Positions 1 to 63,968 of a stretch of DNA of 63,968 nt are shown one piece after another. Location of the stretch: the IMG/VR virus record IMGVR_UViG_3300017707_001880, positions 1 to 63,968 of that record, one strand, 5' to 3'. The notes under the pieces were generated by a model. That model was not told the origin of the DNA. It worked only from the letters and a program-made list of their open reading frames with translations, and did not search any database. Source of the DNA: a virus (Duplodnaviria; Caudoviricetes). Each line of letters opens with the position of its first letter. Positions within the stretch are counted from its first letter, which is position 1. Position numbers and translations under genes: made by a program.

Positions 1-123
1 CGCTGATCCTCTCATGCTGCACATCTATGCGGCGATGGCAGAGCAGGAACGGCGGATGATATCGGCCAGGACCAAGGCCGCATTGGCAGCCAAAAAGGCT
101 GGTGGCGCGACCCTCGGCAATCC
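1..123. repeat. Terminal overlap, identical to 63846-63968 (circular contig)
   Basis: CGCTGATCCTCTCATG...CTCGGCAATCC occurs at both ends, and the recombinase ORF reads through the junction. Confidence 0.97.
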
Positions 124-328
124 CAACTTGGCAGCGGCCCGAGCCGTCCACCAGGAGCGGTCACAAGCCCGAGCCGCCGAGCACGCCGCCCTGATCGCCC
201 GACACATGCCCGCCGAGACCACCACGCACACCGCAGCAGCGCGGCATCTAAACGCCCGAGGGATCACCACCATCACAGGCCGACCGCTCACGCGCCGGAC
301 TATCGCGCATAGGTTGCGTGTCGGGTGA
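1..328 (+). CDS. Serine recombinase, C-terminal part (helix E and HTH-like tail)
   Basis: [37 protein letters not shown]...ARHLNARGITT. Confidence 0.9.
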   Translation, partial: ADPLMLHIYAAMAEQERRMISARTKAALAAKKAGGATLGNPNLAAARAVHQERSQARAAEHAALIARHMPAETTTHTAAARHLNARGITTITGRPLTRRTIAHRLRVG

Positions 329-635
329 CTTTCTCGCGGAACGGGACGGCAGGCCGGACGGGCACACTTGACCCGTCAAATCCCCACCATTCCCACCACT
401 CCGATATGCAATGTGTCTGGTCTGGCGTTGGTTCACCCTTAGCCAACCTTAGCTAATGTGAGTGCGTAGAATGTGCGTCCTGCGCCCTGAATTTGCACGG
501 TGGGGGATTGTGGTGGCTTCTACCATTCCGCCCTTTGGTTCTACCATTCTGGGAGCCGCGGCTTCTGGCTAGTCTGTCTAGAACTGCCAGGCTGCATTAT
601 TTGGGGAAAAACGACAAGCCACGCGTCTTTTTCGG

Positions 636-664
636 TTGACGTATAGGGATGGACGTTTTAGGGT
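636..664 (+). promoter_or_regulatory. Putative sigma70-type early promoter
   Basis: TTGACG-N17-TAGGGT upstream of the first early ORF. Confidence 0.6.
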
Positions 665-672
665 TTGTTTCA

Positions 673-700
673 CCGGCCGAGGGACACGACCCCGGGCCGG
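673..700 (+). promoter_or_regulatory. Hairpin with ACACGAC loop, copy 1
   Basis: CCGGCCGAGGG-ACACGAC-CCCGGGCCGG. Confidence 0.55.
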
Positions 701-718
701 GTAGATAGGGGACCGACC

Positions 719-955
719 ATGTTCAATGTGTACCGCGCGCCACTGCACCCCGCGCACGCTCATTCTCTGATTGGGTCTTACGACCTGCTTTCGGATGCGG
801 TGAAGCACCTGCACAACGTGGGGCTGTGTGTTCAGGAGGACGACGAGAACCCCGGCCACTTTGACGCCATTTCATCGTCGGGGCAGCTTTATTCCATTGT
901 TCCTGCGGATAGCGTGTGGACGCCTTCGCGTGTGGTTTCTCGGGTGGAGTTCTAA
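719..955 (+). CDS. Hypothetical early protein
   Basis: ATG after a GGGGA RBS; MFNVYRAPLH... Confidence 0.6.
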   Translation: MFNVYRAPLHPAHAHSLIGSYDLLSDAVKHLHNVGLCVQEDDENPGHFDAISSSGQLYSIVPADSVWTPSRVVSRVEF

Positions 956-958
956 CCG

Positions 959-1306
959 ATGGCCGATGTTCGGTACTTCAGCGGCGATGTTCGTCTTCAC
1001 CAGCTGCAGGAGATTGCGCGGGCGGAGTTCGAGGCGTTGTTTCCGGGTGCGGTTGCTGCGCGGTGGTCTCCTGGTATGCGGCTGATTGGCCTTCCCGAGG
1101 GCATGACGCAAGTATGGGACAGGGAGGCGGGCCGCTGGTCTCGTACGGGCTTCCTGCCGGCAGAACGTCAGGTGACGTTTAAGGCGCGGCCTTCGCTGCA
1201 CGAGTGCGACGCCCGCTGCATGAACGCTACGGGCCGCACCATGCAATGCGAGTGCTCATGCGGGGGCAAGAACCACGGGAAGGGCGCGCGGCTGACTTGT
1301 GGCTGA
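959..1306 (+). CDS. Hypothetical Cys-rich (Zn-binding) early protein
   Basis: HECDARCMNATGRTMQCECSCGGKNHG. Confidence 0.7.
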   Translation: MADVRYFSGDVRLHQLQEIARAEFEALFPGAVAARWSPGMRLIGLPEGMTQVWDREAGRWSRTGFLPAERQVTFKARPSLHECDARCMNATGRTMQCECSCGGKNHGKGARLTCG

Positions 1307-1358
1307 CCCTGACGGCATGGGCGTTGCGGCGCTCATGCAGCCTAGGCCAGTGCTTAGG

Positions 1359-1375
1359 ACGGGACACGACCCCGT
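1359..1375 (+). promoter_or_regulatory. Hairpin with ACACGAC loop, copy 2
   Basis: ACGGG-ACACGAC-CCCGT in an intergenic gap. Confidence 0.55.
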
Positions 1376-1395
1376 TGACCGACAGGAGGCATGTT

Positions 1396-1824
1396 ATGCC
1401 CGCACCGACGAACAGTGATGACGTGATTGACAGCCGCGACGTGATCGAGCGGATTGACGAGCTTGAGGACGAGCTACGCGACCTGGAGGACGCAGCCGAC
1501 GACGCCGCCGACGACAGTGTGCGGGTTGCCGAGATACTGGCCGAGGTTGAGGCATGGAAGACCGGAGAAGAAGGCCGGGAGCTTGCCGCGCTGCAAGCCC
1601 TCGCGGCCGAGGCATCCGACTACGCCGACGACTGGCAGCACGGGGCTACGCTGGTGCGGGAATCCTACTGGCCGACCTATGCTCGGGAGTTGGTGGAGGA
1701 CGTAGGCGACCTGCCACGCGGCATCCCGTCCTACATCGTGATCGACTGGGAGGCGACGGCCGACAACCTGAAGGTGGATTACACCGAGGTTGATTTCGAC
1801 GGCACGACCTATCTCGTACGCTGA
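1396..1824 (+). CDS. ArdA-like antirestriction (DNA-mimic) protein
   Basis: Very acidic; C-terminal YARELVEDVGDLPRGIPSYIVIDWEATADNLKVDY resembles the ArdA C-terminal domain; AGGAGG RBS. Confidence 0.7.
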   Translation: MPAPTNSDDVIDSRDVIERIDELEDELRDLEDAADDAADDSVRVAEILAEVEAWKTGEEGRELAALQALAAEASDYADDWQHGATLVRESYWPTYARELVEDVGDLPRGIPSYIVIDWEATADNLKVDYTEVDFDGTTYLVR

Positions 1825-1838
1825 CAGGGGGAACGACC

Positions 1839-2588
1839 ATGTTGACCAACACACAGCGGAACGCCTACCGCGCGCGGCGCTTGCATGGCCAGTCCGCTTT
1901 CGCGGCGCTGAAGGGCGCGAGGGACGGAAACGCCTACACCGTGCGCCCCTATACCTCGGGGCACATGGGGCGCAATGGCGACACCCGGATTCAGTACTGG
2001 GAGCATAAGGGCGAGGTGCCGCTTCGGTTCGTTGGATATGCCGATGAATTGGACCGCTCGATCCGTCACGATGGGTGGTATTCCGACGCGCATCAGGAGG
2101 CGACCTTGCGCGGCATGGTCTACCGCTTGCCGGCGCGTGACGGAGAGGATCGTTACCTGTCAGGGTATGAAGAATCCGACTCCGGTAGCGTTGTCCTGTA
2201 TCTCGACATTCAGACCGACGAGACCGACGCGGCGCGGTTTTCCGACCGCGTTGCGGAGCGGTTGGCCGATGACTCGCGGGAATATGCCGAGGCATGGGAG
2301 GCAGGGCAGGACGCCAGCAACGAGGTGAACGATGCGATGCGGGACCTGCGCCACGAGGTATCCCGGATCGTGCAAATTGCGCTTTTCCCGGACCGCGCCG
2401 GCCTGACCCTGGCAGACGATGCTTCAGCCGATCGCCAGTATCAGGAAGCCCGCGACAAGCTGGAGTCAGTCATTCGCGCGGCTCGTGATTCGCGGCCCAC
2501 CTACAGCGCGGGATTGCGCTCAGCGTGGTCCGAGGGTTTCGACGGGCCGCTTACACTCACCGCCATCGGCGGAGGAATCGCCCTATGA
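1839..2588 (+). CDS. Hypothetical early protein
   Basis: 249-aa ORF with RBS, in the operon. Confidence 0.75.
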   Translation: MLTNTQRNAYRARRLHGQSAFAALKGARDGNAYTVRPYTSGHMGRNGDTRIQYWEHKGEVPLRFVGYADELDRSIRHDGWYSDAHQEATLRGMVYRLPARDGEDRYLSGYEESDSGSVVLYLDIQTDETDAARFSDRVAERLADDSREYAEAWEAGQDASNEVNDAMRDLRHEVSRIVQIALFPDRAGLTLADDASADRQYQEARDKLESVIRAARDSRPTYSAGLRSAWSEGFDGPLTLTAIGGGIAL

Positions 2589-2977
2589 GCAAATCAGACC
2601 CGAAGCGGGCGGCCGAGCTTGGCGCGTTGCTGGCGCGGCATTACCCCGAGGCTTCCATTCATTGCGTGGGGCTGGCGGTTCGCGAGATGCAGGGCGCGGC
2701 GCGCACTGCGGTAGCGTGGGAGGTGAAGCGTTGCAACGTGCCCATGTCCGAGGTTCAGGAGATCGCAGGCAGCACGCGCTTGGTTCGGCTTCAGCAGCGG
2801 ATTAACACCATCCTGGCCTATGCGCCGCTGCACCTCATGCCGGCCGAGTCTGGCGCGGTGGCGCACGACAACCCGGCTTGGATTAAGCTGGGCGGCGACC
2901 CTCGCGGGGCTTGTGCGCGGCTGATAGTGCCGGGGCTGGACGGCGACGGCCTCGGCGACGGCTTCGCGATCTACTGA
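2585..2977 (+). CDS. Hypothetical early protein
   Basis: ATGA overlap; GDPRG motif. Confidence 0.7.
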   Translation: MSKSDPKRAAELGALLARHYPEASIHCVGLAVREMQGAARTAVAWEVKRCNVPMSEVQEIAGSTRLVRLQQRINTILAYAPLHLMPAESGAVAHDNPAWIKLGGDPRGACARLIVPGLDGDGLGDGFAIY

Positions 2978-2988
2978 GGGAGGCGACA

Positions 2989-3153
2989 ATGACCGACCGC
3001 ATGACCATAGAAACCCTGCGCGAGATCGCCCGCCAGAGCGGCCTGCGCCACGCTGAATTCTGCCTTGAGCAGGAGGCGAGCCGGATCGGGGAAAGCGAAG
3101 TTGAACACCTGCGAGCCGAGCTTTCCCGGCTTGTGCAACGGGCTTGGGGCTGA
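2989..3153 (+). CDS. Small hypothetical protein
   Basis: GGAGG RBS; MTDRMTIETLREIAR. Confidence 0.55.
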   Translation: MTDRMTIETLREIARQSGLRHAEFCLEQEASRIGESEVEHLRAELSRLVQRAWG

Positions 3154-3156
3154 CCA

Positions 3157-3309
3157 ATGACCGAGGAACAGATTGAACGACAGGTTGAGCGCATGACCGA
3201 CGCGCTTGACCGCCGGTATGTGGGCGACATGACGGACGAGCAGTACGCCGCCGAGTGCCGCAGGATCGACACATGGGCGCGTGACGCGCTGGCGAAGCGG
3301 GGAGGCTGA
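3157..3309 (+). CDS. Small hypothetical protein (not in ORF track)
   Basis: MTEEQIERQVERMTDALDRRYVGDMTDEQYAAECRRIDTWA. Confidence 0.6.
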   Translation: MTEEQIERQVERMTDALDRRYVGDMTDEQYAAECRRIDTWARDALAKRGG

Positions 3310-3460
3310 CATGGGCACGACGCAACACGCGCCCGACGACACGCAGGACGAGACATATACGCCGGATTGGGCCGGCCAGTTCGTGCGGTGGGATTTCTGG
3401 CCGCCCAAGCACAGCGCCGACCCGCGCGCCTGATCCAACCAGCACAGAAGGAGCCCACGA

Positions 3461-3787
3461 ATGCTTGCCATCACCGACCGACCGACCGAGCGCACCGTCA
3501 CCTTGCCCATGCGGGCGGTCATTGCCGAGTGCCATGCGCCCGGCCCCATTCAGCCCGCGCGCGCCGCATGGTTCCACACGCGCTTGCGTGACGGGATCAC
3601 GATTTGCGACTCCGACGCTCGCCAGCTTGAGCAGTGGGAAGGCGCGACCGAGCGCCAGCTTCGCCCGTCCCCCGGCTTTGATTACGCGGCGGCGCGTGAG
3701 CGCCTGAAGTCACGGCGGGCGGCGTATCACGCGGCGGCTGCGAGCCTGGACGCAAAGCCGAGGTTTATCCCCGAGCGGGAGGCGTAG
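3461..3787 (+). CDS. Hypothetical early protein
   Basis: AAGGAG RBS; 108 aa. Confidence 0.65.
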   Translation: MLAITDRPTERTVTLPMRAVIAECHAPGPIQPARAAWFHTRLRDGITICDSDARQLEQWEGATERQLRPSPGFDYAAARERLKSRRAAYHAAAASLDAKPRFIPEREA

Positions 3788-3791
3788 GACC

Positions 3792-4169
3792 ATGGACGAC
3801 CTCACCAAGACGCTGATCGAGGCGTTGCAGAGGATCTACAATGGCAGCACGGTCACGGGCCGCTGGCTGGAACGGAGCGAAGGCTACGCAGGGGAGGAAG
3901 TCGGGCAAGACCCCGCCGCCCCGGTTATGGGCTTCTACGACTGGAGCAAGCCGCCGCCCGGCTACAACGCGGAGGGATGGAACGGCGAGGGAGACGAGCC
4001 GCCCGGCGCACTGATCCCGGCCGAGTGGGAAGCCTACAACGGCGAAGACCAAGACGGGTGGATTGCCTCGGTCGCGGATTACGCCAGGACTGCGCTCATT
4101 GCCGCAGGGATCGACCCGGACAAGGAACCGGAGCCGCCCCTTGGCTCCATGATGGGATGCGCATCATGA
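3792..4169 (+). CDS. Hypothetical acidic early protein
   Basis: RBS, coupled to neighbours. Confidence 0.65.
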   Translation: MDDLTKTLIEALQRIYNGSTVTGRWLERSEGYAGEEVGQDPAAPVMGFYDWSKPPPGYNAEGWNGEGDEPPGALIPAEWEAYNGEDQDGWIASVADYARTALIAAGIDPDKEPEPPLGSMMGCAS

Positions 4170-4651
4170 ACCACTATCGCGTGGCCATGACCGTGACCAA
4201 CGTCGAGGACTTCTATCACGTCGCGGAGGCGGTGGACGACGAGACCGCCAGGCGCTTTGCCAAGGAGGCGGCCGAGCGCGAGCACCCCAACGCCTTCGAC
4301 GTGAAGGTGGAATACACCGAGCTTCTGCCGCCCGAGCGGGAGGCGAAGCCGGGAGTCACCCCCGACCTGATGGCGCACATGCTGAAGGCTGCAAGCCTTG
4401 GGCTGGTGACCATCAACCCGAAGCCGACCGTCTACCTGTCATCGGCTGGCGTTATGGCTATGAAGCACGCGCAGGTTGCGGCGGCGTTCGATGAACTCAC
4501 CAAGGCCCGGGACATCATCGCGGGACTGCTGGATGCGGCCGAGCATGGGGCCATGGACCTGAGCCAGACCGACGAACAGGCCGGGGCCAAGGCCTGCACC
4601 ACGATCGAAGCCGCCCGCGCCTTCCTGGCCACCAAGGAGCCGACGACATGA
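4166..4651 (+). CDS. Hypothetical early protein
   Basis: ATGA overlaps on both sides. Confidence 0.65.
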   Translation: MNHYRVAMTVTNVEDFYHVAEAVDDETARRFAKEAAEREHPNAFDVKVEYTELLPPEREAKPGVTPDLMAHMLKAASLGLVTINPKPTVYLSSAGVMAMKHAQVAAAFDELTKARDIIAGLLDAAEHGAMDLSQTDEQAGAKACTTIEAARAFLATKEPTT

Positions 4652-4830
4652 CCACCCACGCGGAGCGCACCGCGGCGGCCCTCGCGGCATACGAGGCGGC
4701 GGAAGGCGTCTGGGTTGACGCCGTGGTGAACGGCAGGCCGGCGGGACGTTTGCAGCGGAATGCGGACCGCCTGGCACGCGCATGGGCGGAACTGGACAGC
4801 ACGACACCGGAGAAGGAGCGTGCGATATGA
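4648..4830 (+). CDS. Small hypothetical protein
   Basis: ATGA overlap with AAGGAG RBS. Confidence 0.55.
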   Translation: MTTHAERTAAALAAYEAAEGVWVDAVVNGRPAGRLQRNADRLARAWAELDSTTPEKERAI

Positions 4831-5240
4831 GGCTCGGTGCGAACGCTCGCCGCATCAAGGGGGCGCAAGAAAGCCTGCGTTACGCGCGCGAGAAATGGGC
4901 AAGCGCACTTGTGGACGGCTGGGCCGGTCCCGGAGAAGTGGCCGCTATGGAGCGCACGATTGAACATTGGATGCGTGTTTGCGCAGAGTTGGAGCGCACG
5001 ACACCGGACAAGAGGGAATGGCCGATTGAAAGTCGTAACTGCGGAACGTGCCGGTTCTGGAGAAGGCGCAAGCATGGCGGAGACGGGCGCTGCGCGTTCC
5101 TGGACGGCAAGCCGTTGCCGTGGTGGCATGTCGGGATGACGGGGGCGGTCACATGGCCGGACGATCGCAGGGGCGACAACTGCCCGGCATGGGATTTGCG
5201 GCGCGTCCTTGGCCGCACCTCACAACCCATCGTGCCTTGA
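4827..5240 (+). CDS. Hypothetical protein with CxxCxxW...C...C Zn/Fe-binding motif
   Basis: NCGTCRFW...GRC...NCPAW. Confidence 0.6.
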   Translation: MRLGANARRIKGAQESLRYAREKWASALVDGWAGPGEVAAMERTIEHWMRVCAELERTTPDKREWPIESRNCGTCRFWRRRKHGGDGRCAFLDGKPLPWWHVGMTGAVTWPDDRRGDNCPAWDLRRVLGRTSQPIVP

Positions 5241-5268
5241 CGGTGCGGGCGGTGCGCCCCCCCCACAG

Positions 5269-5285
5269 CCTGGACACGACCCAGG
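5269..5285 (+). promoter_or_regulatory. Hairpin with ACACGAC loop, copy 3
   Basis: CCTGG-ACACGAC-CCAGG in an intergenic gap. Confidence 0.55.
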
Positions 5286-5305
5286 AACACAACAGGAGGC
5301 TACTT

Positions 5306-5518
5306 ATGCAACGCACACAGCCCGCCGCGCCCCGCTTCCCCGACATCGCGCCCAACGCCTTGGCACAGCACCTGGCGGGCCTACCCGAGGACGCCTTGGC
5401 CGTCCTGACCGTCGCGGTTGACCGCAGGGCCGACCGCCGGCGCCAGGACCGCGCCAGATCCATCATGACCCGCGCCCTGGTGCATTGCATGACCAGCACG
5501 ACAAAGCGGGAGGCGTAG
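5306..5518 (+). CDS. Small hypothetical protein
   Basis: AGGAGG RBS; MQRTQPAAPRFPDI. Confidence 0.6.
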   Translation: MQRTQPAAPRFPDIAPNALAQHLAGLPEDALAVLTVAVDRRADRRRQDRARSIMTRALVHCMTSTTKREA

Positions 5519-5521
5519 GAG

Positions 5522-5692
5522 ATGGCTGAAGATTGCATCCTGCAAGACTACACCCCCGCGCTGGGTGCCCGAGCCGAGCACCTGCGCTGCTGGTTTCTGT
5601 CCGGCGATTGCGTGCCCTCGCACCAGTGCGACGAGCGGCGCCGGTTGAGCGCGGACGAGATCGCGTTGCGGGAACAGGAGGACGCGGCATGA
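5522..5692 (+). CDS. Small hypothetical protein (not in ORF track)
   Basis: MAEDCILQDYTPAL...EQEDAA; ATGA overlap with the next gene. Confidence 0.45.
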   Translation: MAEDCILQDYTPALGARAEHLRCWFLSGDCVPSHQCDERRRLSADEIALREQEDAA

Positions 5693-6009
5693 TCCTCTAC
5701 TACCTGCGCCCGGACGGCGCCTTCATCGCGGGCGACACAAAGCGCCACGTGACCGCCTACGCCTACCCGAACAGCCCGCACGCCGTAGAGGCGAGGGCCA
5801 GGCCGGCGATCGTGGCCGAGCGCATGATCGTCAGCGAGGTAGACCGGGTGAACCTGCCGGCGGCCCGGCGGGCGATCGCCATGCTGCAGGACGCCGAGCG
5901 GATGCACGAACTGGACGTGCATGGCACCGACACCGCCAATCGGTCGCGTCCCTCGCCGCGGGCCTTCATCCCGCCCGCGACCTACCGAGAGAGGGAGAAA
6001 AAAGTATGA
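5689..6009 (+). CDS. Hypothetical early protein
   Basis: AGGAGG RBS; MILYYLRPDGAFIAGD. Confidence 0.65.
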   Translation: MILYYLRPDGAFIAGDTKRHVTAYAYPNSPHAVEARARPAIVAERMIVSEVDRVNLPAARRAIAMLQDAERMHELDVHGTDTANRSRPSPRAFIPPATYREREKKV

Positions 6010-6338
6010 ACGAGGAAGCCATGAACCTCATCGAAGTGACCCGCCTGCCGCCCGACACGAGCGCAACGGCGGAGGAACACCGCATCGGCTTCGAGGCCGG
6101 CTGGCGGTTGGCCATGGACCGAGTGCTTAGGGAACTGGCGAGCGCGCTGATTTGCACCCCTCGGTGGGACGGCCGGGAACTGATGATCGGAGATATCGTG
6201 GTGGGGCGCATTCGCAAGATGGAATACGGGTTCAGCGGCGCCCTGTTCAATGGCACCAGCATCGACCGCCACTTGATCGAGGAAGAAGCGCGGGTGGCCC
6301 TGCAAGAGGCTCTGATTGAGATGGGAGACGAATCGTGA
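6006..6338 (+). CDS. Hypothetical protein
   Basis: Coupled ORF. Confidence 0.6.
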   Translation: MNEEAMNLIEVTRLPPDTSATAEEHRIGFEAGWRLAMDRVLRELASALICTPRWDGRELMIGDIVVGRIRKMEYGFSGALFNGTSIDRHLIEEEARVALQEALIEMGDES

Positions 6339-6637
6339 CCATCCCGTTCTCCGTCCTGTACGCGTGGGAAATCCCCGACCCCACGCCAGAGACCGGCCGG
6401 TGGCGGCTGGCACGCGGAACGCCCGGGAGCCACCTCACGCGGTTCGTCACCTCCGCCGACAAGGGGCGCGTCCTGCACTTCAGCAACCTGGAGGCGCTTG
6501 AACGCTTCCTCAACAAGGCAAGGGACTTGCCAAAACAGGCCACGCTATGGCCAAAAGGGCAACGCACGGCGCCCTCCCAGGCGGATGATGTAGCGGGAGG
6601 CGTAGCGCACCGAGACCCGAGCGACGAGGACGAGTAG
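6335..6637 (+). CDS. Hypothetical protein
   Basis: GTGA overlap. Confidence 0.55.
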   Translation: MTIPFSVLYAWEIPDPTPETGRWRLARGTPGSHLTRFVTSADKGRVLHFSNLEALERFLNKARDLPKQATLWPKGQRTAPSQADDVAGGVAHRDPSDEDE

Positions 6638-6644
6638 GAACCCC

Positions 6645-6980
6645 ATGAGCAGCCAGGACGACACCGAGGACGGCATTCCGGTCATGACCAAAGCCGATTT
6701 CAAAGAGCGGCTGTGGGCCTTGGGCATGCGACGGGCAAACTTCTGCCGGGCAACCATGATTACCCGGCAGGCCGCCCTGGAATGGGGCAAGAGCCGGGGC
6801 TTCCCTGGGTGGGTGCATTCCTGGCTGATCCTGGCCGAGCAGTCCCCGGAGGTGGCCAGAATGCTGGGGGCGCTGCACATGCCCGAGCAGATGCCGGTCA
6901 TGAAGCCACCGCCGACGCCGCCCAAGAGAAGGCGTCGGGCGCAGGTGCGAGCGGAGATCAAGACCAGCAAGGGGCAGTGA
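6645..6980 (+). CDS. Putative HTH (XRE-like) DNA-binding protein
   Basis: MTKADFKERLWALGMRRANFCRATMITRQAALEWG...FPGWV. Confidence 0.55.
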   Translation: MSSQDDTEDGIPVMTKADFKERLWALGMRRANFCRATMITRQAALEWGKSRGFPGWVHSWLILAEQSPEVARMLGALHMPEQMPVMKPPPTPPKRRRRAQVRAEIKTSKGQ

Positions 6981-7006
6981 AAGGGAGGGGGAAACCCCTC
7001 CCTTTC
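6979..7006. terminator. Bidirectional hairpin terminator between convergent operons
   Basis: GAAAGGGAGGGG-GAAA-CCCCTCCCTTTC, a perfect 12-bp stem. Confidence 0.8.
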
Positions 7007-7009
7007 TCG

Positions 7010-7483
7010 TTACCCCAACTGCCGTAGCTTGAACTCAGCAGCGGGGCCTTCCCGCCGCGGCGACGGGTTGAACACCGCCCCGTAGTGCTCAGGGCACCAG
7101 GACTGGCCCTGTAGCGACGGCGCATCACAGAATCGATACTCGCGGGGCCGCTCCTTGTGCCCCCATAGCGGCCAGCAGCAGGTGGGGCTGGCACCCACGC
7201 GCGGGGGAGGCGAGCGCACCGGCGCCGGGGGCTTGGGCACTGTGCGCCATGTCTTCGCACCCCGCTCGGCTGGAGGCGTGGGCAGGGGCGGCACAACCTC
7301 GCCGTTCCACGTTGCCTTGACCGAGCCCGAGGGCTTGAACCGACTCTCGATGCCGAGACGCTGCGCCTTGCCGATGACGGCGTTCTTCACCAGCCCCATG
7401 CGCCGTGCGGTTTCCCCAAACGAGCATCCGTCCGCCACGTGCTGGCGCATGGTTTCAATCAACTCGTGCGTCCACTCAACCAA
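7010..7483 (-). CDS. gcrA: GcrA cell-cycle regulator homolog
   Basis: N-terminal WTHELIETMR...GLVKNAVIGKAQRLG; C-terminal CCWPLWG...FCDAP...SWCPEHY. Confidence 0.88.
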   Translation of the reverse strand: MVEWTHELIETMRQHVADGCSFGETARRMGLVKNAVIGKAQRLGIESRFKPSGSVKATWNGEVVPPLPTPPAERGAKTWRTVPKPPAPVRSPPPRVGASPTCCWPLWGHKERPREYRFCDAPSLQGQSWCPEHYGAVFNPSPRREGPAAEFKLRQLG

Positions 7484-8093
7484 GGACCGGCCCTCCCTCT
7501 GCCTTCTGCCTTGCCTGCCATTCCGCGATCCAGGACGGCGGCAGCAGCCCCAGGTGCTGGGGGGCGAACTTGCCGATACAGGCGGTCATGGAGGCTGCCA
7601 GATGCAGTTCCAGGGCTGCGATGACCGGCAGCCCGCCGGGCGGGGGATCTGGCGCGAAGATGCCGTCCCGTTCCGAGGGTGCGAGCGCGGCCCAGGCAAG
7701 CCGGCGCTGGAACACGGACACCTTCTCCCTGATCCCCGCGGCATCCTCCCACTCGGCCGCCATCTGGTCGTGCGTGGGGACAGGCGACGCATGCGCCTTC
7801 CGCCAGTCCTCGGGTGATTCCAGGGCCGGCGGCCGGGGGCGCGTCTTCACCGCCCACGCATCCAGCACGCCGATCAGCGCCTTGGCGTTGGGGATGCCGG
7901 TGGAGGCTACGGCAGCATCCCGCAGCGTCTGGTCGTTGAAGGCGTCGTCCGCGAAGTGGGCGAGCAGCGGGAGCATCTTCACCAGCTTCTCGACGGTCTT
8001 CTCGCTTTCGCCAGGCCGCACGGCCACGGCAAGGGAGGACAGCCACACCCGGCGGCGCGTGTCTCCGCCCAGGCCGTCGAACATCTCGCTCAT
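7476..8093 (-). CDS. Hypothetical protein, possibly helicase loader/inhibitor-like
   Basis: Helical ORF two genes downstream of the initiator-like domain; function inferred from context only. Confidence 0.55.
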   Translation of the reverse strand: MSEMFDGLGGDTRRRVWLSSLAVAVRPGESEKTVEKLVKMLPLLAHFADDAFNDQTLRDAAVASTGIPNAKALIGVLDAWAVKTRPRPPALESPEDWRKAHASPVPTHDQMAAEWEDAAGIREKVSVFQRRLAWAALAPSERDGIFAPDPPPGGLPVIAALELHLAASMTACIGKFAPQHLGLLPPSWIAEWQARQKAEGGPVLG

Positions 8094-8803
8094 CTATGCA
8101 CCTCCAGGATCGCGCGACCGATCATTTCCGGGATCGCTGGATAGACCGAATTGCCGAGCGCGCCGATTGCGTCCACCCGACCGGGTATCCCATGAACCAC
8201 TCGCACCACGTCGGGTTCAGTGGTCCGCCCAGGACATTGGGCAACTGATCGCCGGACGTGGGCGATCGTTTCCGCCGGCTCAACCCGTCCGGCTTGTTCG
8301 GGAATCGGTAATCCCGAGCGGCAAGGGTGGGCAACAACCCAGACGCGGTTTCGATGGTGGTGGGCTCCCGCGGCGGCAGCCGGTAAGCAATCCCACTCCG
8401 CGTCATACCCGCAGCCGGCCAACGCTCCGACCACATCGCCCATTCCCCGTCCAAGCATCTCTGCCACGTTCTCCAGGATGACGTGCTTGGGTCGAACCAT
8501 GCGAATGGCACGTATGGCGTGCCAGAACAGGCCCGAACGAGCGCCTGAAAGTCCGGTGGCATCGGGGTTTGCAATGCTGATGTCCTGACAGGGGTAGCCG
8601 GCCGTAATCACGTCCGCTTCCGGGAACACATCGACGGCCGTGATGTCTCCAAGCACGGGAACGCCGGGCCAATGCTTTGCCAGCACCTGCCGGCAGAACG
8701 GGTCTATCTCGCAGAACGCCACGGTCTCGAAACCGCCCGTCCGCTCCAGACCGAGGCTGAAGCCACCAACCCCGGAAAAAAGGTCCAGAACCTTGAGCTT
8801 CAC
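8090..8803 (-). CDS. dcm: DNA cytosine-5 methyltransferase (alpha polypeptide; lacks motif IX)
   Basis: Motifs I DLFSGVGG, IV GYPCQDIS, VI ENV, VIII HHRNRVWVV, X ALGNSV. Confidence 0.9.
   Translation of the reverse strand: MKLKVLDLFSGVGGFSLGLERTGGFETVAFCEIDPFCRQVLAKHWPGVPVLGDITAVDVFPEADVITAGYPCQDISIANPDATGLSGARSGLFWHAIRAIRMVRPKHVILENVAEMLGRGMGDVVGALAGCGYDAEWDCLPAAAAGAHHHRNRVWVVAHPCRSGLPIPEQAGRVEPAETIAHVRRSVAQCPGRTTEPDVVRVVHGIPGRVDAIGALGNSVYPAIPEMIGRAILEVHR
8122..8574 (-). CDS. Nested out-of-frame C5-MTase beta polypeptide carrying motif IX
   Basis: LLPTLAARDY...GGPLNPTWCEWFMGYPVGWT matches motif IX; start uncertain (TTG 8574 or ATG 8562). Confidence 0.75.
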   Translation of the reverse strand: MQTPMPPDFQALVRACSGTPYVPFAWFDPSTSSWRTWQRCLDGEWAMWSERWPAAGMTRSGIAYRLPPREPTTIETASGLLPTLAARDYRFPNKPDGLSRRKRSPTSGDQLPNVLGGPLNPTWCEWFMGYPVGWTQSARSAIRSIQRSRK

Positions 8804-9153
8804 CGAAAGTCCTCCGGCTTGAGCCCCGCCGCGGCGAGCGTGCTGTCGAACTCAGCCTCGGGCGCTTCGTCCTGCCACCGGCGCTGGTTCAGCCAGGTCG
8901 CCGGGTGCGGCCGGTATGTAGGATCGGCCGAGAACTTGAATCGCCGCAGGCCAGCCAGTAGCAGCGCCTCCGCGTTGTCGGGATCCTGGTGATCCGCCAC
9001 CTTCAGCGCCTTGGCGTAGGCAATGCGCGCGGCCTGAATGGCGACCTTGCGGGGATATTTCGCATACCACCGGAGGAAGCGCGCCTCGGCGCTGTTGCCC
9101 TGGTGCGCCACCACCCCGCGCTGACGGGGCAAAGCCAGTTCCTGGCCGCTCAT
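8800..9153 (-). CDS. Stand-alone replication-initiator C-terminal-like domain
   Basis: FLRWYAKYPRKVA...YRPHPATWLNQRRWQDE. Confidence 0.7.
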   Translation of the reverse strand: MSGQELALPRQRGVVAHQGNSAEARFLRWYAKYPRKVAIQAARIAYAKALKVADHQDPDNAEALLLAGLRRFKFSADPTYRPHPATWLNQRRWQDEAPEAEFDSTLAAAGLKPEDFR

Positions 9154-9422
9154 GTCGGTATCCCCCTGTCCCGAACCACCCGCAGCACGCTCGCGCTGTG
9201 CGGGTCGTAGATCACGTCGAAAGTGGTGCCGACGCCCTGGTAGACCGTCCACCGCTCCCCGTCCCGCACTGGCCCCACCAGCCGAACCTTGATGTCGCGT
9301 TCCAGGTGAATCCCGTCATCGGCCAGCGCGTCGAGGATGGCCTGACTGATGCGGGCAAGCGGCGCCACCGCGGCGGCTTCGGGGTTCGGGCCTTCATCGT
9401 CGTCATCATTACCCCTGGTCAT
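9150..9422 (-). CDS. Hypothetical protein
   Basis: Coupled ORF; start uncertain. Confidence 0.5.
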   Translation of the reverse strand: MTRGNDDDDEGPNPEAAAVAPLARISQAILDALADDGIHLERDIKVRLVGPVRDGERWTVYQGVGTTFDVIYDPHSASVLRVVRDRGIPT

Positions 9423-9876
9423 GGGGCGTGGCGGTCGTGACGCCATCGGCATTCTCCTGGATTGGCCTGATTTCTATGACAAGGCGCGCGGTGTCGGAGT
9501 ACCGCTTGCGGATGGACAAATCGGACACCTGCGCGTCGTCCACCCACACGACGTTGTTCAGCGCGTCCTTGAGCAGCTTGCAGATGTTGTCGGCATCGGG
9601 CTTCGACTTGTGCGGCTGGCCCCGCAGCGCAGCGGCGCGCTTGGCCTTGGACCAGCTTTTCGGCACATCGAAGAACGCGCCCACCCGCAGGTCGATCGCG
9701 CCCGTCAGCATGGTGCGACCGGCCATCGCCCGAGCGGCAAGCAGCCCGATCAGGGTTTGCTCGACGCGCTGTTTCTTGGGCGTAAAGCGGTGCCGCCCCC
9801 CAAACGGACTGTCAGCCGGGCGCGACCAGCCTTTCGGTGCGCCCGGCACGACAATGCGGATTACGTCGTCGCTCAC
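9409..9876 (-). CDS. rusA: RusA-family Holliday junction resolvase
   Basis: KPDADNICKLLKDALNNVVWVDDAQV. Confidence 0.92.
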   Translation of the reverse strand: MSDDVIRIVVPGAPKGWSRPADSPFGGRHRFTPKKQRVEQTLIGLLAARAMAGRTMLTGAIDLRVGAFFDVPKSWSKAKRAAALRGQPHKSKPDADNICKLLKDALNNVVWVDDAQVSDLSIRKRYSDTARLVIEIRPIQENADGVTTATPHDQG

Positions 9877-10208
9877 GGGGCCGGACTGGTGAAGAACGCG
9901 CGGCCGGACAACTGCACGCCGATGCCCTGAGAATCCCCGATCGGCACCAGTTCCGGTTGCCTGCGCCACCCGACGAACGCGTAGCCAGCGCCCCGGGCAC
10001 GCACATCAGCAAGCCACCGGTCGATCAGTTTCGCCGCACCCTCGAAGCGCCCCGGCTCATCGTCTGGGAGCAGGACGCCAACCGCGTAATCAACAACCAG
10101 ATCACAGGGCGGCAGTTTGCCCTCCAGCCCCGCCACCATCCCGGCTTCCGCCAGCGCCTGTCCGAGATGCGCTTGGCTGGCCAGGAACCAGCGATCGTCC
10201 TCCATCAC
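9873..10208 (-). CDS. Hypothetical protein
   Basis: Coupled ORF. Confidence 0.55.
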   Translation of the reverse strand: MMEDDRWFLASQAHLGQALAEAGMVAGLEGKLPPCDLVVDYAVGVLLPDDEPGRFEGAAKLIDRWLADVRARGAGYAFVGWRRQPELVPIGDSQGIGVQLSGRAFFTSPAP

Positions 10209-10978
10209 GCCACCTCGGGGGGAGGCTCGAACAACGGGGCGCCGGGCTCGGTGGGCTCAACGCGTTCCTCGGCCATGCCGCCGGCCCGCATCTTGTCGCC
10301 CAGCCCGTCCTCCAGGCCGTTGCGCCACTGCACGAACGACTCGCTGCCCGGGTCATGGGCAAAGGGGTTGTCCCCCAACTTCATGCCGCTGTTGCCCGCT
10401 TTGTAGCCGTCCGAATATGCCTGGGCCACCTTCAGCCGGACGCTGGCGCTCAGATCCTCGGGCGTTTTCGGCAGCGGCAGGTTGGGATCACGCGCGCCGC
10501 CAAACAGGCCGTTGAAGTTGGCCTGACCGTCCGGCTCGACCTCGATGATGTCCATGTCGATGGCGTAGGCTTGGGCGTTCTGGATGTAGGCCCGCGCCTC
10601 GGACTTCTCGACCATGGACAGCGAGTGCATCAGCTTCAGCATCTTGCGGTCGCCGCCCAACGCCTCGAACCGCGCGAGCAGGGATGCAATCTGCTGGCTG
10701 ACGCGGGCCGCTTCCGTCTTGAGGATCGTGTAGTCGGCCAGGGCTTCCTTCTTCTCCGCCGGCGACGGGCCATTGCCCTTGGGCTTTGCCGGCCTGCCGC
10801 GCCCGCGCTTGGGCTTGTCCTCGGTGGGTTCCGCGCCCTCGGCGGCTTCCGTCTGCGTCTCCTGTTCCTGCCCCTCGGGAACCTGATCGGCCTCCGGTAG
10901 CCGCTTGCGGGACCGGCCGGGGCGCAGTTCGACCACCTGCCCGTCCTCCCCGATGATGTTCTTTATCTGTCGTGCCAT
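10205..10978 (-). CDS. GapR-like nucleoid protein fused to an RMF-like C-terminal motif, with an AT-hook
   Basis: KRGRGRPAK; ARFEALGGDRKMLKLMHSL...YAIDMDI; AYSDGYKAG...NPF...WRNGLEDG. Confidence 0.5.
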   Translation of the reverse strand: MARQIKNIIGEDGQVVELRPGRSRKRLPEADQVPEGQEQETQTEAAEGAEPTEDKPKRGRGRPAKPKGNGPSPAEKKEALADYTILKTEAARVSQQIASLLARFEALGGDRKMLKLMHSLSMVEKSEARAYIQNAQAYAIDMDIIEVEPDGQANFNGLFGGARDPNLPLPKTPEDLSASVRLKVAQAYSDGYKAGNSGMKLGDNPFAHDPGSESFVQWRNGLEDGLGDKMRAGGMAEERVEPTEPGAPLFEPPPEVA

Positions 10979-11032
10979 CCGAATTTCATCCTTGATTGGT
11001 AGGGCGCGCACTTTCCCCCGGGCGCCCGCATC

Positions 11033-11055
11033 CGTCAATAAATTCGGCATTGACG
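11033..11055. promoter_or_regulatory. Back-to-back TTGACG -35 elements of divergent promoters
   Basis: CGTCAAT-N9-ATTGACG inverted repeat between divergent operons. Confidence 0.6.
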
Positions 11056-11056
11056 C

Positions 11057-11111
11057 GACAACAACTCGACGCCAACATGACGCCAACACGACATCAACAG
11101 GACGCCAACCC
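11057..11111 (+). repeat. Five tandem 11-bp repeats GACNNCAACNN
   Basis: GACAACAACTC GACGCCAACAT GACGCCAACAC GACATCAACAG GACGCCAACCC. Confidence 0.9.
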
Positions 11112-11504
11112 GTGGCCGACTTCCTCACCTCCATTGCTGACGAGCCGGGATTGCCGCAGCCTCGGCCGGGCTTCTATCTCATTGCCCTGGTGCCGGGCGG
11201 GTGGAAGGTGCCGGCGGAAATCACCGCGGTCCAATGCGGGTGGGGACTGATCGTCGACGGTGATACGCACCCGCTGGAATGGAACCGGGAGGACATCCTG
11301 CTGGCCTACGCGCAGGGGATGTTGACCGGAGAACTGTTCAACCACCCCATGTTGCGCGTCGTGCTGTTTGGGGAAGCAATCCCCGAGCATCAGTACCTGC
11401 ACCGGCTGGCGATGAAGGATTGGGCTCGCCGGCATGAGCCCGAACACCCGTGCCTGCACCCCGAGCACGCGATGCTACTCGGGAACACCCCGCCACCATT
11501 TTGA
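11112..11504 (+). CDS. Hypothetical protein
   Basis: GTG start after the repeats; PQPRPGFYLIALVPGGWKVPAEI. Confidence 0.65.
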   Translation: MADFLTSIADEPGLPQPRPGFYLIALVPGGWKVPAEITAVQCGWGLIVDGDTHPLEWNREDILLAYAQGMLTGELFNHPMLRVVLFGEAIPEHQYLHRLAMKDWARRHEPEHPCLHPEHAMLLGNTPPPF

Positions 11505-11518
11505 GGATCACGCATGCC

Positions 11519-11701
11519 ATGACCAAGCCGCTGTCACCGACGACATCGACCGTTGCGGTCGAGATCATCAAGGCCATCGAGCAGGCCCTGACCTATGCCT
11601 CTGAGCGCCGGGCCAACAAGCCCATGCGCTTCATCGAGAGGCTGCACGCCCACGGCTTCACCATCGTGCCCACGCCGACCGGACCGGAGACCAAGGCGTG
11701 A
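11519..11701 (+). CDS. Small hypothetical protein
   Basis: GAGG RBS. Confidence 0.55.
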   Translation: MTKPLSPTTSTVAVEIIKAIEQALTYASERRANKPMRFIERLHAHGFTIVPTPTGPETKA

Positions 11702-12351
11702 GCCAGCCACTGACGCCGGTAGACCTCACCCCAAGCCGTAAGCACCAGCTTGTCACCCCCAGGGGCGACGTCGAGATGTGGCTTTGGGCAGAGAACGGGG
11801 CGTGGCACGGGCCGACCAACATGCCGCCAGAACGCTGGCACTCCATGACCGCCATGCACGCTGCCATCAACGGCTATAAGCTGGCACAGGGGTTCACAGC
11901 CCCCAAGCCAGCCGAGCCCGACGAGTTGCTGCCCGAGGACGCGGGGAAGCGCGCGGTGTATTGGCTCTGGAAGGCGGGGCGCGTGACGCAGTGGATTTGG
12001 TCGGCTCAGGACCGGATTTGGGCGCGCTACGAAGAGACGCCAGCCACCGCCATGGCTCCCGGAGATGCCTGGAAACAAGGCTTCCGCATGTCTACCGCGC
12101 GCGAGCAGCCGGCCGAGGCCGATCCCGATATCGCCCCACCGCGCGCCCCCGTCTACCGCATGCGCGCCGAGGGGCTGACGCTGGAGGAATACATCAAGGT
12201 CCGCCGGGAGCGGGTGCGGACCATGCGGGCTGCCGCCGACGAACAAGCGCGACGGACTCGCGATCAGCTTGAGCGTGCCGACATGCTGGAGACCGAACTG
12301 GACTGCCTGGAATGCAGCATGATGCGCGTCAACCCGGAGAACCCGACATGA
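11698..12351 (+). CDS. Hypothetical protein
   Basis: GTGA overlap; 217 aa. Confidence 0.65.
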   Translation: MSQPLTPVDLTPSRKHQLVTPRGDVEMWLWAENGAWHGPTNMPPERWHSMTAMHAAINGYKLAQGFTAPKPAEPDELLPEDAGKRAVYWLWKAGRVTQWIWSAQDRIWARYEETPATAMAPGDAWKQGFRMSTAREQPAEADPDIAPPRAPVYRMRAEGLTLEEYIKVRRERVRTMRAAADEQARRTRDQLERADMLETELDCLECSMMRVNPENPT

Positions 12352-13115
12352 GCGACGCAGCCCCCATCGGCCACAACAACCCGCCGCCGCCGACCACCGC
12401 CGACGAGTGGAACATTTACCTGACCGAGCGGTTCGCGCCGCAGCAGAAGCGCAAGAACCGCCTGCTCGCCGCCTACGAACGGTTCCTGGTCGCGCACCCG
12501 CAGATCGAGGACGACGAGACGGCCAAGAAGGCGGCCGACTTCCGCGCCCAACTCCAGGACTTGGAGAAGATAGCCACCGCCATCCACACGCAGGAGAAGG
12601 CGCCCGTGCTCCTGGCATCCCGCGCGATCGACGGCTTCCTGCGGGACTTCAAACTACCGCTGTCCAATGCCGCTGACGTCATCCGGGACCGCAACACCGC
12701 CTACCTGCGGCGCAAGGAAGACGCCATCCGGCAGCAGCGCCAGAAGGAGGCCGAGGAAGCCCGGCAGCGGGCCGAGGCTGCGGCGGAACAGGCCATGGAG
12801 ACGATGGCGCCGGCGGAACTGCGGGCGGCCACCATCGAGAGCATCAACGCCGACGACGCGGCCAAGCGGGCGAACGCGAAGGCTTCCGACCTGGTGCGCG
12901 TGACCGGCGACTACGGCACGACCGTCACCCTCAAGACGACGTGGAAGTTCGATCCCGAGACGTCCGACCTGATGCAGCTTGTGAAGGCCGTGGCCGAGGG
13001 TAAGGCGCCGCTCTACTACCTGACCTTCGCCACCACCCGCATCAACGTCGCCGTGCGGACGGAGAAGGTGCGCCAGATCCCCGGCTGCGCCATCACCGAA
13101 CACAAAACCTCCTGA
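12348..13115 (+). CDS. Coiled-coil recombination-associated protein (Gam/Gp157-like)
   Basis: PIGHNNPP N-terminus, long helical region, C-terminal RQIPGCAITE; adjacent to exonuclease and RecT. Confidence 0.6.
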   Translation: MSDAAPIGHNNPPPPTTADEWNIYLTERFAPQQKRKNRLLAAYERFLVAHPQIEDDETAKKAADFRAQLQDLEKIATAIHTQEKAPVLLASRAIDGFLRDFKLPLSNAADVIRDRNTAYLRRKEDAIRQQRQKEAEEARQRAEAAAEQAMETMAPAELRAATIESINADDAAKRANAKASDLVRVTGDYGTTVTLKTTWKFDPETSDLMQLVKAVAEGKAPLYYLTFATTRINVAVRTEKVRQIPGCAITEHKTS

Positions 13116-13132
13116 CCCAAGGACCGACACGC

Positions 13133-13753
13133 ATGAAAATCCTGGCCTTCGACACCGAGACCACCGGCATCCCCGAGTGGAAACTGCCGAGCGACGACCC
13201 CAAGCAACCGCATCTCGTCTCCCTGGCGTTCGTCATGTACGACACCGAGGACGGCAGCACGCTGAACGAGCAGCATTGGATCGTGCGCCCGGACGGGTGG
13301 ACCATCCCCGAGGAAGTCACCGCCATCCACGGCATTACGACCGAATACGCCGAGGAACAGGGCGTGCCGCTTGAGGACATCCTGACGATCTTCGCTACCA
13401 TGTGCGGCGCGTCCGACCAGCGCGTGGCTTACGGCGCCCCGTTCGATAAGCGCATCCTCCGCATCGCCATGCTGCACGCCGAGTGGTCGCGAGCGGCGGC
13501 CGACAGTTTCTTCGAGATATACCCCGTCGACTGCATCATGAAGGCCGCCGGCCCCCTGTGCCAAATGACGCCGACCGACGCCATGATGGCCACGAACCGC
13601 CGCACCTTCAAATCACCCAAACTCGGGGAAGCCTACGAAACCCTCTGCGGCAAGACCATCGAAGGCGCACACTCCGCCCTGGTCGACACCCGCGCCGCCC
13701 TTGAAGTCTGGCTCGCCATCCAAGCCCGCACCACCAACCCGGAGACGTTCTGA
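13133..13753 (+). CDS. DEDDh 3'-5' exonuclease (DnaQ-like)
   Basis: AFDTETTG, IHGIT, FDKRIL, AHSALVDTRA. Confidence 0.92.
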   Translation: MKILAFDTETTGIPEWKLPSDDPKQPHLVSLAFVMYDTEDGSTLNEQHWIVRPDGWTIPEEVTAIHGITTEYAEEQGVPLEDILTIFATMCGASDQRVAYGAPFDKRILRIAMLHAEWSRAAADSFFEIYPVDCIMKAAGPLCQMTPTDAMMATNRRTFKSPKLGEAYETLCGKTIEGAHSALVDTRAALEVWLAIQARTTNPETF

Positions 13754-13756
13754 TCC

Positions 13757-15697
13757 ATGTCCGACCTGACCACGCGCCCCACCACCGCGCCCGCCACCAC
13801 CAAGTTCGTCCCGCTGTCCCAGATCACGAAGGTCAAGGACCTGTGGGAGAACGAGCAGTTCAAGTCGATCATTGCCCGCGCCCTGCCGCGGCACCTGACG
13901 CCCGACCGGATGGTCTCCACCTTCGGCATCGCGGTGCAGAAGACGCCCAAGCTGGCGCAGTGCTCCATCCCCTCCCTGATCGGCGCCTTCATGTCGTGCT
14001 CGGCCATGGGCCTGGAGCCCAACACCGCGCTCCAGCACGCTTATCTGATCCCCTTCGACGTGCGGAAATACGTGAACGGGAAATGGCAGACCGTGCGCAC
14101 CGACGTGCAACTGATCGTCGGCTATCGCGGCTACCTCCACCTCGCCTACCAGAACCCGGACGTGCAAAGCATCCACTGCGACGTGGTGTGGGACGGGGAC
14201 GAGTTCTCGTATGAGCACGGCACCAACGCGCACCTGCGGCACGTTCAGGGGCGGGACCCATCCAAGCGCGGGGAGGAACCCATCTTCGCCTACATGCACG
14301 CCAAGCTGAAGGGTGGAGGCGAGGTGTTCGAGGTGCTGACCCGGGCGGACGTGCATAGCTCCCGGGCGCGCAGCCAGGGCTACCAGACGGCCATCAAGGC
14401 GTTCGAGGAAGCCAAGCAGAAGGGCAGCGATCCCCGCAAGGACAAGCGGTACACCGAAGCGCCATGGATCCGGGACGCCGTGGCCATGTGGCGCAAGACC
14501 GCGATGCGCGCCGGCCAGAAATGGTTGCCGCAGTCGGTGGTCATGGCCGTGGCCGAAAGCCTGGACGACAGCCGCGCCCGCTTCGACCCTGCGACGGACT
14601 TCAAGAACGTCATGGACGGGCAGTGGGAACCGATACCGGAGGAAGCCGGCGACGACGAGGACGACGGGAACAACCCGCCCTCCGTATCCCCACCTGTGGT
14701 GACGCAAGAGCGGGCCCCCGTTGTGCAGCAGCCGGCCGAACCGCCCGCCAAGCCTGCCCGCGCACCACGCACCACCGCGGTCGACCGGGCCAACACGCCC
14801 CGCACGCAGCCCCCGGTTCAGGAGCCCGCGCGCCAGGCTGCGCCGCCGACCCCGCCACCCGAGGACGAACCGCCGGCCGACCGGTGGGGAGATGATGGCG
14901 GAAATTCCGAGCCCCCCCCGAGCCAAGACGAGGTGCCCCCGAGCCCCTTCAGCCACTACGTTTTCGACGCCCAGGGCGAGATGGCTTCCGACCTGTGGAG
15001 CGCCCCCATCGGCTTCGCGCGCCAGTTCGCGTTCATCGCCCAGCACGTCAGCGCCGAGGAATGGGCCGCATTCCTGGAGTTCAACAACGACGGCATCTAC
15101 GAGGCACGGGAGGCAAGCCGGGACGCGGCCGACATCATCGACGCCGTGCAGGCGCCCGAACCCGGCACTGACGCCACTTCCGAAGCGGTCGACAACGGCC
15201 CGGTCCTCATCCCGGTGCGCGAAGTGCGCGGGGCGCCCGACTACACCGGCTGGCTCAACGAGATCGCGCCCGTCATCAAGGCCCTGACCGCCCTCACCCT
15301 GCTAGAGTGGACCATGAACCACGCCCCCATGGTGCAGACGGCGCCGCCCACGCCGCGCATGCGGTTCGTGACCATGGTGAGCGAGCGCGCCGGCGCCATC
15401 GGCATTGGAGCGCCGCCCATCCTGGCCAGCCTGATGCCCTCCGCGCGCAAGCCGGTGGAAACGGCGTCCGCACCCGAGACTGAAGCCCCCACCCGCACGA
15501 AGGAGGAAGTCGCGGCCGATGCGCTCCTGGCCGACATCGCGCAGTTCCGGTCGTCGGGCGAGGCTCGGGAATGGCTGATGAACGCCGCCGTGAAGTCGCG
15601 CGGGCAGATGATCCGGGTGGCGCGTCCCGACCTGAACCAAAGCATCGAGCAAGCCTACAATGCCAAGGTGGCGGAGTTGCGGGGGGAGGGGGCGTGA
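13757..15697 (+). CDS. recT: RecT-family ssDNA annealing protein with long C-terminal extension
   Basis: ALPRHLTPDRM...GLEPNTALQHAYLIPF...VGYRGY...AMWRKTAMR. Confidence 0.9.
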   Translation: MSDLTTRPTTAPATTKFVPLSQITKVKDLWENEQFKSIIARALPRHLTPDRMVSTFGIAVQKTPKLAQCSIPSLIGAFMSCSAMGLEPNTALQHAYLIPFDVRKYVNGKWQTVRTDVQLIVGYRGYLHLAYQNPDVQSIHCDVVWDGDEFSYEHGTNAHLRHVQGRDPSKRGEEPIFAYMHAKLKGGGEVFEVLTRADVHSSRARSQGYQTAIKAFEEAKQKGSDPRKDKRYTEAPWIRDAVAMWRKTAMRAGQKWLPQSVVMAVAESLDDSRARFDPATDFKNVMDGQWEPIPEEAGDDEDDGNNPPSVSPPVVTQERAPVVQQPAEPPAKPARAPRTTAVDRANTPRTQPPVQEPARQAAPPTPPPEDEPPADRWGDDGGNSEPPPSQDEVPPSPFSHYVFDAQGEMASDLWSAPIGFARQFAFIAQHVSAEEWAAFLEFNNDGIYEAREASRDAADIIDAVQAPEPGTDATSEAVDNGPVLIPVREVRGAPDYTGWLNEIAPVIKALTALTLLEWTMNHAPMVQTAPPTPRMRFVTMVSERAGAIGIGAPPILASLMPSARKPVETASAPETEAPTRTKEEVAADALLADIAQFRSSGEAREWLMNAAVKSRGQMIRVARPDLNQSIEQAYNAKVAELRGEGA

Positions 15698-15870
15698 GCG
15701 AGAAAGAAACTTACGTCGAGATGCGCTTGAGGTTTGCGAGGGTCATGGAGCGTGGCCTGCGCAACCTGAAGGGCGATTACCCCGGGCTCGACAGCCTGGA
15801 GACAAAAGCGTGGCTTGCGAAGCAGGCGGAGGCTAACCAGCAAAAAAAAGAGAATGGGGAACCGCCATGA
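15694..15870 (+). CDS. Small hypothetical protein
   Basis: GTGA overlap. Confidence 0.5.
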   Translation: MSEKETYVEMRLRFARVMERGLRNLKGDYPGLDSLETKAWLAKQAEANQQKKENGEPP

Positions 15871-16217
15871 CCCCCACCGCCCTACGCGCCCTCGCGGCCC
15901 GCGTGCTGGCCGAGGAACCGAGCGACGAGTTGCGGGATGCGGTGCTGGATGCGATCGGGCACCACGTTCCGCCCGGCGCCTTCTACGATTTGTGGCGGCC
16001 CAACCCCCTCACCAGCCACGACGCCGCGTTCGATGCGATGCCGGCGGGGTGGCGGATCATAACGATCACACAGACCGACCACGGTTATATCGCAAAGATC
16101 GGTCGGGGGATTTTCTTTGCCCATAACTCCTATACCCCGGTGCCCGACCTCCCCCCGGCCCTGACAGCCGCCGGGCTGCTGGCGCGGGCGGTGGATGCGG
16201 AGGCGTCCAATGGCTGA
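15867..16217 (+). CDS. Hypothetical protein
   Basis: PNPLTSHDAAFDAMPAGW...PALTAAGLLARA. Confidence 0.65.
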   Translation: MTPTALRALAARVLAEEPSDELRDAVLDAIGHHVPPGAFYDLWRPNPLTSHDAAFDAMPAGWRIITITQTDHGYIAKIGRGIFFAHNSYTPVPDLPPALTAAGLLARAVDAEASNG

Positions 16218-16391
16218 TTGGTCATCGCCCCTCACATCATTGGACCGAGGATTGAGCGAGGCAAACATGAGTAACTGCATGGTCGCCGGTATCAGCGGGT
16301 GGTGCGGCATGTCGTGTCCCGTGCTGTGCGCCGGGAAGTGCGAGGAAGAAGAAATGATTGAGGCCAAACGAGCCGAACAGGGAGACGGGGC

Positions 16392-16772
16392 ATGAGCGCG
16401 ATCGGGAAATGCCCGTGGCCGGGATGCGGAGGAGAAGGAAAGGCGCCGGATATTCTTGGGTTCTTCAGTGTCCAGTGCCAAAAGTGCGGCGCTTCCGGCC
16501 CGATATCTCCCAGAGAAGATGGCGCCATCACCGCCTGGAACCGCCTTGCCACGCCGGACCCGGCCGAGGTGCGGGGGAGGATCAGGTGGGCACGGACCGC
16601 CCTTATGGTCGGGAAGCTGTATTGCGGGCACGTCCGGCAGCGTGGCCATGAATGGTGGGCATACCCGGAATGGGAAGACGGCAAGAAATCGCCGCACCCC
16701 ACCGAAGCCGCCGCCCGCGCAGCCCTTGTCGCCGCCGTGCGAGAGGCGATCCAGAGAGAAGAGACGACATGA
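16392..16772 (+). CDS. Lar-like restriction-alleviation Zn-ribbon protein
   Basis: CPWPGCGG...VQCQKCGASGP...AITAWNR. Confidence 0.7.
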   Translation: MSAIGKCPWPGCGGEGKAPDILGFFSVQCQKCGASGPISPREDGAITAWNRLATPDPAEVRGRIRWARTALMVGKLYCGHVRQRGHEWWAYPEWEDGKKSPHPTEAAARAALVAAVREAIQREETT

Positions 16773-16984
16773 CCGACGACAGGCATCCTAAGCCGTGCCC
16801 GGTTTGCAAAACGCGCGCTACCGTAGTGGGTGAACACCGATCACCCAAAGGGCAGTTTGTCGAATGCCACGACCGATCGTGTCGGATGAGCGGACCTAAG
16901 GGGGACACCCCAGAACATGCCATTTGGCTATGGAACCGGATCAGTTTCGATAATCCACTACCCACTCCGGAGTGGGTGCCGTGA
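16769..16984 (+). CDS. Second Lar-like Zn-ribbon protein
   Basis: KPCPVCK...VECHDRSC...AIWLWNR. Confidence 0.7.
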   Translation: MTDDRHPKPCPVCKTRATVVGEHRSPKGQFVECHDRSCRMSGPKGDTPEHAIWLWNRISFDNPLPTPEWVP

Positions 16985-17259
16985 CCGCCGAAGAAATCCA
17001 GCGCCTCGAAAGCCTCGCGCGGGAGGCGACGCAAGCGGACGGGCCGCCATCGGACGTTGGTTCCGTATGGATCGACGGCAAGTGTTTTGTGAGCGCGATT
17101 GCCGACAAAGAGTGCGGCCGGGCGGGTGACGATTATTATTCGTGCAACAACATGAAAGCCACGCCGCGACTTCGGATGCGCCCGGCTTACCGGGCGTTCT
17201 TGGAAGCCGCACCGCCAGACGCCGTGCTGGCATTGATCGCGCGGGTGAGGGGGGAGTGA
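16981..17259 (+). CDS. Ead/Ea22-like hypothetical protein
   Basis: LESLAREATQ...AFLEAAPPDAVLALIARV. Confidence 0.55.
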   Translation: MTAEEIQRLESLAREATQADGPPSDVGSVWIDGKCFVSAIADKECGRAGDDYYSCNNMKATPRLRMRPAYRAFLEAAPPDAVLALIARVRGE

Positions 17260-17510
17260 TGAACATGCGGGAGAAGATGGCGCGGGCGATGCACCGCCGC
17301 AGCGACCGAGGTCACTGTGATTGGGGAGACGAGCATCCCAACGTCCGCCGCGAGTTTACCGCCATGGCCGACGCCGCCCTGTCCGCGATGGAGGAACCGA
17401 CAGAGGCGATGGTATGGGCCGCGCTTAGCCGGCCGATCGCACATCAGGCCAGCACGTCCGATCTATATAGACTGCTGTTCCGCAACATGATCCGCGCGGC
17501 AAGGGACTAA
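17259..17510 (+). CDS. Hypothetical protein
   Basis: MREKMARAM...AMEEPTEAMV. Confidence 0.6.
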   Translation: MNMREKMARAMHRRSDRGHCDWGDEHPNVRREFTAMADAALSAMEEPTEAMVWAALSRPIAHQASTSDLYRLLFRNMIRAARD

Positions 17511-17659
17511 ACCGAAACGCCGCACGGCGGCAGGGAGAGAGTATGAGCACCATCCATCAATCAGGCGGCCGAATTGTGATCGACGGTCGCGAGTTCACCG
17601 GCCATTCCGTCAGCATCATCAACGGTCGGCAACCACGACGCCATGCGCTATCATGCGCC

Positions 17660-17849
17660 ATGCCCGAACACCTCACACCAGCCGAAGCCGCGCTATGGCT
17701 CCTTGCGTCCGACGCCGGCGGTCACCTCGCCTTCCCCTGCAACCGACATCCAGCGCGCACTGAGCGCCGGCGCGTCGCTCGCCTACCACTTTGACCCGGG
17801 GACCAAGACCTACTTTGTGGAGGCCGTTACTGCTTCCGGCCGTCCTTGA
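17660..17849 (+). pseudogene. Small ORF apparently split by one extra base in CCCC at 17734-17737
   Basis: MPEHLTPAEAALWLLASDAGGHLAFP continues in another frame as ATDIQRALSAGASLAYHFDPGTKTYFVEAV. Confidence 0.4.
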
Positions 17850-18123
17850 CTGCGGAGCCCGACGAGGACCCGATCCAGTATCCGACCACGGCCCCCTGCA
17901 TGGTCGCCAGGTTCCCGAATAGGATGTTGGCCATGTCCTTGCTCTCGGGCGGGATGGCACGGAAGAACAGGGCGAAGACCACGCCGATGAACCCGACCGT
18001 GATGGCCAAGGACATGAGCACGACACCCATGTCACGCATGCGGGGGGACATGCCCTGCGCGGCGATGGCGGCCTGTGCCACCTGCGCGTCAGTCTGTGGA
18101 GGTGTAGCGTCCGACATGCTCAT
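17827..18123 (-). CDS. Putative holin (2 TM segments)
   Basis: Hydrophobic VVLMSLAITVGFIGVVFALFF and ILFGNLATMQGAVVGYWIGSSSGS, charged C-terminus, Met-Ser-Met start. Confidence 0.65.
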   Translation of the reverse strand: MSMSDATPPQTDAQVAQAAIAAQGMSPRMRDMGVVLMSLAITVGFIGVVFALFFRAIPPESKDMANILFGNLATMQGAVVGYWIGSSSGSAVKDGRKQ

Positions 18124-18500
18124 GGCTTCCCTATGCCGATGTTCACGCCGTAGTGGCTTGCCAGCCAGCCGATGAATCCGCCGACCGCTAGGATCGCCGC
18201 CCACAATGTCTTGGCCAGGGACAGCGTAGACTTCCGCTGTTCCTCGATGCGCGAGACCGTGGCGACAACGGAATCCATCGTCGCCTGAAGACGCTGGGTG
18301 GCGGCATCGTGATGAGACAGCCGCTCCTGCACCGCCTCCATCTGCCCCTCCAGCCGGCCGACCTGTCCAGTCAGTTGGGCCGAAGCCCTTACCTGTTGCT
18401 CGATCAGGTCCTTCACTTCCTTGGCCTCCTGGGCGTCCTGCGGCCACCAATCGGGGATGTTCCCGCTTGGCCAGAACGAAGATGCTGCTGCCGCTGTCAT
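18120..18500 (-). CDS. Coiled-coil protein with C-terminal TM (XhlA-like lysis-associated protein)
   Basis: VGRLEGQMEAVQERL coiled coil; LWAAILAVGGFIGWLA. Confidence 0.6.
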   Translation of the reverse strand: MTAAAASSFWPSGNIPDWWPQDAQEAKEVKDLIEQQVRASAQLTGQVGRLEGQMEAVQERLSHHDAATQRLQATMDSVVATVSRIEEQRKSTLSLAKTLWAAILAVGGFIGWLASHYGVNIGIGKP

Positions 18501-18629
18501 GGTCCGACCCTTCCGACGTGAGAAATTAACGACATTTTCACGATTTTGCCCGGACCGAGTTTGGCCATCATGGTTCTTGGGTTTGCCCCAATCATCCACC
18601 CATCCCCCCCGCGTCGTGAGGGCTGTTCT

Positions 18630-19472
18630 TCATTGCGTGACGAGGGCCGACCAGAAGCCATACTCGACGCGGCCATCTCCGCCAGCCAAGCCAGCGGCAT
18701 TCGCGCCGCCGCCTCCACCGCCCGCCCCTGGCGCGGGAGCTACGGACGCAGGGGTGTTCACGGCCCCGCCGTCACCGCCACCGCCAAAGATTGAGTTGCC
18801 GCCGGCACCACCGCCGCCGCTTCCGCCGCCGACGCCACGAGGAAATGGATAACTGGCCCAGCTACCGCCAACCACGCCAGCCGCGCCGGCTGTGCTGCCC
18901 CCGCCGGCGCCGCCGGGACCCGAGATAAACATACCGCCGGACAAGCTGCCGTTTGCCCCCGACGCCCCGGCCGCACCGCCCGTGCCTGGAGTTAGGCCGC
19001 CACCAGTGCCGCCCGTTCCACCCACCCCCGCCGCACCCGCAGCGCCACCCGAGCCGCCGGTCAGACGAATGGATGCCCCGTTGGCACCGCCCGCGATCGT
19101 CAGATTGCCCCCCGCGCCGCCCGCGACGCCTGCGCCGCCAGATGTTCCGGCCGCGTCGATCGTGAAGGTGAGGGACCCACCCGGGGTGACGGCCATGGAG
19201 AAGTTGACCATCTGCTGACCAGCGCCGCCCCCGCCAGCGCCCGCCGTTGAGGCCGACGCCTGCCCGCCACCGCCACCGCCACCAGGAGCCGCAGCGCGAA
19301 GAATGGTGACCGCCGACACATCAGCCGGGACGGTATCCACCCGGGACGCCGTGACGGTGCGAACGACCCACCGGCCGTTGGGGGAAGACGACACGACCTG
19401 CGCAGCGACCGGCGCCGACGCCAGGACGGTGGATGCCATTAGCGCAGCCAGGAAAGCCTTGCGCGTGATCAT
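18630..19472 (-). CDS. Glycine-rich fibre-like protein with Tat/Sec-like signal peptide
   Basis: MITRKAFLAALMASTVLASAPVAA|QVVSS, then GGGGGGG/GAGG-rich segments. Confidence 0.75.
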   Translation of the reverse strand: MITRKAFLAALMASTVLASAPVAAQVVSSSPNGRWVVRTVTASRVDTVPADVSAVTILRAAAPGGGGGGGQASASTAGAGGGGAGQQMVNFSMAVTPGGSLTFTIDAAGTSGGAGVAGGAGGNLTIAGGANGASIRLTGGSGGAAGAAGVGGTGGTGGGLTPGTGGAAGASGANGSLSGGMFISGPGGAGGGSTAGAAGVVGGSWASYPFPRGVGGGSGGGGAGGNSIFGGGGDGGAVNTPASVAPAPGAGGGGGGANAAGLAGGDGRVEYGFWSALVTQ

Positions 19473-20050
19473 TGCACCGCTCCGCTGATGAAGGCCGTTA
19501 TCACACCGGTAACCTTGCTGAAACACGTTGTAGCAGAGGTGACGACCGCCGTAATCCCTGTCGAGTAACGTTGTGCCGGGCCCGGGGCGTAGTTGATGGA
19601 GGCCGCGCCATTGGCTGGCAGGGGCACGCAGGCCAGGGGCGTGATGGCCCCGTCCGCCGGGGCTGATGTGGCGTTGACGATGGCCAGGAAGCCGGCTGTC
19701 CCCGTCAGGTTCGTGGCGTAGGCCGAGTAGAGGTTCCCGGCCGAGGCCTTGAGCACCTGGGTGGCAGCACCAGCGCCTGTAACCACCGACGTGATGGCCA
19801 CGCCAGCGGCGGAGGATGGCGCCACGGCAATCCCGTTTGTCACCCCCGGTGTCGTCTGGTTGATAGACACCGAGCCAATGATTGCGGTGCCGGCCGCAAT
19901 GGTGACCGGGCATGGCTGGCCCGGCTGCACAGGAACGAACGCGCCCCCATCAGTCTGCCGGCAATAGAGTTGGGCTTGCTGAGCAGCGGCGTTACCGCCC
20001 CACCCCACCGCGGCCAGGGCAAGCAGCCCGACCAAACCTGCACGCTTCAT
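19469..20050 (-). CDS. Beta-rich structural-like protein with Sec signal peptide
   Basis: MKRAGLVGLLALAAVGWGGNAAA|QQAQ; four Cys in two pairs. Confidence 0.75.
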   Translation of the reverse strand: MKRAGLVGLLALAAVGWGGNAAAQQAQLYCRQTDGGAFVPVQPGQPCPVTIAAGTAIIGSVSINQTTPGVTNGIAVAPSSAAGVAITSVVTGAGAATQVLKASAGNLYSAYATNLTGTAGFLAIVNATSAPADGAITPLACVPLPANGAASINYAPGPAQRYSTGITAVVTSATTCFSKVTGVITAFISGAVQ

Positions 20051-20064
20051 GCTCCGTCTCCTGT

Positions 20065-23000
20065 TCATGGCGGTTGCCCTTCGCGACGCGCCCGGTCCAT
20101 GGTCTGCCGTCTCATCCCACGCATCATGCGGATGATAGCCGCATCTTCTTCGGTAGGCTCCTGCGTGGTCATCTTGGCGTTCTGCCGCCGCAGGGTGTCC
20201 AGTTCCTTCTTGGCCCCACGGTAGGCGCCCAGGATCCTGAAGCCCTCGTCCAGATCGCCCTTCCCCAGCTTCTTGATGATATCGTCGGCAGCATCGGGCC
20301 GCCCGCTCTTGAGCAGGAAGTCCACCTCATTGATGGCCGTGTTGATGCGCCGCGCCTCGCCCATGTAGGCGCGCTCTTTCATGCGGTCGTCGACCTTGCC
20401 CACGACGCGGCCCACGAACGGCATGCGCGATGCGGAGGGTTCGTCGCTGGTGAAGTAGTCCAGGGTGCGATCAGCCGCGCGCCCCAAGCCCCCGGTCATG
20501 GACGTGAAGATGTGCCGCAGCGCGTCGGGGGAGACATCGACCGCTCCCTTCTCCGCATAGTCCCCGCCGGTCAAAGCGTTGATTCCGCGAGACATGGCCT
20601 TCCAAAGTTCCGGCGTGTTCTGAAAGTGGCGCCGGTGCGCCGGCTCGGGGGCGTCACCACGCGGCCCGCGGTCCCCGCTCTTGTAGACCGGAGCGCCCGT
20701 GAAGCTGACATTATCCCATAGTTGCGCGACCGGCCGAAACACGGAAGGCGCAACCAACTGAGCGGCCGAACCAACGGAACCGAGGGGGTTGAACGCGTCT
20801 AGCATGGCAGCCGCCATCGACACGCCGTACTCGATCGGCTTCTTGTGGGATTTGCCCGAGATCGCCTCTGACGTCAGGCGCCCGACGTTGAACACCGCGT
20901 TCAGGCCGAGCGGGTATGGCACCTTCACATAGGTCCCGTCTGACTTGGCGAAGATGGCGTTGTGCGACTTCTCGAAATCGGGGATCGCCTCATAGTCATC
21001 CCCCATCACCTCGCGGTTCACCATGTCGAGCAGGAAGCCCGTCACTGCCATGCCGCCCAGGACCGCGCGCGCCTTGGGGCTTTTGGCCGCGGCTTTCAGG
21101 ATCGTGGCCGCCCCCTGCACGCTGGCGTTGAAGAACATGAACCACGCGTTGATGGCCGCCGACGCGTTGCCCTTACGGTTGAAGTTGACGGTGATGTTCT
21201 TGGCGATGCTGGCCGCGCGCTGCTGGGTCAGGCCTTGCTTGCGGGCCGCCTGGAATGCCGCCAACCGGACGCTGTTCTCGACGATGGAGTTGTAGTCATC
21301 GACCGCTTGCAGGACGGTGCGCGCGATGCGGCGCGGGTCACCCGCCCCCTGTTCCATCTTGGCAACCTCGGCGCGCAGGTTGTCCATGCGCTTGTCCGAC
21401 GTCTCGTACATGTCCATGTGGCCGGTCGTTCCGCCGGCCGCGTCCATCTCCTTGGCGTAGCGCGCCCATTCGGAGTTGCCGTCGCCGCGATACAGGTCCC
21501 GCAGCCCGCGCATGGCTTTCGGGACGTTGGAAATGACGTCCCGCCGCCCCTCTTTCAGACCGGTCCCAAACCAGTTGAATTGCGCCCCCCCTACGTCGCG
21601 AATGAAGTTGGTCACCCAGAACTCCGGGTTCCAGCGCGTAAGAAGGGACGCCATAAATCTGGCCGGCAAAGCAATAATTTTGGTAAAAAGACTGATCTGA
21701 CCAGCGTCCATGTTCTTCATGGCCCGGGCGACCTCGACGGCGCGCTTGTTGCGCTCATCGAACACGATGAAGTGGTGCTTTCCGCCCTCCTTGTACATCA
21801 CCACGTTGTCGGCAAGCTGGTAGAGCGGGTCCGGGATTGTCTCGACCAGCCCCGTGTTCTTGTTGATCTGCCGAGTGGTCGGGACCTCATCGACCTTCCA
21901 GAACCCGTCCGCCGGATACTGCTTGGCCAAATCAGCCAGGGCCGTCGTGACCTTGTTCTTCTCCGCCCTGATCGCCGCCGTCTCTGCCTGCGCCACGATG
22001 TTGGCCAGGATGTTCTTGACCTCAAGCGTGGAACCCATCGACCGCTTGCTCTCGGGGCCGCGCACGTTGAAGCCCGAACCCTTGGGGGCTCCGTTGCCCT
22101 CAATGTCACGCTGCAAGGGGGCGTAGAACTGATACGCGTCCTCCCATGCCTTGATGGTGTCCGCCGTTTCCAGCCCCTCGGCCTTGATGACCTTACGGGT
22201 GTCCGCCGTCAGTTTGTCGACGTCCTTGGCGATGGACTCCAGGCGGTTCAGCTTCGACTCGGCCGCAAACGCCTGCATGGCCGCCGCCGCGTCCGCATCG
22301 CTCATCCCGGACAGGGCTTCGTTGTCCACCCGGTCCGGGTTGATTTCTTTCATCGCCTTGTTGCGCTCAGGCGCGTGCCGGGCGAGCAGGTAGCGGTCCA
22401 CGTCGTCGACCGTCACGCCCTCGCGATTCTTCGCAATCTTTTGAAGGATAGGTTCTACCCGTTTCTCATGCAGCGCCTTGACCCGAGCCGACACGCGCCC
22501 GTGGTAGTTTGTCTCCATTTCGTAGGCGTCCCGGCTTTCCGGGATGGGGCCATACAGGTCCGCGATGCGCTTCTGGACCTTTTTCAGGTCAATCTTGTTG
22601 TCCTGAAGGGCGCGGACGAGGCTGTCCACCATCGACGGGTCTTCAATCTCCCACGCCGAACGGGCCAGGCCGAGGTTCGGCTGGCGGGCGGGGCGACGAG
22701 AGAACAGCGTGCCTTCCTCTGGCGCCTTCGGAGCAAACAGCCCCTCATTCGGCCGAGCCTGCGGCACCCTGGGCTCCAGCCCCCCACGCCCGGTCTGATC
22801 CCGCGCAGCCTGCGCCTGGACGGCGGACGGCTCCATACCCGGCATGGCTTCCTGGCGGGGATCATTGCGGTAGGTCGGGACCGCGGCGCGCTGCTCGGGA
22901 TCGCGCCTCTCCCCACCGAACAGGTCGGGACCAGACGGCGGGGGCTTGGGCGGCCGGCGGGCATAGCGGGGATCGTTCGACATAAACGGGTTCTGGTCAT

Positions 23001-26000
23001 CCGGCGTCGCCCGCTGGAAGTCGCCGCGCTCGAACGCACCGAAGGTCTGCGCGGTGGCCCCGTCGCCCCAGATGCGCTTGAAGGCGTCCTTGATGCGCTG
23101 CCACAGCCCTCGGAAATGCCCGACGACCGACCGAGCCTTCTCGTCCTGGAGGAACTGGCGATCATAGAACCTATCAGTCAACGACTCCGCGAAGTATTCC
23201 GACCTGTCCGTGAACCTGTAGGAGTCTTCGTTCGCGGCGAACGAAAGCCGATTGCCGCCGGTCGGCAATTTCTCAAGTCTAACAGAAGACATCGCCTCCT
23301 GATTGCCGAGATTACGCGTGAGCCACGCATCCGCTTCCGCGCCTACAACCCGCCGGGTCAAACCGGACGGCTGATCGAACGGACGCGCCCAATCGTGCTC
23401 ACGCACCCATCTTTCCTTGGCGCGGACGAACTCGCGGCCGAGCGCCCGCCGCTGGTCGAGGGGGACCAGCCGTTCCATAGAGTGCCACAATTCATGGATC
23501 ATAGTTCTCGACATATCGCCGGATCGCAGCGCACTCTCGAATACCGTCACGATCCGATCAAAGGCATTGAACTGCCCTTTGACCTCTCGGGCATCTCCCG
23601 CCCGCACGCTCAGGCCAACGTCCCGAACCAAGTCTTCGCCAACGAACCGGATGAAATCGTCCACCTCCCGGATTTCGTCTGGATGAACGCGCGGCCCATT
23701 GCCTCTATCCGCCTCTGCCCGGCGCTTGTTTGCCTCAAGGTTCAGCCGGCTTATGATCGCCTCCGCGCCGCGACGACGAACGGGGCTTCCCGGCCGGCGG
23801 GCATACTGAGGCGACCCATCCGCCCTTCCCTTCCCGTCCCCCTTCACACGCCCCTGCATCACGGCACGGAACACGCCGTCCGCCGACCAAAAGCCTTGCC
23901 CACGAAGGCCGGAGCCAATCGCCTCCACCGCACGGTTCATGGCTTCGACGGCACGGGTGGTGATGGGTGGCTCTTGCCGCGCCCTGGCCAGCACTTCCTC
24001 CGCCACACGGGCGACGGCTTCCTCGCGCATCTGCTCTGGCGTGTAGCGCAGGTCGGCCAGCCCCTGGCGGTTTTCGCCCTGAGCCAGCCAGCGATCGGCG
24101 GCACGCAACAGTGCATTGCGCTGCGTCTCGGTCAGCACGCCCAACTGCGGGTCCATCAGCGCGTGCGTCACCTCATGGAACAGCTTGGTCGGGGCATCGG
24201 GCGCCGGCGTGTCCAGGGCATAGGTCACCAGGGACTTGGTATAGGACGCGTCCGCCGCGTTCCCCTCCGCGTCCACCAGCCGGTCGACCACCTTCAGGCC
24301 CACCGAGGACGGCAAGCCCGCCAGTCGCATCAGGCGCTGCATCACGACAGCCAGTTCCTGCCGAGCCCGGCCGGCTTCCGGCGACGGTGCGCCCTGCGCC
24401 CGCTGATCAGCCTGCCCTTTCTCCCGGGCAGAGAGCATGCCGCGGGCTTCGTTGTAGGCCTGCGTGCGCTCAACGTCTGATGCGCGCACGGCTTCGTAGA
24501 CCGCTTCCTCGGGGCGGGCGCCCTCGACCAGCAGCCGGGCCGCGTGCATTTCCTCATCGGGCGTCAGCTTGATGCCGGCTTCCTCAGCCGCAGCGCGGGC
24601 TTCGGCCGCCAGTTCCTCACCCCGGATGCGCTCACGATCAGCGGCACGCCCCTGCGCCCACTCGTTTGCCTCTGACGCGTACTCGGGCGGGTAGACCGGG
24701 CGGCCAGCATGTTCCTCGGCCAGGGCGTCGTAGAAGTCGGTGAGCGTGGCGTCGGGTGGCAGGTAGCCAGCCTCGACGGCAGCCTCGCGGGCCATGTCCG
24801 CCTTGGCGCCCTTCTTGTTCAGCAGCCGGCCAGCGCGCTGGTGATGCACCGTCTCCAGGCCGAGGGCCATCAGGTCCCCGTCCGGTCGCACACCGCCCTT
24901 GCTGATGAGGAAGTCGAACAGGCTCGGCGGTTTGGCCGGACGCGGCAGGTCGGCCATCGGCGGAGGCATGTCGCCAGGTTCGATCGGCTCCGGGAACACG
25001 GCATCCGGCGCAGGCGCCACGTCCTCGGCCGGTCGCCCCATCTCGGGAGGCAGCGCCTCCTGCATCGGGCCATCGGGCACGCCTTCGGGCAGCGCCTCGG
25101 GAGAAGGTAGTTGGCGCATTTGAGCCGCCATTTCGGGCGTGGCTTCAAAATGCACGGGAGGGGCAACCATGTCGGTCCCGGTGGTATCAAAAGACGGGAT
25201 CAACAGGGGGCTATCGTTGGGAATGTCGATGTAGTGGACCGCCCCGCCAGGGCTCTGGTCTGCATACCCCTGCGCATATTGTCGGCTCGGAGACAGCCAG
25301 CGCCCGCCCTCGCCGTCGTAGGGCAGTCCCCCGTGATACATACGGGTTGTGCCGGGGGGGCGTGGCGGCTCCACCGCCTCGGGTTCCGGCGTGATCCGCA
25401 TGGTCGGGATGTTGGGATCGAACTGAAGCGGGATCGTGCCCTGCGCTGGCGTTGACGGTTCGCCGCCAGGGACGTCAGGCGGAAGCCCGTCCACCGGCAC
25501 CGCCTCGGGGGCAATGGTCGGCTGCGCTTCGTCGGCCAGCCGCTCGATCTGATTCAAGCTGCGCCGGACTTCAGGAGACATCGCCTGCCCGAATTGCTCG
25601 CGGGCCACGCGGCCGGCTCCACGACCGGCCATGGCAGCGCCAGGAATCAACGCGCCGACTATGCCGCTGGACTTTGTGTTTGCCCACACGCCTTCGGTCA
25701 GAGACTGGTTAGGGTCAATTTCCTCGCGGATGATGAAATTCTCAGCAAGGGTGCCGAGGGCGCCGGCGCCGGCAAACTCCAGCCCAGAGCGCCCTATCTC
25801 GGCCACGGTCTGCACGAACTTGCCGCGCAGACGCTCCGGCATGTATTTCAGCACCCGCGAGAGCGGGAGCACGTTCAAGGCGACTTGGGCGGCGGCGTTC
25901 TTGGTCGCGATTTCCGCCGCCTGATCTTCCGTGGCGCCTTTTTCCAAAGCGCGCTCGCGGGTTGATGAGTAGGCCTGCCCCCACATGACCGCACTCATGC

Positions 26001-26604
26001 CGGCAATACCGCCGACCGGCCCCGCGGCCACCGCCCCGATGGCAGCGGCGGGCAGCGCCGGGACAAACGCCCCCAACATATTGGCGGCGCCGGTCAGGTC
26101 CCCCTCTTGCCGCGGGTCTACATAAACGCCCTTGCCATACTCGGCTATGGCGGCCCCCGTCTCCGTCATCCAGGGTGTGCCTTGCGTCAATGCGCTCTGC
26201 CACTCGGCCTGCATCTCGGCCTGCCGTTCAGGCGTGGCGCGACGGTATGCCGTCAGGACGCCGCGCTGCATCGGCGTCAATGCCTGGTATGCTGCGCTCT
26301 CGTCAGACGCCAGCGCCTCGACCGCGCGAAGCATCGCGTTCGCATAGCCCTTGTCTGCGGCCAAGTGCGTGCGCGACAAGCCCTCAATGCCCTGCCCCGT
26401 GCCGACGATCGCGCCTCGCACCAACGAGTTGCCCACGGCCGCCGGGAGGGACTGCTTGGGCATCAGGTCATCGAAGGACGGCATCTGCCACTCGGTCGCG
26501 GCATCAGCGGCATCAGCGGCAACGGGCGCGGCATCGGGCGCCGCACCTGCGTTCGGCAACAAGTCGTCAAACGACGGCATTTGCCAGGAAGTTGCGCCGC
26601 TCAT
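20065..26604 (-). CDS. Large polyvalent internal virion/ejection protein (ART-like, 2x HExxH, LPD38-like C-terminus)
   Basis: 2179 aa; MYHGG..WLSPSRQYAQGYA, FHEVTH, IHELWH, ITVNFNRKG...FMFFNASVQG, YVKVPYPLG. Confidence 0.85.
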   Translation of the reverse strand: MSGATSWQMPSFDDLLPNAGAAPDAAPVAADAADAATEWQMPSFDDLMPKQSLPAAVGNSLVRGAIVGTGQGIEGLSRTHLAADKGYANAMLRAVEALASDESAAYQALTPMQRGVLTAYRRATPERQAEMQAEWQSALTQGTPWMTETGAAIAEYGKGVYVDPRQEGDLTGAANMLGAFVPALPAAAIGAVAAGPVGGIAGMSAVMWGQAYSSTRERALEKGATEDQAAEIATKNAAAQVALNVLPLSRVLKYMPERLRGKFVQTVAEIGRSGLEFAGAGALGTLAENFIIREEIDPNQSLTEGVWANTKSSGIVGALIPGAAMAGRGAGRVAREQFGQAMSPEVRRSLNQIERLADEAQPTIAPEAVPVDGLPPDVPGGEPSTPAQGTIPLQFDPNIPTMRITPEPEAVEPPRPPGTTRMYHGGLPYDGEGGRWLSPSRQYAQGYADQSPGGAVHYIDIPNDSPLLIPSFDTTGTDMVAPPVHFEATPEMAAQMRQLPSPEALPEGVPDGPMQEALPPEMGRPAEDVAPAPDAVFPEPIEPGDMPPPMADLPRPAKPPSLFDFLISKGGVRPDGDLMALGLETVHHQRAGRLLNKKGAKADMAREAAVEAGYLPPDATLTDFYDALAEEHAGRPVYPPEYASEANEWAQGRAADRERIRGEELAAEARAAAEEAGIKLTPDEEMHAARLLVEGARPEEAVYEAVRASDVERTQAYNEARGMLSAREKGQADQRAQGAPSPEAGRARQELAVVMQRLMRLAGLPSSVGLKVVDRLVDAEGNAADASYTKSLVTYALDTPAPDAPTKLFHEVTHALMDPQLGVLTETQRNALLRAADRWLAQGENRQGLADLRYTPEQMREEAVARVAEEVLARARQEPPITTRAVEAMNRAVEAIGSGLRGQGFWSADGVFRAVMQGRVKGDGKGRADGSPQYARRPGSPVRRRGAEAIISRLNLEANKRRAEADRGNGPRVHPDEIREVDDFIRFVGEDLVRDVGLSVRAGDAREVKGQFNAFDRIVTVFESALRSGDMSRTMIHELWHSMERLVPLDQRRALGREFVRAKERWVREHDWARPFDQPSGLTRRVVGAEADAWLTRNLGNQEAMSSVRLEKLPTGGNRLSFAANEDSYRFTDRSEYFAESLTDRFYDRQFLQDEKARSVVGHFRGLWQRIKDAFKRIWGDGATAQTFGAFERGDFQRATPDDQNPFMSNDPRYARRPPKPPPSGPDLFGGERRDPEQRAAVPTYRNDPRQEAMPGMEPSAVQAQAARDQTGRGGLEPRVPQARPNEGLFAPKAPEEGTLFSRRPARQPNLGLARSAWEIEDPSMVDSLVRALQDNKIDLKKVQKRIADLYGPIPESRDAYEMETNYHGRVSARVKALHEKRVEPILQKIAKNREGVTVDDVDRYLLARHAPERNKAMKEINPDRVDNEALSGMSDADAAAAMQAFAAESKLNRLESIAKDVDKLTADTRKVIKAEGLETADTIKAWEDAYQFYAPLQRDIEGNGAPKGSGFNVRGPESKRSMGSTLEVKNILANIVAQAETAAIRAEKNKVTTALADLAKQYPADGFWKVDEVPTTRQINKNTGLVETIPDPLYQLADNVVMYKEGGKHHFIVFDERNKRAVEVARAMKNMDAGQISLFTKIIALPARFMASLLTRWNPEFWVTNFIRDVGGAQFNWFGTGLKEGRRDVISNVPKAMRGLRDLYRGDGNSEWARYAKEMDAAGGTTGHMDMYETSDKRMDNLRAEVAKMEQGAGDPRRIARTVLQAVDDYNSIVENSVRLAAFQAARKQGLTQQRAASIAKNITVNFNRKGNASAAINAWFMFFNASVQGAATILKAAAKSPKARAVLGGMAVTGFLLDMVNREVMGDDYEAIPDFEKSHNAIFAKSDGTYVKVPYPLGLNAVFNVGRLTSEAISGKSHKKPIEYGVSMAAAMLDAFNPLGSVGSAAQLVAPSVFRPVAQLWDNVSFTGAPVYKSGDRGPRGDAPEPAHRRHFQNTPELWKAMSRGINALTGGDYAEKGAVDVSPDALRHIFTSMTGGLGRAADRTLDYFTSDEPSASRMPFVGRVVGKVDDRMKERAYMGEARRINTAINEVDFLLKSGRPDAADDIIKKLGKGDLDEGFRILGAYRGAKKELDTLRRQNAKMTTQEPTEEDAAIIRMMRGMRRQTMDRARREGQPP

Positions 26605-29600
26605 CAGAAATCATCCGGCACGGTTACGCCCGAGTCGCGTAGGCGCTTGATCGCTTCTTCTTTAGGGAACCCGCCCGCTACGGCCTTCTTCGCAATGCGG
26701 ATGGCCTGCGCCGCCTGCTCTGGCGTGGGCTGCGGCTTTGCGACTGCGGCCGGTGCGGGTGCCGGAGCATCGCCCCTTCCTGGCAGGGAGTTGTAGTCCT
26801 TTATGGCCTGCTCCATGGCGTTGCCACGGAAGGGAGGCATCTGGCTGTTCAACTGCCCAAGACGCCGAGCGATCCAATCGTCCCGTGCCTTGTCGGTGCT
26901 TGCCGTGGCCGCCGTGCCCTTGGCTTCCTGTTCGTTCTCCTTCAGGTCGAGCCCTCGGCCCTTGAAGAATGCGTCCTGGGCCAATGCCTGCGTTTTCAGG
27001 TCCACGCCTTGCTGCTGAAGGCCTGCCTGTATAACGCGCCAATCTCGGGTGGCGTCGGCGCGCACCTTGGCACGGTCATTCAGGCCTTGCTGAGTCATCC
27101 CTGTCCTACCGAGCGACCCAGCAACGAAGCGGGGGTCGCCGCCATCGGCGGGAAGCCACTCGCGCCCGTAGATGATCTGGCCATCCTCGCCTACCCTCTG
27201 GGCCTCTGCCCACGTCCCCTTCGCGCGGCTCCCGCCACTACCGGCCGCCCCGACCGCCGCGATCAGCTTGTTGGTCTGCGCCTCCGTTCGCAGGATATCA
27301 GCGTCCGTCTTCCGCTCCTGATTCGCCAGCCGCAGCCTCGCGATGTCCGCCATTTGCGCTCGATACCGTTCCATGGCAGCAGCGTTCGCCCGGCGGGCAG
27401 CAATGGCCTCGGCCGACGTGCGCTCTTTCCCGAATTGCTCCAGGCCCACCATGGCCCCGCGCCCGATGTTCGTCAGGGCGTTCGGGGACGTGCCGCCCAT
27501 GGTGCCGAGGCCGGCATACATCAGGGCGTTCCACGGGTTGCCGGCAGCCATGAAGCCGGGACGCTTCTCCGCAGGGGCACCGTCTTCCGGCGGGATCGGG
27601 GGAAGCGGCATGTCTTCTTCGTCTTCTATGAAGCCGCCCTCGGCCCGGCGCACAATGCCGCCAGCACGGTAACCGCCCATATCGGAACCGCCCATGTTGT
27701 CGGCCGCGTCCGACCCGCCGCCACCGGCGCCCCCACCGCCGCCGCTTTCTCCCGCGCCGCTCCCGCCACCCTCCGGGTTGTCGTTGAACCGGTCCCAATC
27801 CAGGATTGCCTGCCGCGCCGCGCGCATCTCGTCCATGGGATCGACCGGCGATGCCGCAGCCGGGACTGGCGGAGGGGGAGGAACATAGAAGTTCGGCTTG
27901 GCAAAAGACGCGCCGCGCATCTGCCCGGCCAGATAGTCGTCGACCCCACCGTTGCCGCCGAGACCCGCCATGGCCTGCTGAAGGATGGGCAGTTCGCCTG
28001 ATGCCATCTGCGGAACGCCGCTGCCCAAGCCCTGGCCGGGAGGACCAAAGTTCAGATAGGGGATGCGCGAGCCGGGCCGCGTGCCGGCCACCATGTCCAC
28101 GCTCGGGACGTCACCGCCGTCAGCGAAGGCATTGCCCACCATGCGGCCACCCATTCCGCCAAGCGTCGCGCCTATCGGGCCGCCGAAAATGCCCCCAGCC
28201 ACCGTACCGGCCAGCCCCAGGATGCTGCCCAACGGCCCAGGACCACCGCTTGTCGTCGACGTGGTGCCGGTCGACTGCAAGATGTTCGGTGTTTTGCCAA
28301 GCCCGCTTCGCCGGCCGGCCACTCGCATGCCATCAGCACCAGGGACAATGGAAAGCGTCAGATCCGGCTCGTCCGCATCGGGAAGCCAGTCGTAGTCCGC
28401 GTCAATCTCGCCGCCCTTGGCGTAGGGAACGCCGCCGCCGCGCTCGAACAGATTGGTCAACCACCCGTCGGCGCCGAAGCCTCCCGTGCCGCCAATGGCG
28501 CCCAACGCAGTCGCACCTAAGCCGGCAACCTGCGACAGGCCGCTCGGGCCCGGTGACGTCGTGGTGTTCGTGCTGCCGGCCGATCCACCCAGGCCGCTGG
28601 TGATGTTTGACAGCCAGCCTGTGGTCTGGAACGGATATTGCTGCGCCGCCATAAATTGCTGGTAGGGCACGTTCAACTGCCGCTGCGCCTGTTCCTGCTG
28701 GAGGGCGCCCATGCCGGCCATCGCCTGCGCGCCGGTCAACGTGCTGGACTGCGCCTCTCGGCCGAGCCCGGCCATGCCATACCCGGCCTGCTGGGCGAGG
28801 TTCGCCTGCGCCTGATTGGCGTTGAAGCCGAGGCCCTGCTGCCCCGTGAACAGGCCGAGCAACTGCGCCGCTGCCTGCTGGCGCTGCTGTGCATCGTTGG
28901 TCGCCCCCTGGAAGCCGAGGTTGCCCGCCGCCGTTGCCCCCTGCGTCTGCAACTGCGCTGCGTTCTGCGCCGCCCCCAGGCCGCTCTGGTAGCCGCGGTC
29001 CATGAGCCCGGCCAGCACCGGCGCCTGTGCCATCTGCTGTTCGCCCGCCAGGATGGCCTCCGCCACCGCCGACCGGTCGCCGCCCCATGCGCCACGGGAG
29101 ATGGCGTTTCCAACCACGCCCTGCCGCTGCTGTTCGTTCGAGTTCCCGAACTGCCGGCGCGTCGCATCGACCACGGACTCGGTGTAGGGCGACATCCAGG
29201 GAGCGATCGACTGCGGCGTGAAGGACGATGCGGCGTCCATGATCCCGCGCCCGCCCGCGCTGGCGGCGTCCGTGATGCCCGAGCCCGTGGCCTGCTGGAG
29301 GTTCTGGAGGCTCGACGCCACCTGCCCCTGGAGCAGGTTCTGGGAAAGCTGGGGCACGCCATTGAGCAGCGGGCCGGTGGACTGGTCGATGTAGTTGGCG
29401 GCCTGGTTGATGTAGGGGGCGGAGATTCCCTGCGCTCCTCGCACCGTGTTCATTGCCGCCATCTGATCCGGCGAGAAACCGGCAACGGTCTGGCCTGGAT
29501 AGGCCTCGTATGGCGTGGCCGCGACCTGCTCGGCCCGGTTCACCACCCTGCCATAGGCGTCGAGGAAGACCTGCGGCGGCCCGTTCTGGGATACAGTCGT

Positions 29601-29621
29601 CTGCGGGCTGCCGCCGGACAT
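26604..29621 (-). CDS. Ejection/pilot-like internal virion protein
   Basis: Q/A/G-rich; N-terminal YEAYPGQTVAGFSPDQ, GAWGGDR; located between tail genes and the giant protein. Confidence 0.75.
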   Translation of the reverse strand: MSGGSPQTTVSQNGPPQVFLDAYGRVVNRAEQVAATPYEAYPGQTVAGFSPDQMAAMNTVRGAQGISAPYINQAANYIDQSTGPLLNGVPQLSQNLLQGQVASSLQNLQQATGSGITDAASAGGRGIMDAASSFTPQSIAPWMSPYTESVVDATRRQFGNSNEQQRQGVVGNAISRGAWGGDRSAVAEAILAGEQQMAQAPVLAGLMDRGYQSGLGAAQNAAQLQTQGATAAGNLGFQGATNDAQQRQQAAAQLLGLFTGQQGLGFNANQAQANLAQQAGYGMAGLGREAQSSTLTGAQAMAGMGALQQEQAQRQLNVPYQQFMAAQQYPFQTTGWLSNITSGLGGSAGSTNTTTSPGPSGLSQVAGLGATALGAIGGTGGFGADGWLTNLFERGGGVPYAKGGEIDADYDWLPDADEPDLTLSIVPGADGMRVAGRRSGLGKTPNILQSTGTTSTTSGGPGPLGSILGLAGTVAGGIFGGPIGATLGGMGGRMVGNAFADGGDVPSVDMVAGTRPGSRIPYLNFGPPGQGLGSGVPQMASGELPILQQAMAGLGGNGGVDDYLAGQMRGASFAKPNFYVPPPPPVPAAASPVDPMDEMRAARQAILDWDRFNDNPEGGGSGAGESGGGGGAGGGGSDAADNMGGSDMGGYRAGGIVRRAEGGFIEDEEDMPLPPIPPEDGAPAEKRPGFMAAGNPWNALMYAGLGTMGGTSPNALTNIGRGAMVGLEQFGKERTSAEAIAARRANAAAMERYRAQMADIARLRLANQERKTDADILRTEAQTNKLIAAVGAAGSGGSRAKGTWAEAQRVGEDGQIIYGREWLPADGGDPRFVAGSLGRTGMTQQGLNDRAKVRADATRDWRVIQAGLQQQGVDLKTQALAQDAFFKGRGLDLKENEQEAKGTAATASTDKARDDWIARRLGQLNSQMPPFRGNAMEQAIKDYNSLPGRGDAPAPAPAAVAKPQPTPEQAAQAIRIAKKAVAGGFPKEEAIKRLRDSGVTVPDDF

Positions 29622-29624
29622 TGC

Positions 29625-30272
29625 CTACCTGCCTTTCATATCAGGCGGCGGGTAGATGTATGCCGCCCCCGCCATGCGGAACTTCCGCGAGTATAGACGC
29701 ATTTTGGACACGACGCGCCATGCGCCGAGAACACCGTTCAGGAGGTAGACGCGCGAGCCCTGCACTCGGCTCCACTCGTCGACCACCCACTTCTGGAAGT
29801 CCATCAGGTCGTCGATCATGTCGGTCCGGCGATGGTCGGGATGCACGTAGCAAACCAGTTCCTGCATGACCCACTGGTTGCTCCACCACCACTGCGTCGG
29901 CACCATGACGCACACCGCCACCGGCTTCTTGTCCGGGCCGTCAATGACGCCCACGATGCCGCCCTGCCGCCGCGTGCCGAGGTGAACATGCTGAAGCATC
30001 CGGTCAGGATCCGGGATCGCCACATGCGCGGCGTTGTCCTCCACATCCATCATCAGTAAGTCCATGACCGCAGGTTCATCCGCAATGTTCGCCACCCGCA
30101 CCGCCTTGGGCTTGGCCGCCGGCAGCACCGGGTTCTCGCGATCGTCCCAGGTCTTCAGCCACGCGAGCAGTTCCTTCTGCCCTTTCCGCGCATCACCACC
30201 ACCCAGGCGCTCCAGGTGGAGGCGACGCACGACCATGCCGCCGGCGTCCTCGCTTGCGGCATCGGCAGTCAC
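29625..30272 (-). CDS. GNAT-like acetyltransferase fold virion-associated protein
   Basis: VRVANIADEPAVMDLL...ELVCYVHPDHRR. Confidence 0.65.
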   Translation of the reverse strand: MTADAASEDAGGMVVRRLHLERLGGGDARKGQKELLAWLKTWDDRENPVLPAAKPKAVRVANIADEPAVMDLLMMDVEDNAAHVAIPDPDRMLQHVHLGTRRQGGIVGVIDGPDKKPVAVCVMVPTQWWWSNQWVMQELVCYVHPDHRRTDMIDDLMDFQKWVVDEWSRVQGSRVYLLNGVLGAWRVVSKMRLYSRKFRMAGAAYIYPPPDMKGR

Positions 30273-30811
30273 GATTTCACCGGGCCCGGCAGCTTCCGCA
30301 ACTTGCGGATGTGCTTTCGCCTCTGATCCACCACCCACCGATCGAACCATTGAACCCCCTTCTTGTGGTCGCCTCGGCCGAACCCGCTCACTTCGTCCGG
30401 CTTCACGACAAACTCGCCATCGGACAGCAGCACCGGGGACGCACCCTCTGGCACCCCGCCACCCTGCGCCCGCATCATAGACCGCCGGGCGATCATGTCC
30501 TGGATTGCGCGCGCACCGGCTGCGCTGTTTCCTTCCCCGAGCGCCGAAACGATATCGGCCGGGATCACATAGGCGCCCGCGGGGGCCACGGTCCGCAGCC
30601 GGTCCGCCCGGCCGGCAGTGTCCCCATCCAGGAAGCCTTCCGCAATGCCAGGACGATGCGTGTCCCCCAGGGCACCGCCCCGCGCGCGCCGGTTACGCCG
30701 CTGAATGTCCAGGGCAATAGCAACCGCCTGCTTGGGGTCATACTTCTCGGACCGCAACTGACGGATGTTGTCGGACACGGCCTCCTTCGAGGCAGACTTA
30801 CGCAGGGGCAT
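30269..30811 (-). CDS. Protein with tape-measure C-terminal-like GEFVV modules
   Basis: MPLRKSASKEAVSDNIRQL; GDTAGRADRL..GAYVIPADIVS; LLSDGEFVVKPDEV. Confidence 0.7.
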   Translation of the reverse strand: MPLRKSASKEAVSDNIRQLRSEKYDPKQAVAIALDIQRRNRRARGGALGDTHRPGIAEGFLDGDTAGRADRLRTVAPAGAYVIPADIVSALGEGNSAAGARAIQDMIARRSMMRAQGGGVPEGASPVLLSDGEFVVKPDEVSGFGRGDHKKGVQWFDRWVVDQRRKHIRKLRKLPGPVKS

Positions 30812-31097
30812 TTTCCGGTCCTACTGTCGGCTCCATGTCCTTTGCGGAACTATTCATCAGAATGGCGTGTGATGCCGCAGCAAGGCCTCCGACGAGCATC
30901 ACATCCTGCGATCCCGAATTGGATGCGTACCGGTAGGCGATGTTCGTGTTTGGCCGCACTCCCGTCATCGCCACAGCCATGAACTCGCCGCGCCTCGCAC
31001 GCGCCAGCCAGTCCTCCAACGCCTCAACCACAGACGGATAGGCTCCGCCTTCCGGAATGTCCTGCCCCCAAAGCGGGACGATCTTTGCAGTTTCCAT
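30798..31097 (-). CDS. Hypothetical protein
   Basis: VVEALEDWLARARRGEFMAVAM. Confidence 0.55.
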   Translation of the reverse strand: METAKIVPLWGQDIPEGGAYPSVVEALEDWLARARRGEFMAVAMTGVRPNTNIAYRYASNSGSQDVMLVGGLAAASHAILMNSSAKDMEPTVGPENAPA

Positions 31098-31107
31098 GGG
31101 CACCCTC

Positions 31108-31770
31108 TCAGTTCACGAAGAACACGGACATGCCGTGCCCGAGCACATCGTTTGCCGCCCCGGTCGTCGGGCTCGCGCCCGTCACCTTCAGCACGATAGC
31201 GCCCGTCGTTACCTCGGTCCCGATCAACGGCACCGGCACCGGGAACGGCGTGCTGCCGGCCATGCCGAACCCGCTCCCGATCTGCGCCGACGCGCCGGTC
31301 CGGTTGAGCATCAGCCGCGCGTTCCACCCGACGTTGTTGTTCGTCAGCACGCCCGACGAGAACACCAGCGACGTCCCGAACCACAGCTTGACCGTCTTGT
31401 CGTTGCCGTTCGCCGCGAAGGACCCGAAGGCCTCGATCACGATGCCCTGGTTGTTCGCATCCAGGCACGACGCCGGCAGCGTGTAGGTGAACAGCGTGTC
31501 GTCCGTCAGGTCCGCCAGGTTCCCGATCCCGGCGGCAGAGCTCTGCTTCGACAGCGCGCCCATGGGCAGGAAAGTGGTCGAGGACGTGGCGCCGGCATTG
31601 ATCAGCGGCGGCGGCTTGAAGGTGTTGGTCCCGGTCCAGACGTTGTTCGAGGACGTCGAGATGTAGGAGGAACCCAGGCGGTCGTAGATGGCCCCAAGCT
31701 GGCGCAGGATGTTGGTCAACTGCACGTTGGTCTGATCCAGGCCCTCGACCTTCACGGACGGGAACATCAC
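31108..31770 (-). CDS. Tail-associated structural protein
   Basis: NVWTGTNTF fibre-like motif followed by a beta-rich domain. Confidence 0.65.
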   Translation of the reverse strand: MMFPSVKVEGLDQTNVQLTNILRQLGAIYDRLGSSYISTSSNNVWTGTNTFKPPPLINAGATSSTTFLPMGALSKQSSAAGIGNLADLTDDTLFTYTLPASCLDANNQGIVIEAFGSFAANGNDKTVKLWFGTSLVFSSGVLTNNNVGWNARLMLNRTGASAQIGSGFGMAGSTPFPVPVPLIGTEVTTGAIVLKVTGASPTTGAANDVLGHGMSVFFVN

Positions 31771-33782
31771 CGCCGGCCCTCCCTTTGAATCTCAGCCAGC
31801 GGTTTGCCATAGCGCCAGAAGGTGTTGAGCGTGGTGCATTGCACCTTGAACTGCATCACCCGGCCACGGGCACGCACGATGAAGTAGGGCGTCTCGGCCG
31901 TCACCGTGTAGGGCCCATAGGTGCGGACGGGATACCCCGCGCTCGGCACCAGCATGTCCGACACGTAGACCGTGATCTGCACCACCCCGCCTTCCGACAG
32001 CGTGAAGTCCGGCAGGATGCGCTTCAGGGTGACAAATTCCTCCCCCTCGCTCATCTGGAAGAAGCCGGTCAGGAACCAGCTATCCAGCGGGTCGCCGTCG
32101 AAGTCATACGACGTCTCAAACTGCTGGATCAGGTTGTTGTAGTCAGCCCCGACCGGCGTGCCGACCACGGACTGGTCCGCCCAGGCCGACAACATCAGGG
32201 ATCCCGAGCCGACATCCCATAGGTTCTCCAGCGAGTTCCATTTGACATAGGCGTTGCACACGCCCTCGCTGCCCTGCGTCGGATACCACCACGCAAATTC
32301 GGACATCGACGAGTTGACCGCACAGAACACGGCGTCCTGGTAGTTCTTGTCGATGTTGTTGAAGATGAAGTCATGCACCTCGCATGGCAGAGTCTGCACG
32401 CCGCCACCCCGGTAGACGAAGAACTCGTCCTGCGACATCCAGGCCACCAGGGAACCCAGGACGCCAACCGCTCGCGGGGCAAGCAGTCCGCTGTTCTCCC
32501 CGATCCGGTTGAAGCCGTAGATCAGCGGGAAGCCCACATAGGTCATCGACCACAGATCCAGGTCCGTCCAGATCAGCCCGGACAGCCCGTTCCACAGGCC
32601 GGACTGGATGCGGGAGCCCGAGGACAGCCGGAACGTGCCCGCCTGGTTGATGCTGGTCGCCGTCCAGTCGTTCAGGTCCGCGACGTCGCACCAGCCAATC
32701 AGCAGGTCGTCCTGCTCCAGGAGCGTGGCCGAGTAGATGCCCCACGCCACCGCCTGCTGCTGCGGCGCGGCGACGAACACGCCGTTCATGGCGGAGGGGG
32801 CGCCGGCCACCGGCGTGGCCACGTTCCCCAGGGCCACCGGCGGCGTCCATTCGTAGAGCGTGCCCTGCGCATAAGCCGCAATCAGGTTTTCGCCCCACAG
32901 GGCCAGCCACCAAGTAACGGGCACAACAGGCGAACCGGGCGTGCCAATCCCATAAGGGCCCGCACTGTAAGATCCCGAACCGTAAGACCCCGTCGTGGCA
33001 TCCCCGGCCGGCAGCACCAGGAGATATTCGATGCGGACGTCTCCGCCGTTCTCCTGCGCCGTGGCCGTGCTGGATGCCACCTCATCGTCCGCGATCGTAT
33101 AGAGCGGCCCCACCGCGACCGTGACCGGATAGTAGCCCTCGATGTCGATGCCGCCGACCGTCGTGGTGACGCCCACGATCAGGGCCTGGCCGTCGACGAA
33201 GGTGGCCGCACCCAGGGTGATTTCGACGATGTTGGACAGGTTCGTGGTGTCGAACGTCAGGACGTCTCCGCCCCCGACCACGCCCGCTATCGCTGGCGTT
33301 CCCACCTCAATGTCGTAGGTGCCAGTCCCCACGCTCACAATCTGGTAGAGACCCTGGAGCGTGATACCGTCCACATAAGCAATGTTCACAATATTGATCC
33401 ACTGCCCGACCGCCGGCGCGAACAAGCCGTCCGTGATCGTAACCGTGGTCGATGCAGCCACCGTCGTGAACGGCAACGTCAGGTCGCTGGTCGCTTCGAG
33501 AGGTTGGATCGGGTAAATCTCCCCGTCCTGGTAGACCTGAAGCAACTCAGTCGTGCCAATCCCGATGTATTGCCGCTGGCTCAGGTCAGCCCACGGTAGC
33601 AACGACCGGGCCGTGCCGATGAACTGCGAATTGGACAACCGCACACAGCCGCCGAGCTTCTGAATCTGGCCCATCTTGTGCCGGATCAGGTTCGACATAT
33701 TCACCCCGGCCCCGGTCTGGAGCGCGGTCGATTGCGTCGAGACGCCGGGCTTCAGCGCCAGGGAGAAGGGGATCAGGCTCAT
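31767..33782 (-). CDS. Podovirus tail nozzle/stabilisation protein (P22 gp10-like)
   Basis: LKPGVST...IQKLGG; WGENLIA; WCDVADLNDWTAT..NQAG; LIWTD; ILPDF; RARGRVMQF. Confidence 0.8.
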   Translation of the reverse strand: MSLIPFSLALKPGVSTQSTALQTGAGVNMSNLIRHKMGQIQKLGGCVRLSNSQFIGTARSLLPWADLSQRQYIGIGTTELLQVYQDGEIYPIQPLEATSDLTLPFTTVAASTTVTITDGLFAPAVGQWINIVNIAYVDGITLQGLYQIVSVGTGTYDIEVGTPAIAGVVGGGDVLTFDTTNLSNIVEITLGAATFVDGQALIVGVTTTVGGIDIEGYYPVTVAVGPLYTIADDEVASSTATAQENGGDVRIEYLLVLPAGDATTGSYGSGSYSAGPYGIGTPGSPVVPVTWWLALWGENLIAAYAQGTLYEWTPPVALGNVATPVAGAPSAMNGVFVAAPQQQAVAWGIYSATLLEQDDLLIGWCDVADLNDWTATSINQAGTFRLSSGSRIQSGLWNGLSGLIWTDLDLWSMTYVGFPLIYGFNRIGENSGLLAPRAVGVLGSLVAWMSQDEFFVYRGGGVQTLPCEVHDFIFNNIDKNYQDAVFCAVNSSMSEFAWWYPTQGSEGVCNAYVKWNSLENLWDVGSGSLMLSAWADQSVVGTPVGADYNNLIQQFETSYDFDGDPLDSWFLTGFFQMSEGEEFVTLKRILPDFTLSEGGVVQITVYVSDMLVPSAGYPVRTYGPYTVTAETPYFIVRARGRVMQFKVQCTTLNTFWRYGKPLAEIQREGRR

Positions 33783-34537
33783 GTGCGCGGCGGCGTGGCA
33801 AGCGGGGTCGGGTTGTTCGGCGTCCACCCGGTCCCCTGGCCGCGCATCCTCTGTTCCTGCGCAATCGCGGACGCCAGGAGCGTCTGATACTGATTCTCGT
33901 GCGACACCGACTGCTGCGGGTCGGAGGACTGCGGGCCGTAGTTCCGCTCCAACCACCCTGTCAGCCACACCATGATCGCGGTCTCCAGCAATTCCGGGTA
34001 GGTCGTAGACAGGTAGGTGGTCTGGTTCGCGTCGCTGATCGGTTCCGGCTGGAACAGGCCCGTGATTTCCGCCCGGTAGGCGGCGTCGGGCGTGGGACAG
34101 ATGACGATGGTGTGATCGTCCTTCATCGCCCACCAGCGCCCGCGATACTCGGCCGCCACAGGGGAGAGGGTGGTGGCCTCGGTCGGCCATACCGTGTCGA
34201 TGAAATCCAGCGACGTCAGTTGATACTGGTAGCGCGTGCCGGCCGCGGGCAGCGTCGCCGCCGGCATGATCAGCGCCACACCTTCAGGCACCAGCACCGG
34301 CAACGGCGTCATGGCCGACAGGTCGATGGTCCGGGATCCGCTCACCGTCGACAGGCTGCTGTTCTGCGTCCGGGCACACAGCGGCGTCATCTCGCGATAG
34401 ATGCGGTTCTCCGCGTAACTCGTGCCCTGGGGGAACAGAACCTCGAAATCAGGGGGCACGTCGGTGTAGGGCGACGGCGCCTGCGTCAGGGCGACGATTA
34501 CCGCCTCGCGGATGCTGTCCCAGGTCTGCGCAGCCAC
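33779..34537 (-). CDS. Tail adaptor/tubular protein
   Basis: AENRIYRE...PTPDAAY...TTYLSTTYPELL. Confidence 0.7.
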   Translation of the reverse strand: MAAQTWDSIREAVIVALTQAPSPYTDVPPDFEVLFPQGTSYAENRIYREMTPLCARTQNSSLSTVSGSRTIDLSAMTPLPVLVPEGVALIMPAATLPAAGTRYQYQLTSLDFIDTVWPTEATTLSPVAAEYRGRWWAMKDDHTIVICPTPDAAYRAEITGLFQPEPISDANQTTYLSTTYPELLETAIMVWLTGWLERNYGPQSSDPQQSVSHENQYQTLLASAIAQEQRMRGQGTGWTPNNPTPLATPPRT

Positions 34538-34538
34538 C

Positions 34539-35237
34539 TCATACCTCCCACGCCCATAGCATCGTGCCGACCGCCAGGCTGACCGCCGAAATCACGCCAG
34601 CCCAGGGCGTGCCGTTGCCCTGCGCCGTTGCCCAGAACATAGCCTGTCCCGGACCCAGCATCACGTTCGCATCAGCGCCCCAGACCGCGGTGCCCGTGGC
34701 TATCGCGATCGGGGACACGAACGGGTTGTAGAGCGCAACCCAGGAGCGCGCCACATTCGCCGCCATCACCTGCTGCGACACCTGTGCCGTCGCGATCGTG
34801 ATGGACTGATCCACCTCAGTGCCGGGCGTGGCCACCCCAGACGCAACCGCGATCGCCGCCAGGGCTTCCGACTTCGTGGTGGGAATGCGCCCGATCGCCG
34901 GCGCACCCAGGACGTAGACCGAGAACCCCAGGTTGAACGGTGCCGCCGGCACATTGCCGCCCTCCAGCGCCGGGAGGGTTGTATAGACGTCCGGCCGGGG
35001 GTTGATGCGCGGGACGGGATCAGGCGGCAGAACGACGGTGCGGAACTGCTCCTGCGGCACGTCATTGCAGCTTGCGCACACCAGTATCCCGAGATCCTGC
35101 AAGGCTGGACCGGTCCACTGGAACTGGCGGCTGAGGTCGTTCAAGAGGTAGCGCACGCCACAACGGTCGCAGACTGCCTGAGCAGTGGGACGCTTTGGAT
35201 CGATCCGCGCGCGTCCCGTGCGGTTCCCGAACCCCAC
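34539..35237 (-). CDS. Zn-ribbon head-completion-like protein
   Basis: AVCDRCG...LVCASCND...PPDPVPRINPRP. Confidence 0.65.
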   Translation of the reverse strand: MGFGNRTGRARIDPKRPTAQAVCDRCGVRYLLNDLSRQFQWTGPALQDLGILVCASCNDVPQEQFRTVVLPPDPVPRINPRPDVYTTLPALEGGNVPAAPFNLGFSVYVLGAPAIGRIPTTKSEALAAIAVASGVATPGTEVDQSITIATAQVSQQVMAANVARSWVALYNPFVSPIAIATGTAVWGADANVMLGPGQAMFWATAQGNGTPWAGVISAVSLAVGTMLWAWEV

Positions 35238-35239
35238 CC

Positions 35240-35947
35240 TCAGAGCCGCCCGTACATGCCGACGTTCGGCGCCATCAGGGCGCTGCCCACTTCTTGATCA
35301 TTGGCCGTGAACTCGGACCATGCCTCGGCCGCATCCGCCTTGCGCGCGGCGACGACGCCGGGCTCGGAGAACTTGATGGCCAGCCGGTGCGCCAACGCGG
35401 CGCACAGTGCGTCATAAGCCCGGTAGGGAATGTCAGGGGTCTGGCCGCCGGTCGGGCTGGCATCCTCCATCCGCAGCAACCCGTACCACACCAGGATGTA
35501 GTCGGGCGCACCAGCGGACGGCACGGGATAGAGTGTGATCTGCGGCACGGGCAGGCGCTGGAACCAGTATTGCGTGGGAACGCCGAGCGTGCCCTTTGCG
35601 GGCATCATCGCATACTGCTGGCGCGTGAGCGTCATCATGTAGCGGTCGGTGTCATCCTGCGCCGATGAACCGCCCACCGTCCGGTAGGTCAGGTCCGTCA
35701 GCAATTCCATCTGCTGCGGCAGGGGGTAGGTCGCCGTGCCGGTCACCAGATTGATGGTGCCGCTGGTGACCTTCCACAAATTGATCCCGGCGTTTCCCCA
35801 TCGGGTCAACTCAAGGTTCAGGCTTTGATGGGCGCTGGTCAGGTGGGACCGGGTGAGCGCCGGTCCCCTGATTTGAATGCGGTCGAACGCCTCAGACAGA
35901 AGCTGGGCATTCGCCATCTCGAAGGCATAGGTGCCGGAAGTGGTCAT
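35240..35947 (-). CDS. Head-to-tail adaptor
   Basis: MTTSGTYAF...SLNLELTRWGNAGINLW...PTQYWFQR...LYPVP. Confidence 0.75.
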   Translation of the reverse strand: MTTSGTYAFEMANAQLLSEAFDRIQIRGPALTRSHLTSAHQSLNLELTRWGNAGINLWKVTSGTINLVTGTATYPLPQQMELLTDLTYRTVGGSSAQDDTDRYMMTLTRQQYAMMPAKGTLGVPTQYWFQRLPVPQITLYPVPSAGAPDYILVWYGLLRMEDASPTGGQTPDIPYRAYDALCAALAHRLAIKFSEPGVVAARKADAAEAWSEFTANDQEVGSALMAPNVGMYGRL

Positions 35948-35972
35948 TGCTCACGCCCCCATGGCGGGGCCG

Positions 35973-36167
35973 TTACCGGCTCCGGTAGCTGGTCTTGTCC
36001 TTGCCCGCCGCGTGGGTGTCCACCGGCATCGTGCCGCCCTCATAGGGCTTCTTCTTCATGTTGCCCGCACCGGACAGGGGGGCAGAGGGGGTCATCGCTC
36101 CACCGCGGGCACGACGCGCCAGGCCGGGCGCTTCCTTCATGGCCATGGGCTGCTTCATCTTCTTCAT
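35973..36167 (-). CDS. Small basic late protein with RARGG motif
   Basis: AAGGAG RBS; RRARGGAMTPSAPLSGAG. Confidence 0.6.
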   Translation of the reverse strand: MKKMKQPMAMKEAPGLARRARGGAMTPSAPLSGAGNMKKKPYEGGTMPVDTHAAGKDKTSYRSR

Positions 36168-36178
36168 GGGTCCGCTCC

Positions 36179-36871
36179 TTACGAGATAATGCCGGCTTGC
36201 ATCGACTGCATCGTAACCTGTCCCGTGCCAGCCGTCACGGTTACACGATGGGCCATGACGGGCTGATTGGCGAAGTTGCCGTCAGCCGTCGCATTAAGCC
36301 CGCGCAGGGTGGGGTGCTTCCAGGCGGTCGGGGGCACGTAGGACGTCGGCAGCAACGAGAACTGCTGCGGTTCGGCCTCCTGCGACGTCCCGGTCTTGTT
36401 GGGATCGTCGTAGGTGTACTCGACATCGTAGGTCGCCGTGCCGCTGTCGATTATGACCGCGACGGACAGCGCCCAGAACGCGGCCAGGAAGTTGTCGGAA
36501 ATCCAGACCGAGGACCCGACGCCGTTGGTCCCTACCGTGATGTTCCCGAGGCACGCGGCAGAGGCGTAGACGACCGACACGTCAGCATAGTCCAGTGCCG
36601 TGTAGGCGTCCGTCCCGGCCGTAAGCCCCGTGATGTTCTCCGCCTGGACGATGCCGTCCCGACTGAGCCCGACGATGGTGAACACCACCGCCGCGTTGTT
36701 GCCCGACGACGCCACCAAGACGCGCCGAGGCGCATCGAAGATGGCGACACCTGCGACGACCAGGGAACCGTTGAGCGTCAGGTTCCCGGCCGCCCCCACA
36801 GCCTGGGCGAGGCAGACGCCATTGGCGACCGCCGCATCCAGTTGGAGGCTGATGGAGGACGGGTTCCCCAT
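36179..36871 (-). CDS. Structural beta-rich protein
   Basis: Paralog-like similarity to 40368-41633 (AQAV..AG); located in the late operon. Confidence 0.7.
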   Translation of the reverse strand: MGNPSSISLQLDAAVANGVCLAQAVGAAGNLTLNGSLVVAGVAIFDAPRRVLVASSGNNAAVVFTIVGLSRDGIVQAENITGLTAGTDAYTALDYADVSVVYASAACLGNITVGTNGVGSSVWISDNFLAAFWALSVAVIIDSGTATYDVEYTYDDPNKTGTSQEAEPQQFSLLPTSYVPPTAWKHPTLRGLNATADGNFANQPVMAHRVTVTAGTGQVTMQSMQAGIIS

Positions 36872-36872
36872 C

Positions 36873-39800
36873 TCACTGCACCCGGTAGAAGACGGTGCCG
36901 TTCAGGATCCAGGCCGCCGTCGCGTTTGCCGCCAATGTCGAAGCCGTCGCGCCCGCAATGGTGTAGCCCGAGGGCGCGGCGATTGTCAGAGCCGTGATCG
37001 TATTTGTCGACATGATCTGCACCCGCGATCCCTGCGGCACATTCCGAGGCAGCGTCACGGTGCCCGTGGCCAACACGCCGGCCGGGGTGAACGCCGTGAA
37101 CAACTGCTGATCGGGCACCGAGTAGGAGAACCCGTTGACGGGCGTGTTCACCGCCGAGGACGTCGGAGACGCCGTGGCGTTCAGGTCCAACGCTCCCATG
37201 ACCGCCGGCATCACCAACTGGTCGCCCAAAGTGCTGGGGTGATTGAAGCCGCCACCGCCCCACGCGCCACTTTCATTATCAAGCCCCCACAAGAGGCGGT
37301 CCGAGCCGTAGACCTGATAAAACGTGGGGGACTCTGGAGAGCCGGCTACCGCACGAGCAAGAGCGGTCGAACTGGTCGTCAGGAGGTAGCGGCTGAATGT
37401 GCCTCCCACCGTAATGGTCGGACGATGATAGCCGCCGAACTTAACCACACGCCCCGTCCAAACGGGCGAGCAGGAAAAGCAGTCTTCGTTGAAGATCGTG
37501 GCTTTCGATCCCTGCAAGTTGAAGCTGAGAGCGCCGTCGCAAATTGTTGAAGCGACAGTGCAGGTCGCCGCCACGCCTGTGTCAGTAGTCGGAACCGGCT
37601 CGTGGTAGAACTTCAGCGTGACCGCCTGGCTCACCAGCGCCGTGCTTACCGCCGGCGTGATGGTAATGGAGGTGCCGGCCGAATTGATGGCCGTGACGGT
37701 GCCGGTGTAGGTCGCGCCGGCAACGCCCGCGCCAGGAATGTCGATCGCGGCATTCACGAAGCCCATGTTCGTGCAGGCCGCGGCGCAGGTCACCGTCGTC
37801 GTGGCGACGGAGACCGTGGCTGCCGTATCAACGTCAAACGTCCGAACCCGCACGGTGTAGTTACCAGTGCCCGAAGCGTAGCCCAGACGAACGTGACCAC
37901 CGCTGTATGGTGTGGTCGCGCCAGTCTGGGTGCCGCTGGACTCAGGCGTCCCTGACGCGCCGTTACCCAAAGAAAAATCCACCGATACGACCGACGCCCA
38001 CCATGCCGCGATATTTGCCGCCGTGACCCGAAAACCGCCCATGGTCACCTGATAATCGTACACTGGCACTGGCCATCTGTAGGTGGCATCGCTGACGGAA
38101 ATGCCGTCGTTCGCGGTAGAGGGCGGCACAACGTAAGTTGCACGCTCGGGCGCCAAGAAGTCCTGCGACCAGCCGAGATTGGCGAACGAGCGCGCGCGGC
38201 CAATGTCGACCAGGCCGGGACAACCGCCGTTGGCCAGACGGTATTCACATGCCAACGACCAGGACCGAAGATAGCCCATGGAGTAGTCCTTGTTTGCCGT
38301 CGATTGCTGGCTGCTGGCCGTTGCCATGCCGGGCGGCCCCTCGGTCGCGATCAGGATGTCCGGGGTCTTCCCACACGCCGTCCGCCAACCGGTCCCCTGC
38401 ATCACGTTCATGGAATTGATGAACGAAGACCACAGCAGGCTCAAGCCGTCATTGTAGCCCAACTTGGCCACCACAACGTCGGGGCACGCCGCCTGCACGA
38501 ACGTGTACCATTGGTTTGATGTGGGAGTGTACCAGCCCGGGAACACCGCAGTGCTGCCCGATGGAATGCCGGCGCCATTGCCGTAGTTCGGACCGGCGGG
38601 GTCAAACGTCCCCCAAACCTGGCCGCCGATGGCAAAGTTGTCGCATACGACCGTTTTGCCCGGGTTCTGTTTGCGGAAGCCGTCGCACACATACTGCGGG
38701 ATCGTCATGCGCCCCATTGCACTGTAGTTCGACGTCATCTGGCTATCGCCAATGAAGGCCACCTTCAAGGTAGAACCGCTGTTGCTGGCTGTCCGCAAGT
38801 GCAGGCTTGGCACGATGGTGGAGTCAGCCAGGGGGGGCGCAACGCCAGCATTGCATCCACGCGATACCGGGCGCGCAAGAGACAGCGATGTGGGCAGATA
38901 TACGTCACCTTCGCCGCACCAGATCAGAGACGCGCCGTTAGATGTGATCTGGGCCAACGTGCCTGTGGCCAAAAAATAGGCCTTCTCGACGGGAACGTAG
39001 AGATACTGATAGCCGGCCGCCGCGGCGGCGTTCGTCATTGCGACCCAGGGTGCCGTGGAATCCGATCCCCAGGTCAGCCGCGTGTTGTTGTTCGTCTTCG
39101 CCCCGGCGTTGACCGCCCCCATCACGATATGGCTGGGATCCGTCACAGACGAAATCGTTGTCACCAAGGGAGCCGTCCCAGCGGAACCGCCGTCGATCAG
39201 TTCGATCGCCGCGCCAACGTCATTCGGTCCGAAAACCGCCTGCCCCCAATACGTCCAGCGCGAAGCCCCTGTCAGGGCGCATGTCGGCGCGTCTGACACC
39301 GTGGCAATGGCGCCCGTGCCGTTCACCGCCGTCACCTTGGTAACCAGGGTGTTCGCGCAGTTCGCCCCGGTGGCGTTCGGGATGGCGATGTCGGACAGGT
39401 AGCCGCCCGCATACCCCGGCTGCGTGTAGTCGTAGGACGCGAAGGTGTTGGCCGGCAGCGTCACCGTGGTCGCGCCCGCGGCAAAGGTCACCGGCGCGTA
39501 GATGGCGACGTTATAGGTCAGGCGCCGCTGGCTGGAGGGAGCCGACGCCGTGGCTGGGAACAGGCCCTGCGGCCCGATCACGACCTGCGCGCCCGCATCC
39601 ACATTCGTCGACGCCGCGGTGCCAATCACGATGGTCTGGGTGGCGCCCTCGGACGTGATGGACGTCACATCCGCCTGAAGGTCCGCACCGGCCGCGCCGC
39701 AGCCCGGCAGCTTGATGCGCTTGGTATTCGCCTGGTTCGCGCTGTTCGGGAACACGCCCGGCGTCATCGTCACCGTGGTCGAGCCGCTGGCGCAGACCAG

Positions 39801-40352
39801 CCTGGACGCAGTGATCGAGTAGGTGGTTTCGATTTGCACGTTCGGGGATGCGTTGCTGACTGTCACCTGCGCCGGCCGCCGCTTTGCGGGGCGCGCGTTG
39901 GCCGAGAAATCACCCAGGGTAAAATAGGCCGGCATCGTAGACAGCGCGATCCGACCATCAGCGCCGGGGGGGACACCGCCCGTGGCCGCCCAATAGTTGC
40001 CCGTGGTCGTGGGGCCGGCATCGGCCACGATGAAGCTCGATGCGCCCGGCGTCAGCGTGAAACTGCTCGCTTCATTGATCGCGCTGGCGGCCGGCGTGAT
40101 GACGACGTTGGCTGCCCCGATGTTCTGCACCTTGATGATGCAGCCTGAGATGAACTGGCCGTTTGCGCCGGCTTGCGGCAGAGCGGCCGCTACACCAGTG
40201 GCGTTGTCGAACAGGATGAGGCGCCGACCGTTCGGGTCACAGTCCTGATTGGTGAACGTGTAGGTCTGCCCGGTCTTCGTGCTGACCACCTGCGCCGACG
40301 CCGGGGCACACATTGCCGCCAGCGCCGTCACCGCATAGAGCCACTTCTTCAT
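36873..40352 (-). CDS. Fibre/spike-like protein with signal peptide, SGNH-hydrolase domain and 20 Cys
   Basis: MKKWLYAVTALAAMCAPASA|QVVS; FIGDSQ, AIGG, LGYND, GFNHP. Confidence 0.85.
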   Translation of the reverse strand: MKKWLYAVTALAAMCAPASAQVVSTKTGQTYTFTNQDCDPNGRRLILFDNATGVAAALPQAGANGQFISGCIIKVQNIGAANVVITPAASAINEASSFTLTPGASSFIVADAGPTTTGNYWAATGGVPPGADGRIALSTMPAYFTLGDFSANARPAKRRPAQVTVSNASPNVQIETTYSITASRLVCASGSTTVTMTPGVFPNSANQANTKRIKLPGCGAAGADLQADVTSITSEGATQTIVIGTAASTNVDAGAQVVIGPQGLFPATASAPSSQRRLTYNVAIYAPVTFAAGATTVTLPANTFASYDYTQPGYAGGYLSDIAIPNATGANCANTLVTKVTAVNGTGAIATVSDAPTCALTGASRWTYWGQAVFGPNDVGAAIELIDGGSAGTAPLVTTISSVTDPSHIVMGAVNAGAKTNNNTRLTWGSDSTAPWVAMTNAAAAAGYQYLYVPVEKAYFLATGTLAQITSNGASLIWCGEGDVYLPTSLSLARPVSRGCNAGVAPPLADSTIVPSLHLRTASNSGSTLKVAFIGDSQMTSNYSAMGRMTIPQYVCDGFRKQNPGKTVVCDNFAIGGQVWGTFDPAGPNYGNGAGIPSGSTAVFPGWYTPTSNQWYTFVQAACPDVVVAKLGYNDGLSLLWSSFINSMNVMQGTGWRTACGKTPDILIATEGPPGMATASSQQSTANKDYSMGYLRSWSLACEYRLANGGCPGLVDIGRARSFANLGWSQDFLAPERATYVVPPSTANDGISVSDATYRWPVPVYDYQVTMGGFRVTAANIAAWWASVVSVDFSLGNGASGTPESSGTQTGATTPYSGGHVRLGYASGTGNYTVRVRTFDVDTAATVSVATTTVTCAAACTNMGFVNAAIDIPGAGVAGATYTGTVTAINSAGTSITITPAVSTALVSQAVTLKFYHEPVPTTDTGVAATCTVASTICDGALSFNLQGSKATIFNEDCFSCSPVWTGRVVKFGGYHRPTITVGGTFSRYLLTTSSTALARAVAGSPESPTFYQVYGSDRLLWGLDNESGAWGGGGFNHPSTLGDQLVMPAVMGALDLNATASPTSSAVNTPVNGFSYSVPDQQLFTAFTPAGVLATGTVTLPRNVPQGSRVQIMSTNTITALTIAAPSGYTIAGATASTLAANATAAWILNGTVFYRVQ

Positions 40353-40367
40353 GATGGTCGCCTCCAA

Positions 40368-41633
40368 TTAGCCCTGAACAGTACCGAACAGCGACACCGC
40401 ATCAGTCGGCATCCCCTGCAACACGTCGATGGGTCGCAGCGTCAGGCCCACCTCCAAGCGCCGGCCGCTCATGGCCAGGCTCGAAATGGTGCCGTTCGAG
40501 GCGTTCGCGCCGATCCCCGATCCCGGGCCGGAAGCGCCGGTCTGGATGGCCCCGCGCACGTCGTTCGTGGTCGTGGTCGCCGGCGATGTCGTATCGGCCG
40601 CTACCCACCCCGTCGCACTCGTCTGGCGCGCGCCGTTCCAGTAGACGTCGGTGTATTCCCAGATCGTCGACCGGTAGCCGAACCCGAAGTAGTCCGTGGT
40701 CCCCGCATTGTAGTTCGCGGCGTCCGTGAACTGCGGCACCACCGAGGTGATGTACTTGAAGGTCTTGAAGGTATAGCCCGTCGCCGCAGCACCCACCGTC
40801 ACCAGTTCGGACATGGGCTGCCCGTAGATGTCGTAGCCCGACACCAGGAAGTTGCCCCCCGTCGAGCCGCCCGCACCCGTGATGCTCAGCCCACGGCTGA
40901 TGGCCTGCCGGGGATCCAGGATCATGGCCGGGCCTTGTGCCAGGAACGGGAAGGCCGCGGTCGGGGTGGGATACCCGATGGTGCTCGGCCCCCACAGGTT
41001 GCCGGTGCCGATCGCCGCCGTCGCGCTGGATGCCAGGGGGGCGTTCATGATCGTGATGGTGGTCGCGTCTTCGATCGCCGTGACCATCGTGAGCAGGGGA
41101 ATGGTGCCACCCGAGTTTCCCACGCGGGCAATCACGATCGGCATGCCCACCCAGAACAGCGCCGAGGACGAGACGGTGACCGAGGTGTCGCCGGACGTCA
41201 CGTTGCCGAAGCCAAAGCCGAAATCGAGGGCAATCGCCGCCGTCACGGGCGCGGAGCCGTTCAACTGCGCCGAGAAGGGCACGACCGGGATGTTGCGCTC
41301 GATGCCCACCGACGCCGCCGCCAGGGTCATGGCCGTGCCGCTGACCACCGCCTGCGCTGCCGCGATCTTGCTGGTTCCGAGCGCCGCCGGGATCTGGCTG
41401 ATCGACTTCATGTAGGGCGCCGGCAGGTGCGCCTGCACCACGCCCGTTGCGCCGGTGGTTCCGTCCTTGTTGAAAAAGATGCGGGGATCAAGCCATGCCG
41501 TCCCCTGGAAGACGCCGCTCGGCCCCGCGTCAGGGTTGGGATCAGGAGAGCCGCCGCCGCCATACGTCGAGTTCGGCAGGGAGCCGGTCGCGCCGTAGAC
41601 CATCTGCGGGCCGGAAAGGTTTGTGGTGCTCAT
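40368..41633 (-). CDS. Capsid-associated structural protein
   Basis: MSTTNLSGP N-terminus; SGYDIYGQPMSE; ATTTTNDVRG. Confidence 0.75.
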   Translation of the reverse strand: MSTTNLSGPQMVYGATGSLPNSTYGGGGSPDPNPDAGPSGVFQGTAWLDPRIFFNKDGTTGATGVVQAHLPAPYMKSISQIPAALGTSKIAAAQAVVSGTAMTLAAASVGIERNIPVVPFSAQLNGSAPVTAAIALDFGFGFGNVTSGDTSVTVSSSALFWVGMPIVIARVGNSGGTIPLLTMVTAIEDATTITIMNAPLASSATAAIGTGNLWGPSTIGYPTPTAAFPFLAQGPAMILDPRQAISRGLSITGAGGSTGGNFLVSGYDIYGQPMSELVTVGAAATGYTFKTFKYITSVVPQFTDAANYNAGTTDYFGFGYRSTIWEYTDVYWNGARQTSATGWVAADTTSPATTTTNDVRGAIQTGASGPGSGIGANASNGTISSLAMSGRRLEVGLTLRPIDVLQGMPTDAVSLFGTVQG

Positions 41634-42509
41634 CTACGCAACTCCTTTGTGAGCGTACTCACCGAAATGTTCTGCCTCGGCCGCCTCGCGGAGACGTTTG
41701 GCACCCTCGATCGTCGTGGAAGAGCCCAGGTATCGAGTCTTCCTCTGCACCGTGATGGTGGCAATCCACCGCTGTTTCCTTGTGCTCCAGGAGACCCCGG
41801 TGACGCCGGACCGGCTAGCGTCGAGAAGCCTCTTGTTCATGGCATTCTGGGAGGCCGTCGCCAGTCGAAGATTGCACCAGCGGTTGTCCACGCGGTCCCC
41901 GTTGATGTGGTCGATGTGCCCGTCAGGCATCTGTCCCGTCATCCAGAGCCACGCAAGCCGGTGCGCCAGATGAAGCTTCCCCATGATGTTCATACGCCTG
42001 TAGCCATGCGTCATCGTGTTCCCTGCGACCTCGCCCACGAAACGAAGGTTCCAGGAGCGGTCCCTGTCAGCCCGCACACGCCAACGGAACACGCCGGTAT
42101 CCGGGTCATAGTCCAACGCAGCGCGAACCTCATCGTAAGTCATCGGGACCCGCTTCTGTCGTCCCGATCTGAGCGTGGGGGCCGAGACAATCCGTGGGGT
42201 CCCCAGAACACCCCCGCCAGGACGCCCCTGATATCCACCGTGCAAGTGACGGTCGCGGGCATTCTCGCGACGATGACCCAGCCGGAGATGCTGCACGTTG
42301 ATGCAGCACGAAACCCCGCATGAGTGCAGAACCCACAACCCCTTGGGGATGCGACCGCGCTCCACCTCCCATGCCACCCGATGCGCCTGCTCCATCTTGC
42401 CGTGAACTTTCATCACGCCGTGCTCGCGAACGAGCGTGCTTTGCCAAAGCAAGCACCCCGTATTCGGCTCCCAGATCGAATTGGCCTCAAGCCGTTCCAC
42501 TATGTTCAT
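41634..42509 (-). CDS. Free-standing double-HNH homing endonuclease with AP2 domain
   Basis: HSCGVSCCINVQHLRLG..EN; IDHINGDRVDNRWCNLRLAT..N; SGVTGVSW...RWIATI...YLG. Confidence 0.9.
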   Translation of the reverse strand: MNIVERLEANSIWEPNTGCLLWQSTLVREHGVMKVHGKMEQAHRVAWEVERGRIPKGLWVLHSCGVSCCINVQHLRLGHRRENARDRHLHGGYQGRPGGGVLGTPRIVSAPTLRSGRQKRVPMTYDEVRAALDYDPDTGVFRWRVRADRDRSWNLRFVGEVAGNTMTHGYRRMNIMGKLHLAHRLAWLWMTGQMPDGHIDHINGDRVDNRWCNLRLATASQNAMNKRLLDASRSGVTGVSWSTRKQRWIATITVQRKTRYLGSSTTIEGAKRLREAAEAEHFGEYAHKGVA

Positions 42510-42574
42510 CCTTACCTCCTGGCGCATGCCCTGATATACCAGAACATACGCCAGGAAGAAAACCCGAGACCGGC

Positions 42575-43483
42575 TCAGTTGGTGGGGTATACGCCAATTC
42601 CGAGGCGAAAATCGTCGAAGCCCATGTAAAACCTGGAATAGGCTTTCACCATCAGGTTGTCGGTGGTGAAGTCCGTCTGCATGGACGTCTCGAACGGCGT
42701 GCGGGACAGGTAGATCAGGCCCCCGACGTCGGTGAGGACGAACCACGCGTAGGGCGACGTGAGGAAGTCCAGGACCACGTAGCCGTTGGACAGGTCGTTG
42801 TTCTCCTTCACGGACCACGTATCGTTGTTGGTCGTGCCGGGGCGGAGTTCGGTTTCCATGAGGCGCTTGGCCACATGGCGCAGTTCGACCGGGACCACCA
42901 GCTTGCGGGCCTGGGCGGGCTTGAGCAGGCCAGCGTTATCGCGGAACCGGCGGGCCATGTTGTTGGCCATGGTCAGCGAGGCTTCGTTCAGGCCGACCTG
43001 CACCTGCGGGGTGTTCGCGACCACGCCGCCGTCGATGGGATGACTGGTGGAGAACAGTGGCTGGTTGTCGCCGCCGATCTGCGGGTTCAGCACGTTGCCG
43101 GTGTTCAGCGTCGCGGCGCCCTGGATTTCCTCCATCTGCTTGAAGGAGGACACGAGCCCCAGGTTCGCGGGGTTGAAGGCCGACTTGTAGAGGTTGTCGT
43201 CCATGGCCTCGCGGGTGAACGAGTAGCCCAGGCCGAACGCGACGTGGATGTGGTTGTAGGTGAACCGCTGTCCGGCGCCGTTGTCGAAGGTGGTCGGCGT
43301 GCCCTGCTGCTTGAGTTCGGGCAGGGGCAGGTAGCGCATGTGGATGGTGCGTTCCGCCTCCATGTGCGACGTGCCGGTGGCGTAGACCAGCGACCACTGC
43401 GTTGGGATGTCGTTGTACATGCCAGCGATCTTGCGGGCACCCGGCAGCAACGCGCCGGGGATCTGAGAGGATGTAATGGCCAT
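42575..43483 (-). CDS. Major capsid protein
   Basis: MAITSSQIPGALLPG...FTREAMDDNLY...GGDNQPLFSTSHP...LTSPYAWFV. Confidence 0.9.
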   Translation of the reverse strand: MAITSSQIPGALLPGARKIAGMYNDIPTQWSLVYATGTSHMEAERTIHMRYLPLPELKQQGTPTTFDNGAGQRFTYNHIHVAFGLGYSFTREAMDDNLYKSAFNPANLGLVSSFKQMEEIQGAATLNTGNVLNPQIGGDNQPLFSTSHPIDGGVVANTPQVQVGLNEASLTMANNMARRFRDNAGLLKPAQARKLVVPVELRHVAKRLMETELRPGTTNNDTWSVKENNDLSNGYVVLDFLTSPYAWFVLTDVGGLIYLSRTPFETSMQTDFTTDNLMVKAYSRFYMGFDDFRLGIGVYPTN

Positions 43484-43498
43484 CTCTATGGTCTCCGA

Positions 43499-44107
43499 TC
43501 AGATGCCGGTGGGGTTCAGGACTTCCGCGGTGTTCATCTTCACGATGATCCACGGATAGGTGTTCGCCGGGTCTTGCGAACTGCCCGGCAAGCCGGCGAC
43601 GCCGAGGATGCGGAAGGGCAGCGTGTTGGTCGTGTCCAGCGAGGCATAGTCGAGAACCAAGGTGGACTGGCCGGCGAAGTTCGGAGCGCCGTTGGAGGCA
43701 TTCACGAAGCCGATGTTCTTGCCGCGCCAGGAGGGATCGTAGACCCCGCCGTTCACCTGCGCGATGAACTCGGCGCCGGGGTCGGAAACCACAAGGCAGG
43801 GAACGGGGGCGTTGGCGGCGGTGCTCGCCACCCAGCTGCCGTTGAGGCCGTGGTAGGTCTGCTGCACGGTGGGGCTGTAGAACGGCAGGACGCCGCCGAA
43901 CACGCCGAGAATGCTGGTGTCGGACGCCGCGGCAATGGCCACGTAGCCAAGTTCCCCGCCTGTGCCGGTCTTCACCACGTCGCCAATGGCGATCGAGGAA
44001 CCGTAGGCGGCCTTGATGTTGTAGAAGTTGCCCTGGTAGTTCGGCGCTGCCGCGAAGTTGTTGCGGGAGTACTGAAGACCACGGGGCGCCAAGACGTTTG
44101 CTGGCAT
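43499..44107 (-). CDS. Capsid decoration/cement protein
   Basis: MPANVLAPRGL...IAIGDVVK...VSDP..FIAQ; directly upstream of the major capsid gene. Confidence 0.7.
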   Translation of the reverse strand: MPANVLAPRGLQYSRNNFAAAPNYQGNFYNIKAAYGSSIAIGDVVKTGTGGELGYVAIAAASDTSILGVFGGVLPFYSPTVQQTYHGLNGSWVASTAANAPVPCLVVSDPGAEFIAQVNGGVYDPSWRGKNIGFVNASNGAPNFAGQSTLVLDYASLDTTNTLPFRILGVAGLPGSSQDPANTYPWIIVKMNTAEVLNPTGI

Positions 44108-44252
44108 TGTCTGGTGGCTTTCACGAGAAGCCGCCAGCCCGAGCGAATCTCCGGGGCGCGCGCTTGATTGAGAAAGCTCACGCCAGAATGGCCGCGGGCA
44201 ACGGGACCTTACGCACTTTTTTTGTGCGGTTCAATCCCGTTGCGGGAGAGGG
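44108..44252 (-). promoter_or_regulatory. Structured 5' leader of the capsid genes
   Basis: Hairpins at 44198-44243, 44169-44180 and 44111-44137. Confidence 0.5.
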
Positions 44253-45050
44253 TCAGCCGGCCCGGCCGACTTCCTCCTGGATGTCGAGGCCGAGGTTGAT
44301 GACTTCGATGCCCTTCTGCTGCGGAATGCCGGCCCCGCTGCGGAGGTTGCGCCCGCTGGCCGCGCCCTGGGTGTAGGCCGAACGCTGCTGGATGGCTTCG
44401 TCGTAGTCTTCCTGCGCCGCCGCTTGCGTCAGGTGCATGGGGCGGCTGTAGAGGCGCTGGCCATCCATCTCCACGTAGTCGTGATCCCAATCGGGCGGCA
44501 CCAGTTCGGGCCAGTCGCGGGCCTTCTCAAGCTGCCAGCCCTGGCCGTGGACTCGCGCCATGACGGACGGATCGACGGGCTCACCGAGCACGCGGACCGC
44601 CTTAAACTCGTAGGACCAACCACGCTTCATGCGGTGGGGCGGCAGGTATCCCAGCCCCATCTGGTCGTTGCGCCGGAAGCGGCGGACCGCAGGCTGTTCA
44701 CGGGTGGCGCCCCGGTTGTCCTCGGCCCCATAGGCGAACTGCTCGCGCACCGGTTCGGCCCGGCCGTTGGGGTCACTGGCGTTGGAGCGGGCGGGCGCTT
44801 TTCGCACGTCAGCGGCGGTGCGCTCCGTCGCCTCGCGCTCCTGCTGCTCGCGCAAAGCCCTCTGCTGCGCATGGTAGGCGAGCAGCCCGGCGCCGACAGG
44901 CCGGGGAGCACGACGAGTCACGGCTGGCGCATCGGGCTTGTCGTCGTCATCAGGCGCGGCCTGAGCCGCCGGCGCGTCATCCTCGCGCTGCAATTCCTCG
45001 AAAGTGATGTCGTCCGTGACGTCGTTGTCGTCTTCTTTGGTACCAGACAT
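44253..45050 (-). CDS. Head-assembly-associated hypothetical protein
   Basis: GWSYEFK...GWQL...WPEL...DGQRLYSRP; between scaffold and capsid genes. Confidence 0.7.
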   Translation of the reverse strand: MSGTKEDDNDVTDDITFEELQREDDAPAAQAAPDDDDKPDAPAVTRRAPRPVGAGLLAYHAQQRALREQQEREATERTAADVRKAPARSNASDPNGRAEPVREQFAYGAEDNRGATREQPAVRRFRRNDQMGLGYLPPHRMKRGWSYEFKAVRVLGEPVDPSVMARVHGQGWQLEKARDWPELVPPDWDHDYVEMDGQRLYSRPMHLTQAAAQEDYDEAIQQRSAYTQGAASGRNLRSGAGIPQQKGIEVINLGLDIQEEVGRAG

Positions 45051-45065
45051 GATCTTGCCTTCCTG

Positions 45066-46097
45066 TTATCGCCGGCCGTCGCCGCTGATCAGACCGGTCG
45101 GGCGCCCGCGCCGGCGATCCTCGTCGATCTTGACGTGCTCCAAGCAGTAGTCCGCCAACTTCATGCCGCAGATGCGGGCCGCTTCCTCGAAATCCGCCCG
45201 GTCACGCGCGTCAGGGAAGGCGATGGACAGCTTGCCGTTGGCCCCGGACGTGACGCGCATTTGGCCAATGTCGGTCTGCACAATGCGGGAGCCGGGGCCG
45301 TTGCCGCTTCCGCGCGACGGGGGGGCGCCCGAGTTGCCGCGGTCCATGCGATTCTCCTGTTGTGTGTCCCGCTCGCCGTTCAGTTCCCGGGCGATGGTGC
45401 GCTCCACGTAGCGGAAATACTCCGGGGTATCGACGTCCAGGCCCCGTGCTCGCGCGAGTTGATCGGCACCGGCGCAGGCCGCCCGATAGGCCGGGTCCGT
45501 CAGGAACTGCGGATGCGCGTCGATCCAGGCCTGGGTTGCCGGGGTGAACTTCTGGCCGGAAGGCTGTGCCGGCGGCTGTGGGGCTGCCCCACCATCGGCC
45601 CGAGGCGCGGCGCCATGACGGGCCAGATCGGCTTCGCCCTGCCGGATGTTGACGTTGGCGGCGGTCAGAAGCTCGATCGCCGCCTGCTCGCTATCCAGGT
45701 CACCCGACTCGCGAGCGGCACGGTAGGCGGCAGAGGCCGCATCGCGCGCCGTCTTGGCTGATTCCAGTTCCGCCTTGAGTGCGGCGGCCCGGTCCTCGAC
45801 GCGGCTGGCCTGTGTCTCCTGAAGCTGGCGCCGCAGGTCATCGGCTTGGCGCTGCGCTGCGACGCGCTCGGCCCGCTCCCGCCTGGCCGTGGCCTCGTGA
45901 TCCTTGAGCGCCTTCTGGCTTTGGGCCAGTGCGCCGGCGGCATCGTCATCGCCGCTCAGGTCGTTGTCGTCGTTCACAACGGCGGCGGCTTCCTGGCGCT
46001 GCGTGCGTCGTGCGCCCGTATTCTCCCCGCCACCCGTCAGGATTTCTCCCGGCGTGCCGACGTCATCGACGATTTCAATGGTGTCGCTGGGCATCAT
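45066..46097 (-). CDS. Putative scaffolding protein
   Basis: Acidic coiled coil; AWIDAHPQF, DTPEYFRYVE, EAARICGMKLADY. Confidence 0.7.
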   Translation of the reverse strand: MMPSDTIEIVDDVGTPGEILTGGGENTGARRTQRQEAAAVVNDDNDLSGDDDAAGALAQSQKALKDHEATARRERAERVAAQRQADDLRRQLQETQASRVEDRAAALKAELESAKTARDAASAAYRAARESGDLDSEQAAIELLTAANVNIRQGEADLARHGAAPRADGGAAPQPPAQPSGQKFTPATQAWIDAHPQFLTDPAYRAACAGADQLARARGLDVDTPEYFRYVERTIARELNGERDTQQENRMDRGNSGAPPSRGSGNGPGSRIVQTDIGQMRVTSGANGKLSIAFPDARDRADFEEAARICGMKLADYCLEHVKIDEDRRRGRPTGLISGDGRR

Positions 46098-46357
46098 GCC
46101 TGTCCTTCATAGGTCTCGATCATCCCCTTCAGGGTCTCGTATCGGGCGCGGCGTTCGGCATCGCGCTGGCTTGGGTCACGTGGGTCGTTGGTTGGGGCCA
46201 GCACGGCCATCTCGGCCCGTGCCTCGGCCAACAGTTCGGGGCGTGCCGCGAAGGCCGCCAGATACCCGAGGTGGGCTGGATTGGGCTTGCGCCCGACACG
46301 CGCCCGGTAATGGGCCGCGATGTAGTCGGCCAGGACCGGGGGCGCTTCGTCGGTCAT
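46094..46357 (-). CDS. Hypothetical protein
   Basis: Coupled ORF. Confidence 0.55.
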   Translation of the reverse strand: MTDEAPPVLADYIAAHYRARVGRKPNPAHLGYLAAFAARPELLAEARAEMAVLAPTNDPRDPSQRDAERRARYETLKGMIETYEGQA

Positions 46358-46863
46358 CAGACGACCATGTGCGGGTTCTTCACCCGGCCGATGAACAGGT
46401 CATCCCGGATGATGCGGCAGCACCAGCCGTCGAAGAAGTAGAGGGGTTCTTCCGCGCGCCGGTGGGGCAACACGCCCATGACCCGCTTGCCGCCAGAGCC
46501 GGCGATTTGCAGGGTGATTCCGTCATTGGCGGACGAGAACAGCCAGTCGTACACCTTGGGGATACCATCCGCGCCCCCGAACTGCGCCTTGATCCAGGAC
46601 GCATCACCGTTGAACGCGTCCGGCCCCATGGCCAGGATCATGCCGACCTTGCCCTGGAACTGGTCTTCCTTCTGCTGCGTGTCGGTGAACTGGATCGTGG
46701 TGCCCGGCTTTACCAGCGGGCGGATGTAAACCGCGATCAGGACCGATCGGCCCCACAGTTCCAGTTCTTCGTGGTAGTTCCCAAGCTGCTCCAGGATGTG
46801 CTGCTTGGCGGTTTCGTAGTCGTCATGATGCCAGTTCAGGAGGAAACTTTGGTCTCCCATCAA
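46357..46863 (-). CDS. GroES-like co-chaperonin
   Basis: VLIAVYIRP...QGKVGMILAMGPDAF...CRIIRDD. Confidence 0.75.
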   Translation of the reverse strand: MMGDQSFLLNWHHDDYETAKQHILEQLGNYHEELELWGRSVLIAVYIRPLVKPGTTIQFTDTQQKEDQFQGKVGMILAMGPDAFNGDASWIKAQFGGADGIPKVYDWLFSSANDGITLQIAGSGGKRVMGVLPHRRAEEPLYFFDGWCCRIIRDDLFIGRVKNPHMVV

Positions 46864-46871
46864 TCACCTTT

Positions 46872-47057
46872 TCAGTTGAGTTCTCGGTAGGTCTCGTCGA
46901 GCACTTTGATCGCCCAACGGATCCCGGCAATTTCCCCAACGACCGTGTGCATCACGGATGCCGATTCGTTCTGCCGGGTCGTCAGGTTCTCGACCAAGCC
47001 GTCCTCACGCTCCTTGAGCGCAAGCCGAACCTGGTTCCGCAGGCTGTCCATCGACAT
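46872..47057 (-). CDS. Small hypothetical protein
   Basis: VGEIAGIRWA motif between portal region and GroES-like gene. Confidence 0.6.
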   Translation of the reverse strand: MSMDSLRNQVRLALKEREDGLVENLTTRQNESASVMHTVVGEIAGIRWAIKVLDETYRELN

Positions 47058-47305
47058 CAGCGGGGTTGCCGAACCAAAATGCCGTGCAGTTGCGGCTCAT
47101 CGGGCATCACCAGACGCTCGCTGGAGGACACTACGGTCTCCCCGTATGCGATGGACAGGCCCATCATGGCGGCCGACCGCAGCGCCGTATCACCGATTGT
47201 CTTGGGCGCCTGCTTGCGCCCGTCCACGCTCGATACCGTGTGCAGGCTGGAAGCAATGGCCACCATCAGATCGCGGATGACGGGCTCGGACACGACGACG
47301 ATCAT
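47057..47305 (-). CDS. Hypothetical protein
   Basis: ATGA overlap. Confidence 0.5.
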   Translation of the reverse strand: MIVVVSEPVIRDLMVAIASSLHTVSSVDGRKQAPKTIGDTALRSAAMMGLSIAYGETVVSSSERLVMPDEPQLHGILVRQPR

Positions 47306-48330
47306 TTCGCGCCCTTTTTCACACGTCCGCCGCGCCTCAATACGTCGTCCTTGGGAACGATGCCGCCGGGAAGAACGCCGTCTTTGGTGTTCCATTTGTC
47401 CATCAGGCGATCGGCTTCCATCTCTCCTGCGGTCGGACGGGAGACGCGGGGCGCCGGGCGCGGAGCAGAACGAACCGCGGGGGCGGCACGACCGCTACCC
47501 GTCAACGCACCTTCGCCAAACTCGATGCCGGGGGAACGAGACGCTGCCGTACGACCACTGCCCGTCAACGCGCCCTCGCCGGGGGAGGCACGACGCGCTC
47601 CTGTGACTGGCGCCGCACCTTCTTCCATCGCATCATACTTCGCGCCGCGATAGCCGCCCACCGGGCTGCGAGTCTTGCTGATCCCGCCCTCATCGGCAAC
47701 CGTATATCTGTCCGATGCCGACGCATTCTTCCGCGCCTTGGGCGCCGTCGCGCTCGGCGCCGGACCTTCGCCGCGAAGCCACCGCTTCAGGTTCCCGCCA
47801 ACGGGCTCGTTCGTCACTTTGGAAAGATCGGGACCGACCCCGCCCCCACCAGCACGGCGTCCGCCGCCCTTGGCCATGGGCTTCATCGGAATCTTGCCGC
47901 CGCGCTTGAACTGCGGGCCGCCGGGAGCGCCCATGCCAAGCGGCTTGGGCTGCATGCCGAGCGGCGGTCCACCCAGGTTCATCGGGGGCGGCGCGGGCGG
48001 GGGCGGCGCCATGGGCGGCATCATCGGGGCCGCACCGGCACCCATCGGGGCCGCGTGCATGCCGCGCTGCATGGAGCCGCGCAGGGACTGCGCATCGTTC
48101 GACGCGCCGCCGGATGCCACGATCACGTTCACGGTGGTGGCCGGCTTCTTCACCGAGCCGCCGCGGGCCAGCTTCAGGGGCGCGTTCTTGCCGCCGTGCA
48201 GCGCCGCCTCATGCTGGCGGACGGCTGACCTGACCATGGCCTTGTCCTGCTTGACGTCGCCACCGGTCGCATAGCCGCTCGCCCTCAGCATGGAGTGCGC
48301 GCGTTGGGCCGGCGTTGGGCATTTCGACAT
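47302..48330 (-). CDS. Basic, low-complexity late protein with six GG motifs
   Basis: YATGGDV, LARGGSV, FKRGGKI, MAKGGG, RAGGGGV, LRRGGRV; GEGALTGSGR twice. Confidence 0.7.
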   Translation of the reverse strand: MSKCPTPAQRAHSMLRASGYATGGDVKQDKAMVRSAVRQHEAALHGGKNAPLKLARGGSVKKPATTVNVIVASGGASNDAQSLRGSMQRGMHAAPMGAGAAPMMPPMAPPPPAPPPMNLGGPPLGMQPKPLGMGAPGGPQFKRGGKIPMKPMAKGGGRRAGGGGVGPDLSKVTNEPVGGNLKRWLRGEGPAPSATAPKARKNASASDRYTVADEGGISKTRSPVGGYRGAKYDAMEEGAAPVTGARRASPGEGALTGSGRTAASRSPGIEFGEGALTGSGRAAPAVRSAPRPAPRVSRPTAGEMEADRLMDKWNTKDGVLPGGIVPKDDVLRRGGRVKKGAK

Positions 48331-48459
48331 GATCCGTTCCTTTCATGAGAACGAGCTTGAAGCCGGCGCCGCCGGTCTCCGCTGGCGTGAGGATACGCAA
48401 ATACGGCTTGCTTGCAACAAAGTCGCGATCGGGCCACCGGGGCAGCCTGGATTGGATCA

Positions 48460-49320
48460 TCACGCGGCCCCCTCGGCCGTCCAGTTCACGCGATAGGTCG
48501 AACTGATGCGCCCAGGACACACGACCTGAAACAGCGATGCGTTCTGGCCAATGAGGTAGACCGGCGTTTGCGTCAGGGTCGCGTCCCCGTTCTGCACGAC
48601 AATCGTTGGGTCAACGGCGCCGAACACGGTGGGGAAGTTGATGGTCGCATTCCCGGAACCATCCGTGTTCACCAACGTCGATCCGCTTTGCCGACGCACG
48701 CTGCCCGGTAGCAACATCGTGAGAGTGCGGGAGCCGAAGGTTGGAGCGAACTGCGAATAGTTGACCACCTGATTGCCGGACGCGCCGGCCGTCGAAACCG
48801 TCAGGGCGCCCGTGATGGCGCTGTTGCCGACAATGGCGGCACCACCCGCGCTGATCGTAAGACCGCCAGACTCGATGGTGACCGCGCCCCGGAAAGTCCG
48901 GTTATTGATCGTGCCGCCGGTGCTTCCTCCATCCATGATCCACACGTTGCCGCCGCGGGAATAAACGGCAAGCTGTGTGTTCTGCGGGACAACCGGCCCG
49001 ACCGAGCCACCTCCCGTCGTCTTGACGGTCACCGTGAAGGCGCCCGTCGTGGCGTTGTTGATGATGTAGAAGGACCCGACGTTGGGCAGCAGGTAGGAGA
49101 TGTTGCCCGTCAGAACGCCGGTTAGGGACTGCACGAGGTTCTGCGCTTGCGCGGTCGTAGCGGTCACGTCCGAGGACCCCGCGACGTTGACCACCGCTTG
49201 GCCGCCCATGTTGTTGTCCAGGATGGACGTCCCCTGGTTCAGGAAGACGCCCCACTGGTTCAAATCACCAGCCACGGTCGGGAGGGAGTAGCCCTTGTTT
49301 GGCGTGTAGGCGACCATCAC
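48460..49320 (-). CDS. Short tail-fibre-like protein
   Basis: YTPNKGYSLP...WG..LN; LTGVLTGN; YIINNATTGAFTVTVKT; QSG..INFPTVF..VNWTAEG. Confidence 0.75.
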   Translation of the reverse strand: MMVAYTPNKGYSLPTVAGDLNQWGVFLNQGTSILDNNMGGQAVVNVAGSSDVTATTAQAQNLVQSLTGVLTGNISYLLPNVGSFYIINNATTGAFTVTVKTTGGGSVGPVVPQNTQLAVYSRGGNVWIMDGGSTGGTINNRTFRGAVTIESGGLTISAGGAAIVGNSAITGALTVSTAGASGNQVVNYSQFAPTFGSRTLTMLLPGSVRRQSGSTLVNTDGSGNATINFPTVFGAVDPTIVVQNGDATLTQTPVYLIGQNASLFQVVCPGRISSTYRVNWTAEGAA

Positions 49321-51707
49321 CCGTTATCCTTGCTGGTGTCCGCAAAACTCTGCGTGAATCGCGCGGCCCGCGCTTCCGCCATCTGATCCTGGTGCTGCGC
49401 TTGGTCCACCGAGCGATCTGCCGTGGCGTTCACCGTCTCGTGCATGCGCTTCGCCGCGTCGCGCGCGGCCTCGGCGTTCACCCGCATTTCCTCGACGCCG
49501 GCCTGTGCCGTGACCTTGGCCAATTCCGCCTGCCGGTTGGCCGCGTTGTCTTGGGCCTTGAGTTCCAGTTCCTTCATGTCGCCTTGGTGCTTCAATTCCT
49601 CGGCCTGCATGCGTTGCGCGCCCTTGTCCTTCTCGGTCTGGGCCTTGATCTGCGCTGCCGCCAGCTTGGGATCGGGCGCGGCCGGGCCGGGCGGCGTCGG
49701 CGGGACCGTCAGTTCTTCCGGGTTCTCCATCCCCAGCACCTTCAGCACGTTCGCCCAGATGCCCCGCTGGTTGGCGATGCCCTGGAACTGCGGCGAACCG
49801 GACGCGGCGACCAGCGCCTGAGTCCGCATGATGCGATGCTGCTGCGACGGGACGTTGGGATCGGCCGCCGGGATCAGGTCCCGGTCCTCGATTTCCTGCC
49901 GCACCGCCCAACGCCGAGCCGGCGACTTGCGCCCGCGCCACAGTGCCTCGGGATCGTCCGCGAACAGTTCCCGCAGCAACTCGAACTCGTCCGCCTGCGA
50001 GATATGGTCGTCCTTGTGGATGGCGCCCGGGACCTGGGTGACCTGCTCCATGTAGGACATGATGGTGCCGACCGGGACGTTGGACAGGCCCGCCTCCCCG
50101 AGCGGCAGGGACACGATGCCGGCGATGCGGCTGACGTCCCCCTCCATTTTCGTCAGAAGGGCCATTTCCTCCGCACCCGGCGCGCGGTACGGCAGCGGCA
50201 TGAAGATGTCCTGCGCCCTGGTCGCGCCCCCGCCGTTCACCCCGATCCACTGGCCAGGGTTCGGCCGGATCACGGTCTGCGGGTTACGGTTGCCGTTCTG
50301 CAGCCAGATGCCGCCCGGGAAGTTGGCGTAGAGCGTCGCATCCGTCATCGCGCGCTGGAGCATTGAGGCATAGAGGGTCGGGTTGCCGACAAGGTGGATC
50401 AGGCCGTAGTCGTAGAAGCCAAGGCCCGGGATTGATCCGTATTTCACATAGCGCCGGCGCGGGCGGTAATCGCGGTCGCCGCGGCGCCAGTTTCTGCGCA
50501 CCTCCAGAACCTGCCGGCTGTCCTTGTCGATCGAGACCCGATAGGGCAGCGGGTAGCCGGGAACGTGCCCTTCTTCGTCCTCATCCAGCACGTCCATGTC
50601 CCCCATGCTGCCGGGGAAGCTGCGGCTGTCGATCTCGACGTAGCACTCGTAGACCTGATGGTCCGCGTCCCACGGCTGCTTGGGGGTGGGGTCGATGCCC
50701 TCGCTGTCCGCAATCGCGCGCTCGGTGTTGGTCGGATCGCCCAGGGGCTGGATCAGGTCGATGTCCCGATAGTGCCCCGTCTTCTGGAGCCGCCGCATCG
50801 TGCCCTGCGACATGCGGATTCGCTCGGTGATGCGACTGGCCCCGCTCAGGTGGGTGCAGTCGGGAGAGACGATCAGATCCTGGGCACGGACCCACACGGA
50901 CGCCGGACGCCGGCGAATGGGGCAGCGGTAGACCTTGCGGAACGCATTGCCGATCAGGATGCGCGAGAACAGCATGCGGCTGAAATCGGGGTAGTACTCC
51001 CGGTCGGTCATCGTCAGGTAGTGATTCAGGTCCTGTTGCAGCGCGTCCGCAAGCGCGTCGTCACCCGCATCCAGGTCTTCCTCCGCCTCGGGGAGCAAGG
51101 TGGCCAAACCGTCCTGCGTCGCAGGCTCCCCCGTGAGCCCCGGCGCGGCCATGTCACGCGCGGCCCTGCGGCCAGCAACGGCGGCGGTGTTGCGTTTTAC
51201 CCGGACCGGCCCGTTAGCGGGCAGCAATTCCGCCCGGGCGACGCCCCACAGTTTGACCGCGGCCTCCAGCATGCAGGTGGCCACCATCTTGCAGACCGTG
51301 CCGTCGACGGTGACGGTGGTGGTGGGCTCCTCGATCTTCACGCCCAGGTAGTCGGCCACCTTGTTGGCCGTGTCCTCCCAATCGACCCGGGAGCGCAGGT
51401 CATCCTCGACGCCCTGGATCAGGAACTCGGAGAGGATGGACAGCGCGCCGTCGTCCATCTTGTCGGCAAGGTTCTCGTCAAACTTCTCGCGCTCGATTTC
51501 CTCCGCGCCGGCTCCGAGCCCCCCGATCATGTCGTCCTGGGTGACCGTGATGGCGACGTCACCCGTCTCGATGACCACGGAAGGGGGCGGGTCGTCTTCG
51601 TCGACGATCTCCACCTCGCCCGCGCCGAGGGCAGGCCTTCCCGGAATGTTGAGGATTTCCGCGAAGGGCCGGGGACGCTCGCGAGGGGCAACGATGACGT
51701 CGCTCAT
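49317..51707 (-). CDS. Portal protein
   Basis: FDENLA...SRVDWE...ELLPANGPVR...FRKVY...PGLGFYDYGLIHL; follows the terminase gene. Confidence 0.9.
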   Translation of the reverse strand: MSDVIVAPRERPRPFAEILNIPGRPALGAGEVEIVDEDDPPPSVVIETGDVAITVTQDDMIGGLGAGAEEIEREKFDENLADKMDDGALSILSEFLIQGVEDDLRSRVDWEDTANKVADYLGVKIEEPTTTVTVDGTVCKMVATCMLEAAVKLWGVARAELLPANGPVRVKRNTAAVAGRRAARDMAAPGLTGEPATQDGLATLLPEAEEDLDAGDDALADALQQDLNHYLTMTDREYYPDFSRMLFSRILIGNAFRKVYRCPIRRRPASVWVRAQDLIVSPDCTHLSGASRITERIRMSQGTMRRLQKTGHYRDIDLIQPLGDPTNTERAIADSEGIDPTPKQPWDADHQVYECYVEIDSRSFPGSMGDMDVLDEDEEGHVPGYPLPYRVSIDKDSRQVLEVRRNWRRGDRDYRPRRRYVKYGSIPGLGFYDYGLIHLVGNPTLYASMLQRAMTDATLYANFPGGIWLQNGNRNPQTVIRPNPGQWIGVNGGGATRAQDIFMPLPYRAPGAEEMALLTKMEGDVSRIAGIVSLPLGEAGLSNVPVGTIMSYMEQVTQVPGAIHKDDHISQADEFELLRELFADDPEALWRGRKSPARRWAVRQEIEDRDLIPAADPNVPSQQHRIMRTQALVAASGSPQFQGIANQRGIWANVLKVLGMENPEELTVPPTPPGPAAPDPKLAAAQIKAQTEKDKGAQRMQAEELKHQGDMKELELKAQDNAANRQAELAKVTAQAGVEEMRVNAEAARDAAKRMHETVNATADRSVDQAQHQDQMAEARAARFTQSFADTSKDNG

Positions 51708-51762
51708 GGTGTTCTCCGCTTCGCCCTGCGTTGTAGCCAAAAATTAGGCAGGCATCAAACCA

Positions 51763-53910
51763 TCACGCGTTTGCCGGCCCGTGGATTGCATAGGGCACTC
51801 CGACAGGGCGCTGGTATTGCATCGCCTCATCCTCGGTTTCGCGGAACTCGGCTTTCGTGATGGCCAGGCCTGTCTTGCGCGCCCACAGCAGCATCTGGCC
51901 GAGACAGTCGACGTAATCGTCATGCGCGCCGCGGGGGAAGGATGTCGTCTCCGCGATCACTTCCTCGGCCCACTCCGCCTCGGGCGCCCACACCATGCCC
52001 CCTTCCCAGATGTCCATGCCGGTCGCCGGATCCTTGCGGACGGGCCCGGAGAACATGGGCGTGATGGCCATGACGCGCGTTACCTTGTCCTGCGCGTACC
52101 GGCCGCCGCCGATCTTGAGCAGGCAGGTGTCCCACGGCGCGCTGGCGTAGAGCCGACGAATTTCGGCCGCGACGTCGTGCCCGCGGGCCTTGTCCTCGAT
52201 CAGGAGATAGTCGACGTTGTGCTTCCGGCAGGCATCCCCGACCATGCGCACAAGGTCCGCAAGGTTCGTCCGCACCCGCCACGCATCGGCCAGCATGAAC
52301 TGCGGCGCGCCATCATCGTCCGCAAAGGCCCCGACGATCGTGAGGGCGTTGTAGTCGTTCTCCGTGCCTTCCTTGATGGCCGTGTCCAGGCTGGCGATGA
52401 CGGTGCCGAACTCGGGAAGCACCATCCCGCGCCACCGGCGCCACCACTCCCGCCGGATGATGGCGCCGCCGCGCACGGTGGGAAGTTGTTGGTACTGACT
52501 GGCAAAGGCATACGGGCCTTTGATTGTCTTCATTTTTTCCATTTCTTCGGGGGGGTAACGCTCGGGCCAGCATAGCGTCCCCTCCGCCTGAGCCATGGGG
52601 CTTCCAGGCTTTGCCTCCAGCCCCCCGTGCGCCCGCATGACAAGCCCGGCCAGTTCTTTCCCGCTGCTGTCCAGGCCACGGGGATCGGCCCATACCTGCG
52701 TCGCCTCCCCGCTCTTGTTCCGCCGCAGGACCACATGCTGAAAACGGCTGGGGTCAAATTCCATTGGCACTACGATGTGGGTGTAGCCGAACTGGAGCAA
52801 AACGCCCGTGGCATCCTGTTCGTGCGTCCTCTGTTGGATGTTGATGATCACAGAGGTTTTGAGGTTGTTGACGCGATCGGGCATGACCTCCCGAAGCCAA
52901 TGGCTTGTTCCGGCCCGGATCGTTTCGCTCTCCACGTTGTTAGGGTCGTTCAGGTCGTCGCAGTTATGCGCAAGGATGCCCTCGACGAAATAGTTGTGAT
53001 CTGGCCCTACGCGCAGGTTGTAGGTGGGCTCTCCGGTTTCTCCGATAACATCAACGGAGATGACGGATATCGCATCGCTTATTTCCGGGCGATCAAGACG
53101 CACACCCTTGAGCAGGTCACCCGGACACACATCATCTGCCGGGACGAACCCCCGTCCCTCAACCCAAATCGGATGGTCGCTTGTACATGTGAGGGACCGA
53201 TTTTCATAGTTGAGCCTTACCATTCTCCCGGCTGGATTGACCTCGTAACACTCGATTTTCTGCCACCTGACACCGTTCCCGGACCATCCGGCGACAAGAA
53301 CGTCCCTGCGCTCATCGACGATATCTCCGACCGCCATTTCTCCTTGGCTGGTCAGAATGCGGGCCGACCTTTCGAGGCACAACACATAGTCACCGCGATG
53401 GCCCGTTGTGCCACCCCCCGTGCTTACCACCCGCTTCCATCCGGTTGCGGATGTCTCGACCAATCCAACCCCCTCGCGAACAACCTGCACGCGGTCACCC
53501 CAAAACTGGCGGAACAAATCGGACTGGATTACTCTCAATAGTCTCCCGTTATCACGCTCAGGGATCATGGTTGAATATGACGCGCTGATAAACCGCAGGT
53601 GCGGCTTGTTTTGAGCTCCCCACAACCATGCCGGGTAGAACACGTTAAGCATCGTGCTTTTCATTGATCCGGGTGGAACGTTGATGCAGATGCGATGAAG
53701 GTGCCCATCAGCGGCAGCCATCAGCACATCGCACATGGCTTCCAGAACCCAGCCCTTGATGAGCGGGGTGGCGGGCTCGACGACGGGCCAGAACGCCTGC
53801 ACGAAGGCCATCAGGTCCTTTTCGCAATCGGCCTTCAGCGCGGCCCGTTCCTCCCGCCGCCGCAGTTCCGCCCGTGCAGCCTTAAGCAACTCCGCCGTGA
53901 TCTTGGACAT
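51763..53910 (-). CDS. terL: Terminase large subunit containing an intein
   Basis: Walker A INVPPGSMKST; Walker B split by the intein; RNase H SLDTA, IEDKARG, FPRGAHDDYVD. Confidence 0.95.
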   Translation of the reverse strand: MSKITAELLKAARAELRRREERAALKADCEKDLMAFVQAFWPVVEPATPLIKGWVLEAMCDVLMAAADGHLHRICINVPPGSMKSTMLNVFYPAWLWGAQNKPHLRFISASYSTMIPERDNGRLLRVIQSDLFRQFWGDRVQVVREGVGLVETSATGWKRVVSTGGGTTGHRGDYVLCLERSARILTSQGEMAVGDIVDERRDVLVAGWSGNGVRWQKIECYEVNPAGRMVRLNYENRSLTCTSDHPIWVEGRGFVPADDVCPGDLLKGVRLDRPEISDAISVISVDVIGETGEPTYNLRVGPDHNYFVEGILAHNCDDLNDPNNVESETIRAGTSHWLREVMPDRVNNLKTSVIINIQQRTHEQDATGVLLQFGYTHIVVPMEFDPSRFQHVVLRRNKSGEATQVWADPRGLDSSGKELAGLVMRAHGGLEAKPGSPMAQAEGTLCWPERYPPEEMEKMKTIKGPYAFASQYQQLPTVRGGAIIRREWWRRWRGMVLPEFGTVIASLDTAIKEGTENDYNALTIVGAFADDDGAPQFMLADAWRVRTNLADLVRMVGDACRKHNVDYLLIEDKARGHDVAAEIRRLYASAPWDTCLLKIGGGRYAQDKVTRVMAITPMFSGPVRKDPATGMDIWEGGMVWAPEAEWAEEVIAETTSFPRGAHDDYVDCLGQMLLWARKTGLAITKAEFRETEDEAMQYQRPVGVPYAIHGPANA
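52963..53379 (-). mobile_element. Mini-intein (139 aa, no endonuclease)
   Basis: Starts CLERSARILT, block B TCTSDHPIW, ends TYNLRV..HNYFVEGILAHN followed by Cys(+1). Confidence 0.92.
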
Positions 53911-53921
53911 GAACGCTGCTC

Positions 53922-54566
53922 CTAGCTGATGTCGACCGCATTGCCGTTGATGGTCTTCTGCTGCGCGCCGTTTACGATAGCCTTCAACTCGTTTTCGGAC
54001 AGGTCTTCGACCGACCTCACCACGCGGACGTGCCGCTGTTCCACCACCATGCCCATGATCTGGGCCAGCGTGCCGAGGGCCTGGCGCTTGTCCGCCACCC
54101 GGACGTGCTCATCGCTGGTGGGAGCGAAGGCGATCTTGGCCAGTTCCTTGATGACGCCCTCGCGGGTGACACCTTCGATCATGACCCGTTCGAGCGCGGT
54201 GATGGAATCGTTCTTGAGCGCCATTTCGCTTCGGCGCTGGATCCGGTCCTGGAGGGTGGCGATGTGGACGTCATCGACGCCCGAGATCACCGGCTCTCTC
54301 TGCATGAACTCCAGGGCCGCGACGACGTGCGGACGCTGCCTGATCTTCGTCACCGCCGACATTGCGCTGGTTTTGGTGACGTTGGGGTTTGCGTCCATGT
54401 AGGCCCGGTAGGCGACGCCGGTCTTCGAGAAGATGCGCGCGAACAGAAGCTCCTTGTCGCTCAACTTGTTGAGGATTGCGTCAGCCTCCGCTTGCGCCTT
54501 GGCTTTTTCCTGCGCTGCCGCAGAGGCGGGGGTGGGCGACTTGCGCTTCGGAGATGCCGCCATCAC
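53922..54566 (-). CDS. terS: Terminase small subunit
   Basis: LSDKELLFARIF...RAYMDA...VTREGVIKELAKIAF; directly upstream of terL. Confidence 0.8.
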   Translation of the reverse strand: MMAASPKRKSPTPASAAAQEKAKAQAEADAILNKLSDKELLFARIFSKTGVAYRAYMDANPNVTKTSAMSAVTKIRQRPHVVAALEFMQREPVISGVDDVHIATLQDRIQRRSEMALKNDSITALERVMIEGVTREGVIKELAKIAFAPTSDEHVRVADKRQALGTLAQIMGMVVEQRHVRVVRSVEDLSENELKAIVNGAQQKTINGNAVDIS

Positions 54567-54659
54567 GCGCGCCCCATATAAATGTTTTCAGGAACGATAA
54601 TTTGTCCTTTCATTTTTAGGTCGATTGTTCCAAGATGAATGGGCGCAAAGGAGCAACGC

Positions 54660-54974
54660 ATGTCTGACACCACCATGACGATCGAACAAGTTATCCTGCG
54701 ACTGGCCCGCATGAAGCTGGCGGGGCAAGTCGAGGATATAGCCCGGCTGCTTCTGATCAAAGCCAATCCCGAATGGCGCCACCCGCGCGTGATCGCTGCC
54801 AACTTCGGGACGAACGGCGCGAATATGTGCCGGTTCCAAGCCAAAATGGTCAAGCGCGGGTTTTTGAAGGCCGAGCGCCTGAAAACGGACCGGCGCCAAG
54901 TGAGCGTCACCGTCACCGCTGCCGGCTCCAACTTCCTCCGCAAGATCGAACGGGACTGGAGCAAGGGGGCATGA
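54660..54974 (+). CDS. MarR-like winged-HTH regulator
   Basis: KMVKRGFLKAERLKTDRRQVSVTVTAAG. Confidence 0.75.
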   Translation: MSDTTMTIEQVILRLARMKLAGQVEDIARLLLIKANPEWRHPRVIAANFGTNGANMCRFQAKMVKRGFLKAERLKTDRRQVSVTVTAAGSNFLRKIERDWSKGA

Positions 54975-55294
54975 GCAGCCGCCCCCGGCGCGCGCTGACC
55001 GGCCCCCAACTGGAGGCTATGGTGCGGCAGGCCGTGCTCCAGTTTCTGGTGCATGGCCTGAGCGTCCCCGAGGTGCGGCTGCTGATGGACACGCCCAGCG
55101 ACGGCATCGACATTCGTCGCCTGAGCAGGCCCGACATGGGCGTGTTTGCGGGCATGAAGAAGCGCCGCATCGCGACCAACACCTACGCGTCCCTGGTAAT
55201 GCTTGCCGTCGACACCGACGATGCCGCGCCGATCTGGCAGTTGACGCCCCTCGGCGTTGATCTGTGCATGGCGCTGCGCAACGGGACCTTCTGA
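54971..55294 (+). CDS. Hypothetical (wHTH-like) protein
   Basis: C-terminal WQLTPLG. Confidence 0.55.
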   Translation: MSSRPRRALTGPQLEAMVRQAVLQFLVHGLSVPEVRLLMDTPSDGIDIRRLSRPDMGVFAGMKKRRIATNTYASLVMLAVDTDDAAPIWQLTPLGVDLCMALRNGTF

Positions 55295-55325
55295 CCTTTC
55301 CCTCCCTACGACGGGACACGACACC

Positions 55326-56063
55326 ATGACAGCCACTGACACGTTCAACCCCCCAGACCCGGAGCGGCGCTGGTCGACCGAGCGCCGGGAATACCTCCGG
55401 GCTCACTACCAAGATAACGTCCCGGTCCGAGACATCATGACCGTCCTGAACAGCATGATCGGCCTCCATATCAGCGACCGGCAGGCGTCGGCTTATGCCG
55501 GCAGGATGTTCAAGCTGAAACGCCCGGAGACGATGGTCAGCGTTTTTCGCGACAAGGCACTGGCCGCGATGAATGCCCGGAGACGGGCGGAGATGGAGGC
55601 ACGCTTGGCAGGCGATGAAACCCCGGAGGCGGCGGAGAAACGCCGTCTTGAACTGTCCCGGCAGGCAAAGGCCCGTCAGCAGAAAGCCATGCGGAAGGCC
55701 GAACGCGACGCAAAGAAAAAGGCCGAGGCAAAGCCCTCCGCCCAAGTGCAGCAGGAGGAACGGGCGCGGATCATCGAGAAGCGCAACCGGCTGACCGAAT
55801 TGTTCATGGCCGACCAGCAGCGCCTGGACATTCTGCGGATGGAGCGGGAGCGCCGGGAGACGGAGCGGGCGGCAGTCAAGCCTGCCGTTAAGCCGCAGCG
55901 CCGGCGTGACCCGGCTGATGAGCCGAGCAGGCCATTCAGCATGTCGGTGATGGCGATGCCGGACCCCAGGCTGGCGGCTTACCAGGAGCAGCGGAGCGCG
56001 GCCGGCCGAGGACGCGTGTCCGACAGCTACGTTGCCCCCCTCACTCGAACCCTACCGGAGTAG
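55326..56063 (+). CDS. Protein with GcrA-like N-terminal HTH and coiled coil
   Basis: WSTERREYLRAHYQDNVPVRDIMTVLN...AYAGRMFKLKR. Confidence 0.55.
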   Translation: MTATDTFNPPDPERRWSTERREYLRAHYQDNVPVRDIMTVLNSMIGLHISDRQASAYAGRMFKLKRPETMVSVFRDKALAAMNARRRAEMEARLAGDETPEAAEKRRLELSRQAKARQQKAMRKAERDAKKKAEAKPSAQVQQEERARIIEKRNRLTELFMADQQRLDILRMERERRETERAAVKPAVKPQRRRDPADEPSRPFSMSVMAMPDPRLAAYQEQRSAAGRGRVSDSYVAPLTRTLPE

Positions 56064-56066
56064 ACC

Positions 56067-56297
56067 ATGAGCACGACCATGACGAAGGCGGAAACCGACG
56101 CCGAAAGCCTCGCATCATCGACGGACATCACCCTGGCCATCCAGGACGCGTGGACCCTGCACGACCTGCTGGCGGTATGGGGCGGCAGCGCGCACAGCCG
56201 GCCGGAACTGGCGGACCACGACCGGCTCCGGGTGCTGGAAGCGGCGTTCACGCGGATGCTCCGGCTTGAGGCCGCGCACGAGGGGGACGGGCGATGA
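56067..56297 (+). CDS. Hypothetical protein
   Basis: GGAG RBS. Confidence 0.55.
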   Translation: MSTTMTKAETDAESLASSTDITLAIQDAWTLHDLLAVWGGSAHSRPELADHDRLRVLEAAFTRMLRLEAAHEGDGR

Positions 56298-56494
56298 GCG
56301 ACTTTGAGCGAGTCGTCATTACGGACGCGTTTGGCGACCCGATCGGCGTGGAGACGACGGATCGCGGGACCGTCTACATTCGCATCCTCGAAAAAGGCGA
56401 GGAATGCGGCGTTGCGCTGTCCATCGACCAATGCGCTTCCCTGATTGCGGCCATCTCGAATGCGGCCAAGGCGGTTGCGGAGGGCAAGTCGTGA
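56294..56494 (+). CDS. Hypothetical protein
   Basis: ATGA overlap. Confidence 0.55.
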   Translation: MSDFERVVITDAFGDPIGVETTDRGTVYIRILEKGEECGVALSIDQCASLIAAISNAAKAVAEGKS

Positions 56495-56832
56495 CCGAGG
56501 ACAAGCCCATCGACCCGAGGGACATGGGGCCGGCGGACATGGCCGCCCGGGGGTTCACGCGCATCAGCCGCGGGGACGCCATCCGGCGCTATTGCGTCGA
56601 GACCTGCATGTGCGGGGTTCGGCAGGAAGTCCTGCTGTGCGCGTCCGCTCACTGCCCCCTCTGGCCCTTCCGCATGGGGACGGACCCATTTCGCGATCCC
56701 CGCACCCTGACGGACGAGCAGCGGGCGGAGGCGGCCGAGCGGCTGCGCGCGGCACGGGAACGCAGGCCCGGAGCGCCCGACCAGGACGCCGCGGCGCGTG
56801 AGCGGACAGAGGGGGGCAGCATATGGGACTGA
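56491..56832 (+). CDS. Cys-rich hypothetical protein
   Basis: AIRRYCVETCMCG..EVLLCASAHCPLWPFRMG. Confidence 0.65.
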   Translation: MTEDKPIDPRDMGPADMAARGFTRISRGDAIRRYCVETCMCGVRQEVLLCASAHCPLWPFRMGTDPFRDPRTLTDEQRAEAAERLRAARERRPGAPDQDAAARERTEGGSIWD

Positions 56833-57188
56833 CGCCGATGGCGGTCGCGCTCTCCCGTGCCGGCATGTCGCAGTCTGCCCTGGCCCGGCTGGTTCGCATG
56901 AGCCCGCAGGCCTTGGCCCACTGGTGCGCTGGGAAGGTGGAGCCCCAGCCCGACATTCTGGCGTGGGTGGAGAGGCTGGCAAACGCGATCGAGAAGCACC
57001 CTCCGCCGGCCTGGCGCTCTGGACGCTGGAACCGCGCGAGAGGGGGCAAAAACCAAAATGGCCAGGGCGCTACGGGGAGAGAGCGCCCCAGCCATTCAGT
57101 GACCCACCAAACCGCCCAGAAGCACGACCTTCCGCCGGTGGAAGCGCGGCGACCGACAGGACCCGCGCTCCAGGTGCCCGTGACATAG
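56823..57188 (+). CDS. XRE-family HTH regulator
   Basis: AGMSQSALARLVRMSPQALAHWCAGKVEP. Confidence 0.7.
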   Translation: MGLTPMAVALSRAGMSQSALARLVRMSPQALAHWCAGKVEPQPDILAWVERLANAIEKHPPPAWRSGRWNRARGGKNQNGQGATGRERPSHSVTHQTAQKHDLPPVEARRPTGPALQVPVT

Positions 57189-57230
57189 GGGCCTGTGGCG
57201 CAGATCGCAACCTTTTCGAGAGGACACGAG

Positions 57231-57434
57231 ATGACCGAACGCGACGTCTCCAACGACCCCGCTGACTACCTCGCTGGCCTGTGCATCCTGGTCGCCCTTG
57301 GCGTCATGGTTCTGATGCCAGCCGCGTGGTTCATCGCCACCGGCCACTGGTTCGCATTTTTCCTGACAATCTTTTTCGGGAAATTCGCCGCCTGGATCGT
57401 GACCGCCCCGCTGATCGACGATGAGGAAGACTGA
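57231..57434 (+). CDS. Small two-TM membrane protein
   Basis: LAGLCILVALGVMVLMPAAWFI...WFAFFLTIFFG. Confidence 0.6.
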   Translation: MTERDVSNDPADYLAGLCILVALGVMVLMPAAWFIATGHWFAFFLTIFFGKFAAWIVTAPLIDDEED

Positions 57435-57447
57435 TGCCCCAGACGCG

Positions 57448-57484
57448 CCAAAGGCCCGGACCTTGACGGGACCCGGGCCTTTGG
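57448..57484 (+). terminator. Strong hairpin upstream of the initiator gene
   Basis: CCAAAGGCCCGG...CCGGGCCTTTGG. Confidence 0.55.
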
Positions 57485-57642
57485 TTCAGTCTCTCGACGT
57501 TGCAGCCGCCCTCTGTCCAGGAGAACAGCTGCGGTGTTCATCTTCCTGTGCGCGATGAACACCAAGGGTGCGACCGGAGTATGGTTAGGCTCCGTCACCC
57601 TGTCAACGCTGACGCACCGGTTGTTGTGTTGCGAGGCGTCAA

Positions 57643-58377
57643 ATGTCGAACTTGTCATTCTTCGACCGCTCCAAGCAGTTCGCTTGGAACCTCCCCCGTC
57701 ACCTGTCGCCGGGCGCCAGGATCACGGCCATCGCGCTGTTCCTCCATGCCCACGATGACGGCATGGGCATCTACGTCAGCGTCGAGAACCTGATGAAGTT
57801 CACATGCCTGGAGAACCGCACCCAGTACCGGGCGCTGGTCGAACTGGCCAAGGCTGGATACCTGGAGGCGGACGGGTTTCAGCACCACCGCAAGGGCGTG
57901 AAGACGCGCCGACGTCGGTTGAACCTTGGGCTCATGAGCAAAGTGCGAGCCGTCGAAGACGCGATTATTGCCCAGAAGCAGGGTGTCACAGGTGGCACTG
58001 TGCCGAACGACCACACTGACACTGGTGACACCCACCACACTGTCACCAGTGACAAAACCACACTGTCACCCGTGTCAGACAAACCGAATAGAAGAACCGA
58101 AGAGAGAGAACCGACAGAGATTCCTAACGGAATCTCCCACGTGCGCGCGAGTGACGCGATGTTCCTGGCCTTCTGGAGCCTCTACCCGAGGAAGGAGGGG
58201 CAGCTTGCCGCACGGCGAGCCTGGGACGACATCACCCGGGAGCATTCCCCGGTCACCGTCCTCACCGCGCTTGAGCATCACGAGTTCTCGATCGACCCCC
58301 AATACATCCCCATGCCGGCGAGGTGGCTGTCTCATGGCCGCTTCCTTGACCAGCCGGACGGGGCGGCCCTGTCATGA
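57643..58377 (+). CDS. Replication initiator (lambda O-like organisation)
   Basis: N-terminal wHTH (YVSVENLMKFTCLENRTQYRALVELAKAGYL), iteron-encoded linker, C-terminal FWSLYPRKEG...YIPMPARWL. Confidence 0.8.
   Translation: MSNLSFFDRSKQFAWNLPRHLSPGARITAIALFLHAHDDGMGIYVSVENLMKFTCLENRTQYRALVELAKAGYLEADGFQHHRKGVKTRRRRLNLGLMSKVRAVEDAIIAQKQGVTGGTVPNDHTDTGDTHHTVTSDKTTLSPVSDKPNRRTEEREPTEIPNGISHVRASDAMFLAFWSLYPRKEGQLAARRAWDDITREHSPVTVLTALEHHEFSIDPQYIPMPARWLSHGRFLDQPDGAALS
57984..58077. repeat. Four palindromic iterons TGWCAC-NN-GTGDCA (putative origin)
   Basis: TGTCACAGGTGGCA, TGACACTGGTGACA, TGTCACCAGTGACA, TGTCACCCGTGTCA; the last three are preceded by ACCACAC. Confidence 0.8.
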
Positions 58378-58883
58378 GCAAGGCGCTGAATTGGGACCGG
58401 ATGCGGGACGCGGAGAAGATGCGCGGCCCGGCCTTCCCGACCAGGACGCAGGCTCGCATTGAACGGGTGGCCGACGCCTTCATCAGCCAAGCAAACCAGG
58501 ATGCCGCGCGCCCGCAGCCCAAGAGCAAGAAACTCATCAAGGCCAAGCGGCACTTGGAAAGCCGGGGAATGTTCCCCATCCCGGCGCTCAAGGAAATCAA
58601 ATCCTGCCGTATGAGGAACGGCAAATGGAGCGCAAAAGTCCTGGCTAAGTGGGGTATCCCCTGGGTTGCGCCCTATGGCGCTCCCCTTGGCTGGCAACAA
58701 CGCCTAGCCGAGTTGCGGGCAGTCGGGGACGTGAAATGGCGCGGCTGGGATGCCGACACCCCCGAGCGGGAACTGAAATGGCTGTCGAAGCCAGACCACC
58801 GGCTCGCTCGCCAACTTGAAAACGAACTGCTTGACCAAGCCCGGTTCATGATCGGGCCAACCAACCCAAGGAGCACGACATGA
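58374..58883 (+). CDS. Hypothetical protein
   Basis: RNGKWSAKVLAKWGIPW..P.GW. Confidence 0.65.
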   Translation: MSKALNWDRMRDAEKMRGPAFPTRTQARIERVADAFISQANQDAARPQPKSKKLIKAKRHLESRGMFPIPALKEIKSCRMRNGKWSAKVLAKWGIPWVAPYGAPLGWQQRLAELRAVGDVKWRGWDADTPERELKWLSKPDHRLARQLENELLDQARFMIGPTNPRSTT

Positions 58884-59152
58884 ACAGCATGACCGACCAG
58901 GAAGCCGCCGACATCGACCGCCAGGCAGTCATCATCGCCCGAGCCATGCTAGGGCAAATGCCGGCGGACGGGGGATCACCCCTCCTGCTCATCACCGCAT
59001 TCATCAACGTCGCGGGAAACCTCTACATGATGATGAACCCGCCGCCGGCAGCACGCCCCGCCTTCCGCGCCATGTTTGAGGAAGGCATTGCCAAGGCGCT
59101 CGACACCGCCGAGGCACACATGGACCGGGACGGCTCCGGCCTGTCGCACTAA
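58880..59152 (+). CDS. Hypothetical protein
   Basis: AAGGAG RBS. Confidence 0.6.
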   Translation: MNSMTDQEAADIDRQAVIIARAMLGQMPADGGSPLLLITAFINVAGNLYMMMNPPPAARPAFRAMFEEGIAKALDTAEAHMDRDGSGLSH

Positions 59153-59164
59153 AGGAGAAGCACG

Positions 59165-59386
59165 ATGACCAAACTTGAACTTGTGGCCGAGGCCATCTCG
59201 GGTTGCGCCTGGGATCGGCTGTTGGAAGTTGACCGCGACATTCACCGCGCACGGGCACGGGCCGCCATCGAGGCCTTGCGCCCGCTGACGCTGGATATGA
59301 ACGCCGCCCTGCGGTCCCATGGCATGCCGCACGAGGGCTGGAGCGCGGCGCTGGATTTTGTGGTTGCTGGAGCGGAGTCCCTGTGA
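59165..59386 (+). CDS. Hypothetical protein
   Basis: AAGGAG RBS; RARAAIEALRP. Confidence 0.6.
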   Translation: MTKLELVAEAISGCAWDRLLEVDRDIHRARARAAIEALRPLTLDMNAALRSHGMPHEGWSAALDFVVAGAESL

Positions 59387-60138
59387 TGGCCGACGAACGA
59401 AGCCTTGCTGCTCGCATGTTGGATCCCGAGACGCAGGCACGCGCCGCGTTGGAATTCTCCCGGCTCGGCTCAAGCTCTGAGGAAGCGGCAACCTGGGCCG
59501 TTGCCGCCGCGGTGTTCAGCCTGCGGGATACGGTGGAGCGGGCGATGATGCCGGCGGTGGTGACCGGGGCCGACCCCTGGCACATGACCAAGAACGACTT
59601 TGGTTCGAAGGCACCGGAACCCGACAAGAGCCAACTCACGCCCGAGGAAGCCGCCGCCATACGACGGTGGACCGTTTACCCGCACGGGCCGTTCCCCTTT
59701 ACAAGGACGGACATGGGCTTTGCGGACCAGGCGCTGGCAGACGAAGCGCGGCGCACGCAAGACGCCCTGAATTGCGCGCGCGATCTCATGAGCCGGGACC
59801 CCGCCAGCCAATCTCGGCCCGAAGATCGCAGTGTCTTTTTCGGCCCCATTGCCGGTCCGGCCCCCGTATCACCCACCGGTGGATCGCAACTCCAGTCCGC
59901 CCAGCGGATGGGCGACAAGCGGCGCACCCAGGCCGACTGCCCGTTTTCGGACGCGGACATCGAGACGATACGGAAGAACGGGTATCGCCCCGCCGTGACC
60001 CGGGAGCAGGTGTTTGCCGCGATTGCGGATAGCTCGATCGGCTGCAAAGGCGCCCGCTCTCCGTGTGACCCGGCCAAAACCTGTAGTTGTAAACTACGGA
60101 CCGGAGCCGTGATGAAGTTGCTGGAGGGCGGGGAATGA
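59383..60138 (+). CDS. Hypothetical protein
   Basis: Coupled ORF. Confidence 0.55.
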   Translation: MMADERSLAARMLDPETQARAALEFSRLGSSSEEAATWAVAAAVFSLRDTVERAMMPAVVTGADPWHMTKNDFGSKAPEPDKSQLTPEEAAAIRRWTVYPHGPFPFTRTDMGFADQALADEARRTQDALNCARDLMSRDPASQSRPEDRSVFFGPIAGPAPVSPTGGSQLQSAQRMGDKRRTQADCPFSDADIETIRKNGYRPAVTREQVFAAIADSSIGCKGARSPCDPAKTCSCKLRTGAVMKLLEGGE

Positions 60139-60472
60139 CGGACATGGAAGAATACCTCGCGGGCCTGAGGCGGGCGACGTGGTGGTGGTCTCGCACAAGC
60201 TGGACGGATACCGCGAATGGCCGGTGACCAAGGCGACGAAAACGCAGGTCATCATCGGGGACACAAAATTCAGGCGCGCCAATGGGTGGGAGATGGGACC
60301 CGAGTGGGGGCGGAAATCCAACATTGAATACCCGACGAAAAAAGTCGCCCGCATTGCGGCGTTCCGCACCATCCGCGACACGCTGAAAAAGGACCTCACC
60401 CTCGAATCCATCCCGGCCATGCGGCTGGCGCTCGATCGGGCCGAGGATCTGCTGAAGGAGGACGGCCAGTGA
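60135..60472 (+). pseudogene. ORF with an apparent 1-nt deletion near 60168
   Basis: MTDMEEYLAGL frame shifts into AGDVVVVSHKLDGYREWPVTKATKTQVII. Confidence 0.5.
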
Positions 60473-60738
60473 CGGACGACGAGATCAAGGCGCTGATCGT
60501 GGAGTGCAGCGCGCCCGGAGCGGAGAACTCGTATCTTGGCTTCGACGCAGTGAAGGCGCTGGCGGAAGACGCCCTCCGCTTCCGCCACATCACCCGGAAC
60601 GCCGAGCACATGCCGGACCCCGAGCCATACCCAGGACAGCCCACGCGCTACGGGTGGTCCGTTCAGTGGGGAGCCTGGGGCGACCAGCACACCACCCTCC
60701 GCGAAGCCATCGACCAGGACATGAGGAAGAAGCCATGA
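60469..60738 (+). CDS. Hypothetical protein
   Basis: EDALRFRHI...TLREAIDQDM. Confidence 0.6.
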   Translation: MTDDEIKALIVECSAPGAENSYLGFDAVKALAEDALRFRHITRNAEHMPDPEPYPGQPTRYGWSVQWGAWGDQHTTLREAIDQDMRKKP

Positions 60739-61070
60739 CCGAGCACACCCCCGTCCAGGCCGTCACCGTGCCCAAGCTGCTGGAGAGCCATGCGGCGCTC
60801 GAAAGGCTTTTGCTGTCCACGGAGGACCGCATCCGCGATGAACTCGCCAAGCAGTACGGCGTGGCCATCGAGGACCGGGTGGAGTTTGCCGCCTTCCGCT
60901 ACGGCGGCAAGATCATGCGCGTCTGGGTTGTCTCGATCGCCGTTCTCATACGGGAGGGGGCTGCGACCCTTATCGTCTCCGGGACCGTGAACAAGGGGGC
61001 GTCGACGCAGCACGCGTTCCCCTGGAACCCCGCCACCTGCACCGTCGTCAAGAAGGGAGAGCCGGGATGA
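60735..61070 (+). CDS. Hypothetical protein
   Basis: Coupled ORF. Confidence 0.6.
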   Translation: MTEHTPVQAVTVPKLLESHAALERLLLSTEDRIRDELAKQYGVAIEDRVEFAAFRYGGKIMRVWVVSIAVLIREGAATLIVSGTVNKGASTQHAFPWNPATCTVVKKGEPG

Positions 61071-61279
61071 GCCAGACCACTGACGCTGAAGCCCCGAGGG
61101 GCGGAGGCTGGTCGCACCCGTCGATGCCAGCCACCCCGAAGCCGCGCCCGATCGGGATTACCCCCAACCAGTGGGGGCTTGTGCATGTCCTGTATGATGA
61201 CGGGACCGTGTGGCAGTGGTTCCCGGAACACAAGATATGGAGCCCGTTACCTCCAATCCCGCAGGAAAATGGGACATGA
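61067..61279 (+). CDS. Hypothetical protein
   Basis: LYDDGTVWQW...WSPLPPIPQ. Confidence 0.6.
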   Translation: MSQTTDAEAPRGGGWSHPSMPATPKPRPIGITPNQWGLVHVLYDDGTVWQWFPEHKIWSPLPPIPQENGT

Positions 61280-61455
61280 CCACCTACCGCACCCTCCACG
61301 ACATGCAGGAGGCCATGGACCGCACCGCCAGGCACATCGAGCGGCAGGCCGAGCAAGACCCGCCCAACAAGCACGCACTCCTGGCAACCGCCAAGGGGTG
61401 GAAAGACGCCGCGGCATACGTGCGCAAAGTGATGGCGAAGGAGAAGGACCCGTGA
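61276..61455 (+). CDS. Small hypothetical protein
   Basis: Coupled ORF. Confidence 0.5.
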   Translation: MTTYRTLHDMQEAMDRTARHIERQAEQDPPNKHALLATAKGWKDAAAYVRKVMAKEKDP

Positions 61456-62159
61456 AGATCGAAACCATCGGGGCCGCAACGCTCTATCTTGGCGATTGCC
61501 GCGAGTTGTTTGAGGGGATCGGGGCGGTGGATGCCTTGGTCACAGACCCTCCGTATGGGATTGGCGAAAGTAGCCGGCGGGTTGCGTCGCGCCAAAATCT
61601 GGCTGCAGTGCGCGATTACGGCGCGTTCGATTGGGACCGCGAGCCGGTGGCGTTTGACACCATATGGGCTGCAGTCGAGAAGGCGGACGCTGCAATCGTG
61701 TTTGGCGGCAACTACTATCCAATGCCTCCGTCGTCTTGCTGGCTTGTGTGGAACAAGCTGAACACCGGAGACTTTGCCGACTGCGAACTGGCATGGACCA
61801 ACCTGCCTATGGCGGTCCGCAAAATCGACTGGCTCTGGAATGGCATGATCCGCAAGGGCGATGATGTGCGGGAACACCCCACGCAAAAGCCGGTTGGCGT
61901 CATGGAATGGTGCTTAGGCTTCGTCCCGAACGCCCAAACCATCCTCGACCCCTTCATGGGCAGCGGCACCACGGGCGTCGCGTGCGCCCGCCTCGGCCGG
62001 CGGTTCATCGGGATCGAAATCGAAGAACGCTACTTCAACATCGCATGTCGCAGGATCGAGGCCGCCTACAAGCAGGCGGACCTTTTCGTTGAGCAGCCCG
62101 TCGCGGAGGACCCCGCCGAAGCCCGGCTGGTCGACCTGTTCGCGGAGCCGGAACCGTGA
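61452..62159 (+). CDS. Beta-class N6-adenine/N4-cytosine DNA methyltransferase
   Basis: TDPPYG, HPTQKP, ILDPFMGSGTTG, FIGIE. Confidence 0.92.
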   Translation: MKIETIGAATLYLGDCRELFEGIGAVDALVTDPPYGIGESSRRVASRQNLAAVRDYGAFDWDREPVAFDTIWAAVEKADAAIVFGGNYYPMPPSSCWLVWNKLNTGDFADCELAWTNLPMAVRKIDWLWNGMIRKGDDVREHPTQKPVGVMEWCLGFVPNAQTILDPFMGSGTTGVACARLGRRFIGIEIEERYFNIACRRIEAAYKQADLFVEQPVAEDPAEARLVDLFAEPEP

Positions 62160-62258
62160 CCCGCCTCCGTACCCTCGCCGGCCGCGGCCTCGCACTCGCC
62201 GTCGTCGCCGCATTCCTCTACCAACTCGCCGTCCACATGATCAACGCCGCGCAGTGAG

Positions 62259-62295
62259 CAAAGAAAAGGGGCCGCCAGCACTACACCAGCGGCCC
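62259..62295 (-). terminator. Rho-independent terminator
   Basis: GGGGCCGC..GCGGCCCC followed by TTTTCTTT on the - strand. Confidence 0.65.
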
Positions 62296-62365
62296 CAACC
62301 TCTTGCAAAGGTCCCCTGAACCAAGGGACCTCACCATACCCACACGCTCAGACGGCGGTCAACGC

Positions 62366-62707
62366 TCACACACCCCGCAGGTGCGACAGCAGCCGGTCCA
62401 ACTCAGAACGCAGCGCACCCACCGTGCGCTCCAGGTCATGCAGCCGGCCATGAGCAACAACCACCTGCTCCTGAATGCACCCCATCTCGCGGTTCTCATA
62501 CCCCGTCGTCGCATTGGCCCACCGGCCAAGCTCCATCAGCGAAATCTGCGCGTCCGTCACATCCAACATGATCCGGTTGACCAGCGCAGGGGGCTCGTTC
62601 GCAGCCACATCATCCACGCACATCGTCATCGCCTTCAGATCAGGCGCACCCGCCGCAGAACCACCAACGCGCATCACGCCGCTCGATCGGTCCATCACAT
62701 CACACAC
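62366..62707 (-). CDS. Hypothetical protein with C-terminal coiled coil
   Basis: AAGGGG RBS; RLHDLERTVGALRSELDRLLSHL; terminator downstream. Confidence 0.55.
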   Translation of the reverse strand: MCDVMDRSSGVMRVGGSAAGAPDLKAMTMCVDDVAANEPPALVNRIMLDVTDAQISLMELGRWANATTGYENREMGCIQEQVVVAHGRLHDLERTVGALRSELDRLLSHLRGV

Positions 62708-63501
62708 CCCTTCATTATATCAGAAAACGCTAATGAGGATCGAAAGTCTTCCCCCGCACGCGCACACACGCACACGCGCATAATGCGCACGCGCCCGCGG
62801 ATACATAAAGGAAGATAGTTCCATACCGTGAACCCCCCGCTCCCCTACCCCCAAAAACACCGCCTGTCCACCACAATCTCCACACCCACGACTCCCTCCC
62901 AACCTCCAATATTTTCCGCCAAATAAAATTCTGCGAAATTCAAAGCTGCACCACACGACCTCACCACACACCATGTCCGCAGCCCACAACAACCGCGATG
63001 CGAAACGCAATTCTTCCTGAACTTAAAAAATCCGGGGGACACCGAACAACAATCAAACCCCGAAGCCGATCAACAGCACAGGCACCACGCACCAACAGTC
63101 GCACACCCGAACCACACGCCGACATCAATAACCGTTCCCATTCCAGCACAACTGATTTTGGAAAATGGCGCTGGTAGGTGGAGAAAAATCTGCAAATTCC
63201 CCGACAGCGATCGCAGCCGTTCATTGGCAATCCGGCATGACCACTTTTCGGAATTGCATGTGACAGGGGGGGTGGGTCCCTATAATTGAATTGGTTGACC
63301 TGGTTGACGGGGGGTGGGGGGGCCTCAAGAGGGGCACCCGAAGCATCGGCCTTCGCCAGTCACACACACACACAGCACGGGGGCAGCGGGCAGGAGCAAG
63401 CGGCCAGGACATTGAAGCGGGGCGACCGATCCAGGCTTGTCCAATCCTATACGCTCGTTTAGGGTCGGACCCACACGACAGACCCCGAGGACAATCATCC
63501 C

Positions 63502-63968
63502 ATGACCGACACAGCCACGCCCCAAGCGCGGGCCATCGCTTATCTGCGCGTCAGCACCCAGCGGCAAGGACGCAGCGGCCTCGGCCTTGAAGCGCAGCGG
63601 GACATCATCACCCGTCATTGCCAGACGCACGGCATCACCATCGCAGGCGAACACATGGAGGTGGAGACCGGCAAAGGCGCCGACGCCATCGACCGCCGGC
63701 CAGAGCTTAAAGCGGCCCTCGCAGCGGCCCGACGCATCCGCGCCCCGGTCATCGTGGCCAAGTTGGACCGGCTATCGCGGGACGTCGCGTTCATCGCTGG
63801 CCTTATGGCGGCTCAGGTCCCGTTCACCTGCTGCGACATCCCCGACGCTGATCCTCTCATGCTGCACATCTATGCGGCGATGGCAGAGCAGGAACGGCGG
63901 ATGATATCGGCCAGGACCAAGGCCGCATTGGCAGCCAAAAAGGCTGGTGGCGCGACCCTCGGCAATCC
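63502..63968 (+). CDS. Serine recombinase (resolvase/invertase family), N-terminal part; continues at 124-328
   Basis: [33 protein letters not shown]...RRPELKAAL...[12 protein letters not shown] contains the catalytic YxRVS and DRLSR motifs; ~223 aa across the junction. Confidence 0.93.
63846..63968. repeat. Terminal overlap, identical to 1-123
   Basis: Exact 123-bp duplication of the contig start. Confidence 0.97.

Follow-up and report, generated by a model that had tools for sequence, protein, structure and literature searches.

The window, that is, the whole stretch of DNA analysed here (63,968 bp), is a complete virus record, IMGVR_UViG_3300017707_001880, of an uncultured freshwater phage whose host is probably alphaproteobacterial. 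A single early operon on the + strand spans ~670–7000 and ends at 6987–7001, facing convergent genes, and copies of a small hairpin, designated hairpin B, lie in its three large gaps. For the conserved first gene of the operon no PDB match and no RNA-binding-like fold were found, the gene at ATG 1396 is weakly ArdA-like, with an ArdA match below the Pfam cut-off, and 14 of the 19 early proteins are without a PHROG match. The rest of the genome is lambdoid-like, encoding an HTH regulator, a replication initiator, RecT, RusA and a serine recombinase. The hairpin copies and the end of the operon are located as follows:

673..700, + strand: hairpin B copy 1, CCGGCC-GA-GGG / ACACGAC / CCC-G-GGCCGG
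1359..1375, + strand: hairpin B copy 2, ACGGG / ACACGAC / CCCGT
5269..5285, + strand: hairpin B copy 3, CCTGG / ACACGAC / CCAGG
6987..7001, + strand: end of the early operon, marked in a terminator scan by a terminator-like hairpin and a T-rich tail

Copy 1 consists of a 6-bp outer stem, a 2 × 1 internal loop and GGG/CCC pairs that close the loop ACACGAC, and its end lies 18 nt before ATG 719. The ends of copies 2 and 3 are both 20 nt away from the start codons that follow, ATG 1396 and ATG 5306, respectively. A previous reading of the sequence only had described three intergenic ACACGAC hairpins with different stems ~20 nt before starts, which is confirmed here. The 11-mer GGACACGACCC has exactly three matches in the window (at 682, 1362 and 5272), one per copy, and at these sites it tops three hairpins, each with its own stem sequence. 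When one mismatch is allowed, 8 matches are obtained against 2.63 expected, a number reached in 2 of 100 shuffles. Over the whole genome, the bare ACACGAC shows no enrichment (14 occurrences, 8.71 expected; 14 reached in 7 of 100 shuffles). It is the placement of ACACGAC that is unusual, with 7 of the 14 within 40 nt upstream of + strand starts as against 0.29 expected (7 of 79 upstream windows, according to our own gene list).

The folding energies of copies 1, 2 and 3 calculated by RNAfold are −20.0, −8.3 and −7.6 kcal/mol, and the corresponding z-scores are −3.1, −1.9 and −2.9; z-scores of single hairpins are modest throughout (−1.4 to −3.1). A stem of at least 5 bp closes the loop at 4 of 5 independent loci, the fifth having 3+6 bp, whereas such stems are found at 16 of the 173 other CACGA sites in the window. 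Two checks proposed along with the sequence-only reading were run. A covariance model derived from copies 1, 2 and 3 gives them scores of 24–29 bits, with the next best match in the window at 14.5 bits. The Rfam covariance models gave no match at the gathering score in the whole window, and up to E 5 in 300–5600 the sole match, to a snoRNA on the opposite strand, was due to chance; no tRNA was found.

About five related sequences were compared, namely one long contig (G001), two short ones (L024 and L028) and contigs of run X9; two of the related sequences were found by a pattern containing copy 1, and their copy 1 is not independent. G001 has copies 1, 2 and 3 at the same positions, L024 has copy 1, and L028 and one run X9 contig each have copies 1 and 2. 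The core of copy 1 is identical in G001, L024 and L028, and the run X9 contig carries a variant with the loop AGCACGACG. The stem of copy 2 is retained in G001, L028 and the run X9 contig around the loop ACCACGAAC, and that of copy 3 is retained in G001 around the loop ACACGACG. Two additional copies in G001, with the new stems CCCTG/CAGGG and TTCCC/GGGAG, precede other early genes. The loops of the relatives are ACCACGAAC, ACACGACG, GCACGA, CACGACACGGC and AGCACGACG; across copies and relatives the loop lengths are 6, 7, 8, 9, 9 and 11 nt and the constant part is only CACGA(C), so that the description of an invariant ACACGAC loop was too strong. Stems in the relatives are either retained or swapped for other complementary pairs. 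Because orthologous copies mostly have identical stems, the covariation lies between paralogous copies. Orthologues also carry one- and two-base insertions inside the core with the flanking complementarity retained. Insertions inside the 11-mer would be tolerable in a loop and fatal to a site in duplex DNA, and an RNA hairpin is hence favoured.

The placement relative to start codons is similarly constrained. The hairpin ends 18–25 nt before the start codon in 7 of 8 instances from the window and its relatives, and in the eighth the 3′ arm itself is the Shine-Dalgarno sequence. In the early operon, 6 of the 9 + strand occurrences of CACGAC are located at −25 to −36 of a start; the remaining upstream bins between −120 and −1 are empty, and CACGAC is absent from the operon in reverse-complement orientation. 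Three of the six near −30 fall in coding sequence, at a Thr-Thr dipeptide of apparently paralogous C-termini, and may reflect protein similarity, not an RNA signal.

Outside the early operon, two of the motif sites described earlier are present:

55311..55322, + strand: half copy ACGGGACACGAC, 3 nt before ATG 55326
63473..63479, + strand: ACACGAC 22 nt ahead of ATG 63502, within the serine recombinase leader

The half copy is identical to the 5′ arm and loop of copy 2, lacks the 3′ arm and scores 14.5 bits with the covariance model of the three copies; its conservation is uninformative, since the region is 98.8% identical in G001. In the recombinase leader, CCACACGAC is retained in G001 although the bases on either side differ, and no convincing hairpin is common to the window and G001. 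These two sites bear out part of the earlier proposal of degenerate versions; the version in front of 57231 lacks conservation in the relative and is probably a matter of chance. Since neither of the two sites has a shared hairpin, the hairpin may be dispensable to whatever reads CACGAC.

Such sites without a hairpin are what would be expected of a regulator that recognises duplex DNA, perhaps the HTH protein encoded nearby at 56823–57188, with the motif as its operator. The core motif is asymmetric, always oriented with transcription and found in gaps only, and the stoperators of cluster A mycobacteriophages are likewise asymmetric one-orientation sites in intergenic gaps. However, the core insertions in the orthologues leave the flanking complementarity intact, the flanking inverted repeats vary by copy, which a DNA-binding dimer would neither need nor tolerate, and G.U pairs of the adjoining hairpins (see below) indicate RNA. 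We regard a duplex-DNA site as quite improbable.

Another asymmetric motif for comparison is the SAS/ESAS of cluster K mycobacteriophages, which, according to passages of PMC3203893, occurs in one orientation before the start codons of some of the non-structural genes; the SAS is described there as a 13-bp motif that includes the Shine-Dalgarno sequence and lies 3–8 bp from the start codon, with inverted repeats beside about half of the copies and a suspected translational role. The motif studied here is similarly short, asymmetric, of single orientation and upstream of starts. Unlike the SAS, it ends 25–37 nt before the start, in a loop and apart from the Shine-Dalgarno sequence, and its arms are variable, whereas those of the ESAS are conserved as far as described in PMC3203893.

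The internal copies of hairpin B come after a second, variable GC-rich hairpin, designated hairpin A, which itself lies 3′ of the upstream stop codon. The accompanying hairpins in the window are:

1315..1338, + strand: hairpin A of module 2, whose stem has 10 bp, two of them G.U pairs, in the fold of 1307–1395
1341..1358, + strand: middle hairpin of module 2, CCUAGGC / GCUUAGG, including a single G.U pair
5247..5259, + strand: hairpin A of module 3, GGGCG-GTG-CGCCC

In module 2, hairpin A sits directly after the stop codon at 1304–1306, and in module 3 directly after the stop codon at 5238–5240, which falls inside the TGACGG at 5238–5243. The upstream context reported earlier for copies 2 and 3 is present, both modules having TGACGG (1310–1315 and 5238–5243), a GC hairpin and CAGCCT (1338–1343 and 5266–5271). 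At the sites of hairpin A, G001 has different sequences that still form hairpins, GACGGGA..TCCCGTC in module 2 and GGCCGG-TTACGA-CCGGCC in module 3, and L028 retains the middle hairpin of module 2, there with one G.U pair more. The G.U pairs in the accompanying hairpins are formed in the + strand only, which favours sense RNA. The order hairpin A then hairpin B is seen in all four internal modules (copies 2 and 3 of the window, copies 4 and 5 of G001), with GC-rich linkers of 1–9 nt, and the promoter-proximal copy 1 is a hairpin B alone, with no hairpin A.

The earlier reading had left two options, a protein-binding element or a hairpin promoter in single-stranded DNA. The former, taken as a sense-strand RNA hairpin, fits the evidence best, because the stems differ between copies and persist in relatives, the loop varies in length, the G.U pairs belong to the + strand and the distance to the start is fixed. 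The latter is already unsupported. A promoter used, as in N4, by an RNA polymerase injected with the virion would account for hairpins upstream of early genes, and the 2179-aa virion-type protein has a weak match (E 0.0016) to the ‘virion RNA polymerase’ PHROG. This match, however, spans profile positions 303–426 of 3406 and covers the N-terminal, non-polymerase part of the vRNAP profile, and the protein belongs to the polyvalent proteins and carries an LPD38 domain. An RNA polymerase domain is absent from all large proteins in searches of PHROGs, Pfam and PDB sequences, and no phage RNA polymerase, whether of the virion or of another kind, was detected. The remaining genome is lambdoid-like, and loops of 6–11 nt stand against 3 nt in the hairpin promoters of N4. 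A promoter of this kind is scarcely credible.

Exchange of the neighbouring genes leaves the module of 60–90 nt conserved. In L028, the 89-nt module 2 is present at 92% identity and both flanking genes are different; in G001, module 3 is retained and the upstream gene is different; the run X9 contigs have many gene-sized indels, with one breakpoint at 700, where copy 1 ends. This behaviour recalls the PeSL of T4-type phages, which consists of a stop codon, a −35-like element, a stem-loop, a Shine-Dalgarno sequence and a start codon, as given in passages of PMC2839356. The parts of the present modules follow the same order (stop codon, −35-like TTGACGG, G-run/C-run stem-loop, Shine-Dalgarno sequence, start), with the hairpins A as the stable stem-loop between stop codon and Shine-Dalgarno sequence, and both lie in hyperplastic regions of small ORFan early genes in which a cassette is kept and its neighbours are exchanged (for the PeSL, in passages of PMC2839356). 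If so, the module would be a mobile promoter and stem-loop unit that starts and insulates the transcription of the next gene and provides a patch of homology for shuffling. We consider this improbable. One possible promoter was noted in front of the operon:

636..664, + strand: putative host-type promoter of the early operon, TTGACG, 17-nt spacer, TAGGGT

Hairpin B copy 1 begins 8 nt past this site. The −35 and the spacing are retained in G001, and the −35 differs in L024. A consensus promoter scan listed no promoter-like sites in 1–8000; 636..664 is absent from it because its −10 matches at only 3 of 6 positions. The earlier proposal that the early transcript begins at copy 1 has in its favour this weak promoter match, which the consensus scan does not list. 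Modules 2 and 3 have only the −35-like (C/T)TGACGG, without a −10 at workable spacing, and the strong sigma-70-like promoter of a PeSL is not seen. The distance from TTGACG to hairpin B is not constant among orthologues, the second hairpin with its conserved loop is foreign to PeSLs, the phage group and GC content differ, and breakpoints at gene borders should be shown by any phage mosaic.

A role of the two hairpins as passive ends of transcripts, with the early polycistronic RNA cut in the gaps, is unlikely, though it deserves consideration. Hairpin A would guard the 3′ end of the upstream piece, hairpin B the 5′ end of the downstream piece, and copy 1 the primary 5′ end. The constant order of A and B in the internal modules agrees with this, as does the presence of B only at copy 1, ~8 nt past the presumed −10. 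The logic would be like that of the RNase III sites between the early genes of T7, since here too structured elements occupy each larger gap of the early operon before the next gene. The T7 sites are long irregular duplexes, and RNase III requires ~20 bp of stem, for which the present stems of 5–10 bp are too short; GC-rich A–B linkers of 1–9 nt would also be poor ground for RNase E. Moreover, a stabilising hairpin needs no set loop, yet here the loop is sequence-specific and CACGA is the sole constant feature.

Hairpin B is a loop-conserved hairpin of the early operon with the loop CACGA, a kind of element that is recurrent and poorly described. We tentatively favour, at a little under an even chance, a sense-strand RNA operator to which a sequence-specific protein binds and which controls the translation or stability of selected early genes. 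Sequence alone cannot separate a nut-like site, a translational operator and a processing site. Hairpin B, which would work in cis on the early mRNA of the + strand, presents CACGA(C) near the 5′ side of a 6–11-nt loop on a 5–9-bp stem and ends 18–25 nt before the start codon, bordering the ribosome-binding site on its 5′ side. A protein bound there, beside the Shine-Dalgarno region, could tune or shut off translation and with it affect mRNA stability. The putative targets in the window are the first gene of the operon, the ArdA-like gene and a small basic protein. This geometry matches that of the gene 43 operator of T4 and RB69; in passages of PMC3014915 the T4 operator is a 16–18-nt hairpin whose loop is conserved and which adjoins the ribosome-binding site on the upstream side, and a phage protein bound to such an operator represses translation of the early mRNA. 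In the same passages the T4 operator is single-copy and autogenous and its binder is DNA polymerase, whereas here 3–5 copies with the loop CACGA precede unrelated small genes and the binder is putative.

We infer that hairpin B works at the RNA level, that it is bound by a protein and that translation responds, and the binding factor is probably phage-encoded. As a guess from composition and position only, the best candidate is the product of the gene directly after copy 3:

5306..5518, + strand: candidate trans-acting factor, a 70-aa protein with a pI of 11.4

This arginine-rich protein, helical by prediction, would then also regulate itself. Its arginine-rich stretch VDRRADRRRQDRARS (8 Arg in 20 residues) is central rather than N-terminal and lies inside the predicted helix 28–69 with pLDDT above 90. 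Arginine-rich helices bind DNA as well. The protein shows no similarity to any named family.

The same protein would be the actor in processive antitermination of the N/nut type, in which hairpins in the nascent RNA recruit it to RNA polymerase, and the polymerase would then disregard Rho, or the GC-rich hairpins A located in gaps that are not translated. In lambda, nutL adjoins the gene of N, a small arginine-rich protein, and the loop of boxB is a pentaloop. The hairpins here are likewise small, GC-rich and conserved in the loop, one lies just past the presumed early promoter and another immediately 5′ of the arginine-rich protein gene, and the internal copies adjoin GC-rich hairpins in gaps without translation, a setting in which polarity could arise. 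Nevertheless, we judge antitermination distinctly unlikely. No boxA-like sequence lies near any copy; an 8-nt lambda boxA consensus with up to one mismatch has 13 matches in the window and none on the + strand of 1–7000. The scan found no terminator-like site on the + strand of the operon other than a weak one at 808–822 and that at its end, and hairpin B is 3′ of the neighbouring hairpin A, not 5′. Unlike lambda nut, defined by boxA, boxB and the N protein in passages of PMC2724277, PMC2800207 and PMC3177189, the present element has 6–11-nt loops, not a pentaloop, at least three copies per operon, a probably alphaproteobacterial host and no sequence or Rfam similarity to nut. Returning to the candidate RNA-operator protein, it has only four close homologues among 5.8 billion proteins, in which VDRRADRRRQDRARS is invariant, and the protein and the hairpin are both restricted to the same narrow lineage.

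The 63,968-bp record is complete and circularly permuted, so that its serine recombinase/invertase gene spans both ends. The features needed for what follows are these.

63502..328, across the record ends: serine recombinase/invertase gene
673-700, + strand: hairpin B, copy 1
1359-1375, + strand: hairpin B, copy 2
5269-5285, + strand: hairpin B, copy 3
5306-5518, + strand: gene for a 70-aa protein
6987-7001: terminator-like site ending the early array
20065-26604, − strand: polyvalent protein of 2179 aa with an LPD38 domain near its C-terminus
− strand: terminase, SU10-type portal and head protein

RecT, an exonuclease, RusA, a replication initiator, an HTH regulator, a DNA methyltransferase and a GcrA-like protein are also encoded. 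Residues 1-1300 of the polyvalent protein are nearly devoid of annotation, with only weak matches to the N-terminal regions of giant phage proteins. An alphaproteobacterial host is suggested by the GcrA-like gene; a search of genome contigs returned no prophage relative, only recombinases of 50-53% identity in two unrelated MAGs, and the host is therefore indicated by the GcrA-like gene alone. One + strand block extends from about 54.6 kb over the record ends as far as about 7 kb and closes with the early array (about 670-7000), which consists of 19 tightly packed small genes; a PHROG match is absent for 14 of the 19 proteins. A 115-aa protein with a Cys-rich C-terminus (CxxxC...CxCxCGG), encoded at 959-1306, matches solely a PHROG of unknown function. 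To our knowledge, the timing of small early-gene expression is known only for a few model phages. Just three gaps in the array exceed 60 nt (329-718, 1307-1395 and 5241-5305), and each holds one copy of hairpin B.

The sequences and coordinates that the sequence-only reading gave for the three copies are correct. The sequence GGACACGACCC occurs exactly three times in the window (682, 1362 and 5272); with at most one mismatch it has 8 matches against 2.63 expected, a number reached in 2 of 100 shuffles. The 7-mer ACACGAC by itself shows no genome-wide excess (14 vs 8.71 expected). Its placement is unusual, since 7 of the 14 sites fall in the last 40 nt before a + strand start codon, which by our rough gene list amounts to 7 of 79 upstream windows vs 0.29 expected. 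Fold energies of hairpins 1, 2 and 3 are −20.0, −8.3 and −7.6 kcal/mol (z-scores −3.1, −1.9 and −2.9), and the hairpins end 18, 20 and 20 nt before the ATG at 719, 1396 and 5306, respectively. One of these seven, at 11086, falls within a separate triple repeat of GACGCCAAC (about 11050-11110) and may be there by chance; the repeats, possible iterons or operators, lie in the divergent gap that precedes the + strand gene at 11112.

Few close relatives were found. Searching with the terminase yielded one 37.7-kb viral contig, G001 (terminase 86% identical), whose early region is syntenic at 73-94% DNA identity and which stops exactly at copy 3. A 20-mer scan of metagenome contigs gave six loci: L024 (1.3 kb) and L028 (1.2 kb) are relatives, and the remaining four are chance coding matches. 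Of 18 viral-contig loci that matched the copy 2 and copy 3 patterns, 16 were unrelated coding matches and two were G001, and searches of the viral contigs with the 249-aa, 137-aa and 78-aa proteins found G001 or nothing. A blastn search of the phage collection gave only short matches, to the ArdA-like gene in unrelated phages. The survey of sequencing runs covered 24 runs from 14 studies and listed no RNA run; contigs from four freshwater DNA runs give partial information, on variants rather than on transcript ends.

The set of relatives is thus small and partly motif-selected, L024 and L028 having been picked by the search pattern for copy 1. The copy 1 core is the same in G001, L024 and L028, and a variant in a contig of run X9 has the loop AGCACGACG between altered flanks that are still complementary. 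G001, L028 and run X9 share the copy 2 stem ACGGG/CCCGT but have the loop ACCACGAAC, with two insertions, and G001 also keeps the copy 3 stem, around the loop ACACGACG. G001 has an extra copy before another early gene (CCCTG-GCACGA-CAGGG, 25 nt from the start) and a second one, TTCCC-CACGACACGGC-GGGAG, whose 3′ arm is the Shine-Dalgarno sequence of an early gene. Five independent loci therefore carry five different stems. The loop had been described as an invariant ACACGAC; this does not hold, as the loops of the relatives measure 6-11 nt and share only CACGA(C). As a control, of 173 other CACGA sites in the window, 16 have a closing stem of 5 bp or more around a loop no longer than 11 nt. Four of the five element loci have such a stem and loop (the fifth has 3+6 bp), for which the chance is about 3 in 10,000 by our own arithmetic.

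No Rfam family matched the window, either at the gathering score or at a relaxed E-value. A MAFFT alignment of all seven hairpins was not structure-consistent, so the covariance model was limited to the three window copies; these score 24-29 bits, G001 copies 4 and 5 are missed, and the next window match (14.5 bits) is a half copy at 55309-55329. Degenerate copies had also been proposed: the motif is indeed present at 55311 and before the recombinase gene, though without a shared hairpin. Three of six CACGAC sites at about −30 of early-operon starts are in coding sequence, where they encode the Thr-Thr dipeptide of similar C-terminal tails, and may be a protein feature. Three adjacent genes have in common, at 4780-4830, 4985-5025 and 5485-5518, a peptide of the form (S/R)TT(P/K)xK(R)E, at the tail or internally, coded by CACGAC and followed by the Shine-Dalgarno sequence of the next gene; either the proteins are paralogous or the signal has a copy embedded in coding sequence.

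Farther away, the motif is absent from the 140 nt upstream of the ArdA-like gene (38-56% identity) at eight distant phage loci. L002 (terminase 58% identical) has no CACGA hairpin before a start, a result of little weight given its rough gene calls. One distant phage, L019 (GC 54%, ArdA-like gene 45% identical), carries GCAGT-ACACGA-ACTGC at 7942-7957, with a CA-rich leader, a Shine-Dalgarno sequence and an ATG downstream; this single look-alike may be coincidental or distantly related to the element. The hairpins are a real, selected and undescribed family of a narrow lineage of freshwater phages.

What, then, could read these hairpins? Insertions fall inside the 11-mer while complementarity is kept, which speaks against a site in duplex DNA and in favour of a hairpin recognised through its loop. 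The tight spacing to the start codon puts hairpin B at the 5′ border of the ribosome-binding site, where the T4 gene 43 operator also lies (PMC3014915). Most likely, hairpin B would be an RNA operator for a sequence-specific protein that acts on translation or elongation of the early genes. The sequence-only reading had also offered a promoter formed by a hairpin in single-stranded DNA, as in N4. This is unsupported, as no phage RNA polymerase that could back it was found among the window's proteins; no phage sigma factor was found among them either. A sigma-54-like reading was rejected by eye, the GG-N10-GC frame fitting G001 copy 4 and failing in the other copies. Loop-loop pairing was likewise set aside: the candidate partner, the hairpin at 16302-16329 (10-bp stem, 8-nt loop exactly complementary to GGACACGA), lies inside a small Cys-rich ORF (16268-16395), and the complementarity is probably chance.

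A plausible candidate partner for such an RNA operator, from position and composition alone, is the 70-aa protein encoded directly 3′ of copy 3. It has a pI of 11.4 and 8 Arg in 20 residues, and this stretch falls within a long helix predicted with confidence. The protein is confined to the lineage, with four close homologues in which the Arg stretch is invariant; an Atlas search gave no usable match. The product of the first operon gene was rejected as the binding factor (model pLDDT 78, no PDB fold match at E ≤0.001, no Atlas lead). The position of the gene for this Arg-rich, helical protein also makes a nut-like role in antitermination possible, but neither a boxA nor an internal terminator was found in the early operon, and hairpins B come 3′, not 5′, of the second GC-rich hairpin, hairpin A.

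Hairpin A lies on the 5′ side of every internal copy, directly after the upstream stop codon, and its sequence differs from locus to locus and from genome to genome. At copy 3 it is GGGCG/CGCCC in the window and GGCCGG/CCGGCC in G001; at copy 2 the window has a 10-bp stem that includes two G.U pairs, and G001 has GACGGGA/TCCCGTC. Because the G.U pairs are present only on the + strand, sense RNA is favoured over a DNA cruciform. If the role were purely structural, namely the stabilisation of transcript ends, the pairing of hairpins A and B would be well accounted for, whereas the conserved loop would be left unexplained. Since no tRNA or tmRNA was found in the window, a tRNA-like reading of the three-hairpin module 2 (the gap unit holding copy 2) was dropped.

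Copy 1 is without hairpin A and starts 8 nt after TTGACG-17 nt-TAGGGT (636-664), weakly suggestive of a host-type promoter. The proposal that copy 1 marks the 5′ end of the early transcript would rest on this match, which is absent from the consensus scan and whose −35 differs in L024. In the recombinase leader (63438-63479), 17 nt separate TTGTCC from TAGGGT, the −10-like hexamer that also precedes copy 1, and ACACGAC follows 7 nt after this hexamer. Two direct repeats of TTCTACCATTC (518-528 and 539-549, 21 nt apart) and, 3′ of them, an imperfect palindrome (565-590, CTGGC..GCCAG around TCTAGA) lie in the 390 nt that separate the recombinase gene from the presumed early promoter; both are kept in G001 and L024 and could serve as operator, res or att sites.

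Each module behaves as a unit. In L028 the 89-nt module 2 is kept at 92% identity while both neighbouring genes are different, and in G001 module 3 is kept with a different upstream gene. Gene-sized replacements are numerous in the run contigs, and one of them has a breakpoint at 700, where copy 1 ends. In T4-type phages, PeSL cassettes have a nearly identical layout and the same tie to gene shuffling (PMC2839356), but modules 2 and 3 lack a −10. The nearest start-associated analogue is the SAS/ESAS repeats of cluster K mycobacteriophages, which, unlike hairpin B, include the Shine-Dalgarno sequence (PMC3203893). The kind of element is already familiar, and the lineage is narrow.

It is tempting, though on balance we think it unlikely, to see the 70-aa Arg-rich protein as the cognate partner of the hairpins, in the manner of lambda N and boxB, in a freshwater phage of a probably alphaproteobacterial host, with the CACGA loops read by it on nascent early RNA and the modules serving also as portable linkers for early-gene exchange between phages. 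The 70-aa protein would then make the polymerase resistant to polarity, or would repress early translation, its own included. In uncultured phages, early operons are rich in small unknown genes, many of them likely anti-defence (one here is ArdA-like). A short, easily spotted hairpin with a fixed loop core, together with a plausible cognate protein, makes post-transcriptional or elongation control directly accessible to experiment in a non-model phage. The conserved modules also show where early genes are exchanged, an aid to interpreting mosaic phage genomes.

The region 700-7000 is hyperplastic, with gene-sized insertions, deletions and replacements at gene borders in relatives and run contigs: two runs lack 1839-2588, two runs lack 3792-4169, and L028 and G001 have other sequence in place of 959-1306. 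On the reverse strand of L028, a GC-rich intergenic hairpin without the CACGA hairpin (865-930), flanked by the 13-nt direct repeat CCCCGAGCATGGG, may be another kind of intergenic cassette.

Follow-up and report, generated by a model that had tools for sequence, protein, structure and literature searches.

Fibre- and spike-like late proteins with predicted export leaders and paired cysteines in a soil-type podovirus

The assembly of tailed phages is held to be wholly cytoplasmic, and their virion proteins to be free of disulfides. Phage products that carry a secretion signal, are encoded among or beside virion genes and act in the envelope rather than in the particle include Lom and Bor of lambda, Llp of T5, Cor of phi80 and N15, and XepA of PBSX; these are small outer-membrane proteins or lipoproteins, and many have a promoter of their own. 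SGNH domains within large multi-domain fibre-like proteins are found in N4-like fibres and spikes, such as gp63.1 of E. coli phage G7C and gp61 of Pectobacterium phage CB1, both of which are leaderless and proven virion parts; gp63.1 is described as deacetylating the host surface polysaccharide (PMC6027278). An SGNH esterase with an N-terminal signal peptide, gp40, is described for Xanthomonas phage PBR31: a single-domain protein of 215 aa, encoded in the lysis block, proposed as a lysis aid and noted by its authors for similarity to tail-associated hydrolases (PMC10975493). In Porphyromonas gingivalis phages, leader-bearing proteins of unknown function in which the cut exposes Gln (the "Q rule") were read as modifiers of the host envelope (PMC10367356). 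In the cultured Cellulophaga phage phi10:1 (KC821618), the consecutive gp091-gp094 of the tail-end region have leader-like N-termini ending before Gln or Thr, and the record (its annotation, not a proteomics paper) labels them structural "based on experimental MS/MS proteomics." Our literature search found no paper on an exported, paired-cysteine pattern for fibre-like proteins.

The stretch of DNA analysed here (the window; 63,968 nucleotides) is a complete 64-kb podovirus record and represents a tailed phage of soil type. Because it encodes a GcrA homologue, the host is probably an alphaproteobacterium. Searches of 50,697 phage records gave no match, either by megablast of 20 kb or by tblastn of the 1159-aa and 193-aa proteins described below. 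Three leader-bearing genes lie on the minus strand among the late genes, within the structural operon; their coordinates, strand and N-termini are as written in the first-pass annotation. The features to which the text refers are as follows.

17827..18123, minus strand: 98-aa protein with two hydrophobic helices, the final late-operon gene; phrog_9990 (unknown function), E 2.8e-8
18120..18500, minus strand: coiled-coil protein of 126 aa that has a membrane helix at its C-terminus; its gene comes next in the operon, and family matches were weak only
18630..19472, minus strand: 280-aa glycine-rich protein without Cys, overlapping at its start codon with the 193-aa stop codon (ATGA)
19469..20050, minus strand: 193-aa protein, with a leader, a short stalk with a C30/C47 hairpin and a C1q/TNF-like jelly-roll knob (residues 87-193, with C141 and C176)
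31108..31770, minus strand: leaderless 220-aa protein, read by eye as fibre-like, 1 Cys, GC3 0.95, beside the nozzle gene
31767-34190: nozzle gene (PDB 8zkk gp16, E 2.7e-6)
36873..40352, minus strand: 1159-aa multi-domain protein, with a leader, an N-terminal beta-sandwich, three beta domains, an SGNH core with a beta insertion and a C-terminal beta-sandwich knob
36876..37235, minus strand: C-terminal knob module of the 1159-aa protein (residues 1040-1159), also found alone or C-terminally in many leaderless small phage proteins
37173..38810, minus strand: SGNH/GDSL esterase core of the 1159-aa protein (residues about 515-1060), split by a beta insertion of ~300 residues; from VIA-align and motifs
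39963..40292, minus strand: N-terminal module of the 1159-aa protein (residues 21-130, with C38 and C71), common to many other phage proteins
40293..40352, minus strand: Sec-type leader of the 1159-aa protein (residues 1-20, MKKWLYAVTALAAMCAPASA, then QVVS)
48460..49320, minus strand: leaderless 286-aa fibre-like protein, 1 Cys; phrog_12796 "tail fiber protein," E 3.9e-6

The 1159-aa protein resembles the N4-like SGNH fibres and spikes in general architecture but differs from gp63.1 and gp61 in its Sec leader, its ten Cys pairs and its insertion. Unlike the Lom, Bor, Llp, Cor and XepA group, the proteins here consist of fibre and spike modules, are coupled to virion genes in translation, and lack a lipobox. 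Compared by published description only, PBR31 gp40 is far smaller than the 1159-aa protein, which has fibre modules and lies beside capsid genes. The P. gingivalis phage proteins belong to another host phylum, and the passage of PMC10367356 that describes them mentions neither fibre-like parts nor paired cysteines. The phi10:1 proteins also differ, with a Bacteroidota host, no sequence relation and few cysteines (0-2).

All three N-termini show the textbook n/h/c layout of Sec signal peptides, as had been claimed for them, with a predicted cut before Gln. The 193-aa protein starts with MKRAGLVGLLALAAVGWGGNAAA followed by QQAQ (leader, residues 1-23), and the 280-aa protein with MITRKAFLAALMASTVLASAPVAA followed by QVVS (leader, residues 1-24); each of the three fits the Sec type I criteria of a positive n-region, an uncharged hydrophobic h-region and small residues at -3 and -1, and the predicted cleavage sites are ASA/Q, AAA/Q and VAA/Q (the slash marking the cut). 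Leaders were called by a heuristic of our own; of the 424 window ORFs that reach 60 aa it passes 7, which include two of the three genes, and the gene missed by this ORF-wide scan is one whose true start is not the first start of its open frame. The leader of the 1159-aa protein appears as a low-confidence helix in the AlphaFold2 (AF2) model. Its Cys15 is Ala in two relatives (P0009 and P0010).

A survey of homologues, which the first-pass annotation had proposed as a check, revealed that leaders are kept even where the mature N-termini differ. A leader was present in 12 of the 13 homologues found for the 1159-aa protein, down to 43% identity: it is conserved in P0002-P0010, while P0011-P0013 lack the first mature domain yet have a leader-like N-terminus at the start. 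Among the best 120 of 515 matches to the 193-aa protein, 112 of the 119 Met-starting proteins had a leader and 102 of 119 a small-x-small/Gln site, with differing mature N-termini; in viral contigs, a leader start was seen at 52 of 80 loci of this family. The 280-aa protein had three homologues, two with a leader and one without. The TRKAFL segment of the 280-aa protein, previously described as Tat-like, holds a single Arg (RK, not RR), and the leaders of its relatives have no twin arginine; Tat export was rejected, there being no S/T-R-R-x-F-L-K, no RR in P0135, P0136 or the neighbours in L009 and L018, and no conservation of the motif. A lipoprotein (type II) leader was likewise rejected (no lipobox, no Cys at +1). 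The identical QVVS at the mature ends of the 1159-aa and 280-aa proteins was seen as reported; as a shared docking motif it was discarded, since relatives start Q-V/M/I-V/S-x, which is merely the opening of the first strand.

Of the 21 Cys in the 1159-aa protein, the mature part has 20 and the leader the remaining one; the 193-aa protein has 4 and the 280-aa protein 0. Co-variation agrees with the 10 sequential pairs proposed earlier for the 1159-aa protein, 9 of which were never split among 14 aligned homologues, and double losses were seen at 931 and 938 in P0003 and at 702 and 711 in P0010. The 4 Cys of the 193-aa protein, also noted before, would pair as C30/C47 and C141/C176; C141 and C176 are invariant across 75 sequences, and in the trimer model both, from one copy, contact residue 113 of the next copy. 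The mature Cys count was even and non-zero in 109 of 112 members with a leader in the 193-aa family (from the best 120 of 515 matches) and in 57 of 66 leader-bearing matches of the 1159-aa protein, whereas parity was random in the 75 leaderless matches of the latter (27 even, 32 odd, 16 with zero Cys). Cys content among the matches of the 1159-aa protein was 1.61% in leader-bearing versus 0.90% in leaderless proteins (Mann-Whitney p 6e-12). Within the same genome, leaderless late proteins have 29 Cys in 7910 residues versus 24 in 1565 for the mature exported proteins, and not one Cys occurs in the 2179-aa, 1005-aa and capsid proteins. The first-pass interpretation of export with oxidative folding is thus strongly supported by conserved leaders, by Cys parity and pair co-variation and by Cys-poor cytoplasmic virion proteins; its suggestion of a Tat route did not hold. 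Because secretion signals and paired cysteines occur on these late proteins, the three are, on the sequence evidence, very probably folded outside the cytoplasm.

The 1159-aa protein (AF2 model: pLDDT 88.2, pTM 0.80) is, as predicted from the model, a multi-domain SGNH carbohydrate esterase with tailspike-like modules. Its esterase core aligned with the acetyl-mannan esterase 6hh9_B (VIA-align Z 17.1, rmsd 2.8 Å, 204 aligned residues) and with the phage G7C tail fibre gp63.1 (PDB 4qnl; Z 13.8, rmsd 3.3 Å, 196 aligned residues); the top 50 structural matches listed for the core all had Z of at least 12.8 and were nearly all SGNH/GDSL esterases or acetylesterases. Across 14 sequences, G535, D536 and S537 (block I, with the nucleophile Ser), G632, N634 and D635 (block III) and H1038 (block V) are invariant, and G576 and G577 (block II) nearly so. 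The catalytic Asp of the usual DxxH was looked for and is absent (residues 1035-1038 are G-F-N-H), and catalysis by a Ser-His dyad, or with the acid sited elsewhere, is possible. No Pfam or PHROG family was matched by this protein at the thresholds used, its SGNH domain being split by the large insertion, and its profile gave no match to PDB sequences at E up to 1. The N-terminal module was found by phmmer in 65 of the 161 proteins searched: in 34 of 43 proteins with a leader it begins at most 9 residues past the predicted cleavage site, and in 16 of 18 without one at least 29 residues come before it. The C-terminal knob occurs in 68 proteins (23 with a leader, 41 without and 4 dropped for want of a Met start). 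By Foldseek the best matches of the whole protein were virion parts, namely a Klebsiella phage KP1 baseplate (E 2.7e-6), the CBA120 TSP4 N-terminal hub (2.9e-5), G7C gp63.1 (5.9e-5) and the N4 tail (7.4e-5). The label "fibre-like" given in the first-pass annotation is backed by these folds and shared modules.

The 193-aa protein (515 homologues; AF2 pLDDT 88.0) was modelled as a C1q/TNF-like jelly-roll knob and a trimer. For residues 79-193, the VIA Z of 6.0-6.7 to C1q, BclA and the C-terminal domain of chlamydial Pgp3 is within the generic jelly-roll range; the modelled fold resembles these fibre-tip trimers, and the protein differs from them in having no collagen-like stalk and no sequence relation. 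The trimer model, with an intertwined stalk, scored 0.62 versus 0.00 for the best control, a score reached by 20 of 30 proteins solved as same-chain pairs versus 1 of 23 solved as single chains; trimer runs agreed in at least 88% of contacts, with pLDDT of at least 82. In other contigs, the jelly-roll family fills the slot past the capsid gene in both leader-bearing and leaderless forms, and a genome scan for the family returned a single 3-kb contig of an acidobacterial MAG, uninformative as to the host. For the 280-aa protein, the protein atlas pointed to PF21722 Gly_rich_2 clusters (score 0.93), with the family on 18-57% of cluster members; a direct Pfam scan gave no match to PF21722 for the protein itself, and two relatives matched at full length but non-significantly (E 1 and 5.5).

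Gene starts and stops in the late operon overlap or abut. The three genes lie in the structural operon, directly past the capsid genes and past the ejection proteins, with the 1159-aa gene adjoining the capsid genes and 17 kb from the small membrane-protein genes. Along the coding strand of 17827-20500, which covers the terminal genes and is the only stretch scanned, no promoter-like or terminator-like site was found between genes; a terminator-like site lies at 17532-17518, past the 98-aa gene. With neighbours that abut or overlap and no such site in that stretch, the idea that the terminal genes are independent morons was unsupported. A split of the capsid gene by the HNH gene was also considered and is unsupported: the 302-aa product already reaches position 276 of 289 in the gpT profile, with 81 residues to spare. 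By eye, the 126-aa protein is possibly part of a lysis cassette and the 98-aa protein holin-like; Pfam and PHROGs recognised no endolysin or spanin in the genes scanned. As for leaderless fibre candidates, the 286-aa protein had a weak match to the short tail fibre of PDB 8fqc (E 0.42), and the 220-aa protein had no PHROG match. Paralogy between the exported proteins and other late or virion proteins of the window was absent at E < 0.07.

Taken together, it is very likely, judging from the sequence, that the three genes are translated together with the virion genes of the late operon and that their products cross the inner membrane of the diderm, probably alphaproteobacterial, host via the Sec pathway. 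The leader would be removed before Gln, folding in the periplasm would form local disulfides (ten in the 1159-aa protein and two in the 193-aa protein), and the exported proteins would leave the cell at lysis. Beyond this point our preference is tentative and falls a little short of even: the products may be free proteins outside the particle, envelope- or receptor-directed and released at lysis, a reading slightly favoured over docking onto particles after export. The 1159-aa protein, as a tailspike-derived SGNH esterase, would strip acyl groups from surface polysaccharide, and the receptor would thereby be modified or destroyed on the infected cell, its debris or neighbouring cells; the trimeric C1q/TNF-like knob and the glycine-rich protein would bind envelope glycans as soluble lectin-like partners. 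Secreted effectors or decoys, which the first-pass annotation had named as its alternative, are at least as likely as attachment to the particle. Counted for a free state are the N-terminal module sitting directly past the leader (34/43) versus behind at least 29 residues in leaderless proteins (16/18), the two leaderless Cys-poor fibre candidates in the genome and the lack of paralogy between exported and virion proteins, with PBR31 gp40 and the P. gingivalis phage proteins as published parallels; a conserved module right past the leader, with distal parts that vary, would also fit an adaptor that binds the particle. Counted against the esterase reading is the missing DxxH Asp.

Docking, a real if minority possibility, would make the proteins periplasm-matured virion parts: exported, oxidised and then attached to finished particles as the last assembly step, the two meeting once the holin has breached the inner membrane or after lysis. 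In that case the esterase would be a spike or head fibre on the virion, and each of the two smaller proteins, knob and glycine-rich, a small fibre or adhesin. Several observations count for docking, some of them also against a free state: the genes are sited where decoration and fibre genes sit, directly past the capsid genes and past the ejection proteins, and form no separate cassette; the best Foldseek matches of the 1159-aa protein are tailspike- and baseplate-like virion parts, with a gp63.1-like SGNH domain (Z 13.8); the model of the 193-aa knob is trimeric and its stalk intertwined (0.62 versus 0.00), and the knob's family lies past the capsid gene in other contigs with and without a leader; and phi10:1 gp091-gp094 join leader-like starts to an MS/MS "structural" annotation. 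In vitro, P22 tailspikes and decoration proteins such as Dec, gpD, Hoc and Soc attach to particles that are already complete, which makes late docking physically possible. A deacetylating spike, moreover, aids infection most when on the particle, as described for G7C (PMC6027278). Weighing against docking, no partner or anchor was identified for the exported proteins, the leader sits where leaderless relatives have other N-terminal sequence, leaderless fibre candidates exist in the same genome, dilution at lysis is unfavourable, and no published case of such a route was found; the phi10:1 proteins show no sequence relation to those here and belong to a phage of a different host phylum, and mass spectrometry of purified particles can catch contaminants.

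It is improbable that the exported proteins, chiefly the 193-aa and 280-aa ones, are lysis helpers that weaken the outer envelope (outer membrane, LPS, exopolysaccharide) from the periplasm in a spanin or esterase role. Their genes are directly upstream of those for the coiled-coil/membrane-helix and two-helix membrane proteins at the operon end, the genes scanned with Pfam and PHROGs included no recognisable endolysin or spanin, and PBSX XepA, exported and encoded beside prophage lysis genes, matches the jelly roll, albeit within the generic jelly-roll range (Z 6.3, rmsd 3.8 Å, 90 aligned residues). PBR31 gp40, as described in PMC10975493, offers a signal-peptide SGNH esterase in a lysis block. 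Yet 17 kb separate the 1159-aa gene from those of the membrane proteins, family members in other contigs occupy many structural-module positions and not sites beside lysis genes, and a lectin-like trimer has no obvious lytic chemistry. More improbable still, the hydrophobic N-termini would not serve export at all: the proteins would fold in the cytoplasm, as tailed-phage parts normally do, with the segment as an assembly or membrane-tethering feature. Opposed to this are the n/h/c layout and small-x-small/Gln sites kept in hundreds of relatives with differing mature starts, the even-Cys bias that goes with leader presence, the co-varying Cys pairs and the Cys-poor cytoplasmic late proteins of the genome.

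Proteins built from fibre and spike parts, with export signals and a statistical disulfide signature, thus occur here and in hundreds of uncultured relatives. If they act as free proteins, they would form a large unrecognised class of secreted phage receptor-modifying enzymes and lectins, with effects on superinfection, on the loss of progeny to debris and on the surfaces of neighbouring cells. If instead they become part of the particle, assembly would include a hitherto undescribed step that crosses compartments. That some tailed phages finish their particles outside the cytoplasm, with a spike, knob or adhesin sent through Sec, cross-linked in the periplasm by host Dsb proteins and snapped on at holin opening or after lysis, is a rather doubtful proposition; if true, soil phages would gain disulfide-hardened host-recognition parts. 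Either way, export is missed when pipelines annotate such genes as "tail fiber" or "hypothetical," and the 193-aa family, small, abundant and modelled as a trimer, offers an easy test object.

The proteins of three late, minus-strand genes appear to be exported and oxidised, a reading well supported by the sequences of their relatives. Re-translation here reproduced the coordinates, N-termini and cysteine counts of the first-pass annotation: the 1159-aa protein (36873-40352) has 21 Cys, one of these within its leader (predicted Sec signal peptide), the 193-aa protein (19469-20050) has 4, and the glycine-rich 280-aa protein (18630-19472) has none. The window, a complete IMG/VR virus record of 63,968 bases with a GC content of ~65% and direct terminal repeats at its ends, holds a single long minus-strand late operon running from the small and large terminase genes to two genes for small membrane proteins. 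The 193-aa and 280-aa genes are joined by an ATGA overlap, the former abuts the 2179-aa gene, and a scan of the coding strand over 17827-20500 found neither promoter-like nor terminator-like sites; on this evidence the terminal genes appear to belong to the operon, and a reading as separate cassettes is not supported. The other features referred to here are as follows.

53922-54566, minus strand, small terminase, at the operon start
51763-53910, minus strand, large terminase, two blocks of which (residues 22-176 and 317-687) match terminase families
49317-51740, minus strand, SU10-type portal of the late operon
42575-43483, minus strand, Mu gpT-like capsid protein of the late operon
41634-42818, minus strand, HNH endonuclease of 394 aa (PF13392, E 4e-29), between the capsid gene and the 421-aa gene
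40368-41633, minus strand, 421-aa gene of unassigned function with very high GC3, adjoining the HNH gene
35240-35947, minus strand, SU10-type adaptor of the late operon
34539-35237, minus strand, tail-module protein of 232 aa carrying a CxxC...CxxC pattern
31767-34190, minus strand, nozzle (PDB 8zkk gp16, E 2.7e-6)
26604-29621, minus strand, 1005-aa ejection protein of the late operon
20065-26604, minus strand, protein of 2179 aa whose C-terminal domain is LPD38 (E 4.5e-38; its PHROG relatives span 2800-3900 positions)
18120-18500, minus strand, small membrane protein with a coiled coil and a C-terminal helix, at the operon end
17827-18123, minus strand, small membrane protein with two helices (phrog_9990), at the operon end
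17532-17518, minus strand, terminator-like site downstream of the late operon
7010-7483, minus strand, GcrA homologue (PF07750, E 8e-15)

GcrA is not known outside Alphaproteobacteria; on the evidence of its homologue, the host is probably an alphaproteobacterium and thus diderm. For two of the proteins, some of the relatives carry the source name Bradyrhizobium. As a homologue of a cell-cycle regulator, the phage-borne GcrA also hints at manipulation of the host cell cycle. Elsewhere, 1204-1824 (plus strand; ArdA-like, E 2e-4) and 16392-16772 (plus strand; Lar-like, E 1e-4) are weak anti-restriction candidates, and 14-328 (plus strand), next to the terminal repeat, holds the last part of a resolvase domain. 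Residues 281-316 of the large terminase, with a weak Intein_splicing match (E 0.005), may be an intein or other insertion. The HNH gene starts before the capsid gene ends; because the capsid gene looks complete, a split by the HNH gene was rejected and the latter is taken as a free-standing homing-type nuclease. The 232-aa protein is possibly a zinc ribbon, and its homologue is conserved beside leader-bearing genes in two other viral contigs (L012 and L017), where a leader-bearing protein of 912-930 aa with a jelly-roll end is inserted between homologues of 34539-35237 and 33779-34537.

Leaders were called by our own crude heuristic, which passed 7 of the 424 window ORFs of at least 60 aa, two of the three studied genes included; the start of the third is not the first in its open frame, and the remaining five are short ORFs (63-148 aa). 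That the leaders are genuine is argued from their conservation in homologues. Among 13 relatives of the 1159-aa protein found by word-index search, P0002-P0010 retain the same leader, and P0011-P0013 (43-50% identical) lack the first ~100-residue mature domain and have a different leader-like N-terminus; P0014 (31% identical) is the only relative without a leader, and 19 of the 20 mature Cys positions are missing from it too. For the 193-aa protein, the survey took the best 120 of 515 relatives and dropped one non-Met start: leaders were present in 112 of the 119, the other seven being mostly mis-called or truncated starts as judged by eye. These best relatives differ greatly in their mature N-terminal parts and share a conserved C-terminal stretch of 120 residues, so the leader is kept independently of the sequence downstream. 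Among IMG/VR loci with the 193-aa domain, 52 of 80 have a leader start (a few doubtful ones counted), and the ~28 without are mainly more distant members. Only three relatives of the 280-aa protein were detectable, two with a leader and one, from Bradyrhizobium, without. Cleavage sites before Gln are common: by a permissive pattern, 102/119 members of the 193-aa family have a small-x-small|Gln site after the hydrophobic stretch, as do 54 of the 141 matches of the 1159-aa protein, 66 of the 141 having leaders. The Tat-like reading of TRKAFL in the 280-aa protein did not hold: the motif has a single Arg and the relatives lack RR, so Sec is the likely export route. In other viral contigs carrying the 193-aa family, exported genes cluster, with 2-5 neighbours having leader-like starts (L018:1301-6808, L046:2674-4847, L029:3794-4846, and L047:493-4444); some of these are glycine-rich or Cys-rich, e.g., a 1114-aa protein with 16 Cys.

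Cysteine numbers vary with the leader. In the 193-aa family, 109 of the 112 proteins with a leader had an even, non-zero mature Cys count, and three had an odd one. An exhaustive search with the 1159-aa protein gave 641 matches; parity was assessed in 148 of the 150 listed matches plus P0013 (149 in total), less 8 non-Met starts. Those with a leader (n = 66; 57 even, 8 odd, 1 zero) contained 1.61% Cys, versus 0.90% in those without (n = 75; 27 even, 32 odd, 16 zero; Mann-Whitney p 6e-12 for Cys content). The first-pass reading of ten sequential pairs in the 1159-aa protein agrees with the 14-sequence alignment, in which nine of the ten are unsplit and two double losses occur: P0003 lacks both C931 and C938, and P0010 both C702 and C711. 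In the 193-aa protein, C141 and C176 are invariant in 75 sequences; a trimer model has each of them in contact with residue 113 of the adjoining subunit, so they would lie close together. In mature form the three exported proteins total 24 Cys over 1565 residues; 18 listed leaderless late proteins have 29 over 7910 (0.37%), and the 2179-aa and 1005-aa proteins (3184 residues together) and the capsid protein have none.

The 1159-aa protein was modelled from a 54-row alignment (pLDDT 88.2, pTM 0.80) as a low-confidence leader helix, a beta-sandwich module (21-130), more beta domains, an SGNH esterase core (~515-1060) broken by a large beta insertion, and a C-terminal beta-sandwich knob. VIA-align matched the model to an acetyl-mannan esterase (6hh9; Z 17.1, rmsd 2.8 Å, 204 aligned) and to phage G7C gp63.1 (Z 13.8), a tail fibre that deacetylates O-antigen. 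Top Foldseek matches were virion parts: KP1 baseplate, the CBA120 TSP4 N-terminal hub, G7C gp63.1, and N4 tail. GDS (535-537), GxND (632-635) and H1038 are invariant in 14 sequences; the usual Asp three residues upstream of the His is absent from the 1159-aa protein. The protein is modular: many other proteins share its N-terminal module, and many share its C-terminal knob. Of 43 leader-bearing proteins, 34 begin the N-terminal module no more than 9 residues past the predicted cleavage; of 18 leaderless proteins, 16 place at least 29 residues ahead of it, and several of the leaderless group, by eye, start like ordinary tail fibres.

The 193-aa model (pLDDT 88.0) suggests that the leader is followed by a short stalk, which carries a hairpin stapled by C30 and C47, and then by a jelly roll (87-193). 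Its best fold matches, all in a generic range (Z 6.0-6.7), were the HHIV-2 spike, the chlamydial Pgp3 C-terminal domain, C1q, BclA, and PBSX XepA; the top BFVD match (E 1.4e-8), from Ralstonia phage RSK1, is an uncharacterised protein. A trimer model of the mature protein scored 0.62 (best of three controls, 0.00); its runs shared at least 88% of contacts, with a pLDDT of 82 or more. In the calibration, 20 of 30 proteins solved as one-chain pairs and 1 of 23 solved as single chains attained that score; our run differed from the calibration in using three copies and its own alignment. The 280-aa protein resembles phage clusters partly carrying Pfam Gly_rich_2 (atlas score 0.93); direct Pfam scans gave no significant match.

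The first-pass annotation had proposed that the proteins are exported, oxidised and then joined to particles. Leaders and Cys parity uphold the export and oxidation, and failure to be exported is very improbable; the destination is not well supported. A role as free envelope- or receptor-directed proteins has, in our estimate, close to an even chance. For it we count the leader standing where leaderless relatives hold other N-terminal sequence, the presence of two leaderless, Cys-poor fibre candidates (48460-49320, phrog_12796, E 3.9e-6; 31108-31770, fibre-like by eye), and the lack of paralogues of the exported proteins among the window virion proteins. Lom, Bor, Llp, and Cor are exported phage proteins from late regions. 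Together with these, the signal-bearing SGNH esterase gp40 of Xanthomonas phage PBR31, placed within a lysis block (PMC10975493), and the “Q-rule” leader proteins of Porphyromonas phages (PMC10367356) support the free role.

Docking onto particles after export is, in our estimate, only slightly less probable. The gene positions favour it, as do the predicted spike-like folds and the fibre-like trimer with its modelled intertwined stalk; in other contigs, moreover, the slot after the capsid gene holds both leader-bearing and leaderless jelly-roll forms. Cultured Cellulophaga phage phi10:1 adds gp091-gp094, which start MKKILLLLLFISASLSAQ-, MRKLLLISLFLTSVLSFGQ- and similar and are structural in its record “based on experimental MS/MS proteomics analysis”. 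Help with lysis, a third possibility that seems unlikely, is suggested by the two membrane-protein genes directly downstream of the small pair and by Pfam and PHROG scans of ~60 window ORFs, in which neither an endolysin nor a spanin was recognised; the role suits the two small proteins more than the large one.

Our literature search found no description of leader-bearing, Cys-paired, fibre-like tailed-phage proteins or of a periplasmic maturation route, the nearest published statements being those on PBR31 gp40 (PMC10975493) and the Q-rule (PMC10367356). New here are the Cys parity and co-variation statistics for two large families, a module that lies right after the leader and internally in leaderless relatives, and a leader-bearing, spike-like putative SGNH enzyme in a probable alphaproteobacterial podovirus.
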